A stretch of DNA of 64,000 bases from positions 1 through 64,000 of the forward strand of contig MEDY01000016.1 of NCBI GenBank assembly GCA_001724265.1, written 5' to 3'. A model generated the notes under the pieces. That model worked only from the letters and a program-made list of their open reading frames with translations. It was not told the DNA's origin and ran no database searches. This DNA is from Rhizaria sp. SCN 62-66. Its lineage: Eukaryota. The position numbers were made by a program, and so were the translations under genes. This document shows positions 1 to 64,000 of the stretch, piece after piece; position 1 is the stretch's first letter, and each line of letters opens with the position of its first letter.

Positions 1-501
1 TTATTTGACGGATGTTTGACAAAGTTGTATGGCTATTTAAAACCGCCCCTTCCAGGCGCGTTTTTGCGTTTTTCATAAACCTCTACATCAGGGGTACATA
101 TATCGATAGACGAGGCAGAATTTATTGCTCTTGCTTAATAATTAACTTAAACCAAGTTGTACGCTTCTATTTATGCTTAAATTGTGTGAATCTTAATCGG
201 GAATTAAAACTTACTGTATTTAAAATGTATGCAACATGAAAAATCTCGATCGCCCGAACGTCGTTTAAGTTCTAATGGTGATATAAATTTTAACCAACTC
301 ATGTCATATGTATATTTTCAAATAAATCAATCACATTCGTTGTATATATTAGGAAATCAGTCGCTATAGTAACAATCTGAGAAAGAAAATCTTTGATAAA
401 GATCTCGACCAAGTGGAGGTGGTCGGACGGGGAGGGTGGATGCTGCGGACATCAACTAGGGATCTCAATTTTGTTTCTCGGATTTCTCCGTGAATACTCC
501 A

Positions 502-2428
502 ATGTCGAATAAGCAGGTGCGTGATTTTTATTTTAAGCATGGTGTGCAGTAATTTTGTGTCTTTATCACTATCTTTCAACGTGCGCACATCTCACGCCAA
601 CCATTGATCCTCAACTGTCCAACCGTCCCAGCAGACATCTGGCCTTCTCGCGGGCTCGTCCGTCCTCAGCCCGGGATTCCTGCAGTCTCGCGGCAAGGTT
701 CATCCTCAAGCCGGCACCGCCGGTTTTGGCCGCTTTCTTATGGCCCTGCTTGTCGTCTTCCCTCTCTGGCTGTGCGTGCTGCTGCCGGTCGCGCTAATCA
801 CGTATCCCTTTTCGTTCCTCATGAAGAAGAAGAAGCCCGCTCGCGCTGCCGCCGCACCCACCGCCCCCGCCGCGATCACCCCGAACGCGACGCAGATTCC
901 CCTTGCTGACCGCCGCCTTGACGTCGTGCTTTTCGGCGCTACTGGCTTCACGGGGCGTCTCGCGGCCCGCTACATGGCGCGCGCCTACGGCACCAAGGTG
1001 CGCTGGGGCATCGCCGGCCGCCGCGCCGAGGCGCTCAACGCGCTCCGCGCCTCCCTCGCCGCCGAAGTGGGCGACCCTGCGCTGACAGAGCACGTGCAGG
1101 TGATCACGGCGGACGCGCAGGACGAGGGCGCGTTGCGCGCGCTGGCCGAGAGCACGCGCGTGGTGGCCACGACTGCGGGCCCCTTCTCGCTACACGGCAC
1201 GGCGCTCGTGTCGGCGTGCGTGCGCGCGGGCACGAGCTACGCCGACATTACCGGCGAGACCGACTGGGTGCGCGCGATGATCGACGGCTACGACGAGTGC
1301 GCCCGCGCCACGGGGGCGCGCATCGTGCACTTCGCCGGCCACGACTGCATTCCCTGGGACCTGTGTGTGTACAAAATCGCCGAGAAGCTCCGCACGGAGC
1401 ACAACGGCGAGGCCCTCACTTCCGTCACTTGCTACGATCAGATTGTCGGCACTGCTTCTGGTACGTTTTTCTGCTCTTCACTTCTCACGCGTCAACAAGA
1501 CCACGCAATTGCGCTACGCCGAGGCGTGACATTTTTAACATTACTGTTGGCAGCGTCACTAAAGAACGGTTTATTATGCCCAAATGAAACTATCGTCTTC
1601 ACACGTATAAGCTCACTTTTTATCTGACTATTCTCTCAAACTTTTTGATATCTGCACATCGTTCGATTTGTTCCTCCCCCAGGCGGCACTCTGGCAACCC
1701 TGTTCCACTCCCTCGAGGGCCGCACCCGCCTCCGCACCGCTCTTGCTTTCGACCCGCTGATGAAGCCCAACTCGACGCCCGCCAAGGACGCCCCCGCGGC
1801 CGCCGTGACCGCCGCGGCCGCCGCCGACGCCGCCGCGCCGTCCCGCTCGGTGACCGTGGCGCGCAACCAGACGTTCCTTGGGTACGACAGCAAGGCTCTC
1901 CTGGGCCAGGGCTCCTGGGTCGGGCCCTTCGTCATGGCCGTCGTCATGGCTAACTGCATCCGCCGCTCTAACGCCGTCAACAACTACTCCGCGGGCGGCA
2001 AGCTGGTGTACCGCGAGGCGATCGCGTACCCCGGCTTCACCGTGGCCTTCAGCGACATGATGTTCAACCTCGTCTTCGCCGTCTGCCTCTTCAACCCGCT
2101 GCTGCTGGCCGTGCTCAAGCGCGTTGTGCCGCAGCCCGGCGACGGCCCCAGCGAGGCCGAGATGGACCAGGGCTTTCTCAAGGTCACCGCGCAGGGCCGC
2201 GGCGAGCGCGGGACGCAGGTCGCCGCGGCGTTCTACTTCCCCACCGACCCCGGCTACCGCGACACAGCGCGCATGCTCGTCGAGTCCGCGCTCGCGCTCG
2301 CGCTCAACCACGAGCAGATCGATGTCGGCGGCGGCGTGTATACGCCCGCCACGTGCCTCAAGCAGGTCCTGATTGACCGCCTCGTGGCCTCGTCCTCGGC
2401 CTTCGAGGTCGCTACCGTCAGCAAGTGA
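502..2428 (+). CDS. Saccharopine dehydrogenase-like oxidoreductase (SCCPDH family), 3 exons: 502-516, 635-1460, 1683-2428 (~528 aa)
   Basis: Rossmann motif VVLFGATGFTG, plus AGPFSLHG, YADITGE and DPGYRDTARMLVESAL. The conserved SGGTLAT is rebuilt across the GTACGT..AG intron 1461-1682. Exon 1 (ATG 502, GTGCGT donor, CAGCAG acceptor) is less certain. Ends TGA. Confidence 0.88.
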
Positions 2429-3196
2429 GCTGACAATCTTTTGTCTTCGTCGTTGTTGTTAACTCTATGTTGTTTTTGTGTCACTTGTCTGTTCGTGTAA
2501 GTTTGTCGATAGAGGTAATGCTTTGATTTATTTGTCCATAATACACACATGAGCTGAATACGTATAAACGATCTAACGGTATTGTTCACTGCAACTGGGA
2601 AACAGACTATGCAATAAGGAATTTACTCGAACCTAATAGTGGAGCTCTTGCCATCTTTGCATTGGCGGCTGCAGGTGCCGAGTTGAGAGAAGGAGTCGAA
2701 CCACTCGGTCATGGCGTCAGTCATCAATCGAGGTCACATCAATGCCAGCATTCGTGCTTTCCTCTTCGTGTCTTTCTTCGCATTTCCGGCCTGTCAACAC
2801 TTCGCGTTGGAAAAGATAATCTCACATGTGTTTCACCGTCTCATGCATTGGCATGTAGCCATAAGAATAAAAATCATCGGTTTTCTTAATTCCTTTTACG
2901 ACAATCTTTGAATGTGTGATTCCATTGCGAATAGTACGTACGCGGAACCCAACTCATCACAGGTTCACTCGACTTCATGCAAAACAAAAAGACATGTTAC
3001 ACCACTTAAGGCGAACTCAACAAAATCCCAATATTGAGACCGCATTCAAACACGGATTTCTTTTTATTATGAATGCCCATTTTCCTACGCTTAGCCTTAT
3101 TGCACCCAAAATGATCTCCATTTTTTTTCCCGCATTGTATTGTGACTGACTGGACGCCAGAGACCCGATATTGCTGCATATAACAGCTTTTGAGCC

Positions 3197-4669
3197 ATGT
3201 CTGTCTCATTCAACTTTCTCTCATTTCATGAGGCTGTGGCTGACTTAACGTCACTCTCACCGTCACTCGCTGGAGTGCAGAAGCTAGCCGAACACACAAA
3301 AGATTACACAGCGTCACAGTCACAGGCTCTCATTGCAGAATGTCTCGACTACGGTGTCATTGACTGGCTCGTACAGTCATTCCAATACTGTCAGGATGAG
3401 GTCGCACACGAACGCACATTGGCAACGCTCCATGTGTTGAATAACGTGTCCAGAACGTGCTCTGATGTCCTGCTTGAGCCTGGTGTCATCGAAGTCATCT
3501 GCGACTTACTCTATCTCGGTCAGCACGATGTGATTGCTTGTGAAGCAATGCTGACGCTAAACATCTCGGAATCCATCCGCTACACCGTTTTTGACGCACT
3601 AGCCAAGCGCGGCGCATTAATCTATCTATGCGACTACGTGGCCGAGGTCTATACTAACTTTACCACTGTTAACTCTGAGGTGATCACGATCGCTGCAAAA
3701 ACCATGTACGGATTTGCATACCAGAAACACCGCATCAAATCAAAACACGATGCTATTTTACCTACGCTGACTTCACTTCTTGCGTTTGCGCTGCGTCACT
3801 TTCACTCAGTTCCCAATCTTGAAGCAGCACTGAGGACGACTTGTGATTCAGTGTTTTGGATGTACTGTCCAGGCTGCCCGGATAACAAATTTTTCGAAGC
3901 TTTTATTGCCGGCGGTGATCACAGCCTATTTCACAGTGCGCTTGAGTTACTACGGATTGACAGCGCATCCTTTGCGAGCCTTCGACTACGGGGTCTGTGC
4001 GAATCTGTTTCTAACTATGATGGTGACAAGCCCATGCGCGCATTTACAGTGTCAACAATGGTTTATCTGAAGCGTATTGCAGAATCAAGGGAGTATCTTA
4101 GCTCTTTATTGTTCGAAGATATTACTACAGCGCTATTGAATCTGACAAACAAAGGATCAGTCATGGTTTCGCGCATATTTGAGTCGAATGTGCTACAAGC
4201 TGTCGTTAAGCGTCTGGAAATGAAGCTGCGGAATGAAACATCCTGGTACTTTTTCAACACGCCGAGCGAGAATCTAATTATGGTAATCATCAACATGCTA
4301 AAGACGTCCCCAGCAAATGATGCCAATCAGTCACGGTTTTTTGTAGCGCTGACACTGCTTGAGTATGGTGCCCTGCGTTTTTGCACACAAGTACTTGGTG
4401 CTGCTGTTGCGGATACCCATACGTCATCGTTACGGCCACTTGTAGTGTGCGAGGCAGTGCGACTTATGATCTAGTCAGGGGATACGAGCCCTGATCTAGT
4501 CGTACTGGTTGAAGATGTTGAACCGCGCAACGTGTTCCTGGCAGATTTCTTTGCAGCGGGTGGTAGGGACATACTAGTAAACTTGACTCGACGTAACATG
4601 ACGTCCAATTATGTGTTTATGCTTCACAAGCTGGTGGTGTCCATTGTGGGTGACATCACGAAGAAATGA
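3197..4669 (+). CDS. Intronless armadillo/importin-alpha-like helical repeat protein with one in-frame TAG at 4472-4474 (~490 aa if read through)
   Basis: ARM-like segments (GVIDWLVQ, PGVIEVICDLL, GALIYLC, ALLNLT, SNVLQAVV, YGALRFC). The frame stays open for 64 codons after the TAG, to TGA 4667-4669. That extension (NVFLADFFAAGGRDILVNL) resembles the last importin-alpha ARM repeat. Confidence 0.65.
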
Positions 4670-5087
4670 ATAGTTGTCGTGTGGTCGAAGTGCAAATGCT
4701 GTTAAGCTGAACAACATTATAATGAGAGTGCATAAAAAAGACTCGTAATTGGCCGAAATATGTGCGGTTTGCTTGGCATATATGTATTATTCACATTTTT
4801 ACATGTACTGTACGTACATATGTACGTACGTGTAGGTATAATCAAGTGAAAGAAGCAACATGAGATGGAGAAAGTGTTTTTTAATCGTAATTGGCCTTGT
4901 ATCTCTCACAAATAGACATAATATACCAGTTTATATCATAATCACGATTTTAAATAAACACAACGTGACCAGAAAGTAACAAAAATGAAGAAAAGGCAAA
5001 TCACTGTTGTCCCAACCAACTTTGTTACTCACAGCCATTTGCTAATGAATCAAGGTGGGTTCACACAGCTTTGTTCATTGACTAAAC

Positions 5088-5310
5088 TCACTCTTCAATG
5101 AGTTCGTAGTAGAGTATGCACGCCTGTACAACGCCGTTGTGACGAGCAGCGGCGACAAATCTCTCAGCGGTTGCACTCTGTCGTCGCTCACTCACCATCA
5201 CACAGCCGCCGGGAATGGACTGTGAGTTCGTGTACGGCTGCGGTCCCTCCTGCTCTTCGTTCAGCACCGCGGCGGCGGCGGCGGCATCCTTCTCGACACG
5301 CTCCTTGTCG
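5088..5310 (-). pseudogene. GC-rich coding-like fragment, possibly the C-terminus of a ubiquitin-specific protease
   Basis: Minus-strand translation ends ...HNGVVQACILYYELIEE*, similar to the terminal AY(I/L)L(F/Y)Y strand of USP domains. It has a poly-Ala run typical of genes here and no 5' part. Confidence 0.3.
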
Positions 5311-5406
5311 GTACCCATGGACTTAAGTCTGCGTAAAGTGACGACCAATGATATGATCATGCTACACAAGCTCGTAGTATCCATGGTGAGCGACGTTGCT
5401 CAGTAA
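5311..5406 (+). pseudogene. Orphan fragment paralogous to the post-TAG C-terminus of the ARM gene
   Basis: Gap-free 32-codon alignment to 4571-4666: VPMDLSLRKVTTNDMIMLHKLVVSMVSDVAQ* versus ILVNLTRRNMTSNYVFMLHKLVVSIVGDITKK. No homologous upstream part is visible. Confidence 0.7.
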
Positions 5407-5811
5407 AATCATGTGCACGATCGGCGGCGACGCATCAAGGATAGTGGCATGAATAAAGTGTTCACGGTCACTAGAACATATGTTTCTTTCTTTCCGAAAG
5501 AAAGGCATCGTAAGACGAAAACAATATGTATAAAAACGTCGCTTCTCAAAGAATATAGTGTGAATTATGGTATTTTATTTGATTCTGCTCAATCTTGACC
5601 ACGGAATCCCAAGCGATCAACGCATGAGCGTCTCGGAAGTTGCAGCTGACCAGCACGGCGCGCTGCACGGTCGACGTCGCAGCGAAGTCACTCGGAAGCA
5701 CTGCGGGCTACAGCAAAGAGTCTTCTGCGTTGCCGTGCCGTGTTAGCAGCAAGAACAACTCAACTTCAGCGAATTAACACACGAGACCACTGACAATGAC
5801 AGACTTGTGAC

Positions 5812-6443
5812 TTAGAGCTTGGCCTGGGTCTTCCATGTGGGGACGGCCTTGGTGAGGGCCTCGACGTACTTGACCTTAGCATCATCCTTGGACATCCTGC
5901 CGCGAAAAGGGCGCACAGCGACGCGCGGTTGAAGAGCACATCAGGCGAGACAGCAAACAGAAAGAAGCAGTAGAAAATGCGTCGGAAAGTGGAAATGGAA
6001 GAGAGTTTTTAGTGAGATGATGAGTGACATAAAGAGAAATAAGGGTTAAATAAATGGTCAAATATGCGGCGTAGTTATAAACGAGTCGATTTTCTCGCAA
6101 ACAAGTTATATATGTGGTTTAAAAGTTGCTTTAGCTAGACGTACTGCTTGAGGTCGGCCCAAGCCTTCCACTTGGAGTACTCGATGATACGCAGACGAGA
6201 GGGAGCCTTCTCATTGCAGGGACCATCGGTGGCCTGCTTAAAGAGCGAGTAGAAGGCAAGCTTCACATCGTTGGACAGCTTGATCCCCGAAGAGGCTACA
6301 GCGTACAGGTATACAAAGTGGAAGGATCCGAAATGAGTTGAGGGCAGCTCGTGTCGGAAAGTGAATAGAAGGGAATTGACTGAAAAGGATAGGGACTTAC
6401 CTTGAACGAACTTAACACCAGCTTCAAAGTCGGCGGCGCTCAT
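5812..6443 (-). CDS. ACBP: Acyl-CoA-binding protein (ACBP), 3 exons: 6443-6401, 6295-6145, 5896-5812 (92 aa), with C-terminal AKL
   Basis: Spliced product MSAADFEAGVKFVQASSGIKLSNDVKLAFYSLFKQATDGPC..KWKAWADLKQMSKDDAKVKYVEALTKAVPTWKTQAKL* carries the ACBP signatures YxLFKQAT and KWxAW. Ends TAA. Confidence 0.95.
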
Positions 6444-6722
6444 CTTAAATAAGTTATACAATCCTGGTAGACGGATGACAGAGGCTGCTTTGACACCATC
6501 AAAATCGTGTGGTCGGATTGCCGCCACCGCCGATCGAGCTCGTTGGCGCCATGCCCGCCGAAATAAAACAAGATGATGCACGATCATTTGACCGTCTATA
6601 GGCATATAACCTGCAACATGCAAATTAAAGTGTTTTATTGATTGTTAATTAAAAAATGGATTTGCTCAACCTCTCCCGCTTTCGCTTTACCCCACTTCCT
6701 CACTTCCGCAGCCTCAAGTCGC

Positions 6723-8142
6723 ATGGTACGTCCCTCTCCCGCCAAACATCTCCCGCCCGCCCCAGCGCTGCGACATTTTCTTCGTCACGTCATCTAACCA
6801 CGAATATGATATATATTTGCTCTCTTTTTGTTTCTGGCACCACTGTAGTCAGCTGAAGACCTGAGCGAAGAGGCTCAAGAGGTCTACAAGTACATGTACT
6901 CGGTACGTTGCCTTCAACCTACAAATTCTCTACCCACGAGACATGTCACTCACACGTCCCCTGATGTATACTAAACTGTGATACATGGTACAATCATGAA
7001 TTTATTACCTTATACCTTCTGTACGCTTTGGTATGCTTTGTTTTCTCTTTTGTCCTGCGCAGAACAACCGCCCGATGTCGGCGCTGATGGTGTTCGACAA
7101 CATGCACGAGCGCGTCAAGAAGGGTCAGGTCGGCGTCGCGCTGGACGAGCTCGCCGACCGCGGCGTCCTCGTCGCCAAGCTCTACGGCAAGAGCAAGATC
7201 TATCACGTCAACCAGGACATGTACCCTGCGGACGACGCTGCCGCCGCAGCCGAGAGCGGCTCAGCCGCCGCCGCAATCGCGAGGTACGTACTTGACTAAA
7301 TCACAATTTATAGCATTGAACATTTAAATTGATAAGGATAATATTTCTATTCTATATGTAATTCATATTAATATATATTTAATCTTTACGTTGTTCCTAC
7401 AAAATAATGTCTTGTGCTTTTTTTTGCTGCGTTTAATGTTCGTTCGCATGCTCAGGGCGCGCACCCTTAAGGAAGAGGTTGACGCCCTCAACAAGGAGAT
7501 CGCCGCCCTTGAGGCTTCCCCAACCGACGAGCAGGCGCAGGAGTCTCTTGAGAAGGCGCAAGCAGAGGTACGTCTTGCATTTCTACTCTCTTCTTGTGAG
7601 GCCTAACTTAAAGTTGATTAAACGCAACATGTGTCAACTCTCAACTCATCTTGTGTCTACAAGTCATCTAGGTCAACGATTACTCTCTTCGTTGTGTCTC
7701 TCTTTGAATTCCCTTTCACACCTTGAACCTTAAATTCATTTTCCTCGCCGTATCCTCTTTTTCTCCTTCCATCCGCCAACTCTGTGTCCTCCCCTCTCAG
7801 AACACGCGCCTATCCGATGTGCTGCAGAAGGCCCGCCTCGCCTCCCTGTCCGAGCTGACCGGCGGCGGCGCCAGCGCCAGCGCCAAGGGCGGCGCCAAGG
7901 CCACGGCGGCAGACGGCGGCATCGACGCCAAGAAGCGGGCGCTGTGGCAATACGTGCGCGAGTGGCGCGCGCGGCGCAAGGCGTGCTACGACATGATGGA
8001 CGTGTACCTGGAAAACGTGAGCAAGACGCGCAAGGTGTTCATGCGCGAGCTGGGCGTGGAGCCCGACGAGGAGGCCAAGATCGACATCAAGGAGTACATT
8101 GCGCTCGCCGAGGAGTGGGGCTGCCACACTGTCAAGAAGTGA
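6723..8142 (+). CDS. HOP2: Meiotic homologous-pairing protein Hop2/TBPIP, 5 exons: 6723-6725, 6849-6902, 7063-7283, 7456-7567, 7801-8142 (~243 aa)
   Basis: Winged-helix motif YMYSNNRPMSALMVFDN...KLYGKSKIYHVNQD, a coiled coil, and C-terminal YVREWRARRKAC...ELGVEPD match Hop2. Four GTACGT donors keep the frame. An alternative start at 6656 is possible. Ends TGA. Confidence 0.88.
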
Positions 8143-8762
8143 AGTGACAAGCATGTCAACTCACCGACGCACACATGGGGTCGTGCGGGCTTAAAGAAGA
8201 TTCACTTGAACAAATTGACTTCAAGCTGTGGAGAAAGATTACGGTGAGATATCCGTGAGTTTGCTTCATGTTCACCATTGCTTGGACGATCGTACTCGTC
8301 GTCAAGACACACAAAATGAAACAACTACTAGATAGATTAGATATAGATAGAGATATAGGGATTGAGTGTGCTTTGATCACAGTCACTCTTCTGCGTACAG
8401 TCACACCTCACTGCTCCTCACAGTCACTTGCGCTGGCTCGAGGAGTGAAACGAGGGCGGCTGGTTGTTGACATGAGCTCGCTTGCGAAGGCCGCATCTCG
8501 TCAACGAATGAATAGAAACTGAATTTAACACTAATCTCATGTATTTTTGCATATCTATTATGTCATTGTTATTTGAAATTCTTATCATGATTGGTTTTGC
8601 AAACTATAACAGCTGTGACTTAACACCTCCTTTAAGACAGCGCATCGCCACTCAGGGACTTTTCTTCGTCTCACAACTTGAAGCGTGTAGACCTTTGCAT
8701 ATATCTTTTCTGTAGGTATTGCCCAGGTTATTTTATATCTTGATTTGTGAGCGCGCGTTGTG

Positions 8763-11048
8763 ATGGAGCAGTCTTCGGGCTCAGCGCGTGACGAATATTC
8801 GTGCTGTGAAAGCAGCCTTCATCAGACGCTCACTGATCTTGCCCGCACAGCCTCGCGGACATCAATCGTTGCTGCTGCGGCTGCTTCTACAACGGCGTCA
8901 GTTACTTCTCCTGCAACCGCTGGCGCGCCTTCGCCGCCACATTGCACAGTTTCGCTTGCTTCCGGGGCCGGGGGAGTTTGCGATGCGAGTCTCGCGTTAC
9001 TGAGTCCCTCGACGCACACCATGCACGCGTTTCAAGTTGGCAATCGCACAAGCGCGGGCAAAAGTGCTGTTAACAGCACGTTTCACGGCGTGGCTCCCTC
9101 AGCACTTGATGTATTGCCCCCATGTTGCCCTATCATTCGTACTCAAGAGTGGACAGCGCTGGTGCAGCAAGCACACGACGCATCTCTCGAGCGCTATGCA
9201 CCAGTGGCCAACTCCAGCAACAGCAACAGCAACGCAGGAAGCAAAGATGGCACCAATTACTTGCGTGTTCCTAGCGCTCGCGGGCGCGGCTTTACAGTGA
9301 CTGCAGGGGAGAGCAACAGTGACGCCCCTGTGCCGAGCGTTGACACCGGCGTCCCGACTCCGCGCAGCGGCAGTGCGGCGACCACGCCCATGTGCGCAAC
9401 GCCACTTAGCGTGCACGAGGGCGGACCGCTCACGCAACTCGCCGGCACGGGTCCCTGCGTGCTGTATACTGACATCCCGTTCATCAGCCGCATGTTTAAG
9501 GTCTTCGGACACGTCGCAGTTACCAACTCAGACAGGACGCGCATCTACGAGTTGCGCGCTTGGTACGCACACATGCTCTTTGCAAATCGATATCAATTAA
9601 AACTAGCTAGCAAAACTGCAATTAAAACTACCTCTTACACTCTCATATTCATTTGTATTGCGCTTTATTTCAGGCCTTGCTTGGCATCGAATAACTCTGT
9701 CTGGGTGATGGAAGGCGACACGCCGTACGCCAAACGCGCACGCGCACGCAAGCAACGCGCACGCGTTGTTGCTGACGCAAACAACAACGTCGCCACCGTC
9801 GACAACAACCCCGACAGCGTGAGCTATGACAGCACTAACAACGCTCACAGCAGCGTCGGTGCGAGTCACAGTAGCAGCAACAGCAACGATGACATCATCA
9901 CTAGCCGCCGCAACGCTGGCGAGAGTGGCAGAAATCGCGGTCTGAACAGCCTTGCCACAGGCCTTAGTGGCGCCTTCAGCTTTAAGCCTATCCTCTTTGG
10001 CCGGCCCAGCAAGTGCCTACCGCTTGGCGTGCCCCCCTCTTTGTACGCGGAATACGACGCGGCACTAGAGGAAGAGCTAGAGCTGTGGCAGCAGCGCATG
10101 CACTTTGGCCTCCGCAGCAACTGCCACACGTTTATCTGCGACGCGCTTAACAACATGCACCGCCGGGCGGGTGGCGAGGGCGCACCCTACACGATGATAA
10201 AGCTCGGCCTTGCCGTGTACACGAGCTCGATCGAAGTCAGGCCGCGCACGCAGCGGAACATCGCCGCCGCGGTGACGCACGACGCGGGCAAGGCGTTGCG
10301 CTCGCTGGTCGAGAGCATTGTCGGGCTGCGGCAGGAGCTGCAAAGCGCGGCGCGGCGGCAGCTGAACCGAATCCCATCGCAGTCGTACGTGCCGTGGCCG
10401 GTCAGCGCTATGGCAGCGCCAGTGCTGCGGCTGTACTACGGTCTTGCGGCGTCGCCCACAGTAAGAAACAGCAGCAATAGCAACAACGTCAGCAGCAGCG
10501 GAGGCAGCGATCTGGTTGGTGGCTAGGCCTTACTGCCTGCAAGTGCGAGCGTCAGCGCGAGCAACGCTGTTGTTTCAAACTTGCTGCTGGGGATTGACTG
10601 TGAGCAGAAGAAGAGTGAGCCGACAGACAAGCTCGTTAGCAGTGATGATGCAGGACGCGTTGTGCGCTTTTCGATGTGCGTCGAGTGTCTGTCCGCAAAC
10701 CCAAGTGCTGAGTGCAGTCCTCTGTCTTCAAATACTCGCGCAAGCAGCGGCTGCGACGCGGGGGAAGAGGTTGAAGAATGTTATAGCAGTACAATTTCTG
10801 TGAGCCACAATAACGGCGTCGCAACTCAGACTGTCATTTGCACCAGCTGTGGTACGGCTGACGCAGCGATGCATTCTCAGTTATTAAGCACTAGTGTCCA
10901 GAGCGGCGAGGACTGTGTTGACACGCACAAGCCTGCGAACGAGACTAACAGCTCGAACACAAGTGTGGTTGTGGGCGCTGATGATGGAGAGGTTGGGGGG
11001 AAGCTCGCGCCTGCCCCCGGTCTTCGGTGGCTTTGGGGCTGGTTTTGA
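8763..11048 (+). CDS. TMEM222/RTE1-like (DUF778) protein with low-complexity extensions; intron 9563-9673; in-frame TAG at 10524-10526 (~724 aa if read through)
   Basis: Motifs PCVLYTDIPFISRMFKVFGHVAV, ILFGRPSK and YDAALEEE...RMH...NCHTFICDALN fit the family. The intron is AT-rich, 111 nt, GTACGC..CAG. The frame continues 173 codons past the TAG to TGA, after which the sequence turns AT-rich. Confidence 0.75.
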
Positions 11049-11484
11049 GCATACAACTTACTTCACGGATAGTATCATCACAGTTGGTCTGTCAGTGCAT
11101 GTCCACGAAAACAGTCCAGTTGGGTTGAGCAGAGTAAATGTACGCTGTTGTAATTGTAATCAATGAGTATGCTGGTGAGTTTAATGACAACAAGGAGTGG
11201 TGAGACAGGTGATAAGAAAGTAGCATAGATCCAACTGAATTGAATATCTTGAACTTGAGTCGGACATATTTTACAGTTAATGGAGAGTTAAAACTAAGCA
11301 TAAATGATTGAATACAGAACAAATCAAAGTTAGGCATAGTATTATTGATACACTTGCTACTCTGTGTATGTTGTGTTATATCAACTCTGATTTTGACATG
11401 TAATGATACTAAAGAAAATCGTGGCCTTTACAGTGTACATCAGTCATATTAAACTGTCTTGACTAACGTCGTGGCAATCTTTGC

Positions 11485-15260
<3,776 letters not shown>

Positions 15261-15561
15261 GTTTGGCGCTCAGGTGAAGGCCGTTAGAGTTATAATATAA
15301 GGAATAAGCAGGTGACAAATGTTCGTTGTCCGAAACCACTGTGGTGTGTCTATTGACGGAGAGAGTGATGCCTAAGCTACAAAACAATGAGCGCTACGAG
15401 AAAGCCGTTGAAGAGCATCCACACAACCACAAAACCTCGTCTGAAATACGCTCAATATATCTCGCTGTCTGAATTGACAGTTTGAACTCAACCACGTTTC
15501 CACTTATCTAACAGTGATTTTATTTGTTACACTTCTTTTATACTCTCGAAATCGTGTATAG
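15261..15561. promoter_or_regulatory. Putative bidirectional promoter between PRP2/DHX16 and SPP2/GPKOW
   Basis: A 301-bp AT-rich spacer between two divergent ATGs (15260 on minus, 15562 on plus). No specific elements identified. Confidence 0.6.
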
Positions 15562-17973
15562 ATGGACCCTTCTGCTTCAAAGAAGCCCATGAGCTTCTCG
15601 CTGAGCAAGCTCGCTGGCGGCAAGCCTCTGCCGAAGCCCGTGGTGTCGCTCCAGGTCCAGCAGGCCGACGATGGGCCTGCGCGCATGTCCGCCGCGAACG
15701 TCTCCATGTCTCAGCTGGCGCGCATGGCGGACGAGGCGAGCGGTGCGGTGAAGAAGGAGATCGTGATCCCGCTGCGGCCCAGCAAGAGCTACCGCGCCAT
15801 CGCCGAAGCCGCCGTCGCGGCCGACGCCGCCGTAGGCAACACAACGGCCGGCTCTCGCGCCACCGACGGCTTGCTTGGTGGCACGCCTGGCGCCGCGATG
15901 GTGGACACGGAGGGGCTTAGCGTGGAGGACGCGGCCGCCGTCGCCGCGCTCGCCGCCGCTTCGGACCCAGTCGCCGCCGCGGCCGCCGCCGCCGCTGCCA
16001 AGGCCGACAGCACGCTCGTCATTCTCCGTCCGACCACTACGGGTCCCCTCGGCAGCAAGGCGGGCTCTGGCTCGAGCGCAGCCGCAACAACTGCTGCCGG
16101 CGCTGGCGCGGACGCCGAGATGGACCTGGCGGACGACCCCGACGACAGCGACTACGAGGCCGTGCCGATCGAGGCTTTCGGGGAGGCGATGCTGCGCGCC
16201 ATGGGCTGGCAGCCTGGCGGCAAGGTCGGCCTTACCAACGCGCGCGTGACGGCGAGCGCGGAGCTGGCGCGGTCCAACGTCGACCGCTTGGGGCTGGGCG
16301 CGGACCCCAAGATGGCCGAACTGCAGAAGCTCCTCGCCAAGACCGAGAAGCAGAAGCAGACCGGCGCCGCCGCCGCTGCCGCCAAAACGGCGGCGGACAG
16401 CGGCAAGAGCAAGACTGACACCACCGCCAACAGCACCACTGCGAGTCCTGTGGGGGACAGTGGAGTCAACACCGACGATATCGCTGCTGCCGCTGCGCCC
16501 GACAAGATTTCCGACATGTTCGAGCTCGCCAGCTCGGCCCCCGCGACCACTGCCGGCGGCGGCACGTTGACCGCCATGCAGAGCCGCAGCAACAGCAATG
16601 CTGGCAGGGACAGCGCCGCCGCGGCCGCGCTGGGGCTAGCTGCGGGCGTGATCGTGGCCGGCGGGGCGCGCGCTGGCGCCGCGCAACTGCGAGTGGGCTC
16701 TCTCGTCGAGATCCGAGCCCCGGGGCCGCACCTGGGGCTCTTCGGCCGCGTTGTCTCCTGCGACGATGACGAGGACTATGACGAGCGTCACGGTTATGGC
16801 CACAGGGACGCGACGTTGCTGCCGACGGGCGTCGCTTGCCCCGCCGCTGCGTCTGCGTCTGCCGCGGCCGCTGGCGCTGCGTTCCCCGCGACTGCGCGGC
16901 TGTCGGTGCGGCTCAACATCAGCAAGGCGGTGGTGCGCGGGCTGAGCACGGCGTCGGGCGCGCTGGCGGCGGTGGACGAGTCGGTGCTGCCCGCGAACCA
17001 CCAGGCGCTGCTCGACTATGATTACTGGGCCCAGCGCGAGGCCGCGGGCCCGCTGCGCGGCAAGGGCTGGGCCGAGGCCGCGCGCGCTGCCGAGGCCGCC
17101 AGGGCCGAGCAGGAGGCCAAGGAGCAGTTTAGGCAGCAGCAGCGGCAGCTGCGCGGCCGGGGCGGGGGCCAGGGCGAGAGCGACGGGGACGATGACGATG
17201 ACGACGATGACTACAGCGACTTTGTCAAGAGCAAGAGCTCAAGCACCAGCGCCAGTAAAGACAGTGCTACTGTAAGCTCTAGCTCTAGCTCACACTCTAG
17301 TTCCCGCCCCAGCTCGAGTGTCAACAGCAGCCATGACCGTGACCGTGAGCGCGAACGTGAGCGCGCGCAGAATGACCGTGAGTCGCATCAAAGTGACCGC
17401 GAGCCGCCGCCGCCCGCCGCGCGCGACTGGGGCTGGCAGTGGCTGCGCGAGGGGCTGCGCGTGCGCCTTGTGTCCCGGTCGTTCCGCGACCTCACGCGCA
17501 AGAAGGCGCTGGTGACGCGCGTCTCGGCGCGCTCCGGCACCGCATACCTGCGCGTTCCGCTCGACGACCTCCTCCAAGACAATAACAAAGATAGCAGCAG
17601 CTCCAGCTCTGGCTCCGGCTCATGCTTTGGCGGCGGCGGTGGGCGGCGCGCGCGAGAGAGCGAGACGGTGGACGTGCTGCCGAGCGAGGAGCGCGGGCTC
17701 GAGACGTTGGTGCCCGCGCTCGGCGGCGCCGTCGCAGTGCTGCGGGGGCGCGGCCGCGGCTGGCAGGCCGCGGTCACGGCGCGCGACGGCGGCGCAGAGC
17801 GAGTCAGCGTGCGGCTCGTGCGCAGGCTCAGGCGCTGCGCGGGCGCGGGGGCCGGCAGCAGCAGTAGTAGTAGTAGTAGTAGTAATGGTGATGAGAGGGA
17901 AGGGGATGTCGTGGAAGGCGTGTCGTTTGACGATGTGTGTGAGTATGATAGCGGATATGAGCGCTATCAGTGA
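15562..17973 (+). CDS. GPKOW: Spp2/GPKOW/MOS2-like G-patch and KOW splicing factor (803 aa, intronless)
   Basis: Spp2-type G-patch DYEAVPIEAFGEAMLRAMGWQPG...LGLGA, a KOW motif GSLVEIRAPGPHLGLFGRV, and a KIN17-like C-terminus WLREGLRVRLVS...LETLVP...VSFDDVCEY. Ends TGA. Confidence 0.88.
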   Translation: MDPSASKKPMSFSLSKLAGGKPLPKPVVSLQVQQADDGPARMSAANVSMSQLARMADEASGAVKKEIVIPLRPSKSYRAIAEAAVAADAAVGNTTAGSRATDGLLGGTPGAAMVDTEGLSVEDAAAVAALAAASDPVAAAAAAAAAKADSTLVILRPTTTGPLGSKAGSGSSAAATTAAGAGADAEMDLADDPDDSDYEAVPIEAFGEAMLRAMGWQPGGKVGLTNARVTASAELARSNVDRLGLGADPKMAELQKLLAKTEKQKQTGAAAAAAKTAADSGKSKTDTTANSTTASPVGDSGVNTDDIAAAAAPDKISDMFELASSAPATTAGGGTLTAMQSRSNSNAGRDSAAAAALGLAAGVIVAGGARAGAAQLRVGSLVEIRAPGPHLGLFGRVVSCDDDEDYDERHGYGHRDATLLPTGVACPAAASASAAAAGAAFPATARLSVRLNISKAVVRGLSTASGALAAVDESVLPANHQALLDYDYWAQREAAGPLRGKGWAEAARAAEAARAEQEAKEQFRQQQRQLRGRGGGQGESDGDDDDDDDDYSDFVKSKSSSTSASKDSATVSSSSSSHSSSRPSSSVNSSHDRDRERERERAQNDRESHQSDREPPPPAARDWGWQWLREGLRVRLVSRSFRDLTRKKALVTRVSARSGTAYLRVPLDDLLQDNNKDSSSSSSGSGSCFGGGGGRRARESETVDVLPSEERGLETLVPALGGAVAVLRGRGRGWQAAVTARDGGAERVSVRLVRRLRRCAGAGAGSSSSSSSSSNGDEREGDVVEGVSFDDVCEYDSGYERYQ

Positions 17974-18197
17974 GTTGGTTGCCGCTGACTTGCCCATAAA
18001 TAGGGACACGTACGTACGCTCACACGCACGCACATCTGGCATCAACATAAGAATACTAGAACACACTGATTTTTGTTGTCTTTCGGAGATAAGTTATATA
18101 GCGCTTGAGTTACAGAAAGGTAAATACGAATATAAATTTATTATTTTCATCACATCTCATTCGTTAACTCTGAAGCATTTGCGCCTGGGGGTGGCCA

Positions 18198-18235
18198 TGA
18201 GCACAGAATGACTGTGAGCACAGAATGACTGTGAG
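18198..18235. repeat. Intergenic 17-bp tandem duplication
   Basis: tgagcacagaatgactg occurs twice, followed by a partial tgag. Confidence 0.8.
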
Positions 18236-18610
18236 TACTGGTGGGGAGCAGCTGCGTAGGTCCGAGCACTGCGCTCAAAACCATGCATAGTGTGCACTTC
18301 CGTTTCGCTATCGCCTCATTAATCATAATGCAACCTGTTCGAAAAGATGTCTTCTGCGTTAATATAATTTGGGCACCTATATGTGGTGGCTGTTCTTTCC
18401 CTCCATATTATCCTCCAGCTCCGCCAATTCAACACGCCCCCGGCTACTTTTGTTGTCCTTTCATCTGTTGATCTGAGTAAAACAGCCATTTCCTTCAAGC
18501 TTATTTAGTATTTTTGATCATGTTTTTTGTTTTGACATTGTCTCAATTTTTTGTGCGTCGCATGATGGCTACGATGCGCAAATTTGTATGTCGACCCGAT
18601 CACCACAACA

Positions 18611-19291
18611 ATGCCGCGTGTCCCACATCTCTTGATTGCCACGATGATAACCAAGAGCGAGGGCATGAGCGGGAAGCAGGGAAGGACTGCACGTGATAAC
18701 ACCAAGCGTGCCCCTACTAAGGCTAAAGCTAACCGCAAGATTTCCTCAAGCAAGGCGAGCGTTGACGCTAGTTCCTCGGCCAAGGCTGTCAACAAGACCT
18801 CCTCAGATGAGGGCTCAGACGCCTCGTCAGACAAGAACGGCGCCTCATCGAACAATGATGAGGCGTCTTCCGACGAGAACTACGCTTCCTCAGACGATGA
18901 AAACGTTGCCTCGCGCTCTCCTCTCGAGATCAAAGTGCGCGCGCTTCAGAAGGAGCTCGACGAGGTCGAGGACCGCTGCACCCGCTACTTGGTCGAGATC
19001 CTCGCCCGCAAGGGGGTCGACATCGCCTCTGATACGGAAGACAACGAAACAAAGATCATCAAGCGCACCCCCACTTGGACGCTGATGAGCGAAACGGGCC
19101 GGCTCGGGATGCACAGCCAGAGGCTCATGGCCCAGCAACGCAACGCGATGATCGACTGGGGCAACGCGGACCGCCGCCCCGCTCTCAACTATCTCGCCCG
19201 CGTGGCCAACTCGCGAGCCCCCGAGAAGCAACGCGTGACACAGAGGCGCGCGCGGATTGAGGCGGCTTCGAACGCCAACCCGGGGTGGTAA
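18611..19291 (+). CDS. Hypothetical protein (~226 aa): basic N-terminus, degenerate ~7-aa ASSDE(N) repeats, short coiled coil
   Basis: GC-rich ORF with coding-like codon usage between AT-rich spacers. No family recognised and the start codon is uncertain. Ends TAA. Confidence 0.6.
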   Translation: MPRVPHLLIATMITKSEGMSGKQGRTARDNTKRAPTKAKANRKISSSKASVDASSSAKAVNKTSSDEGSDASSDKNGASSNNDEASSDENYASSDDENVASRSPLEIKVRALQKELDEVEDRCTRYLVEILARKGVDIASDTEDNETKIIKRTPTWTLMSETGRLGMHSQRLMAQQRNAMIDWGNADRRPALNYLARVANSRAPEKQRVTQRRARIEAASNANPGW

Positions 19292-19761
19292 GCGCAAAAT
19301 GAGCGCACCCACACATGCAAGCAGTTGTTGCGACAACTTGGCTGCAGGCGCCGACGTTGCTGCACGCTCAGTCAGCAAAAACGAACCACACCAACAACAC
19401 ATCATACATGGATCCAGATTTCATTAGTCTCATAAGTTTCAATCAAAATAAAGTGTTTATGAGGATGTGAATAACATCCTAGGATTGACTAAATAACGCA
19501 CGAATCTTCAGAGAAAGCTATGTAAAACCGTGTTTTGTCAGAAATTGACCTTATAGGTTATCTCGTGTCATGATTTTGTCATGGAGTGTTGCTTTGTGAT
19601 GAGCAGTGCGTCAGCGAAACTCAACTTATCCAATGAGGTGTTGATAACAGATAACAGTCACTGACCGGGGAGTAGACCTTATGTTGTAATCGGCGCAAAA
19701 TGCTGGAGTTATTGTTCCTGCTATAGTCGCCGTGGCCGCTCCTAGTGGCGTCCCCCGCCGC

Positions 19762-20447
19762 TCACCGGTGGATGAACTCGGCGCGCCCCATGTGAAAGTA
19801 GAGGAAGATGAGCCCCTGCGCGATGCCGACGCCGGCGGCGATGTCGATTCCGATCGTGTAGGGCACCGAGACAAGCACCTGCGCAATTAGCGCCGATACG
19901 ATCGAAACCTGGACAAAGCCAAAGATGCCGCCAATTGCGGTTGTCACGATCGGAAGCCAGAGCCACTGAGACAGAATGTGGCGAGGAAAACAAAGAAGAA
20001 TGCAGCAGAGCAGTGTGTGAGTGTAAACTGTGATGACGAAAGTAAGCCTGAACACTTAGGGCAAAGATCAAAATATAATACGAGAAAACCATCTTCATAG
20101 AGTACCACATTAAGTCGCATAGCTAAGAGACTATGTGAATATCGCATTGATTGTTATCTTCGTTGTGAAAATGTGGATCTAAGGACGTACACGACTCCAA
20201 GACTTGCCGATGTAGGCACCCCACAAACCGCTGATGAAGAACGTGAGGACAATGATTGCAAGGCCCCAGACTACAAAATAAAGCCATATTTCTGTGACAA
20301 AAAGAGTATATAAAGAGCTTCGCGTGATCGAGTGTCCTTGTGTGGCATAGAGCGCTGAAATATAGGAAGAGTGTGAGATCAAAACGTACCTTCAAAGTGC
20401 TCCAAGAAAGCACCTGTATTGCCCCATGGATGTGACGTTGATGCCAT
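19762..20447 (-). CDS. TMEM170-like small membrane protein, 3 exons: 20447-20390, 20354-20191, 19965-19762 (141 aa)
   Basis: EIWLYFVVWGL...ISGLW...IVSALIAQV...AAGVGIAQ follows the TMEM170 pattern (EMW..W, SAAIA.V, G..Q) with three hydrophobic helices. Both donors are GTACGT and the first intron is only 35 nt. Ends TGA. Confidence 0.7.
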
Positions 20448-20755
20448 GTGTCAAATAGCCTGTCTAGAAATAAATCCGTATTGACGCGTGCTACCGAGCC
20501 AGAGCTGCGCTGACGGATGTTCTGAGGTGCTCTATTGAATCAAACTTCAACCTTCATTGGAGACTTCAATCATAGACACTGTCACCATCACCATGGTCAA
20601 CGTAACTAACGGCTCCTGAACTGAAACTCGCAGCATTTTTTACATTCAAAACGATGACTACATCAGAGAAAACTTGAAAAAAACTATGTATCAAGTGTTA
20701 AAATGTAAATGTTGCAGTCTTTTCTGATAAACATCAGCTTGGCTTGAATTAAATC

Positions 20756-23700
20756 TTAAACATCATTACCTAGCCCTGCGACAGCGGACCTGACAGGCCA
20801 AGCCGAGACCCGCCCGTGCCCGGCCAAATAGAAGCGCTGTCCGCCCTGGTCCAGCGCAGCGGCCGTGACGCCCTCCCCGTCCCTGGCGGCCGCGTACCGC
20901 GCGTTGTCCCCCACGCTCTCGACGAGCATCATGGTCCTCGTGTCGTACATGCGCACCGTCTTCGCCGCGCACACGACGACGAGCTGGTGCGCCGCCGCGT
21001 TGGCCGCCACAGCAGTCACCTGTGCGCTCTGCGGCAACACGGCCGTGGGAAACTGCGTCAGCGCGTCCCACAGCAGCACGCGGCGGTCCAGCCCCGCGCT
21101 GACGATGGCGCCCGCGTCGGCCGCGTACGACACCGACGTGACGCCGGCGGAGTGCCCGTGCGCGCCGCCGCCGGCGCCGCCACCGCGGCCGCCTGTCGCG
21201 CTCATCAACGCCCACGCCGGCAACGCGGACGCCGCGGCGGAGCCAACGTTGCTGAAAAGCCCGCCGCTGCCGCCGTCGCTCCCGGGCGCGAGCACGCCCC
21301 AGGTGTCGCCGTTCGCGCCATTACTAAATGCTGATGTGCCGGCGTTGTTGGTGTGCGAGAGGGCGCCGGGCGCCAGGCTAAACCCCATAGTGCGCCCTGG
21401 CTGCATCTGGGCTGACGGCAACGCCAGCGCCAGTGCTGCGCCCGCCGCCCTACTCCGGCCAGTATTGCCCTGCGCATTCGCTGCGGCAGCACCGCTTCGC
21501 CCGCGAGCAGTGCTCGGGCCGGCGAGCGGCTGGTTGGCGACGGCGGTCGGCCTGCCGAAGGTTCGCACGGGCGCCGCGGTTGTGGCGTCGACGAGCGCAA
21601 GCGTGCAGTCCATCGAGGCCGTGAGCCAGCGCAGCCCCAGCGCGGGGTCGGCGCACAGCGCCGTCACGCGCGCCGAGTGCAGGTCCACCGCGGCCAGCTG
21701 TGCAAACGACGAAGTGTCGCGCACGGAGAGGAAGCCGCGCGCGTCACCCAGCAGCATGTGCGAGACAGCGCCGGAATGGTAGCCGTCGCGGGACAGCGCG
21801 TAGCCGCCGCCGTCGGCGTCCAGCCCGTCCGTGAAGGGGCCGTGGGCGCGGCGGTTGCTCGCGCCGCTGTTGCCGCTGTAGCGCGGCGGGTGCTCGGAGT
21901 CCCAGCTGCTGGCCGCGGCGTTGTTGGTGATGGCCACGCACGACGGACTTTCGCCCACGGACACCTGCCGCGTCATGGCGTACTCGGGGCATAGCCGCGC
22001 GAGAGTCGCCGCCACCATCCCGTCCACGACGCCCGCCGCGACGCCGCGCGCAGCCAGACGCAGGGCGCGCTCCTCGGCCTCCTCCTCGGCCGCGGCGGCC
22101 GCGGCCGCGCTCTCCCCTGCACCAGCCCCCCCAGCGCCGCCGGCTCTAGTCTGCTTCCCGGCGCTGCTGCGCGCAGCGGTCATAACGCGTCTCTCGGCAA
22201 AGAGGCCAAGATAGCCGCGGGGGTCGAACCCAATCAGACGCAGCGCGCGCGCGTCGTTGAGCGACTCGACCACGGCCGCGGCCGAGGCAGCCACCGCAGA
22301 CGCCGCCGCGCCGCTGGCCCCGGTGGCCAGTCCGCCGCGCTGCGGGGTGTAGAAGCGGATCGTGCGGTCCGAGTACGTCACGACGACAGCGCCGCGCGCG
22401 CGCCACATGGCGACGCTCGTGGGCTCCGGCGCCGCTGCGGCCGCGGCGGCGGACAGGCGCACGACGTCGGCCTCGGGGCGGCGCAGCGCGGACGCGCGGC
22501 GCACTGCAGTGGACGCTGCGGCGAGTGCGGCGCTTGTTTCAGCGCTCGTGTCGGCGCTCGTGGCAGCGCGGGCGGACGCGGGACGACGTAATTGTTGCTT
22601 TGCGCTCGCGCTAGAGCTTGTGTTGCCACTGCAGAACTGAGAGCGAATGCTGTCAGAGTTGGTAGCGCCAACAGCAGCGCGCGCGGTCTGTGCGCCGCCG
22701 AAGTTATGCTCACCAGTGAAGTCGTCGTCGTCGCAGAAAATATCGTCATCACCGTCGTCGCCCGCGCCTGCGCCAGCCCCCAGCAGCGCGTGCGCGCCGA
22801 GTTCGGAGCGCGGGCCCGCGATAGCGCTGCGCAGACGCGCCGAAATCACCGCCGAGCGCGGCATGCGGCGGGCGAGCGCATCGACGACGGTGTCTGTGCG
22901 ACGAAAGCGCGGTGGCACGGGGCGGCCCGTGCGAAGGTCGATGTCGTTGTCGCGGGGGTCGCGCGTCACGATCGGGCGCTGGTGCTTAACGAGGCCGGTC
23001 GCGGAGTTCACGTAGCGGTTATTGCCGTCAGCGTCGATGGCGGTGCTGCGGTGCGCAACGCCGCCGTCGTCGTCATCGTCGTAGTCATTGTTGTTGTTGC
23101 TTTCGTTGTCAGCGTCAAAAGCGGCGCGCGCTGAGAGATCGAGTCGCGGAACAACAGCGCACGCCGCCGCAGGAAGCGCGCCGCCGCCTTGCCTGCTAAT
23201 GAGGGCTGTGAACCGAGGACGCAGCGAGCGCAGACGGTAGGCAGACGTGCTGCCGGTGACAAGCCCGGTCCAGTGCGACGCCTCGCGGGCGCGCGCGCGG
23301 GCGCGAGCAACTGCGCGGGCTTCGCTAGTCACCGTGTTGTCGCCGTCATCATCACCCTCGCCACCTTCGTCGTTGCGATCACGGTGCTTGTTCATGTTAT
23401 AGTCGGAGTCTGTTGTGTGCGCAGCCGAACGACCGATGTCATGCGCCAAAGAACTTATCGCGCTGCGGAACGCGGCGTGAGACTCGGCGTTCGCGCGCGC
23501 CTCGCGAAGTCGGCGCTCTTGAAGCAACGCGCGCTGCAGAGCCGGACCAGGTGAATGCGACAGCGTGCACAGAGGGGACAGGTCCGCCGCACTCCAAAGC
23601 TAGATCAATCGGAAACAAAGCATGGACCAGAAATTAGATGATGAGATGAGTCCGTTGAAATGTCAAAATAAACATCAAATTGTAAAAGCGGTCAAAATTC

Positions 23701-26700
23701 GTACCTGTACATATCCCGGATTCGTAAAGCGGACTGCAAGAAGGCCCATCTGCGCCAACGGCACTGCGCCGAGCCCGAGGCCAGCGCCGCCGGTCGCGTC
23801 TGCGTCCGTCGCCAGCGGGTCGCCAGCCGCGTCACCGCCATCCCAGGCTTCGTCGCGCTCGTCCTCGTCGCCGCGATACCCCCCATCGTCGTCAGCATTA
23901 TGCTGACCGATGTACGCACTCTGGCTCTTGCTGCCGCTAATACCGTTACGAGCGCTGCGAGAGGCGCCATTGCGCTCGGCGGCCCGCACCGCCTGCGTCG
24001 TGCGCGCGCGCTCCACCAGCTCCCCAGCCCACTGCCGCGCGCGGTCCTCCCGGTCGCCGCCAAACAGCCCCGCGGGGTCGTGTCCCTTGTCACCGGCAGC
24101 CACGCCGACACCGGCGCTGCCGTCGCCGTTCGCGTTGGTGCTGGCGGTGCTGTAGGCCTCGCCTCGGTCGGCGGCGGCCGCAGCGATGCGGACCGCCTCA
24201 GAGGCAAGAGACGGCGCGAGAATGTCGATCTGGCACGGCCGACCGGGGCCAGGAATCGCGGTAGAGAGCGCGAGAGTGCGCGTGCTGTTTGCACTATCGC
24301 CTGCACCTGCACGTCCTGTGCCCGCGCTCACTGCTTCCGACGCTGCGAATGTCGACCAAACGTTGCTGCGCTGCCGCTCTTGTTGTTGTGCCAGAGGTTC
24401 AACAATCCCGTCGCTTGAGTTATTAGCCGCAGCGCTTTGTGGCTGTAAATCTGAGGCGTTAGTCAAGCCAGTAGCAAGTGTGAAAACCTTGTCCTCAGAC
24501 TGCGACTGCAACTGTGACTGGGGGCCAGATGCCAGTTCATCTGCATCGACGCAGTACGCCCCCACGCTGTCAGCTAGCACTGTGGCAACGGCAACTCGAG
24601 GCGCAACACGCGCGCTCGTGGGACGAGGAAGCTGCGGTCGCTTATCTGTCTGCTCAACGGCTGTTGTCAGTGCCTCTGTCTTAGTGGAGTTTTGTTCAGA
24701 GTCCGCCGCTGAAGTTGTAGAGTGAGTGGCAGACTGATACCAGCCAACCAGACGCACGTCAGTCGCTGCTGTCTCGGCATTCACAGTGACTGTCGCGGAC
24801 GCATTCGCCAGCGCCGCTGTGGACGCTAGCCCTTGCATCGATGTCTGCTCAGCCGCGCGCCTCACCTCGCCCACAAGCGCCTTCACCCCGGCCGACAGCC
24901 CCCCGCCGACGCCGACGCCGCCGCTGGCGCCGATTCCGGCCCCAGCGCTCGCCTCCGCCCCGCCTAGTCCGTGGCTCAGCGCCCCGCCGCGGTAGAGCCC
25001 CGCGAGCAGGGGGTCCACGCCCTCGCCGCGCCGGCCCAGTCGCTTGCCGGCGCCGGACCCGCCACCACTGCCGCCGCCGCTGCCGCCGCCGCCGCCGCTG
25101 CTCCCCGCTGTGGCATGCGCAGTCGAGCTCGCGTTCGCAGAAGCGGAGAGCGAGGCGGAGGCAGAGGCAGCCGCGGCGGCCGCAGTGGGGCCGAGGATGG
25201 CAACGCCCGAGGCGCGCGCGAGAGCCGCGGCTGCAAGGTCGGCCGGTGAAGGGTCTGACAGAAGCAGCGCCTCTGCGGTCTGCGTGCTCAGCACAGGCGG
25301 GTGCGGGTGCGGGCGCGGGCCGGCGCGTACAGACGGCGGCAGCGGGGCGGCCAGAGCGCGCGCGCGGCCTTGCCAGAGCATTGGACGCGGCAGCGCAGCG
25401 GCCGCAATGGACACAGCGGCCGCGGCTGCGGCATCGGTGTCGGCGTCGGTGGGCGCGGCAGACGCAGACGCTGCGGCGCCAGCAAGCCGAGCGGCACGGC
25501 GACAACTTCGGCGACGACGACGGCGGCCGTCACTGTCCGTAGCATCGTCGTCTTTATCGTTGTCGTTTGCCTCGTCGCTGCCGCTGTCGCTGTTGCCTCT
25601 ACTGTCGCTGTCGGAGTCGAACTCAGCGCCGCCGGCGTGCTTCGTATCGCTGCTGCGCGTGGCGGCCGCCATCGCCTGCGCCACCATCACGGTGAGCCCG
25701 CGGCCGAGCAAGGGAATGTTGCCAAGGTCCTCGTCAGACTCCGCTACGGCGGTCGGAGTTGCATGATCTGTCGCGGTTGGCGTCGGCTGAGCTTCAGTAC
25801 CGCTTGGAGTAAAGGCGTAAGTTACAGAGCTCTTGCGGGACGATGTAGCGCTCTCGGGTGCAGCGATCGCTGTCGCTGCTGCAGTTGAGCTTGGGGTCGA
25901 TAAAGCAGTTCGTGTGCTCGCAGGACGGCGCAACTTTGCTTGAGCATCATTTGCAACAACAATAGGCGCGGCGTGTGGAGATGCACTCACTGCTCCGTTT
26001 GCAAGAACTGCCGTCGTCATTGCAGCTGCTTCAGCGGCAGCGGCTGTTGCTAGCTCTGTCAGCAATGTCTGCGGCGGCGACGCATCTGCAGCTGCTGCGG
26101 CGGCGACAGCGGCAGCGGCTGTGGCTGCAGAGCGGCGCCGCGCAGATGTGGACGGCGGCTGCGAAATTGGAGCGCGCACAGGCGGCTTAACTTTGATCAG
26201 CGGCTTGGCATCGAGCGTTTGTTTAGCATTTCCCATAAGCCCAGCAACAGCACGCGCACGCTCGCGCTCACGCTCACGAGCACGGTCACGATCATCATCC
26301 TGCTGCGTGTTAGTTAAAGGACTGCGAGCACTTGTGACGGACGCGGAAGCGGAACGTGGCCGTTGCCGCTGCTGCAGGTGCTGTTGAGACGGTTGGGTGG
26401 GCTGGGCGCTAGCAACGTCACCTACGCTCCGCTCACGGTCGCTATCGTCTCCCTCGGCGCCGTCCTCTGTCACGTCGTCGTCGATGCGGGTCGAAGCAGC
26501 GGCAGCAGCGGCGGCCGCAGAAAGCGCGTGTGTAAACCTCTCAAAGCTCCACGCATCGTTCCCACCGCTGCCAGTCGGATTGCCACCGCCGAGAGTCGAG
26601 CCAGCTTTGTCGCCTGCAGTGGCCGCAGCGGCTGCAGCTGCAGTAAGCGCGGCGCGCGAGATAGCGCTGAACCACTCGTCCCAGCTCAGCAGCGGCTCAG

Positions 26701-29700
26701 TGCGCAGCGCGCGCAGACCGAGACCCACCGGCGCGTCGTCGGTTCTATTGCACGCGACGACACCTGCAGTTGCGGCCGTGGTAGAGGCGGCAGCGGCAGC
26801 AGCGGCGGCGGCGGCAGCGGGCGTGAGCGCGGGCGGCGGCACGGGGTGCTTGGCGCGGCACAGGCGCAGGGCGGCGGCGATGGCGGCGCGGCGCACTGCC
26901 AAAGGGCTCCACTCACCGCGATCTTGTGCGACTACAGTCGGAGACGCCTTTGACTGTGAGGCTGAAGATAAAGACGAGGATTCAGACAAGAGTGTGGGCA
27001 AGCCAAGGCCCTCCAGGAATAGGCCTGCAGAGGATACGAGAGCGCGAGACTCAGCGGACGCAGTAGCCAGGGCCATCATCTCGCGATCGACGCCTGTATG
27101 TCTGGCATTGTGCGCGTTCTTGTTGCGGGCGCTTGAAGACCGCAGCTGGCTCGCTTTATCAACCGCACTATCAGTGATGCTGTCGCTGGAAACTGCGGGG
27201 CTCACACGCTTGAGCTCCGCCATGACGCTGTCGTCGAGCAGCTCGCACACCATCGCCACCAAGGCCGCCTCGCTCACCAGCAGCGCGCGCCCGCGCCCCG
27301 CCGCAGCTGCAGCCGCAGCGCGAGCACTGCTGCCAGCGCCGGGGCCTTTGCCCATGCCCGCAGCGGCCGCGTTTGCCGCCGCAGCCATCGCGGTCGCGGC
27401 GACGGCCGCAGAGGCCGACGAGGACGAAGACGAGAAGCGTGCGGAGAGCATAAAGCGGCGGGCGTGGACCGCGGCGGGCGCCCACGGGGGCAGGCGCAGC
27501 GGCGCAGTAGTGTGGCTCTTGCTGCTGGCGCCAGAGTCATTGCTAGCAGTACTGCTAGAGAAGCTCCGACTCCCAGGGAGAATGTTCGTGTTGTTGTTTG
27601 TAGGGCTCGTCTTGCTAGGAACGCTCGCGCTTGCCATTACCTCATCTTCCGCAAGTAATGCGTCTAACGTAGCACGCACACGCGCTGGTGGCTGCTTTTC
27701 TAGCGAGTACGCGGCAAAAACGCGCAGCATGCGGTGTAAGAACGGCAAATACACGTTGATGGGCGACGATACAAACGCGCTTCCCTCGGCACTCTTGACG
27801 CCATTGCTGTTACCGTTGCTGTGCGACGCCGACTGGAGCCCGTGAACAAGCGCAGCGCGGCGTGCGTCGGCCTGCGCCTCAGCCAGCACGTCAACGTCGG
27901 CGATACCGCCAACGCTCACGGCAGACGCCGCGGCTGCAGCGGCCGCAGCGGCGACAGTAGTTACCGAGATACCGCCCACAGCTTTCTTCTTGCCGATGTT
28001 GTTGTTGCCTGCGTTAGTGGTATTCTCGCCGTCGCCGTCGTCGTCGCTGTCCGCGTCGGCGGCGTCGACCCACCCGCTGGCGCTCTGGACGCGCGCGCGC
28101 CGCAGCCGCTGCCGCGCGCTGCGCATCCGGGCCACCCTACGCTCCGAGCCCAGCTCAAGCGCCGCGATCACCGCCGCGCCCGCCGCGCCGCCGCCGCCCG
28201 CCGCCGCAGCCGCCGCGGCGGCCGCAGTCGCAGCGCCCGCGCCCGCCGCCGCAACGCTGGCGCCGATGCTGGCCGTCTCGCCAATCGTCGCCACTGTCGG
28301 CGCGCTGCCCACAGCGCCCGCGGTGAGCGAGGCAGGGCCGGGAGCGAGAGCCGGTGCGGCACTAGGCGCGGTCGCAGTGCGGACGAGCGCGCGCGCCGCC
28401 GCGGCCGCGGTCGCCGCGTCAAGCCCGCCGACGCCGCCGGCCGCCCCGCTTGCCGGTGCCGCAGTGGCGAACGCGGCGGCCGTGTTGGCGGGCGCGGGCG
28501 TCGTGAGCGCCGTCAGCAGCGCCGCGTTGGGCAGCGCGTACAGCGGCGGCGGCGCAGTCGCCGCCACGGTGTGCGCATGACTGCCGCCCGCTGACGCGGC
28601 CACGGCGGCGGCCACAGAGGCGCGCGCGGTCGCGCTAGCCGGGCGCAAGCGACCGCTCGTGCTGCTGTTGTTGTTTCTAGCAGAGCGGGCTGATGCCGGC
28701 TCTGCTGCCGCTGCTGATGCCGCTACTGTTGCTCTCGCCGTCGCCGCAGCTGCAAACGCGGGCACCGCAATAGGCAGCGCACTGTCTCGAGCGAGACCGT
28801 GGCTGTAACCGTGGCCGCGAGCGCGGGCGCGGGCGCTGGCGCTGGCGAGGCGCGCAACCGACGGCGCGGCGGCAACGCCGTAGACGGCGGGGGGCGGGAA
28901 GAGCGGGTCCGCGGGCGCGCCGCACACGCACCGCTGCGAGGCCGGGTCCCCGCCCAGAAACACCGACGCCGTCGACGGCGACTGCGGGTGGCCGTGGGCA
29001 GGGAGGCCGTGCGCGCTGCCCGCGTGCGCGCTCGCGGCTGCGAACGAGCCCTGGAGCAGGGGACACGTGGGGTAGTGCGTGCCGCGGGTGGCGATGCCCG
29101 CCGCGGTGGCCGCGGCAACGGCGCCTGACACGCGTGCGGCTGCCACCGTCACCGCTGACGCCGACGCAGACGCGGACTCCGTTGTAGCGCCGCCCTCGTT
29201 GTCGTCGCTGTTTGCGACGCCGGAGTCGTAGCCCGGCGCGGGCGCGGGCGCGGAGCCCGTGGACAGCAGCGCGGCAAGGCCCGGGTGGTCCAGGTCGAGC
29301 GCGCTCACGCGCACGCGTCCGCCGGAGCTCGAGTAGGCGACCGCGGAGCCGCCCGCGAGACCGCTGGCGCTCGTTCTACTGCTGCTGCTCCCCGCATGGT
29401 TCCCCGCATGGCTACTATGGGGCAGCGCGGGCGGGGGCGGACGCAGCGGCGCAGGACTGCCAAAGCGGCCCGTGAGCGAGAGCGGGTCCGCGGGGTCGCC
29501 CGTGTCGTCGATGTTCACGCCCTACGCCGCCGCACGCGCTCTATCCTCGTCGTCGTCCTCCTCCTGGTTGTGCCGGAGACTGCGACTGGGACCGTGGCCG
29601 TGGCTTAGGTGACTGTGACTGGGGACAGGGAGGCGAGAGAAAGCGCGGTTGCGCTCGAGTTGCACGGCAGCGGGCAGATAAGACTTCTGTGCGCTGCTAC

Positions 29701-30217
29701 TGTTCGCGTCATCGTTGTCTGCATCATCTTCGTCGTCGTTGCTACTATTGTGAAGTTTTCTGCCGTGACTTTGCGGGCGCAGCTCCGACAGCAGTTCGTC
29801 ACCAATCACGGCGTCGAGAGCGGCTGCAGCGCTGTCTGCAGTCCCGCTCGTGCGCGCTTCAGAGCTTTGTGGAGCGCGGCGTGCGCTCTTGTTGCCACTG
29901 CCACTGCTGCTGCTACTGCTGCTCGTACTGGCGTTCGTGGTGTTTGTGTGAGACGGTGGGGGTGCGGGGCCGTAAGAGGCGAGCGCTGACTCGAGCAAGG
30001 CGTCCGCAAAAGACATGCCGTTGTTGCTTGCCTCGTCTGCGTCAACAGCCTTTGTACGAGCACAAGCAGAACCGCCCTTGTTGGCCTTGCCGCTGCTGCT
30101 GCAGAGGCTGGACTGCTGAAGTCGCGCCGAGCTGGGGCGCGGTGGGACAAAGATATCTGACGAGTATCTCCTGCCTGACGGCTGTAACAGTGCGCTAAGG
30201 CCGCTTGCGCTCGCCAT
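20756..30217 (-). CDS. Giant Ala/Ser-rich protein with C-terminal WD40 repeats; exons 30217-23705 and 23599-20756; in-frame TAG at 29524-29522 (~3118 aa if read through)
   Basis: WD repeats LHSARVTALC..WLTASMDCTL, GHSAGVTSVSY..IVSAGLDRRVLLWD and KTVRMYD. A 105-nt AT-rich intron (23704-23600) joins ...GYVQ/LWSAADL. ORFs 29522-30280 and 23675-29518 share a frame and are separated only by TAG GGC. Ends TAA. Confidence 0.7.
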
Positions 30218-30692
30218 TATGCCTGTGACTTGACAAGACTCTGTGCAAACACGGGAAGAAAGAAACATTGTTGTGACCAAAGTCGTTATTCCACAAGCAA
30301 AGAGACATGTGTGTTTGAGCCCAAGATCATCACCTCAACAGCTATAAATTAAATAAATAAAGCAAAATATCACTTAAATATATATACCCTAGCACCACTT
30401 TGGTTAACGGATGTTTAGCCTCCTTTTGTGGTCGTTTTTATCAACGTCTTCGAACACATTAGAGCCAGCCGTTAGCAGGTCACGAAAAGTCACATGTCCC
30501 GAATTTATATAAAATCGCGTCCATAGCTTTACAACAAGCATATTCACCGTTAAAAATGCGTAAAATAATATTTTGTGTATTGTGAATACTCATGACAGAG
30601 CTTTCTGGCCCTCCATACACTGTTTCAGACCAGATCAAACATCGAACTCTTGCTTGCTTTGATCACTCACTCGTCAGCTCTCATAACCAGAC

Positions 30693-32126
30693 TCAATTGG
30701 TCTGCGACTGGAAGGGCAGATTGGGGAAGTCCCAGTCGGTCATGAGCGGGTGCGGTGGGTTCACCGTGACCTCGCCGTTGACCCACATGGCGTTGTCCTC
30801 GACGACGATCTTGACTGGCCGCTCCTCCTTGTTGAGGTAGAGCTTCGCGCGCAGCCGCCACTGGCACACTGCGCCGCCCTCAACAGCGCTCTGGCAGCAG
30901 TAGAGGAACTGCGCGTAGACCACGGCCGCGCACTCGGCCAGCGGGGCCCCGTAGGCCGTCTTGCCGTCGGCGCCAGACTTGGCGGGCGGCGGGCGCTTGA
31001 CCGCGGGAACGGCGACCGTCTGTGTGAAAAAGAGCAGCCCGCCCTTCTCGGTGCGCGCGTCCTCGAGCGAGGCGACGCCGTGCGTGGCCGTCGCGGCCTC
31101 GTCCCAGTGCGCCGGCGCGGGGAACGCCAGCAGCGGCTCGTCCGGCGTCACGAACTGTGCGCCGGCCCGCAGCGGCGCCAGCGGGGCCTCGCGCTGCGTG
31201 AAGAACACGACGTCGGCAACCCAGTCGCGCAGCGACGACAGCGGGACCGTGGCCAGCTCCACGGCGGGCAGCGCCGACGCCGATGCGGGGATGTCGAAGG
31301 GAAACGCCAGCAGCTCCGGCCGGGGTGGACCCGCGGGCTCGGTCGGCCGCGCGCGCCGCGGGGCGGGAATACGCTTCTCCAGCGCCTCGAGGAACGCCTG
31401 CGACTTGCACGCGTCGTTGCGGCCCCAGTCGGCAAAGTCGAGCAGCTTGTCGGCATCGGCGTCGTTGAGCGAGGCGTAGATGGCCCACGTCTCGGGCGAG
31501 CGGCCCTGCGCGCGGGCCTGCGCGCGCTCCGCCGCGAACATCGCCACCACGGCCTTGCGCGCCTGCTTCTTGGTGTAGGTTAGTCCTGAGCGCGGGGGCT
31601 CAATGACGGATGCGTCCTCCAGGCGCCACTTTTTAAGCACGTAGTAAAGCGCCTCTTGCAAACGCTTGAAGTCGGAGGAGGCGATCTTCTTGGGTGCGTT
31701 GGCCGTGGCGAGCTCGTCCTCGGTCTTGACCTTCTCCGCCAGCGCGTACTTGGACTTGGAGTCGACAAGGAAGCGGAACGCGAAGTCGTTCCACGAGCAG
31801 TACTTGCCCGTCTCGTCCTTCTCCATCTGCTCCCAGAGCATCTCGAGGCCCAGATCGCTGGCCTCGACTTCCTCGCGGTCGAACAGCTTGCGCAGCCCGG
31901 CGACGAAGTCGGCCTTCGTGAGGCGACCGCGCTTCGTTGGGTCCAGCGCCTGGAACAGCTTCTTACACTTGACCTTGTTCTTGTAGACCGGGTGCTGGTA
32001 CGACGCGTGCTTCTTGTCCTTCTGGGACTTGGCCTTCTTGCGCGGGCTCCCGGCCGCCGTGCTCGGGGACGACGACGACGCAGACGCGGACGGGCCGGCG
32101 CCCTTGGCAGACGCCTTCTTGCTCAT
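30693..32126 (-). CDS. EF-hand-containing protein (~477 aa)
   Basis: LFQALDPTKRGRLTKADF and LWEQMEKDETGKYCSWNDF form an EF-hand-like pair. Codon usage is strongly GC3-biased from ATG 32126. Ends TGA. Confidence 0.65.
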   Translation of the reverse strand: MSKKASAKGAGPSASASSSSPSTAAGSPRKKAKSQKDKKHASYQHPVYKNKVKCKKLFQALDPTKRGRLTKADFVAGLRKLFDREEVEASDLGLEMLWEQMEKDETGKYCSWNDFAFRFLVDSKSKYALAEKVKTEDELATANAPKKIASSDFKRLQEALYYVLKKWRLEDASVIEPPRSGLTYTKKQARKAVVAMFAAERAQARAQGRSPETWAIYASLNDADADKLLDFADWGRNDACKSQAFLEALEKRIPAPRRARPTEPAGPPRPELLAFPFDIPASASALPAVELATVPLSSLRDWVADVVFFTQREAPLAPLRAGAQFVTPDEPLLAFPAPAHWDEAATATHGVASLEDARTEKGGLLFFTQTVAVPAVKRPPPAKSGADGKTAYGAPLAECAAVVYAQFLYCCQSAVEGGAVCQWRLRAKLYLNKEERPVKIVVEDNAMWVNGEVTVNPPHPLMTDWDFPNLPFQSQTN

Positions 32127-32834
32127 GCGGGGCAGGAACGCAGCAGGGCAACTCTTGGCGGGGTGGATCAGAGGAAAGGAAAAGGAAAGCGGAGCTGTAG
32201 ATCGGAGGATAGGGTTTCGAGAAGTGAAAGCAAAAGAGGCGAGCAAGGAGGATGTAAGACGCTTGATGCGAAATTAAAAGAGGGGCGCATAAAATATTGG
32301 CGTAAAAATACAACAACGATATAACATTGTAACACACGGAGACTGGCGACCAGTAGACATCCGCAAAGTTAGAGCCGTTTCTGATCTCCCAGAGCAAAAC
32401 GGTCGCCTAGCGTGTCAGTCTGGCTAGAAGGATTACTCCAGACCGAGGCAGCTCGGTCGCAGTCACAGCTCGAGCCGAGGATCGGCCTTGTGTCGGTGTC
32501 GCATGCTGGATCCAAGGCGCGCGGGGATGTGCACTTCTCGCTGCAGTGCTGGTCAAATGCGCTTTCGGTGGTATCCTGGGGAATTTGACGAAGCGTTGTA
32601 ACGTTTTTTTTATTTGTGTGCGCGCTAAGCAGCGCCTTGACCTCGAAACATGTGTGTGAAACTGCTCTGCCCAAGACCATTCTTGTCGTCTCATCCTATA
32701 CCATTTCTTCCTTCGACCACGCCCCTGTAGCTCACTTCCCAAGCTCGCTTTTACGCGCACAGCTTGCACCACCTAAGAACCCTACCACCCAACTTAGTCC
32801 CGGTCCCCCCAGGCTCTGTCCTCACTGCTGCCCC

Positions 32835-34245
32835 ATGGGTTGCGTCTCCACCAAAGAGGTTCGTCGTTGCACCGCTGTCACCTGCGCTTATCCACCACTC
32901 TCTCGCCCTCCGAGCACTCGCAAACACGAGTGTTGCTCTCTGTCCGCACTGCATGTGCTTGTGCGAATGTTTTGCGTTTCCGCAATCTCTTGCCAAAGCT
33001 TTCTCCGCCCTCTTTCACTCGCCGTAGTACCCTGCTCACCTCGATATCTTTTTCCTGTTTCCGTTTCTCCCTCATCTCACGGCCCTTCTCCACTGCCCTC
33101 TATGATCCTGCCTTCTGCCGTCCGCTTTCTCCGCGCCACAGCAACAAGGCGATGACGAGAAGATGCGCGAGATCGTCCGCCGCCAGCGCCGCCGCCTGTC
33201 GCTGGCGCCCGACAAGGTCGGCGACACGACCAACGGCCAACCCGCGTCGGCTGCCGCCAGCGGCGCCGCGTCCCCGCACGACGAGATGATCGGCGAAGAC
33301 CAAGGCAAGAACAAAGAAGTGTTGTACATCCGCGTGGCGCACTACAGCAAGAAGGGCGTGGTGCCCTACAACGCGGGCAAGGTGAACCAGGACCGCTTCG
33401 TGGTGCAGCACTCGCTGGCGGGCGACCCGGGGATGTCGTTCTTCGCGGTCATGGACGGCCACGGCGAGTTCGGCCACCTGGTCGCCGAGTTTGTCAAGCA
33501 GAACATCACGCGGCTGCTCGAGACGCAGGACATCCGTGCCGACCCGCCGCGCGCGATCCTGCAGGCCACCAAGCGGCTCTGCTCAGCGCTCCAGGACACT
33601 GGTATCAACATCGCCATCTCGGGCACGACGGCCGTCATGGGGCTCAAGGTCGACGAGAAGCTCTTTGTGGCCAACCTGGGCGACTCGCGCTGCGTGCTGG
33701 CGCGCCGCAAGCGCATCGGCGGCGACTATGACGACGCGGCCGACGCCGACGCCGCGCTAGCGGCCGACGACGAAAACGTGACCGTGGAGGCGATGCCGCT
33801 AAGCCGGGACCACAAGCCCGACGTGCCGAGCGAGAAGGCGCGCATCCTCGAGGCCGGCGGGCGCGTGTGCCCGCTGCAGGGGCTTGAGGACGAGGACTGC
33901 GGGCCGGATCGCGTTTGGCTGGAGAAGGTCGAGGTGCCAGGGCTGGCGATGTCCCGCTCGATCGGCGACGAGGTGGCGCAGCAAGTCGGCGTTATCTCCA
34001 CGCCCGAGATCACCGAGCACGACATCTCGCGCAACGACCTCTTCGTCATCTTCGCCTCGGACGGCGTGTGGGAATTCGTGTCCAACGAGCAGGCCGTGGC
34101 GACGGTGTGCCAACAGCTGCCCAACCTTGGCGAGGCCACGCGCGCGCTCGTCAACCTGTCGCTCGACATGTGGCGCGCCAACGAGCAGGTCATCGACGAC
34201 ATCACCACCGTCATCGTGCAGTTCAATGTCAGCGCTAACGCCTAA
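32835..34245 (+). CDS. PP2C/PPM protein phosphatase with N-terminal MGC acylation motif; exons 32835-32858 and 33142-34245 (375 aa)
   Basis: Motifs NQDR, VMDGHG, SGTT, ANLGDSR, DHKP, GLAMSRSIGD, ASDGVWE and DDIT. Exon 1 MGCVSTKE splices in frame through a GTTCGT..CAG intron. Ends TAA. Confidence 0.93.
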
Positions 34246-35737
34246 ACCGCCGCACGAATGTAAATATACCACTCTCATCTTCTCACTTTGTGAATGTGGC
34301 TACGGGTGTGGCCCTGACTCTGACTGACTCAGCTCGCGCTCGCTCTGTACGCTGACTGACTGCACGTGTGTTGTTGCTGTTGTTGTTTGCATTTTGCGGT
34401 TTTTGAGTGCTTGTGATTTGTACTCGTTTTATTCGCTGTAATATGTTTGTTTGCTTTTGCTTTTGCCTTTGTTTTTTCATGCAAAACTACAGTAAGTCTT
34501 GTTAAGCCTTACTCTGATACCTCCCCCGCTGTCTGCTCCGACACAAACACCACACTACACACTACGTACACAGTAACATGATTACGATATCAATCAAGCC
34601 ACACAACAACGAAGTAACATATCAAACGAATATCAGCGACTATTTGTCGCCTGATGCCGCTGCTCCTGCTCTTTCTCTTGCTCTTCATCCAAATGCACTT
34701 AGCTCGGCTCGGTCGAGCTAAGGTGGCGTCCGGTTGTCGATGCTTTGGAATGAACTTACCGTTATTTTGTTTACGATTCATCTACTAACTTGGACGCGAA
34801 AAGCAAACACCGTTGGAATTGCTGAACACTGCTGCCGACAGGCCACGTCCAAGTGTAGAGTTGCTCTTGTCGTCTAACTCTGGAATTTTTATTACTACGC
34901 TTTTGGTAGTCTTTTATTTTTTGTTGTGATACTAATGAAATCGTTAGTATTCGTAGAATGCGCGTATGTATGTGCCTGTCGCTTTTGTTTTCATCGAGTG
35001 TATGTTCCTTTTCATCAATGTGCTTATGTCTCGTGTTTCCGCTTGCTGTCCTTTTTCCCTCTCACTCTTGTTAGTGTTGTCTGCTCTGTCTGTTATTGCT
35101 GTTCTCTTTGTTGTTCTAGCTTCTTTTCTTTTTGTCTCAAAAGCAGTCGCCGTCGCTGGTAGTTTGCAGTGCTTTGCAGTGGCTCGCTGGCACTGTCTTG
35201 CTCTTTCGTTTTACACGCCCACTCGCTCTCTATCCCTTTCGCTAGCTCTCTAGATGTCGCTCTTTGTTCCGTGTCATCTTGATTTCTCATCCTCGCTGCT
35301 CTGCTTGTTCTCTATTTGTTGCTTTCTCGTTGGGCTCTCGTATTATACGGATCTATCTTGGAGTGGGTGGTGGTGAGAAAGCTGCAAAAATGTACTGTTA
35401 GGAAGTTCTTTGTTTTTATGTTCTTCTTATTTTTTGCGCACCGACGTTTATTCGTGCTCTTTCTAAATTCATACATTATTATTTCATCCAAAACAACGTG
35501 TCCTGTCTGTTCTGTACCCGTCTTGGATCACGCGACTGCACGAATCTTTTTGTGGCTCGGTGACCGACAAGACCATGGTGGCCGCCGCAGTGAGGAAGGT
35601 CCGTGACTTTAATTTCTCACAGAAATTATTTTTTAAGTCGTGCCGCGCCATTATAGCGCTTTTGTTTGATAATATCTTACGTGTTCTACTTATTTATCAA
35701 AATGTTTTTTTCTCATCTTAGGTCTCGCTGCGCAGCC

Positions 35738-38700
35738 ATGCTCGCGCGTTCAGGCTCCGCTGCACTCCAGCGGCACCTTGTTCGCGTGGCCGCCGATGCG
35801 CGCCTGATCGCGACAACATCCTCTCCGTCTGAGCCCAGCTTATCAATCACCACATCCAGTTCTGTTACGTCAAAATCTGATGTATACAGTGCGAAAACCG
35901 CCTCTACACGCCCGCTATACGGTCCCACTCTCCCTGACGCAACTTCCTCGACCTTAACGACCACCGCCAGCTCCGGCTCTATCGCAGGTGGAGCCGCCAC
36001 AACCACCGCTGCTGCTGAAGCTTGCCGTGCACACGCCCACATTGCTGCCACTTGTGCTGCCTCTGCGTCTGCCTCGTTTTCCGTCGCTGTGCCCGCCCGC
36101 AGCTTCTCAGCCTCCTCATCCTCATCTGCCGGCAACGACAAGATCAACGGCACTGCCAAGAAGAGTCACAGCAACGGCCGCAGCAACGGCCGCAGCAACG
36201 CAGCTGCCTCTGCGACCTCTGAGCACAACGCTACTTGGCCGCGCAAGCCGCAGAAGCCCGCCGCTGATCTTAACGTCATCGCAGACTCTGCCTATAATGC
36301 TGGCGCTGACGCTGGGTCGAGTTTCACTCGCGGCAACAAAAGTCGCGCGAATAATAATCGCGTTAACAATAATAACAATACCAATAACAACAAGAATAAT
36401 AGCGCGAATGCTGTTCGCATTGAGAGGACCCGCAACTCCAACTTCGCCTCGACTGCCGCCGCTGCCGCGGCCGCCGCGGCCGCCGCTGCGCCGAGTGTCA
36501 GCGCGAGTGTGGGTGTGAGCGAGAGCCAGTGGAGCATCCCATCGGAGCGCGTGCCCTCGCGCACGCAGGCGACAATTGCCAAGGCGTGGCTCGAAGCGTG
36601 GAGCACCCTCGACGACGTCAACGCGTTCAAGCACCGGACGCACCTGTCGCACGCTGCGCAGAACTCCGCGCACAGTAGCGGCCACGGCGACGCGCTCGCG
36701 CAGGCTCCGTCTCACGCTGCGGCGCAGATTGCGGCCGCCGTGGCCATGGGCGAGCCATCGCCGTTGGACGCTGTGGCGACGCTGCTGGTCGAGTATCTGC
36801 AACAGCTAGACGAGCTCACCCGCGCCGCCCGCGCCGACCCGGCCGCGCACGCCGCCGCCGCGCACACAGGCGTCGTTGCCAGCGCGGTTTCCTGCGTGCT
36901 GAGCAGCGAGAGGCTGGAGGAGCTGATGCGCGCCGCGGTGCGCCACGGCCAGTACGGGCTTGCGTGGCGCGTGTTCCAGCTCCACGGCAACCCGCTGTCG
37001 CTGCGCACGCACGCCGCCGCAAACCCGGCCGCCGCCGCGCTTGTCGCCGCGCGCGACGCGCGCTCCCTCATCCCCGCCAGTGCGAGCAATAGCAATATCA
37101 ATATCATGAGCAATGCTAGCGTGAGCGGCGTGCAGGTTCACAGCGGCCATCTCAGCCTGGGATCGTCCGTGGTGACGGCCAGCAGCAGCGCCGTGGCGGC
37201 CGCGGGCGACGTGGTGAGCGGTGACGGCGACGACGACAGCGTGTGCGCGCTGCACGTGCCGTACGCGGCCGTGGCGCCCCCGCTGACGGCGCAGGAGGAG
37301 CGCGCCGCCGCCGCCCGCGGGTGGGGGCTCGCGCGCGACAGGGAGCGCGATCGTGCGCTGCACCAGAAGTCGCACTACTACCTCAGCCAGCAGCAGAAGC
37401 AGCTTGACTCCGGCTCCGGCGGGCGGCACGAGCATGACCCGTCGTCGGCGGCGTCGGCGTCGGCGTCACCGCGCGGACAGGACCTCTCCGACTCGCCGCT
37501 AGCGGGGCTCGACGCCGTCCTCAGCACCGTGGCCGCCAACGCCGCCGCCCGGGCCGCCGCGCGCGAGGCCAGCGCAGACGCGATCCCCGACGGGAGCGCC
37601 AAGCCGGCGCCACTGGCTGCCGCGTCTGGCGCAGCGCCTAAGAGTCTGGGCGAAAGCGCGGTGTGGAGCGACATCGCGGCGCTGCTCAGCGAGCCCCCTG
37701 TCGCGAGCGCCGCCAGCGCCGCCCCGCTCCACGCCGCGAGAGTCCACGCGCCCCACGCGCCTCACGGGGCGCACAGGCTCGGGCTCGGCCACGGGTCCGG
37801 GCAGCGGTACGAGGACGACCTGCTGGCGGACGCGGACGACGAGTACTACAACGACGGGCACACGGACTACGACACCGAGATCGAAGCCGGACTGGAGACA
37901 GACGACGGTGGCTCCTACAATAGCGCCGCGGCCGAGGGCTACTTGGGCGCCGACGGGTTCGGCGACGCACAGGACGTTGTACAGTCCGCGGGCGGCAAGC
38001 AGGCCAAGACGCGCACCAAGGCCCGCGGCACGCAGCCCCTCTCGCGCACGCAGCAGCGCTCTCAGGCCTACGCCGCCGCCGCCGCCGCGACCCGCACGCG
38101 CGCCCGCGCGTCCGCGTCGGCGGCGCACGTGGCCGTGTCGGAGCTGTCGGACGCTGTGGACCCGCTTGTGTCGCTCACCAGCACGGCCCACGCGCGCGCC
38201 ATAGCCGCGCTCGCGTACACCGCAGACGCGCCAGGCAGCGGCAGTGACGCCGACGGCGTGAACGCGGTCAACCGCGCGATTGCGGCGTCGCTGCCCGCGC
38301 CGCCGCTACCGACGGTGGGGGCATACCACGCCGCGCTCTTCTGCGCCGCCATGCTCGCGCGGCCCGACCTCGCGCTGGCCGTCACGCGCAGCATGGGCAG
38401 GCACTCAGCACTGACACTGCGGCTCTCGCCCGGGGCCGGCTCCGGGGACCTGGACAGCACCGGCCACGGTCAGGACCACGGCCACGGCCACGGCCACGTT
38501 CGCGGCGGCAGCGACTCAGTCTTCACAAGCAACCCCGGCAGCGACTATACCCCCGTGACGCCGGCGTCGTCGTCGGCGCTGGCGGCGAGCGTGGGCGTGG
38601 GCGGAGAAAAGTGGGAGCTGGGCGACCTGGTCGTCACCAGCGGCAAGCAAGTCTCGCTTGCCGCGCGCGGCGGCCTCACCGGGCTCAAGACGGCCTGGCC

Positions 38701-41700
38701 CGCCATCGAGAGCGCCATCGCGCACATCAAGGAAGCCGCGCACGCCGCCGCCGCGCAGTGCGCCGCGTAGTCAGCCGCCATCAGCACGGCCTACGGGGCC
38801 CACTTCGCCGCCTCACGCGGCCAGTCACGGGCGCAGTTGCAGGCCAAGTCGGCGCACGCGAGCGTGAGCGAGCTGCTGCGGCTGCCGGCCTTCACGCCGT
38901 CCGTCGCGCCCCGCGGTGCCGCCTTCGCGCTGGCGCTACTGTCGGCGCGCGCGGCCGCGGATCCTGAGGCGACGCTGCGTGCGCTGCAGCAGCTGTGCAG
39001 CTCGCACTCGACGACGGGCCGCTTCCTCGCCTCGCAGCGCATGTTCGGCATGGCCGTGCAAAACGTGGTGCTGGCCGACGCGTGGCCATTGCTGCCGCAG
39101 GTGCTGGAGCTCATGACGCAGCGCCGCACGCACCCCAACAAGGTGATGTTGACTGCGCTTATGTCCACCTCGCTGCAGCGCCGTGCGCCGCTGCAGGCGC
39201 TGGCCGCGTTCGACACCTTCTTCGTGCCGCCCAGCCAGCGCATGGAGCGCGTCATGGAGGCGCTGCGCCACGACGGGCGCGACCGTGCGATGCTGCAGGC
39301 GGCCGCAGGCGCACTGCAGTGGGCCGGCGTCGACCCGCTGACCGGCGAGGGCATCCTGCCCGGGACCGACCCCGCCACGGCGGCCGCGGCGGCCGCGGTG
39401 GGGAAGCTGCTGCGCGAGAGCGTCGAAGGCGAGCGAGCCGCCGGGTGGTTTGAGGATGCCGCTAACGGCAGTCTGGCGCAGCCGGTGATGGAGATGGTCG
39501 AGCGCATCCAGGACGCCGTCGCCATCAGCAACGAAATCAACAGTAAGAGTGGGCACAAGAGCGGTAGCAAGAGCAGCAGCAACGCCAACGACGGCGGCCC
39601 AAATGCTCGCATCGAGTCCCCCAACGCGCACATCAACGCTGGCGCGAGCGGCGGCAGCAGCGACACCCACAGTGCCGGCAACTCTAGCAACGACCTCGAG
39701 GAGCTGCTCACGGTCACCACCGACTCTGCCCCGTTCACGCAGCTCGGCGCGCGCCTGATGCCGCAGCTGCTGAGCGCCGTGCGCACCTTCTACGCCGTGG
39801 CGCGGCCCTCGCTGCTCTCCGCAGTGGCGGGCGTGACGACCGCGGTGCCCGAGCAGCGGCTCGAGAGCGAGTGGGCCGCGCTCGTGTCGGCCGTGCACCG
39901 CGGCTGCGCAGTCGCCGCCGCGCGGACCGACTTGGCCGCGCAGCTGCAGCAGCACCACCAGCAGCGCGCGCAGCTCTCGCAGCGGCATCGGGAGTGGCGC
40001 CGGGCCTAGGGCGACGCCGCCGGTGCCGCCGACGCAGACGCTGAGGCCGATGGCGAGGGCGAGGGCGAGTTCGACGACGAGGACTACTACGCGGCCCACG
40101 CGGCCACGACCCCGCGAGGCGTGATGACAGGCGAGGGGCCGGGCGGGCTCTGGGGCCCCACGGCGCTGCTCCCGTCGCTGTCCGTCACAGGCGGCAGCGC
40201 TCCCGCTAAGAACAACGACAACGACACTGCGAGTGCTCTTGACGGCGCCGCGAGCGGCGTGACGACCGTGGTCGCAATCCCCAGTCCCGTGGGCGAGAGC
40301 ATGGGCGCGACGAGCGCCATTGCGGCCGCCGTCGCGGGCACGGGGCGCTTCGACGAACTCGCGCGCGCCGAGAACCGCGCGTACCCCGTCGCGGACCCCG
40401 CGCCCGTTACCGACACGGACCTGCTCGAGCTCGCGGCCGCCTCGGGCGCGGGCTCTGGCCTCGATGCCGGCAGTGGCGGCGGCGGCGCGGGCGGCGAGAT
40501 CGACATCGGGCGCATGCTGGGGTCGCTCAAGACTGACTCGATGGGCGCGCTGCTGTGGGGTGCCGAGGCCGAGGGGCTCGCCGCGCCTTCACCGGCGGTC
40601 ACGGCCGCTGCAGACAGCGACGGAAGGAGTAAGAGCAGGAACGGAGCTGAGGTTGTCGATGGGATCGCGCGCGCACGCGAGTCTCGCGCGGCCTCTGTTG
40701 CCGTCGCGGTGGCGCATGCCACGGCAACCGCCGCCGCGCCCACCGCGGCCGGCCTGCGCAGCGAGAGCGAGCATGGCGGCAACTCGACCGCGACGATAGA
40801 GAACTTTCCCTCGTCGTCCTATAACGCAACTGCAGACTTTAACTCTGGTAACGACTCTGCTGCCGTTGCTGATGTCGATTTTGACCTGATGCCGTGCCAC
40901 ATCGACCCTGAGACGGGCGCGTCGATGCCGTGGCCGCCGCTGCCCACGTCCGCGCCCGCGGCCTCGCTGCCCTGGGCGAGCTCGGTCCTCGCGGCCGAGC
41001 GCGAGCGCGCACTCGAAGTGGACACGCACCCTATCCTGCTCGGCATCCAGCGCGCGCAGTCGGGCGAGTTCCCGCTCAATGTGTTCCTGCCCACAGCCTT
41101 CACGCTGCGCTGCGCCATCCGCGGCTGCCGCGACAACACCGCCGCGCCACTGTGGCGCGAGGCGCTGGTGCTGCTCGACCTCATGTTCCGCCTCGGCATG
41201 CCGCTGGACCCACACGCCGTAACGCTCACGGTGCAGACCTGCGCGCACGCGGACCGCGAGGCCGAGGTTGTGGCGCTCGTCAAGATGCTGCTGCAGTCAC
41301 AGGTGCCGCTGCGCGTGTCGTTCGCGGCCGATCTGGCCGTGTTCTTTGCGCGCCGCGGGTCCAACTCAACTCTGTTGTGGGACGTGCTACTCTGGACGCT
41401 GCAGTCGCCGGCCCCGCGCGACTCGGACGGGCCACGTCGGCTGGACTCGGCGTTCCTTAACAACCTCGTCAAGACGTTTGTGCTCGAAGGATACCCGATG
41501 CGTGCGGCCGCGTTCCTGCTCGCCGTGCTGCGCGTGTCGCCCAAGACGCTGTCGCTGTACTCCGCGCTCACACACGCGGCGGCCCAGGCGCTGCCGCGGC
41601 TCGACGACGTGGCCGCGATCATCCTCCGCACGCAGGAGCAGCGGTACAGCCGCGAGTTCACCACTGCGGCGGGATCGGCCGTGAGCCGCGGCGGCGACGG

Positions 41701-43897
41701 CGGCGTCGTGCTGTCCAACGTGCTGCTGCCGCTGGGGCCCGGCATCGCGACGCGGTCAGCGTACCCGGCACGCGGCCACTTCGCGCCGCTGTCAGTCGAG
41801 GCGCTGATCCCATCCTGGCGCCTCGTCATGATGGGGCTCGCGCTGTACCACCAGCCTAGCGGGCTGCGCCTTGTCGTACAGCTCTGGGCGCGGCGCCAGC
41901 TCGTCCCGCTCACGCACACGTTGGGATACCTGGACCACTTGGCGCTGCTCATCGCCGTTGCGCGCTACGGCTCAAGCCGCCGCATGCTGCTCGCCATGGC
42001 CAGCGCGCGCCCCAACGGCCGCTCGCTGCGTATTGTGCCGCGCCCGATGCGCACTGCGCGTGTCGACGAGGTCCCCGGCCGCGCGCCGTCGCCCGGCGTA
42101 GATGTGATCCACAACGGCACCATGCCCAAGATGTACATGCACTTGCTTGCCGCAGAGACGCTGGCGCGGTTCCTTGTTAACGTTGACGTGCCGATGCACA
42201 ACAACCCGTATGAGGACACGCTGCGGTTCATCGCACGCGACGCCGAGCTCGCGTTTGCTGACGTCCTGCCTCATAGTGGCAGCATGACTGCGCACAGTGA
42301 CAACAACGATAATGCGGATTGCACTGATGACGTGAGCGTTCACCTTGACGCAAACTCTCTCATCGACTCAGCCTCTGCGACTCAGTCGCAGTCGCGCGTG
42401 TCGATGACGACTCTGATCGCCAAGGCGCACCGCATGTCCTCCGAGAGCCTGCCACCGATGACGCCAGAGACTATGCGCGCCACCGCCGACGCCGATGTGC
42501 TGCGCGCGGAGCTCGCGGTTTCCGACTCCGTCTCTAACGCCGCCAACACCACCAGTGAGAATAATAGCAGCAGCGTGGTAACGACGACCGCTGCGGTCGA
42601 CTATGACATCCCGCACGTCGAGGCGCTGTGGCCCTACATCCGCTTCGTTGCCAGCTCCTCGCGCTTTCCCCCGTCGAAGCAGCAGCTCATCACACTCGCA
42701 GATCAGCTGTGGGACCTCATGGTGGCGCGGTTTCAGGTCAAGTCCTCGCTCACGGTCTTCTCGCTCAATCAGCTAGTGCTTGCCGCCGGGCCCTCCACCG
42801 CGGCCGCGGCCCAGCTCGTCACGGACGCGAGCGACAGCAACAGCGGCAGCCTCGTCACCGGCATGGCGCCCCTGCGCGTGCGCGACGGCACGCTGCCGCT
42901 CTTCTCTGCGGTGCGTTTCGCGCGCATGAACCACAGCGACTACCGCGAGCGGTACCCTGTCGCGGCTGCGCGCGCGGACGCCGTGGTGCGCGCGCTGCCC
43001 ACATGCGCCCTGACACCCTCTCTGTGGTCAACGCACTACAGCCAGCACACTCCCGACGAGGACCCGATGCTGGCGCGCACGCTCTCCGTCGCGGGCAAGC
43101 ACACGCTGTTCGACAAGAACCCCAACGGGCACGGCAGCATTGCTGCCAACCCGGCCGCGGCCGTCGCGTCGGTGGGCTATGTCACGCCCGAACTTGACGC
43201 CGCGCCCGCGACGGGCCTCGTGATCCCGCGCACGGCTGTGGACGTGCTCTCGCGCGCTCTGCGCGAACCTGCGGGCGCGGATGCGCTGCTACAGTGCTCC
43301 GACGCCGCACTCGCCGACGCCGGGTTTACGGGCCGCGGCGTCAACACGGGCACGGAGACGCACATGATCGTGGTGGACCTGCGTAACCACTCCTTCGCCA
43401 CGGGCACGCTCGCGCTGCGCCGCGCGCTCAGGGAGCTCATCGACTGGGGCTGCGTGCGGGCGCGCGCCGCGCAGGAGGCCGCCACGCCGCACTCTGCCGC
43501 GCGCGGGAGCGCCAAGCGCGAGAGCGCCGCCACTGCCAAGAGCAGCACGGCAGGGGGCAAGACGCCGCCCGGCCCGACTGCGAGCCCCCAGCTGCCGGGC
43601 TCGCTGATGATCCTGGCCTACTCGCACTACAGCCGCGCGCCGCACACCGTCACGACGCGGCTCATGACCGCGTTTGATCTGCCCGCGGTACTCATGCGTC
43701 TCGGGTTCCCGCGCGCGTACCTTTCGTCGCCTATCTCTGTCGACGCAGCGTTGGCACCCGAGGGCGCCGAAGGCGGGCCTGCGGCCGCCGTGGTGATCCC
43801 TGCTGCTGCATTGAACCAGTGGTTGTACTGTGCGATCCAGCCGCACCAGACGGCACTGCCTGCGCTCGCGCAGGACTTGAAGAACCACTTTGCCTAA
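35738..43897 (+). CDS. Giant PPR-like protein with a putative organellar (mitochondrial) presequence and possible C-terminal SMR domain; in-frame TAGs at 38768-38770 and 40007-40009 (~2719 aa if read through)
   Basis: Three same-frame ORFs are separated only by TAGs. PPR-like helices occur in all three segments: YHAALFCAAMLARPDLALAVTRSM; VLELMTQRRTHPNKVMLTALMS; WREALVLLDLMFRLGMPLDPHAVTLTVQTC. C-terminal VVDLRNHSFATGTLALRRAL resembles the start of an SMR domain. Ends TAA followed by an abrupt AT-rich spacer. Confidence 0.65.
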
Positions 43898-44293
43898 ACG
43901 AATGTGGACTTAAACAATATTTAATATCACTATTTATAAAAGAATGTATCACTAGTAATCATCAAACATCTAGAAATCAAACTTAAACGATATTATTATT
44001 TATTTAACATTGTCTGTAATACAAATATCACGCAACTGTTGTTAGATTTATCGGTCCTATTCACTCCAGCTTTGCGGCGTTACACGTGGCGAGTGTGCAC
44101 GACCAAAGCAATTTTGAATGACTTATATCGATTTGGAACTACCGTTAAAGCGCCTTTGAGCATATTAACTCACATCAAGAGCACATTCAATATTTTGAAA
44201 AACATTAAACTCACTCTCTTGGAACTTCGGAACAACTTGAAATTGTGGCGCAGCAAGTAAAAGCTGTGGCACAGCTGTTGAAGTGCCACCACC

Positions 44294-47200
44294 ATGGAGC
44301 TTTTCGATGGATTAAAGCACCACACACTTCTGAGTGTGCGCTTACGCAACAACCAACTTGAGCTTTTAATCTCGCCTCCAAAGCGGGCGTATAGGTTCGT
44401 CTTCATTTATTCACTTTAAGTCGCACACCCTTGCAATCAACTGCACCAGATCATCACCAGTCTCAGCTTGCTCTCTCTCTTTCTTGTCGCCAAACGTCGT
44501 CTTTTTAGTCACGCTCTTGATGAGCACCGCGCTGATTGGGAGCCGTGTGACTCTTTGACAATCCATCCGTACCGCCCGAATGAATCACCCGATCTGCGCC
44601 TCGTAGACAATCGCATTCTGCGTTCGTTTCTACTCACGTGGCTCAACGCTTTCGGCACATCTGCCGCAACAGGCCTCCAACTCACACGCGTTGCACCATT
44701 TCCTATCTCACGCCATGCGGGCCCTGTAGATAGCTCTTGCGAGACGCCCCAGTCAGTCGTCGGTGCACCGGTCTATGCGCGCTGTGGGCTCAGTCCTGGT
44801 TCAGCGGCGTTCATCGGGGCGCTCTCTGCAACAAACTCAATGACTGCGGCAAATCACAACAATAGCATTCACACCAGTGTGCTCAACCACGTTTCCGCCA
44901 TCAGTGCGGCTGCAGCTGCGGCGCTCAACGGAGCTGTGCTCGGCTCGGTCCCTGGCAGCTTTGTGACTAACATTACGAGCAGTGATGAGTACTTCAGCGA
45001 CACTGCTGCTGGTGTTGAGAGTGGTGTTCACAGCTCAGGTAGTTACGGTGTTTCTAGCAGCAACGGTATCAGCAGTGGTAGCGGCAGTGATACGCCTCTA
45101 AGCGGCTTCCATGGAGCCCGCAGTGGCTCTGCGTCATTTCTGCTTGCACCGCGAGAGGCACTGCTGCGCGTGTGGCGACAGTGTGTGTTCCCCCTGAGCT
45201 TTATGTTGCACAAGGAGCGCGCACGCAGTATCGCGTTGCAACAACACGTCGATAGTCTTCTTGACATTGACGCACAGCAACAGCTGCTGCAGCAGCAGCG
45301 TGGACAGCAGACTTCTCAACAAAGGAACCACGGTGGCGGCAATGTAACGAGTACTCAGTGTCCGATAGCGCGCGCCAAAGCAGCTAATGAGCTCTCTCCA
45401 ATGGTACCGTTGCCATTGAGCAACGGCTCTGCAGAAGCTTCTACTAAAAACACCCACAATAATCACAAGACAAACATGATCCACAATGTTGGCAAGTTTC
45501 ACCTTCGCCCGTCACCCCCAACCGCGCTGCTGCCACCGCCGCTGCTTGCCCCAGCGTCGCCATCATGCAGCAGCGTGCTCGCTACACCACTTGTGGTTAC
45601 ACAGCGGCGCAGGCCTGGTCGGCATTTACGCGCGCCGACGCAGGTCGCCGTTACAGTGGCAACGCCGCTGGGAACTGAGACCACGGAAACGCCGCAATCG
45701 CGCGCGGCGACAGAGACGCACGCGGCAGAAGTGCGCCAGCGCGAGGAAAGAGTCACAAATGCTCGCGCTCGCGTTAGAGTAAGCGCAGGACTACACGAGA
45801 ACTACAACACCACTGCTAACGCTTCCTCCGTGAAGACCTTGCTCGCTGACTGCGAAACTTATGCTGCCGATTGTGAGCGTAAAGTTAGCGTATGTACGTC
45901 CGTCACTCACCTCACAGCTTTAGACTTTAAAGGAGAGAAAGAATATGTCGGCAAGCTGACAACAACTGCACTGATAGCAAGAAACCTGCTGCCAGCATTG
46001 CCAGGCCAGACTCCGCGCATAATCAATGTAGCATCTTCGAATGATGTGAACAACAAGTACACCGCTGCAGTACTGAACAGTAGCAACGAGTTTAACATCA
46101 GTGATGACAGCAGCGTTTGCGTTGATGGGGCTGCTATTGAAGCGACGCCACTTGCCTTTGCTGTCACCGGCTACAAAGACAAGTCCGTGTCCCCAGCCTC
46201 AGACGCAGAAACAATGCTCTCCGCCGCAACTGAAGCCACGCCGCGCGCTTATAAATTGACATCAGTGCAGGCGCCTACGCCTGCAACTGTGGCTCCGCAT
46301 AGACGAACGCTAACCTGTCTTGACGTTGCTAGCTTAATGTTGGTTGCAAACAACATCAACGACCACTGCGACGGAAATATTAAAACAGACGCAAATACTG
46401 CAAAAGTGGAACCAACTGCCCACAAATGCAGTGAAGACCCAGTCATCTCCTCCTCAGCTCGCACACTAACTGCTAATCCCGTATCAGCAAGTAGCAGTTG
46501 CCAGCACGTGCCTCGATTGCCGGCACGCAGGCTATCAGCAGCGAGCTCCACAGTTGATACCATTGCTGATGTGACAGCTCCTAGCACAAATCGCGCTGCT
46601 GCAGGGCTGCATACGCCCGGTTCTTTGCTGTGCACTGTGAGTGATGCGCCATCTAACTGCGTAAACGAGGTCTACGTCAACTCTAACGCAGCAGTGACTG
46701 ATATTCACGGGAGCGCCACTCCCGCAAACGCACGCGTAAAGGCGGAGAATAGCGCTGGTAGAGATGGCATGAGCGGGAGCCTTGCACCTTTGACGTTAGC
46801 GCGTCAAGGGAGCCTTCCCGCGCGCCCGCCAACAGTCCCATTGCCGGCCCTACCAACAGACACCACGCAGCTGCGCCCAGCCTTACTGCACCATACACAG
46901 CCTAAGTCTCAGATACAGTTACAGCCTCAGTCGCAACTAGTACAGTCAGCAATTCGCATTGTAGAGTATGATGGTGCGGCGCTGGTAACTGAAGCACGGC
47001 TTCGCAGCGCGGTAGCGGCGCAACGTGCTCTTGCACCCGTAACTATTAATCTTGCGGGTAGTGACCTCGCCGCTGCAAACGCTGCTTTTGAAGAGGAAGG
47101 CAAAGTTGCGCTCGCATCACGACTTCAACGCGCTCACTTCAACAGCAAGCAGGCAAGTACCGGTGACACTGGAGAAGTCGACCACAGTAAGAAATGCGGT

Positions 47201-50200
47201 GATAGTGAGCATAGCACCGGTTGTGAAAACGACGGGAGCGAAGCCAGGGATAACTCATACTTGCACCAGTATCTATTATCAGTTGCAGTTGCGACAGAAG
47301 AAAAGAGAGAGAGTGCAACATTGCTGCCATATACAACTGCTCTTCAAAACCTTAGCAGTCACAGTGGCGACGTGCACGCTGCTAATGCCCCTATAAGTGA
47401 GTATTTAGCACGGCGAATCAGCCAAGCTGCCGCTGGTGCTACTTTCACAGGTAATATGTCGTCTGCAGGCACTGAATCAAAGCAATCGTTAAAGTTAATG
47501 CATGTTTGTGCCAATTCTCGCGCATCATCAACTGACGCTGCGCCAGTTACTCGACCAAAATGTGATCTTCCCCCTTTGCCTATGCCAACCGTGCTTGCTT
47601 TTTCCAGTAGCGGGAAGCAAAGGCATCGACACAGCTATAGCCACAGTTACAGCAATAGCTCGAACAACGCGCTTCAGACATCAATAGTCATTCCCAGCGC
47701 CGCTGAAAATATTAGCCGTTCATTGTTAGCAAGACGTATTGACAACAACCACAGTCACAGTCAGAATACATCGCCGGCAAGCGTTAGCAGCGACTCCTCG
47801 GTTGTTAACAACAACCGCGACAGCTGCAGAATAGTTGCCGCAAATGAATGTCTTCCTGTCACAAACAGCAATGAAGTGCTTCCCAACAGCAGCAGCCGGG
47901 AAACACGCCGGCGCGGTACTCTTACAAGAAAGCTATTTAAGCATCAACTGCTTTATCATGGCGGACTGCAGGCGTACTGTCACGAGAGTGATGATGAGAA
48001 CAACACACAAGGAGATTTTGAGGAGCCGCCGTCCTCTGCCTCTCCTGTTGTTGCTGCAGCGGTCGCAGATGCAGATGCTAGTGCTGCGACAATTTCCGCA
48101 GGCGCGCACTCGTTTGATACATCATTTGTTGACTTGTTTAACACAACTCGCACTTCAAACCACAACACTCTTAGTGATCGAAACAATCGGGCATTATCTA
48201 GCGCTGCGATTGCGTTTGTGCCAACGGTTGCCACTAGTGCCACAGTCGTCCCTAGTGGTGCAATTACACTGTCACCTAAGTCTGTTGCGGCAAGTAGCAC
48301 GTGGGAACAAGAGATATTTGTGCGCGTGCGCCCAGGATGCTATCTTGCTGTGCGCTCGGGTGGGGCATACGACATGCCTGCCAGCAACACAAGCACTAAC
48401 ATAAACGGTGACCATGTTGAAGATACGAATGTAAGTGATACTACGTTCCCAAGTACACTATTGATTAATGACAGCGCGCGTAGTGAGCAGCCGCAAGATG
48501 CTGAGCTTGCAGGTACCAGTGTGTCACAAAGCGCTGTGCAAGCAGGCTCTGTCATAGCACAGAGTTTAAGATCTGAGCTTACCGCGGGCGACGTAAGTGA
48601 TGCATGGGAAAAGGCCAAGAAAGCATGCAACTACAATAGCAACGGCTCTGGCTCACTGCCATCAACACCAAGTGTTGAGCCGCTTTCTGAGAGCGACTGT
48701 GGAAACAACATGTCCAGCGATAATGAAGACAAACGTAGTAACGGGAACAGCGGGCTTTTGATAACCGACGACAGCAGCGCCTTAGCTCGGACCACTGCCG
48801 CGGATACCAATGCTGTGGCATCAGAGAAGAGTGTAAGCTGCAATGATAGTGATGACGAGAACAAATCTTGTGTCAACAATTATGTGCTCAAGCACGGTCT
48901 TGACAGCACAACTAGTGGCATTAGCAGCAAATTTAGTAGCTTCTGCGACACGAGTGAAGGATCGTCGAATAACGTTACTGCGCTGCTGCAAACATTCACC
49001 TCAGCAATGCTTAATACCCTGCTGCCAGCGCCTGGTGGTGATAGCAGCGGCAGCGACAATGATAGTCCCCAGCAGAGTCCGACCGTCAGCGTAAACTCTA
49101 GACGCCATAACGACCGTCAAGCTACTGTAGCGGAGTCTGTTTCTAAAAGTGGCATGACAAGTCTTGATCTTAACCTTGGCAGTAGTGACATAACTAACGC
49201 ACAGAGCATTAACGAAGCTTCTTTCAGTAACAGCCACAGACCAAGCAGTATTCCGGCGGGCGCAGTCGCTGTGCTAAGTGACTGTGTCCGCACAGTCACC
49301 ACGGCCATCTCACTTGAGCTTGTCGGTGATAGCACGGATCAGTCGCGCAGCAGCGCAACCGCTCACACAAGCAACAATACCGGCACGAACGTACATGAGC
49401 CGCAATGCGTGTTTGGTTTAGCGTTGCGGACTGATATCTTGCGCGCTCACACAATTACTAGCAGCAGCGCTGATAGTGCGAGTCACTGTACCACCCAAAC
49501 TCCGCCAGCGCCTGTTGCGTCTGTGGACGCAGATCACCGTCACACCACGATTCCGCTATCACTCTCGGTCACGCCTCCAGTTGCAGCATTTACCCTACAT
49601 GAACAGCAGCCAGAACATAAACAGGAGCAAGAGCCAGCCGTGGATATGAGTCAAACGCAGCAGACGTCTGTTTACGACGGTGACACTAACAATAACGCGT
49701 TTCCCGCAGAGCCCTGGCGCGTCTTAGCGCTTGCTAATGTCTTGTCTCCGCCAGCCAATGCTGCCGTTACAGCGGCGGCAACCGCAACACTTGTGCAACA
49801 CCGTCAGCAACGGTTACAACAGCAGCAGCACCATGGCGGAGATAGCAGTGATGGAACTAGTGACGGTGTGTTGTTTGGTAGCAGCGACAACAGCAGTGTC
49901 GCTGGTGACGGCGATGACAAACGTGCGCGCAATCGTCATAGTGTATGGTGCGAGTATAACGCAAACAACAGCGCAAGCGTCACATATGATAACAACGACA
50001 AGTGCGTCAATCCTGACTGCGCTGCGTATCATGACAATGGTGGTGACTATGAAGACTACGACAGTCTGCACACAAGCGACGAGTTCGACGCTCCCGACAC
50101 CGCGGAGCTCAACCTAACACCCGGCGGTGGGCAAGGCCCTGGTCGACTCTATCCAGACGCGTTCCGCACTACGTTTGCTCCGGTTGCAACGCCGGACATG

Positions 50201-51127
50201 CGCGCAGTGGCAACAACGTACAACGGAGGCGAAGACTCTCCCGCTTTGAACACCAAAACTACATCAGAGTTTCATAACAAGACGCTGCTCAGCGCAAGTG
50301 GCGTTGCTTTTGTTGAGGCCAAAAAAGCTGAAAATATTACTGCCCTTAATAATGATAAGAATGTTGTTTATGGCGCTTTAAACAGCGCTACGTCGCATTT
50401 GCGCAAAACTATTGCGAACGCTGCTGCGCTGCCACCCTCTGCTGCTGTTCACAGTCAGCGACTGTTTATGGGTGCAACTGTTGCGCCAATAGGATCATCA
50501 GCGGCAGTAACTGGGCCAGATGTTGCGCTGCTTCCCTTAATTCCCACGTTTGGCTTTGGTGCCCCTGTCACTGCTCAAAGCAGTGACAGAAACATTGTGT
50601 ATGCCAAAAACTCCGCCATTCATAGCACCACGACGGAATCGCAAACAACAGCGAGCGTGGCCACTAACACCCTGAACAGTACAACGTTTGAGTTCGAGCT
50701 TGTATCCGCTGCGCATTCCTCTGCTCAGAGTCAGTCAAACAAAAACAGCAGTGTTGATGCTCTCACAAACGAGAGCACAAACATCAACGCAGCTAGGACT
50801 GTCGAGCCGGTAGCAGCACACTCAGCTGTTACAGTGCGTGATTCTCCTGGCTCTAGCAGCAATAGCATTGCTGCGCGACAAGAGCTATAGTCAGAGCAGC
50901 GACAGCAGCACAGTCATGCGCAAGGCTGGGCTGCTGGTGTTGGCCAAAGCTGGCGCGAGTGGGGCCGCGGGGGCTGGGACGCGCTGCGTCGGGCCGCTGT
51001 CGCGGTTGGCGGCGGAAGTAAACCTGCTTTGAAGCAACAAGATCTCGTAGAGGATGATGAAGACTGCTACTAGTGCGGGTCTAAGGAAGACATGAAAAGT
51101 GGCGACGGCGAGTGCAGTGAAAAATGA
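44294..51127 (+). CDS. Very large Ser/Asn/Thr/Ala-rich protein, possibly with a split PH domain; probable intron 44395-44460; in-frame TAGs at 50888-50890 and 51071-51073 (~2255 aa)
   Basis: A 6.4-kb open frame with ATG 44294 in the context gccaccaccATGG. A 66-nt GTTCGT..CAG intron removes an in-frame TAA and keeps the frame. Coding-like sequence continues through two TAGs to TGA 51125-51127. Confidence 0.6.
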
Positions 51128-51548
51128 AAAGCAAATGCGTGTATTGACAAAATTGACTGCTCGATGGAGTGCCACATTAAGTGCAAATACCTTTAAAATT
51201 ATGAATAGAACTGTAAAGACATGATAATGCACCAAAAAATAAACAAAAAGCCAGTTTTGTTTAAAACCAAAAGTAAAAGTTAAAATATACGCTGAATGGG
51301 GCTAAAAGATTAAACAGAACAAAGCACGAGCACGCACGGTACGTGATCATGATAATGAAGGAACAACAAAGAGATAAGCGTCGCTGCAACATAGTAAATT
51401 ACAGTTACAAAGAAGGGTGAATTTTTCAAATATATACACAAACTTAACATCATAACAAGTTATACTGAGACTAGCATGAATATTAAAATAGCTGAAAACC
51501 TTATGTCTGCCTTTAACCAAACCGCGTCTACCATACTATACGCGAAGT

Positions 51549-54500
51549 TTAGTTGATGTCGTAATGCGAGGGCGCTCCCGAAGCGGCGCGCATCTCCCCG
51601 TTATACCCTCCACTGCCGCTGCTGCTGACGGCGCCGCCGGTGCGCGCGCTGGGGTCCATGAGCGACTCTGCGAGCTCGACCCGCGCCTCGGGCGTGTAGG
51701 CACGGCGGGTGGTGCAGTAGGTGCAGAGGGCGAGAACAGCGATGCAGAAGAGGATGATGCCCGTGATGACGAGCCCCACGGCCCAGCGCGGAAACCGGTG
51801 GCCGAAGAAGGCCACTCCGCTGGGTTTCTGCTCTTCGTCGCCGTAGCACCCGATGTCGTGGTTCACGCACTTGCGCGAACCCGCCGAGGCGGCGTCGCCG
51901 CACACGGAGGCATCCGCCGCAGCGTCCTTGGTGGCCTTGTTGCGGCACGCCACGGTGCGCGTCTGCGGCTCGTCGCACTGCGTGCACTCGCTCCAGTCGC
52001 CCAACACGAACTCGAAGTCGTTGGCCATCTCGGTCGACGCCACGCACTCGCCCGCGTAGCACTGCATGACCGTCGACGAGGACGAGCTGCTGGAGGTGCA
52101 CGGCACGCCGTCAGCGACCTGCAGCACGACGCCGCCAAACGAGTAGAAGCCGCACTTGTCGGAGGGCGTGGTCTGCGCCTGGCAGTATAGCACGCCACAG
52201 AACTCGCCGTCGTTGTACTGCCTCTGCAGCGCCGACGGGCACTGCGAGTAGGGCCCGCCGGTGAAGCTCGCCGTGTCCTCGCGGCACTGGCGCAGGTGTG
52301 AGCGGCACGTGCCGTCGTAGCACAGCCCCGCGCCGTAGGCGGCGGTGCGGCACGATACGCCCGGTCCGACGTGGAGGTCGGTGGGACAGGCTGCCGACGC
52401 GCCGTCGCACTTCTCGGGCAGATCGCAGGGGTCGAACGCGGCGCGGCACACGCGCTCCGAGGTGGCGGCAACGATGGAGCACGAGTCGCAGCAGGGCTGC
52501 GTGGCCGAGCACGTCGCGCCGGGCACGAAAGTGCAGGTGGAACCGTCGCAGCACGCGTCGACCGAGGAGCAGTCGACTTGGCCGCAGTCGCACTGCTCGC
52601 CCTCCTCGACCAGCCCGTTGCCGCACGTCGGCTGCGCGTTCCACTGCTTCGTCGGCGCCTCCCACAGACATGACATGCGCGAGTCGACCGTGGTGCGCAG
52701 CGTGTCGTGTGTGCATGTGGAGAACTCTGTCGGCGGCTGGTTGAGGGAGATGATGGCGTTCATGATGTATCCGCGCGCGGGGCAGTCGTTGCCCTGCGAG
52801 TCGTGGCGCGAACCCAAGTTGTGGCCCAGCTCGTGGGCCACCACGGCGGCCGCCATCGCGGGCTCCAGCCCCACGGTCTGGTCGATGCCACCCGACTGCG
52901 CGGTGCTGCACATGGCGCCCACGCCGGCGTATCCGAGCACTTGCGACTCGAAGTCGTAGCCCGAGAGGAGGTGACCGCTGTCGTGCGCGGGCGCCTTAGT
53001 GCTGTCGGAGCGCCAGCTGTTCCACTTGCTGAGCAGGTCCGACACGCCCACCTCGTTGCTCGCGCACGACGTGCACGAGCCCAGCGTCACGGGCCAGGGG
53101 TCGCCCGTGGCGAAGGTGACCTGCGCGACGAGCACGACGCGGATCGGCGGCGTGAAGGCAGCCGCGACGTACAGCGCAGAGACGGTGTTGGCGAGCGTCG
53201 CGGCGGACTGCTCTGTGTTGGAGCCGTGCTGAAGGTAGCGGCGGTGGTCGCTCGCCAACAGCAGCTCGATCCATGCCTCCGTCGTCGCCTGTGCTGTGAA
53301 CGAGGTCGACGACGACGAGGACGAGGACGGGGAGGACTGGGAGGACGACGAAGGCTTGACGGCAGTTGCACCCGCGGGGTTCGCAGCAGCCGCAGAAAAG
53401 GCGGCGGCAGAGGCAGAGAGGTCGTGTAGCACGGATTCGATGTAGTTCGCGCTCGCAGCGGCTGTCTCGCTGGCACTGTGATCGTTGTGATCATGTTCGT
53501 GGCCGTGGCTGTGAGCATCATGAGCGACGCCAAAGTGGCTCTGCGCAGCGTCATCGCCGCTGCTCTCAACATCGACGCCGCAGGAGCCGGTCTGCGTGAA
53601 GTCCGTGTCCTGGAGGCGGTACACGACGTGGAGCCCGCGCGGCCGCGTCTCGAGCGCAGACTGCAGGTCGAACGACCGCGCCTGCGGCCAGTGCACGCCG
53701 CGGCGGGCGTGCGCGGCGCGGAGCCTAGAAAAAAAAGCAGGGAGCAGTTTGAAAAAGCAAAATGATGCATCCATGTTAGAATTGTGTCAATGATTGTTGT
53801 CAGATCATGATCTCGAAGCATGAGCAGATCAAACATGCAGTCTCATGATTCTTTCTCTCGCGCATAACGTACTTGGGCAACGCTGTGGCAATGTCAGCTG
53901 CAGACAAATGGTCTAACGCGGGGCGAATTGAGTACAATGAGCCTGACTGAGCACGGAAGAAGCCGGAGAGACCGCCAGAGCATGCGTCGAATGCAAACAC
54001 ATCGCTACTGCCAGCGCCACTGTTAGACGCGGACATCGTCGCGAAGCCGGCGTGCGACGACGGCGACAGCGGCTCCGACGGCGGGAACGCGCTGGTCCTG
54101 CCACTGTCAGCGCTGTTGTCCGCGTTGTCGCCGTCGGTGGTCGCAGCCTCGGTCGCGAGCGTGGCGTGGTAGTAGCATATGTCGATCTCGGCGAGCGTCT
54201 TGACCGAGTCGAGCGAGTGGATGTGCTCGCCCTCGGCCCACACCTGCCGCGTCTCGGTGTAGTTCGGGTGAAACAGCGCGTCGTTGCGGCGAAGGGACAG
54301 CGTCAACGGTGCGCCGGCGGCCGCGGTGCTGCTCGCTGCAGCCGTCGTCGCAGCGGATGTCGCGACATGGAGAGTCACGCGGGCAGACGCGGGAAACGAG
54401 CGGCGCGCGCCTGTAGCCTCTGCAACGCGCATGGGAAAGCCGGTAGTGGTGAAGGACGTGGCAGCAAAAGGAAAATCCTCGGTATCGACGAAAGCCAGCT

Positions 54501-54684
54501 CGAAAGCAGAGAGTTTCTCACCGAGCGATGACCGCGTTGTAGACGCAAGAGACTGCAAGGAAAAAGGCAGACTGGATAGTGGCGCGGGCGCGGGGGCAGT
54601 TGCAGCATGAGTAGCTAAAAGAGCTAGCATAGCAGTAAGCGCTGCAACCAGAGTCGCAAGCTGTGCCCAGCGAGCCGTCCTCAT
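51549..54684 (-). CDS. ADAM-type (reprolysin M12B) membrane metalloprotease; exons 54684-53873 and 53724-51549 (~995 aa)
   Basis: Signal peptide, prodomain with Cys switch (GSCGV), zinc motif HELGHNLGSRHD, Met-turn GYIMN, disintegrin (CGNGLVEEGEQCDCG..CDLPEKCDG), Cys-rich domain, TSP1-like segment (GDWSECTQC..QTRTVAC), TM helix and cytosolic tail. Ends TAA. Confidence 0.93.
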
Positions 54685-55127
54685 CGTGAGCAAGGGAAGG
54701 CGTTCGCTCGGTGTGGTTCCTTGAAAGTCAAACTGCAAAGCAAGATGGGGTGGTATATGTTTAGTTTGGGGAAGTGCAAACAAAAATAATAATACAAGTT
54801 AGTTCTGCTCATCTTTTTCAGCAACAGCTCTTGGAAATATCGACTATGAATCACAAAAATTACCCGTTTCAAAATTTGCAAGAGCGTCCTCTGCTTCTCT
54901 CCGCTGCCACCACAAATTTACCGCGAAGCATGCATTTCGAGGATATATCAACGAAGTCAAAGGATATACGATAAATGAGTTTTAACTGTGTATACATGTC
55001 ACTAAAGTAGCTCGAAAATGGCCACAAAAACGTGATGACGATTCATATCCCCTCCGAATGCCGAATGAAATATTATTTCCTGTAACGCATGTGACTAAGG
55101 CACATATTCCCTCGCACTCGCACTAGC

Positions 55128-58100
55128 TCAATCGCGGTAATTAACACCCATGCGCTTCCTCTTAAAGACAAATTCGGCCTCCAGAGACTCGCTCTCACTG
55201 TCACCAACCTCGACCGAGATCTGCGAAAGCGTCCGCGACTGCGACCGTGCCTGTGGACGTGAACGTGACTGTGATTGGGACTGCGACTGAGAGCGTTTCT
55301 CAGACTCCGACTCAGACTCTGTCTCGGAGTCAGCATCTTTACCCTTGCGCTTGCCCGCACTCTTAGCACTCTCACCTCTCGTGTTGTGTTGACTTCTACC
55401 GCTGCTGCTCTTGCCAGTGCCAGTGAACACGAACCCGTTCGCCTGGAAGCGCGCACGCTGAGTCTCCACCTGCTTTTGGGAGCTCACAGCGCGTGTAGCG
55501 ATGCGCTTGGCGATGACGGCCGCCGTCGCCTCCGCCTTGGCCTGCGCCTTGGCCTTGGCGGCGGCCACACGGGACGCCGGGCCGCGCACGGGCTCGAGGT
55601 CGGACTCAGTCTCAGACCCGGAGCCGGAGCCGGAGCCAGAGCCCGTGCGGGAGTTGCCTGCCTCATCCTCTTCGTCTCTGCCACTGCCACTGCCGCTGGC
55701 ATCCTTATCGCCACTCTCATCGTCGTCGTCGCCCATGTGCTTGCCGCCGCGCTCAGAGCCGCCGCGGTCGGCAGCGACCGCGCGCCCGCGCCCGCGCCCG
55801 CGGCCACCGATCGCGCCGCCACGGATTGCGCCACCACGGATCGCGCCACCACGGACCGCGCCACCACGGACCGCGCCGCCACGGACGACACGGCCGCGGC
55901 CAGAGCGGGCACCGTCGCTCTCGCTCTCGATCTCAGTCAGCAGCGTGCTGCCGGTGTCGCTCTCGCTGGCCTGCTCGCGGTCGCCGGCGAAATCGCTCTC
56001 CGTCTCGCTGCCAGCCTTGCTCCTGCCGCTGCCACTGTCGCAAGGCTTCTTGCTATTGTTGTTGCTGTCGCTGTCAACCTCGCTGACAGTCTCGCTTTGC
56101 GAGTCACTTAGGATCTCCGCGCCTCTGGCCGCGTCCCTATCGTTCGCACGAGAGCCGGCGCCCGCCCTCTTGGCGCGAGCGTTCCGGTTCCTGCCGTTGT
56201 TGCCACCGTGGGACTCCGAGTCAGACTCGGTGGACGAGTCGCTCAGGGTGATCGCGTCGTGTGCACGACGGCGACCGCCGCGACCGCTGCCGTGCTGAGC
56301 GTCGACCTCGTCCGCAGCGGCCGCAGCCTTGGCGGCCGCCCGCGCGGCCTTGGCGGCGGCCGCGGCCGCCAGCACAGCCGAGGGCGAGTGCGCCGACAGC
56401 TTAGCCTGCTCCGCGGCGGCCGTCGCCGCGGCGGCGGCGTTCGCGGCGGCCGTACGTGCGTTGGCGGCGCTAGAACTGGAGCTGGAGCTGGAGCTGGAGC
56501 CGGAGCTGGAACTGGAGTGCGCGTGGGGACCCGCGCTGGGAGAGTTGGAGCGCGGGGAGTTCGACAGCGGCGAGCTAGAGCGGGGACTCGCGGAGCTCTT
56601 GGAGTACCGATAACTGTCGTCGCGCCCCCCGGAGCGGGGCTTCGGCAGGCGGCCACGGGAGGGCGCGATGGGGGAAGGTTGGTCGTCGTGGAGACCGCTC
56701 TCGAAGCAATACTTCTTGCCGTAGTCGAGCAGAAGCTCGTCACCGGCGGCAATGCGGCGCAGGAGGAAGATTCCCACGCGCATTTCACCGCTCGCGGGGC
56801 AGCGGTAGTACGCGAACTCGCAGTTGGGCTCACGGCCCGTGCCCTTGCTGCCGTTGATGAAGCGGGACTCGTTGCCAGCGTACTGGGCGTCGATCAGGAA
56901 CATGGTGTGGTGCGTCGTGTTGCGGTCGAACTCGCCACGCGGGCTGGGAATAGTAACGATTGGAAAGAGAAATGATAAAAAGAGTTAGTGAGATAAATGA
57001 TCGCAACGCATCTCAGTCACATATAAAAGCATCGTTGCGCTCGTAATCGCGAAGACATGAAAAATTCAAAGTAGTTTCAAAACGTACTTGTTAGAGGAAA
57101 CCTCGCTGTAGGTGAAGAGATACTGACCCGACCGGCCGCCCGTGTCGATCCGCATGATCCCCGTGTAGTCCATGAGGTGGAGACCGAGGCGCGAAACCTT
57201 GCCGTTGTCGGCCAGGTATTCGAGCCCGTCGGGGTCATGGCCGCCGATGTCGACGCGCGCAAAGAGCCCACGCTGCACCGAGACCTCGGCTGTGGGCTGC
57301 GCGGCCGGGTGGCCCGAGGTCGGGTCCAGGACCTTGATCTCGAAGTAGTCCTTCGAGGTGTAGTACGCCGCGGGAACGTTACCCTGGCGGGGCCGGCGCA
57401 GGCGACTGTGGAAACAAAAGCAATGTAGTACAAAATGTGTAAGTCAGTGAATAGTGCAAATGCAGGTTTCACAAAAGAAAATAATTAAAATCAGAAGACA
57501 TAAGAATCTAAAGTCGACGTACATGGGCGCAACAAGACTGGGAGTCGACACAGGCTCTCCGTTGAGCATGCACGCCACGCGCACAAGCGCGTACTGGTCC
57601 TTGCGTTTCCTCGCGCTTTCCTTCTCCGTTTCGCCGCTCGCCAAAGAGCGTGCAGACCGCGCGACGTCCGACTGGGACGGCACCTCGCGGCGGAACTGGA
57701 GGATGCGCCGCTCAGCCTCAGCGCGCGCGGCCCTGCCGCCGTTAAAGAAGGTGCCGACGGCGTCCTTCTCGAGCGTGCCACGCCTCGCGTCACCATCACG
57801 GCCACCACTCTTCTTACTGAAGCTGTCGCCGTCGTCGTTGTCGTCTTCGTCGCCGTTACTGTCGTCGTCGCCAACCTCAATCTCAGAGTCGCTGTTGCTA
57901 GCGCCACCATTGTTATCGCCACCGGAGGACGAGCCGTCGAGATCGGCGTCCCCGCCGTAGCGGCGTTTCACACGCTCGTTTATCAGACGTGCCGCCGCAA
58001 CGGCGCGTGCGTCGCAGTCGTGCCCGTGGTCGGGACCGTAGATGCCGCGCACGCTCGTGTTGGCCTGGTGCCGCAGCTGTGGGCCAAGGTTTCTGTCGTA

Positions 58101-59802
58101 GCACTTCTTGCACATCGTCACGGCGTCGCAGTTGACCATGGGCATGTGCGGCGTGTTGCGCGAGACCAGCAGCATCTCCAAATCGGGCAGACGCGGGTCG
58201 GGCGGGAAAGGAAAAGACGTGCGCATGCGCTCAAATGTGGGCGGAACGGCCCAAATAACGTTTGTGGTATAGACGACGTCGCGCGGCCAGCCGTTAGGGG
58301 CAGTATCGCCGACAACCTAAGATAAAAACGAAACGACAAGTAATGAGGTAGACAGAAATGAGACAACATCGTATAAATCAACATTATCATCAAATAAAAT
58401 TTGCAATTTTGCTTGTTATTAGTTTCACTGAGCGCAATGGACATACCTGGCGATAAACAGGGCACAGCGCGCATGCGTCCTTGAGGGTGCGCACAAAATC
58501 TGCGTACGAGTACTTGGGACACAGACCGATGTCGGGCCACGGGTTGTAGGAGCGCAACGAGTTCTGCGCGTAGGGCTGCTGCTGACCGTTGTGCCCTGCG
58601 CCGTTGCCGTTGCCGATGCCGCCGAGCCCGCCGCTGGCGGCGCGGCTGTATCCGCCGGGTGCGGGTAGGGCGGCCTCGGCCTCAACCATCTGACTGATGC
58701 GCTTGTTGGCCAGCGTCGCCGCGCGGCGCGGCTGGCGGCCGCCCTCGACGCCGCTGAGCGGGCTGTTGGGCTCGCCGTCAGGCCCCACATAGACGGCTGA
58801 CGCTCTGGCGTCGTCGTCGTCGAGCGAAATGCACGTCTCGGCGCTGTCGCCGGACCCCGCGGAAGCTGTGGAAGGAACGGGCACAGTGCCGTTAAAGCCG
58901 CTGCCCGCCTGCGCGTGCTGCTTCTGCGCCGTCAGCGCCTGGACTGCGCCGCTGGACGCGCTGGCGGCCGCGGCGACGACCACGCCGGCCATCTCGCCCA
59001 CGAAGCGCTGCACATGGCGCGCGACCGTGGCGTACGCGTCGTCGTCCCTGCCGCGGCCCGCAGTGCGGTACAGGCGCGACACCGTGTCCGTCTCGTGTCC
59101 GGGCGGGAACTCAACACTGTGACGCGTGGCCGCAACGGCGGTGAGCGCGCGCAGACTGCCGCGTTCGGCGAAGAGCGCGGTGCGCAGCATCACGTTCTCC
59201 ATGCGCAGCAGCTGCGCCATGCGGAACGCCTCCTGGTCGGCGTGAAAGCCCGCCGTGCCGGGCATGGGGCGCGAAACGGTGGCTCTAAACCACGCGCTGA
59301 CGAGCGTCGAGTCCGAGACCTGGGCCGCCCCGAACGTGGGCGCACCGACCGCGACGGCGGCGGCGGCGCGGCCGTGCGCGGCGTTGACTGCGCCGAGCAT
59401 GGGGCGGCCCAGGCCGGGCTCGTCCTCAATCAGCGGCAGCCGCTGCAGCGCGGCACCGACGCTGCGCGCGTTGGGGAAAAGCGGGTTCGAGCTCTGCTGC
59501 GGCGGGGCAGACTGCGGGTGCTGCAGGATCTGCTGCGCGTGTGCATGCGTGTGCGCGAGCGAGGCGCGCGCGGCGTGCTCCGAGAGCGGGAAACGCTCGG
59601 TGAAGGATGAGGCACCGGCGGCGGCGGCGCTGCTGCGGCTCTGCGCGCTGCCGCCGGTGTTCTTGCTGCTGCGGCTGGCGATGGACGCGAAGGCCCGCGC
59701 GGCGTCGGACTGCGGCACCCTCTCCGAGGGCAGCGGAATGCCGAGGGGCAGCTCATGGACCTCCGCGTACGGGTCCGTGAGGTCAAAGACGTAACGTGAC
59801 AT
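55128..59802 (-). CDS. SET-domain protein with a long acidic/RGG/Ser-rich tail; exons 59802-58447, 58316-57523, 57405-57088, 56943-55128 (~1427 aa)
   Basis: Spliced SET motifs QRGLFA, LMDYTG, YLF, IDAQYAGNESRFING, PNCEF and IAAGDELLLDYG. Exon phases are consistent across three introns. Ends TGA. Confidence 0.82.
55809..55883 (-). repeat. Coding 15-bp tandem repeat x5 encoding (RGGA[V/I])5
   Basis: Five near-identical copies of ga(t/c)(c/t)gcgcc(g/a)ccacg on the plus strand. Confidence 0.85.
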
Positions 59803-60516
59803 AAAGACTGAGGAAGCGCGGGGGTGTGTAGAAGGAACAGGAACGCTCGGGGAGTCTCAGAGGCAGTCCGATGAAGTGGGAAGGAGAGCTGCTGCGACGG
59901 GCGTCGAAGCAGAGAACTTTCGGTGCGCGAAAGTCGCACAGGAAAGAGCGTTGCGGGACAACAGGGTTATACAGAAATGTGCTCCAAGGGTACAACGGGA
60001 AAGTCGGTACGAAACCAGAAACGGAGCCAATGGAAAGGCTCGTGGGAAAGGTGCACAACCGTGCAAGGAGCGCCGAGTGCGCCTTTGGACGTGTACAGAA
60101 AAAACGACAAATTTGACGCAAATTTTGGCATAGTAAGACAGGTATAATTGAAAATCCAACAAGAATTCTCATAGACTCGTGTCATTCATGAAGTATCACT
60201 CTAAACTACAATGAAGCTAGTCCGATTTTTTAGCAGAAATGTTGGCGCTGGTGGGCGCGAGAACGGTCAGCCAACTGTCGCCAATATTGTGGGCTTCAGG
60301 TCGACTCCTTAAACTGAATGCAACAAGTCATTACATCCAATAGGGTGCATTTGTCCACCGTCAATAGCGATATATTTCCTTTTTTGCTGCTTGCATTCAC
60401 GATTTCTGTTCGTGCCTTAAACCAGACCCCACTCGCCCTCTACTCATATCCCCGATCTCCATCTTCTTCGGTACTACCGCCTTTCATCTCGCCGCGCTTC
60501 TCCCGGCAGCCGCGTC

Positions 60517-63459
60517 ATGCACCGCGCCATTGGGTCTTGCGTGCGGCAGCCGCAGCTGCTGCGGCGCGCCCACCGCGCCCTCTCCGGTGCCGCTCTCCCC
60601 GCCGCAGCCTCTGTTGCGACCGTTGCTCGCTCACAGCCGCAACTGTTGCAACAGTCGCGTGGCGCGATTACTCTCGCAGCCGCGCCCCTGCGCACGCTCT
60701 CCACGTCTGCTTACCTCAAGCCCCTGCCGCCCTCTCTGTCCGCTCTTGCCGTGCGCCCCATCACCGCGCACACCGTCGCCCGCCGTGACTACTCGTCCTC
60801 TGCTGCCCCGGCAGCCACTGCTGCCGCCGCTGCTGCGGCAGTCCCTGCCGCGCGCGACACGAGCTATCTGACGACGGCCTCTTCTCTCCCCGCGCCACCC
60901 TGCGTGCCCGCGCCGCGCGTGAACGCCGACGCGGCCTCTGCGCGCACGCTGCAGCACTGGGTGCGCGCGCACCGCGGCTTCGTCTCCCCCTCCGTCCACA
61001 TCGGCCCCGTCCTCTCGCAGCCGCAGTCGCACCCCACTGACGCCAGCGCTGCGGGCGTGAGTGCGCGTGCGGACGAGAGCAACTGGGGCGTGGTGGCGAC
61101 GCAGGACGTCCCCGCGGGCGCGCTGCTCATGTCCGTTCCCGTGGGGCTGTGTCTGTTCCCGCTGGAGCACCCGCTGGCCGCCGAGAGCGTGTCGCCACTG
61201 CCCGCGGCAGTCAACGCCGCCGAGACGGCGGTGACGGCGCAGACGGCCACGCGCGACGGCTCGCTCGCCTCGGCGCCCCTTGCCATCGCCGCGACCGGCG
61301 CGAGCGAGGAGCCGGAGCTGGTGCAGAGCCAGCGCTTCTTCGCCGTCGACGCCGCCAGCAAGGCGCAGCACTCGGCTGCTGTCGCCGCCGCGCTCGCCGC
61401 CGCGGACCCCGCCGCCGGCGCCGCCATCGCGGCCTCCGCCGCCAACGCCGCCGCCAACGCCACCGTGAGCGCGACTGCGACCGTGAGCGGGCCAGTGCTA
61501 CCGCAAGTCAAGCCGCTGGCGTCCCCTGCGCCGCGCCCGGACCAGGCGCGCCTGCCGGCCGACGTGCTGGCGCACAACCCGACCGCGGCGGCCAGCGCCG
61601 AGGACCCCGCGGTGCCGACGCTGCGGCGGCACGCGCGCGACCAGGGCGACGCGTTCTACCAGGCCGTGGCCACACTCGCCGCGGGCGTGCCCGACTCGTT
61701 CTTCCAGCTCCGCCTCGCGCTGCGCCTGCTCGCCGAGCGCGCCGCCGATACGTCCGTTTTCGCGCCCTACGTCAACTGTCTGCCCGCGACGTTCCCCACG
61801 CACCCGCTGTTCTTCTCGCAGGACGCGATGCAGGCGCTGCAGTACCAGCCGCTCGTCACCGAGACGACGCAGCGTGCGCGCACACTGCACCAGCTCGCGA
61901 CCGCGCTCAACACACCCGACGGCAAGGCCGCCGAGACGACGGCACAGCGTGCGGCCGCGGTCGCGTTCAACGGGTTTGACGTCTCGGCCGCGGACCTGGC
62001 CTGGGCCGTGTCGGCCGTGACGTCGCGTGCCTTCCGCGCGCCGCCGCTGCGCACCGCGCAGTACTCGCACTCCTACAACAGTGAGTCTGCTGCGAATTCT
62101 AGCAGCACTGGCCCGACAGTCGAGCGCAAGGACATTGAGGTGGGCGAGTCGTTCAAGGGCGAGCACCTGGCGATGATTCCCCTCATCGACATGCTCAACC
62201 ACTCGCTGGAGCCTAACGCCTACTCGAGCTTCCTGCGCGTCGACCCCACCGCTCCTGGCAAGGGCGGCTACCACGTCGCCCTGCGCGCGCTGCGTCCCAT
62301 CAAGGCCGGCGAGGAGCTCACGCTCAACTACTTCCGCCCGCGCACGAACTCCGGCGACGCCGGCGCTGTGGCCGCGGCGGCGCGCGCGGAGCTGGAGGAC
62401 CGCGCCGCCACTGGTTACACCACCGCCGCGAGCACAGCTTCTGGCTCTGCGGCGGCAAGCAAGAGCGTGCGCCCGCTGTCGTGGGGCGCCAACACGGCCG
62501 CTGCGGCGGTGGCGCAGGCGCTGGTGGACCCGGCGGACCTGTGGGGCGTGGCCTACACAGAGTCCTCGGACGAGACGCTGGTCAACTTCGGCTTCGTTCC
62601 GGCGTGGAACGCGCGCGACCGCTTCCGCCTCGAGCTCAACGTCGACCTGCTCAAGACGGCCATGACCATGGCGCTCGACTTGGGCGCCGACACGGAGAAG
62701 CTCGCCGCCGCCGCCGCGGCCGCCGCGACGGGCAGCGGCGACGGGACCGTGCCCGTGACCACGGCGCTGCAAGCGCAGGGGCTGGTGGCGGCCGCGCCGG
62801 GCGAGTTCACGGACCGCCAGCGCGAGCTCATCGACACCGTGCTGTCGCTGCCCGCGAGCATGCCGCTGTACGTCGGCTGGGGCGGCCCCTCGCCCGCGCT
62901 CGCCGCGCTGTGCCGCGTGCTGGCCGCCGGGACTTGCCGCGTTAACGCCGCTGGAGACCGCGAACAGTCGCCGCTGATCGACACCACGCTCGAGTTCGAG
63001 CGCGCGCGGGTCGAGTCCGAGGCGCGCGTCGAGGCCGCCCGCGCGGTGGCTGCGACGGCGCGCAGGGCGGACGATCTGGCGCGCATGCTGTGGGCCACGC
63101 GCGGCCGCATCCTTCCCTCGAGCAGCGCGAGCAGCAATGGAGACGCTGCGGGGAGCGAGATCGAGGCGAGGGACGCGCTGGCGGGCTGGGGCGCGGACCC
63201 GCTCACGGCTGAGAACGAGGCCGGCGCGCGCGCTGTGCTGTACAAGCTGCTGGTGCTGCACACGGCCATGTTCCGCGGCAAGCTGTCGCGCGACGCAGAG
63301 GCTATGGCCAAGGCGGCGGATAAAAAGGACGCTGCGGGGTTCATCGCGCTGCAGGTTGCGCGCGGCAAGAAGCAGATTTTGACGCACGCGCTGATGATGT
63401 TGGCCAGGGACTTGGAGCTGGATGAGAGCGTGCACGCGTGGCACAAGTCTCTTGTGTGA
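60517..63459 (+). CDS. Rubisco-LSMT/SETD3-SETD6-type SET lysine methyltransferase with an N-terminal organellar-type presequence (980 aa)
   Basis: Motifs WGVVATQDVPAGALLMSVP, FAPYVNCLP, LAWAVSAVTSRAF, MIPLIDMLNHS, GEELTLNY and LVNFGF. The N-terminus is Arg/Ser/Ala-rich and acid-free. Ends TGA. Confidence 0.87.
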   Translation: MHRAIGSCVRQPQLLRRAHRALSGAALPAAASVATVARSQPQLLQQSRGAITLAAAPLRTLSTSAYLKPLPPSLSALAVRPITAHTVARRDYSSSAAPAATAAAAAAAVPAARDTSYLTTASSLPAPPCVPAPRVNADAASARTLQHWVRAHRGFVSPSVHIGPVLSQPQSHPTDASAAGVSARADESNWGVVATQDVPAGALLMSVPVGLCLFPLEHPLAAESVSPLPAAVNAAETAVTAQTATRDGSLASAPLAIAATGASEEPELVQSQRFFAVDAASKAQHSAAVAAALAAADPAAGAAIAASAANAAANATVSATATVSGPVLPQVKPLASPAPRPDQARLPADVLAHNPTAAASAEDPAVPTLRRHARDQGDAFYQAVATLAAGVPDSFFQLRLALRLLAERAADTSVFAPYVNCLPATFPTHPLFFSQDAMQALQYQPLVTETTQRARTLHQLATALNTPDGKAAETTAQRAAAVAFNGFDVSAADLAWAVSAVTSRAFRAPPLRTAQYSHSYNSESAANSSSTGPTVERKDIEVGESFKGEHLAMIPLIDMLNHSLEPNAYSSFLRVDPTAPGKGGYHVALRALRPIKAGEELTLNYFRPRTNSGDAGAVAAAARAELEDRAATGYTTAASTASGSAAASKSVRPLSWGANTAAAAVAQALVDPADLWGVAYTESSDETLVNFGFVPAWNARDRFRLELNVDLLKTAMTMALDLGADTEKLAAAAAAAATGSGDGTVPVTTALQAQGLVAAAPGEFTDRQRELIDTVLSLPASMPLYVGWGGPSPALAALCRVLAAGTCRVNAAGDREQSPLIDTTLEFERARVESEARVEAARAVAATARRADDLARMLWATRGRILPSSSASSNGDAAGSEIEARDALAGWGADPLTAENEAGARAVLYKLLVLHTAMFRGKLSRDAEAMAKAADKKDAAGFIALQVARGKKQILTHALMMLARDLELDESVHAWHKSLV

Positions 63460-64000
63460 AGACTCATTAATATGTTAAGCTTAATGTGAACATGAGTCTT
63501 TATCGTTGCTGGCTTTCCGCCGGTAACGTTGCTGGTTGTTCTAAAATATGGTCAGGAGGTATATTTATTTACTACGTGTAATAACACGTATCAATAATAC
63601 ATTATTTGGACAAAAGTAATCCTTGAGATACGGAAAGCTTTTGATGATGCAGAGTCATTGACAGATATCGTCTACGTGCCTCTAAGATGGGCTGGGAGAA
63701 CAAAAAGAAAGAACCATGGGATGGGAGTCGAACTAAAGGATGTACAATAAATTTGTTTTGTAAAACAAAAATAAATGTCCACCAGAAATGCAAATCTTCT
63801 TTGTTATTTCGTGCTTTTAGTGAAAAAGTAAATCCCAGCAAAAATGTAATACTTTTATAAGAAGTAAAAATGTTGATGAAAAGTTTGTAGCTCGGAACTT
63901 GAACACATGTTTACTGCTTTAACTTAAAATAAAATAATAAAGATTCTTATTATATCAGAATATTGATTGAATAAGGTGAAAAGAGACAGCACTAAGAGAT

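What the first reader, a model, noticed from the sequence alone, without database searches (positions are those of the whole stretch)
3197..51127. Probable non-standard nuclear genetic code: UAG is read as sense while UAA and UGA remain stops
Seen: seven in-frame TAGs interrupt five genes (+4472, +10524, -29524, +38768, +40007, +50888, +51071). After each, the same frame continues with unchanged GC-rich coding character, from 17 to over 1000 codons. After TAA/TGA ends the DNA usually turns AT-rich at once. The 12 genes without an internal TAG all end in TAA or TGA, and so do the 5 read-through genes (11 TGA, 6 TAA, 0 TAG overall). No internal in-frame TAA/TGA and no frameshift is needed in any model, which argues against ordinary pseudogene decay. 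Known: nuclear codes almost always reassign UAA and UAG together. UAG-only reassignment is reported from few lineages (Leu in an uncultured rhizarian, Gln in the fornicate Iotanema, some ciliates). Inferred: this organism has such a code. TAG is rare, 7 in roughly 16-17 thousand codons, and absent from the most conserved genes. The residue is undetermined: one site aligns to a polar position of importin-alpha (weakly favouring Gln), but Leu or Trp also read plausibly. A-to-I editing of UAG to Trp is an alternative mechanism.
Basis: partly seen in the sequence, partly recalled or inferred. Interest (0 to 1): 0.95.

Follow-up and report, generated by a model that had tools for sequence, protein, structure and literature searches.

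The report
Probable UAG sense codon, uncultured eukaryote
In this stretch of an uncultured wastewater eukaryote, the stop codon TAG sits inside genes that clearly keep coding in the same frame, so the organism most likely reads TAG as an amino acid, a rare kind of genetic-code change that still needs genome-wide proof.

Summary
At five of them (4472, 10524, 29524, 38768, 40007) the same frame is coding on both sides by codon-usage score and GC3 periodicity. The last two (50888, 51071) are ambiguous. In 14,197 codons of intron-free models there are 7 in-frame TAG, 0 TAA and 0 TGA. All 20 gene models end in TGA (14) or TAA (6). Contigs of another run carry four of the TAGs unchanged, and polyA-RNA contigs lie on all three TAG-separated parts of the 2,731-codon gene.

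Several TAG-ended ORFs (DHX16, ACBP) simply run into introns. None of the seven TAGs can be removed by such an intron.

Random nonsense mutation would give TAG only 52-66% of the time, and no frameshift is seen, so decay is unlikely. The best reading is that UAG is decoded as sense and UAA/UGA are the stops.

Still missing are a tRNA(CUA), eRF1, ortholog alignments (the TAG-bearing proteins are orphans) and RNA across the sites. The amino acid is unknown, with a faint hint of Gln. The lineage is unplaced. Three of the seven TAGs share the context TAGTCAG, which is unexplained.

The parts
3197..4669 (+). Gene P0001 (490 codons, orphan helical protein) with an in-frame TAG at 4472-4474; ends in TGA at 4667-4669
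   Evidence: X426. The 64 codons after the TAG score LLR 0.157 per codon in frame against -0.30 and -0.41 off frame; same-length chunks of the gene give 0.196 +/- 0.037. GC drops to 0.36 only after the TGA. The database holds it cut at the TAG, as the 425-aa P0006.
8763..11048 (+). Gene P0002 (761 codons, RTE1-like domain at residues 429-483) with an in-frame TAG at 10524-10526; ends in TGA
   Evidence: The 173 codons after the TAG score 0.193 in frame against -0.05 and -0.32 off frame; typical 0.219 +/- 0.052. The flank after the TGA scores negative in all frames.
23675..30268 (-). Gene P0003 (2197 codons, Ala/Ser-rich orphan) with an in-frame TAG at 29524-29522; ends in TGA
   Evidence: X249. 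The 248 codons upstream of the TAG score 0.216 in frame against -0.14 and -0.40 off frame. GC3 is about 0.87 just downstream. The printed translation shows no Met for several hundred codons after the TAG, so translation has to come from upstream.
35702..43897 (+). Gene P0004 (2731 codons, orphan) with in-frame TAGs at 38768-38770 and 40007-40009; ends in TAA. This is the strongest case.
   Evidence: GC at third codon positions stays at 0.84-0.96 in the same phase from 37568 to 40756, without a break at either TAG, and at 0.69-0.93 on to 41356. LLR is 0.219 (412 codons) and 0.194 (1295 codons) in frame against about -0.4 off frame. X2/X3 contigs 37135-39694 and 39810-45003 have 0 differences. 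PolyA-RNA contigs of X5 lie on all three parts. The databases hold only the split pieces P0007 (381 aa) and P0008 (1257 aa).
44840..51127 (+). Gene P0005 (2095 codons, orphan) with TAGs at 50888-50890 and 51071-51073 near its end; next stop is TGA at 51125-51127. These are the weak cases.
   Evidence: LLR after the TAGs is only 0.012 (60 codons) and 0.014 (17 codons), against 0.19-0.21 typical. GC stays high (0.69 in the 90 nt after 50888) until the TGA, then falls to 0.31. X2/X3 contig 48818-51199 has 0 differences.
12196..12360 (-). Control: AT-rich intron of the DHX16 gene (GTACGT...CGCAG, 165 nt, GC 0.36) that holds a TAG at 12290-12288
   Evidence: The Paulinella DHX16 (P0015) aligns on both sides and gaps over this stretch.
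11677..11828 (-). Control: last DHX16 intron (GTAGGC...TCGTAG, 152 nt). It holds the TGA at 11789-11787 that the ORF list shows as a gene end. The true stop is TGA at 11487-11485.
5897..6144 (-). Control: second intron of the ACBP gene; the TAG at 6137-6135 lies 7 nt inside it. The gene ends in TAA at 5814-5812.
   Evidence: Three exons (6443-6401, 6295-6145, 5896-5812) join in frame into a 92-codon ACBP.

Best explanation
The window comes from an uncultured, GC-rich, intron-bearing eukaryote known only from bioreactor and wastewater metagenomes. In its nuclear genes UAG is not a terminator. Ribosomes pass it and insert an amino acid, and only UAA and UGA end translation.

The most likely mechanism (inferred, not shown) is a stop-to-sense reassignment of UAG alone. 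That would need a tRNA able to read UAG, either a cognate CUA anticodon or a strengthened near-cognate, and an eRF1 that recognises UAG poorly.

The codon is rare: 7 of 14,197 codons, about 13 times rarer than the TAG triplet is off frame. In this window it sits only in fast-evolving, low-complexity proteins without known relatives. That fits a young or inefficiently decoded sense codon.

The amino acid is not determined. The only hint, a weak one, points to glutamine.

Shown: the TAGs are real in two runs, and coding continues in frame. Inferred: that they are translated, and how.
For: 1. Frame continuity. In P0004 the GC3 phase signal runs unbroken at 0.84-0.96 across 38768 and 40007. The gene-trained codon LLR is positive only in the same frame after or before five TAGs: 0.157, 0.193, 0.216, 0.219 and 0.194 per codon, within about 1 SD of the gene's own chunks for three and 2.7-2.9 SD lower for the two P0004 parts. 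The other frames score from -0.05 to -0.47.

2. True 3' flanks look different. In the 60 codons after 8 TAA/TGA ends there are 2-10 in-frame stops each (36 TAA/TGA and 7 TAG in 480 codons). LLR in the gene's frame is negative for all 8, from -0.55 to -0.13; two of the 8 have a slightly positive value in another frame. After the TAGs there is no TAA/TGA for 64 to 1948 codons.

3. In-frame TAG 7, TAA 0, TGA 0 in 14,197 codons, against 290 and 559 stop triplets in the other two sense frames.

4. 0 of 20 gene models end in TAG (14 TGA, 6 TAA). Every other TAG-ended coding ORF runs into an intron shown by homology.

5. Not introns. Within 900 nt upstream, no GTANGY donor exists for four TAGs, and for the other three only donors that would shift the frame. 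The flanks are GC 0.52-0.78, against 0.34-0.40 in real introns.

6. Not an error of one assembly. Contigs of X2/X3 cover 38768, 40007, 50888 and 51071 with 0 differences.

7. PolyA-RNA contigs (X5) lie on all three parts of P0004.

8. UAG-only nuclear reassignments are an established phenomenon (PMC5304391, abstract and section 6 read; PMC11687900, passages).
Against: No tRNA was found in the window (ARAGORN 0; Rfam 0). No genome is available to look for tRNA(CUA) or eRF1.

No TAG falls at a conserved position. P0001 and P0004 have no relatives at all, and P0003-P0005 have no Pfam domain. The usual proof, TAG aligned to one residue in orthologs, is therefore absent.

The conserved genes of the window (DHX16, PP2C, ACBP, ADAM-like, SET) hold no TAG.

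No listed RNA contig bridges a TAG, so its presence in mRNA is not shown.

Nonsense mutation alone would give TAG 52-66% of the time in these genes. 7 of 7 TAG then has P = 0.01-0.06, and 5 of 5 has P = 0.04-0.13.

The terminal-codon count is small. It is 0 of 15 for genes without an internal TAG, and 0 of 11 with domain support, which is only P about 0.04-0.09 at a 20% TAG share (my arithmetic).

Three of seven TAGs share the context TAGTCAG. A fully reassigned codon should not need a context.

X2 and X3 give identical contigs and may be one data set, and X2 is from the same study as the probable source.
Confidence: 0.58

Rival explanations
1. Context-dependent or leaky readthrough. [quoted passage not shown] The long proteins are then made in part, or the code is ambiguous between stop and sense.
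For: Three of seven in-frame TAGs are followed by TCAG, against 0 of 181 off-frame TAGs in the same genes; binomial P = 1.3e-6 before correction for choosing the motif. Two more share TAGGGCG. TAG is very rare in frame and absent from conserved genes. The two TAGs at the end of P0005 are followed by weak coding signal and could be real or partial stops.
Against: 0 of 20 gene models end in TAG followed by an ordinary AT-rich flank. Two readthrough events in one 2731-codon gene would leave little full-length product unless readthrough is efficient. The contexts do not match the readthrough motifs I recall (stop-CARYYA, UGA-CUAG); this is recalled, not tested.
Confidence: 0.2
2. Recent nonsense mutations. 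The five genes are young pseudogenes or carry strain-specific null alleles, and the TAG-only pattern comes from mutation bias in GC-rich codons (CAG, GAG, AAG, TCG, TAC, TGG to TAG).
For: A single-substitution model on these genes' codon counts gives TAG 52-66% of all nonsense changes. All five genes lack relatives or lie outside their one conserved domain, so constraint may be low.
Against: P(7 of 7 TAG) = 0.01-0.06. No frameshift and no TAA/TGA occurs in 8,274 codons of the five genes, although indels usually disable genes at least as often as nonsense changes (general knowledge). It would mean 5 of 20 genes in one 64-kb stretch are dead. The sequence is unchanged in a run of a later year. 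P0004 is present in polyA RNA. The absence of terminal TAGs in the other 15 genes would be left unexplained.
Confidence: 0.08
3. RNA editing turns UAG into a sense codon in the transcript (A-to-I giving UGG, or U-to-C giving CAG), so the code itself is standard.
For: Not excluded. No listed RNA contig covers a TAG site. The X5 RNA contigs differ from the DNA by A>G at 4 places whose positions were not all listed.
Against: The X5 RNA contigs show T>C at 0 places in the 20-kb stretch laid (table 1). None of the 40 listed differences lies at a TAG, but 103 rows were not shown. Site-specific nuclear editing that rescues stops in five unrelated genes has no precedent that I know of (recalled). It would not explain the lack of terminal TAGs.
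Confidence: 0.04
4. The TAGs are removed by splicing (GC-rich in-frame introns ending in TAG), or they are sequencing or assembly errors.
For: The genome does have introns, and their 3' ends are often TAG (TGTAG, CGTAG). Four of the TAGs are followed by G like a consensus acceptor. Depth is only about 5-8 per contig.
Against: No donor of the type used by the verified introns lies upstream in a position that keeps the frame. Coding signal runs up to each TAG. No RNA joint at the sites appears among those listed. The sequence is identical in another run's contigs. Errors would not fall only in frame and only as TAG.
Confidence: 0.04

Closest known systems
Rhizarian exLh (Sainouroidea): UAG = Leu, UAA and UGA stops (Panek et al. 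2017, PMC5304391; abstract and section 6 read)
   Same: Only UAG is found in frame. All true gene ends are UAA or UGA (56 and 15 there; 6 and 14 here). UAG is rarer in highly expressed or conserved genes.
   Different: There UAG is common: 384 in 71 genes, the top Leu codon in proteasome genes. It aligns to hyperconserved Leu (82 of 86 sites). Here it is 7 in about 14,000 codons and none lies at a conserved site, so the residue is unknown. Kinship is not shown. Two rhizarian DHX16 sequences (Paulinella, Lotharella) are among the best hits at 66-68%, but so are animals, a choanoflagellate and a streptophyte.
Iotanema spirale (Fornicata) and Protocruzia / some phyllopharyngean ciliates: UAG = Gln with UAA kept as stop (PMC5304391 abstract; PMC11687900 passages)
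   Same: UAG alone is reassigned. Gln is also the residue faintly hinted at here, because CAG is the codon most often followed by TCA (11 of 367) and TAG is followed by TCA in 3 of 7 cases.
   Different: Those are AT-rich or anaerobic and ciliate lineages as I recall them (not checked here). This organism has GC-rich genes and ordinary spliceosomal introns. There is no ortholog-based inference here.
Scotinosphaera (green alga): UAG = Ser, UAA stop (named in PMC11687900, passage only)
   Same: UAG-only change in a non-ciliate eukaryote.
   Different: Nothing here points to Ser. No plastid or algal marker is in the window.
Ambiguous stop/sense codes (Condylostoma, karyorelict ciliates, Blastocrithidia UAA; seen in search listings and abstracts) and programmed stop-codon readthrough
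   Same: A stop codon is translated inside genes. A possible dependence on context (TAGTCAG in 3 of 7).
   Different: In those codes the same codon also ends genes. Here no model ends in TAG. Known readthrough usually extends a protein by a short tail once per gene; it does not occur twice inside a 2731-codon ORF.

Membership tests
Nuclear genetic code with UAG as sense and UAA/UGA as the only stops | In-frame UAG inside genes whose coding frame continues on both sides | tested here: met
   Five of seven sites are clear by GC3 phase and codon LLR; two of seven are ambiguous.
Nuclear genetic code with UAG as sense and UAA/UGA as the only stops | UAG is never the terminator at the homologous C-terminus of conserved genes | tested here: inconclusive
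   0 of 20 models in the window end in TAG; 11 of them have domain or homology support. This is too few genes, and no genome is held.
Nuclear genetic code with UAG as sense and UAA/UGA as the only stops | In-frame UAGs align to one amino acid at conserved positions of orthologs | tested here: inconclusive
   There are no orthologs to align. P0001 finds 1 hit (itself) among 8000 candidates scored. The P0004 region finds 2 hits (its own pieces) in both searches. P0003-P0005 have no Pfam family. The TAG in P0002 lies outside the RTE1 domain.
Nuclear genetic code with UAG as sense and UAA/UGA as the only stops | A tRNA that reads UAG (CUA anticodon), of identifiable isotype | not testable with these tools
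   0 tRNA genes in the window and 0 Rfam matches. The rest of the genome could not be reached.
Nuclear genetic code with UAG as sense and UAA/UGA as the only stops | eRF1 altered in its stop-recognition motifs | not testable with these tools
   eRF1 is not in the window, and no genome is held.
Nuclear genetic code with UAG as sense and UAA/UGA as the only stops | UAG is present in mature transcripts, neither spliced nor edited | tested here: inconclusive
   PolyA-RNA contigs lie on all three parts of P0004, but none of the listed ones bridges a TAG. T>C occurs at 0 places in the RNA run.
Programmed stop-codon readthrough | The same stop codon ends other genes normally, and the readthrough site has a stimulatory context or structure | tested here: inconclusive
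   The first part is not met in the window (0 of 20 ends are TAG). A shared context, TAGTCAG, exists at 3 of 7 sites. Downstream structure was not tested.
Pseudogenes | A mix of disabling changes (frameshifts, all three stops) and loss of coding signal | tested here: not met
   0 TAA, 0 TGA and no frame change in 8,274 codons of the five genes. The coding signal is kept.

The most novel reading that the evidence does not exclude
This may be a reassignment caught early or halfway. In a free-living, GC-rich, intron-bearing eukaryote outside the ciliates, UAG has stopped ending genes, but it is tolerated only at about 0.05% of codons, in unconstrained proteins, and preferentially in the context UAG-UCA-G. 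That would be a context-aided or ambiguous intermediate stage of codon capture. The inserted residue could even be one not yet reported for nuclear UAG.
Probability: 0.15. Interest if true: 0.85.

Novelty: new member of a known kind. Interest (0 to 1): 0.68.

Why it matters
Nuclear codes in which UAG changes meaning while UAA stays a stop are known from only a handful of lineages. These are a rhizarian, Iotanema, Scotinosphaera and some ciliates (PMC5304391; PMC11687900).

A further case in an abundant but uncultured wastewater eukaryote with GC-rich genes would add an independent example. Because the codon is still very rare there, it could give a view of an early stage of reassignment.

There is also a practical side. 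Standard-code gene calling has already cut these genes into pieces in public protein collections: 425, 381 and 1257 aa pieces. Eukaryotic bins from such metagenomes would therefore be mis-annotated.

My searches of the held library found no paper describing a UAG sense codon in a wastewater or activated-sludge eukaryote. Supplementary files were not seen.

Tried and rejected
Steps that gave nothing:
- Whole genome: none is held.
A 40-base word from the window's end has 0 matches in metagenome contigs and 0 in genome contigs.
- Relatives of the TAG-bearing proteins: none for P0001. None for P0004 residues 824-1636 among shorter proteins. None for 1200 residues of P0004 in 1.84 billion representatives.
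- AlphaFold2 of P0001 read through the TAG: mean pLDDT 46, unusable.
- ESM Atlas on the DHX16 exon: family confirmed, no useful taxon.
- Lineage: the DHX16 exon gives 60-69% identity to hits from many supergroups. A FastTree of 42 chosen hits of the 120 listed, plus the window, places it with three unnamed sequences (P0013, P0011, P0019), so the lineage is unresolved. The window's row also carried about 30 intron-derived residues.
- tRNA and ncRNA: none in the window.
- Run X4: its long contig ends at 50875, 13 nt before the TAG at 50888. This is a part without cover and says nothing.

Readings rejected:
- Trypanosomatid origin, my first impression from the Ala-rich proteins: rejected once introns were found.
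- TAG at 6137, 12290, 14255 and 11679 as stops or sense codons: they lie in introns.
- Upstream TAGs at 15559, 23602, 35654 and 58319: they lie before the first ATG of their ORFs and are uninformative.

Full report
WHAT THE WINDOW IS

The 64-kb window has GC-rich genes separated by AT-rich spacers; GC per 2 kb runs from 0.46 to 0.735. No whole genome is held for it. A search of public runs with 35700-43900 listed 12 runs. Ten hold part of the stretch, four hold half of its words or more, and they come from 6 studies. All are bioreactor, wastewater, activated-sludge or fuel-cell metagenomes, and one is a polyA metatranscriptome. The window is therefore a metagenomic contig of an uncultured organism.

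It is a eukaryote with spliceosomal introns. The DHX16/Prp2-type helicase on the minus strand is split into exons (14107-13937, 13652 to about 12361, 12195-11829, 11676-11488). These align to the Paulinella micropora protein P0015 at 48-74% identity. The ACBP gene joins in frame from three exons. A saccharopine-dehydrogenase-like gene and a Hop2/TBPIP gene are also interrupted. The verified introns are 99-248 nt long, GC 0.34-0.40, with GTANGY donors and YAG acceptors.

That matters, because four TAG triplets that close coding ORFs (6137, 11679, 12290, 14255) simply lie in introns.

THE OBSERVATION

All seven TAGs are in frame at the stated places. With only TAA/TGA as stops, the five genes read as single ORFs of 490, 761, 2197, 2731 and 2095 codons. 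In 15 intron-free models (14,197 codons) the coding frame holds 7 TAG, 0 TAA and 0 TGA. The other two sense frames hold 290 and 559 stop triplets.

I count 20 gene models, of which 14 end in TGA, 6 in TAA and none in TAG. Four of these models have no domain support and may be exons of neighbouring genes.

IS THE DNA AFTER THE TAGS CODING IN THE SAME FRAME?

For the 2731-codon gene P0004 the answer is plainly yes. GC at the third codon position stays at 0.84-0.96 in one phase from 37568 to 40756, with no break at 38768 or 40007, and at 0.69-0.93 on to 41356.

I also trained a codon table on each gene's part on one side of the TAG and scored the other side.
- P0001 (64 codons): 0.157 per codon.
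- P0002 (173 codons): 0.193.
- The 248 codons upstream of the TAG in P0003: 0.216.
- P0004 (412 codons): 0.219.
- P0004 (1295 codons): 0.194.
- The two other frames in each case: between -0.05 and -0.47.

Same-length chunks of the same genes give 0.20-0.31. The first three values lie within about 1 SD of their genes' chunks. The two P0004 values are 2.7-2.9 SD lower but still strongly positive.

The two TAGs at the end of P0005 are different. They score 0.012 (60 codons) and 0.014 (17 codons), so they are ambiguous.

Real 3' flanks behave otherwise. The 60 codons after eight TAA/TGA ends hold 2-10 in-frame stops each, and all eight score negative in the gene's frame, from -0.55 to -0.13. Two of them have a slightly positive value in another frame. 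GC falls to 0.24-0.51 after the final stops of the five genes, but stays at 0.53-0.76 after six of the seven TAGs.

ALTERNATIVES TESTED

Introns. Within 900 nt upstream, four TAGs have no donor of the verified type. The other three have only donors that would give intron lengths of 1 mod 3. The flanks are not AT-rich.

Assembly error. Contigs of runs X2 and X3 cover 37135-39694, 39810-45003 and 48818-51199 with 0 differences, so four TAGs are reproduced. X2 and X3 give identical contig tables and may be one data set. X2 shares its study with the probable source.

Expression. PolyA-RNA contigs of X5 lie at 35679-35998, 37323-37769, 39459-39724, 42534-42858 and 43127-43580, which means on all three TAG-separated parts of P0004. 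None of the listed pieces bridges a TAG, and DNA carry-over in an RNA library cannot be excluded.

Editing. The RNA run shows T>C at 0 places and A>G at 4 places in the 20 kb. Not all positions were listed.

Decay. From the genes' own codon counts, single substitutions would create TAG in 52-66% of nonsense events. TAG-only therefore has P = 0.01-0.06 for seven sites and 0.04-0.13 for five. That is weaker than it looks at first sight. Decay would also have to spare 8,274 codons from any frameshift, TAA or TGA, and would make a quarter of the genes in the window pseudogenes.

WHAT COULD NOT BE SHOWN

None of the TAG-bearing proteins has a usable relative.
- P0001 finds only its own 425-aa piece.
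- P0004 finds only its own 381- and 1257-aa pieces, both in the word-based search and in a full HMMER scan of 1.84 billion representatives.
- P0003-P0005 have no Pfam domain.
- The TAG of P0002 lies 105 residues past its RTE1-like domain.

The window has no tRNA gene and no Rfam match. The rest of the genome could not be reached. An AlphaFold2 model of P0001 was too poor to use.

AN UNEXPLAINED CONTEXT

Three of the seven TAGs (4472, 38768, 50888) are followed by TCAG. Among 188 TAG triplets on the sense strand of the models, these are the only three so followed. The in-frame rate of TCAG after other codons is 0.33%, giving P = 1.3e-6 before allowing for the post-hoc choice of motif. Two more sites share TAGGGCG.

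Among codons one mutation away from TAG, CAG is by far the one most often followed by TCA: 11 of 367, against 0-3 for GAG, AAG, TTG, CTG, TAC, TGG and TCG. This is a faint hint that TAG stands where CAG (Gln) would. It may equally mean that decoding is helped by context.

VERDICT

The most likely reading is that UAG is decoded as an amino acid and that UAA and UGA are the only terminators in this organism (0.58). Context-aided or ambiguous readthrough is the main rival (0.20). Nonsense alleles (0.08), editing (0.04), and splicing or error (0.04) follow.

UAG-only nuclear reassignments are known: the rhizarian exLh with Leu, Iotanema with Gln, Scotinosphaera with Ser, and several ciliates (PMC5304391, abstract and section 6 read; PMC11687900, passages). 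This would therefore be a new member of a known kind.

It is unusual in two respects. The codon is rare (about 0.05% of codons), and the genome is GC-rich and intron-bearing.

The lineage is unresolved. DHX16 is 60-69% identical to hits from animals, a choanoflagellate, a nucleariid, a streptophyte and two rhizarians. In a quick tree it groups only with unnamed sequences.

Three searches of the held paper library found no report of such a code in a wastewater eukaryote. Supplements were not seen.

Noticed in passing
4472-4478, 38768-38774, 50888-50894 (+): Three of the seven in-frame TAGs share the heptamer TAGTCAG. None of the 181 off-frame TAGs in the same genes does. Two others (29524, 40007) share TAGGGCG. 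This could be a decoding context or a trace of CAG-TCA ancestry.
   Followed up: partly
4467-4476 and 4492-4501 (+): The 10-mer that spans the TAG of P0001 (TGATCTAGTC) recurs 25 nt downstream, out of frame. Meaning unknown.
   Followed up: no
5812-6443 (-), 11485-15260 (-), 740-2428 (+), 7000-8142 (+): There are AT-rich spliceosomal introns (99-248 nt, GTANGY...YAG) in ACBP, DHX16, a saccharopine-dehydrogenase-like gene and Hop2/TBPIP. Most other genes of the window look intron-free.
   Followed up: yes
whole window: Neighbouring genes differ strongly in GC3, from 0.50 (P0001, P0005) and 0.54 (ACBP ORF) to 0.85-0.92 (P0004, PP2C, EF-hand, ADAM-like, SET). One X2 contig (39810-45003) spans a high-GC3 and a low-GC3 gene, so this is not a chimera.
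   Followed up: partly
31288-32566: Run X4 holds a contig 93.5% identical to the EF-hand gene (83 differences and 2 gaps in 1279 nt). Of the 38 listed differences, 29 fall on third codon positions. A diverged relative or paralogue under purifying selection therefore exists and could serve for comparison at the TAG sites.
   Followed up: no
51549-53774 (-): An ADAM-like protein: a reprolysin (M12B) metalloprotease domain followed by a disintegrin domain. The ORF 53800-54684 ends only 25 nt upstream and may be its first exon.
   Followed up: no
10527-11045 (+) and 51050-51124 (+): The extension of P0002 past its TAG carries two CxxC pairs (zinc-ribbon-like). The last TAG of P0005 sits inside a C-Y-X-C motif.
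   Followed up: no
15559, 23602, 35654, 58319: Further TAGs lie in frame just upstream of the first ATG of four ORFs when only TAA/TGA count as stops. They are probably in 5' leaders, so they were not counted.
   Followed up: partly
They look like one data set filed twice and are not independent of each other.
   Followed up: no
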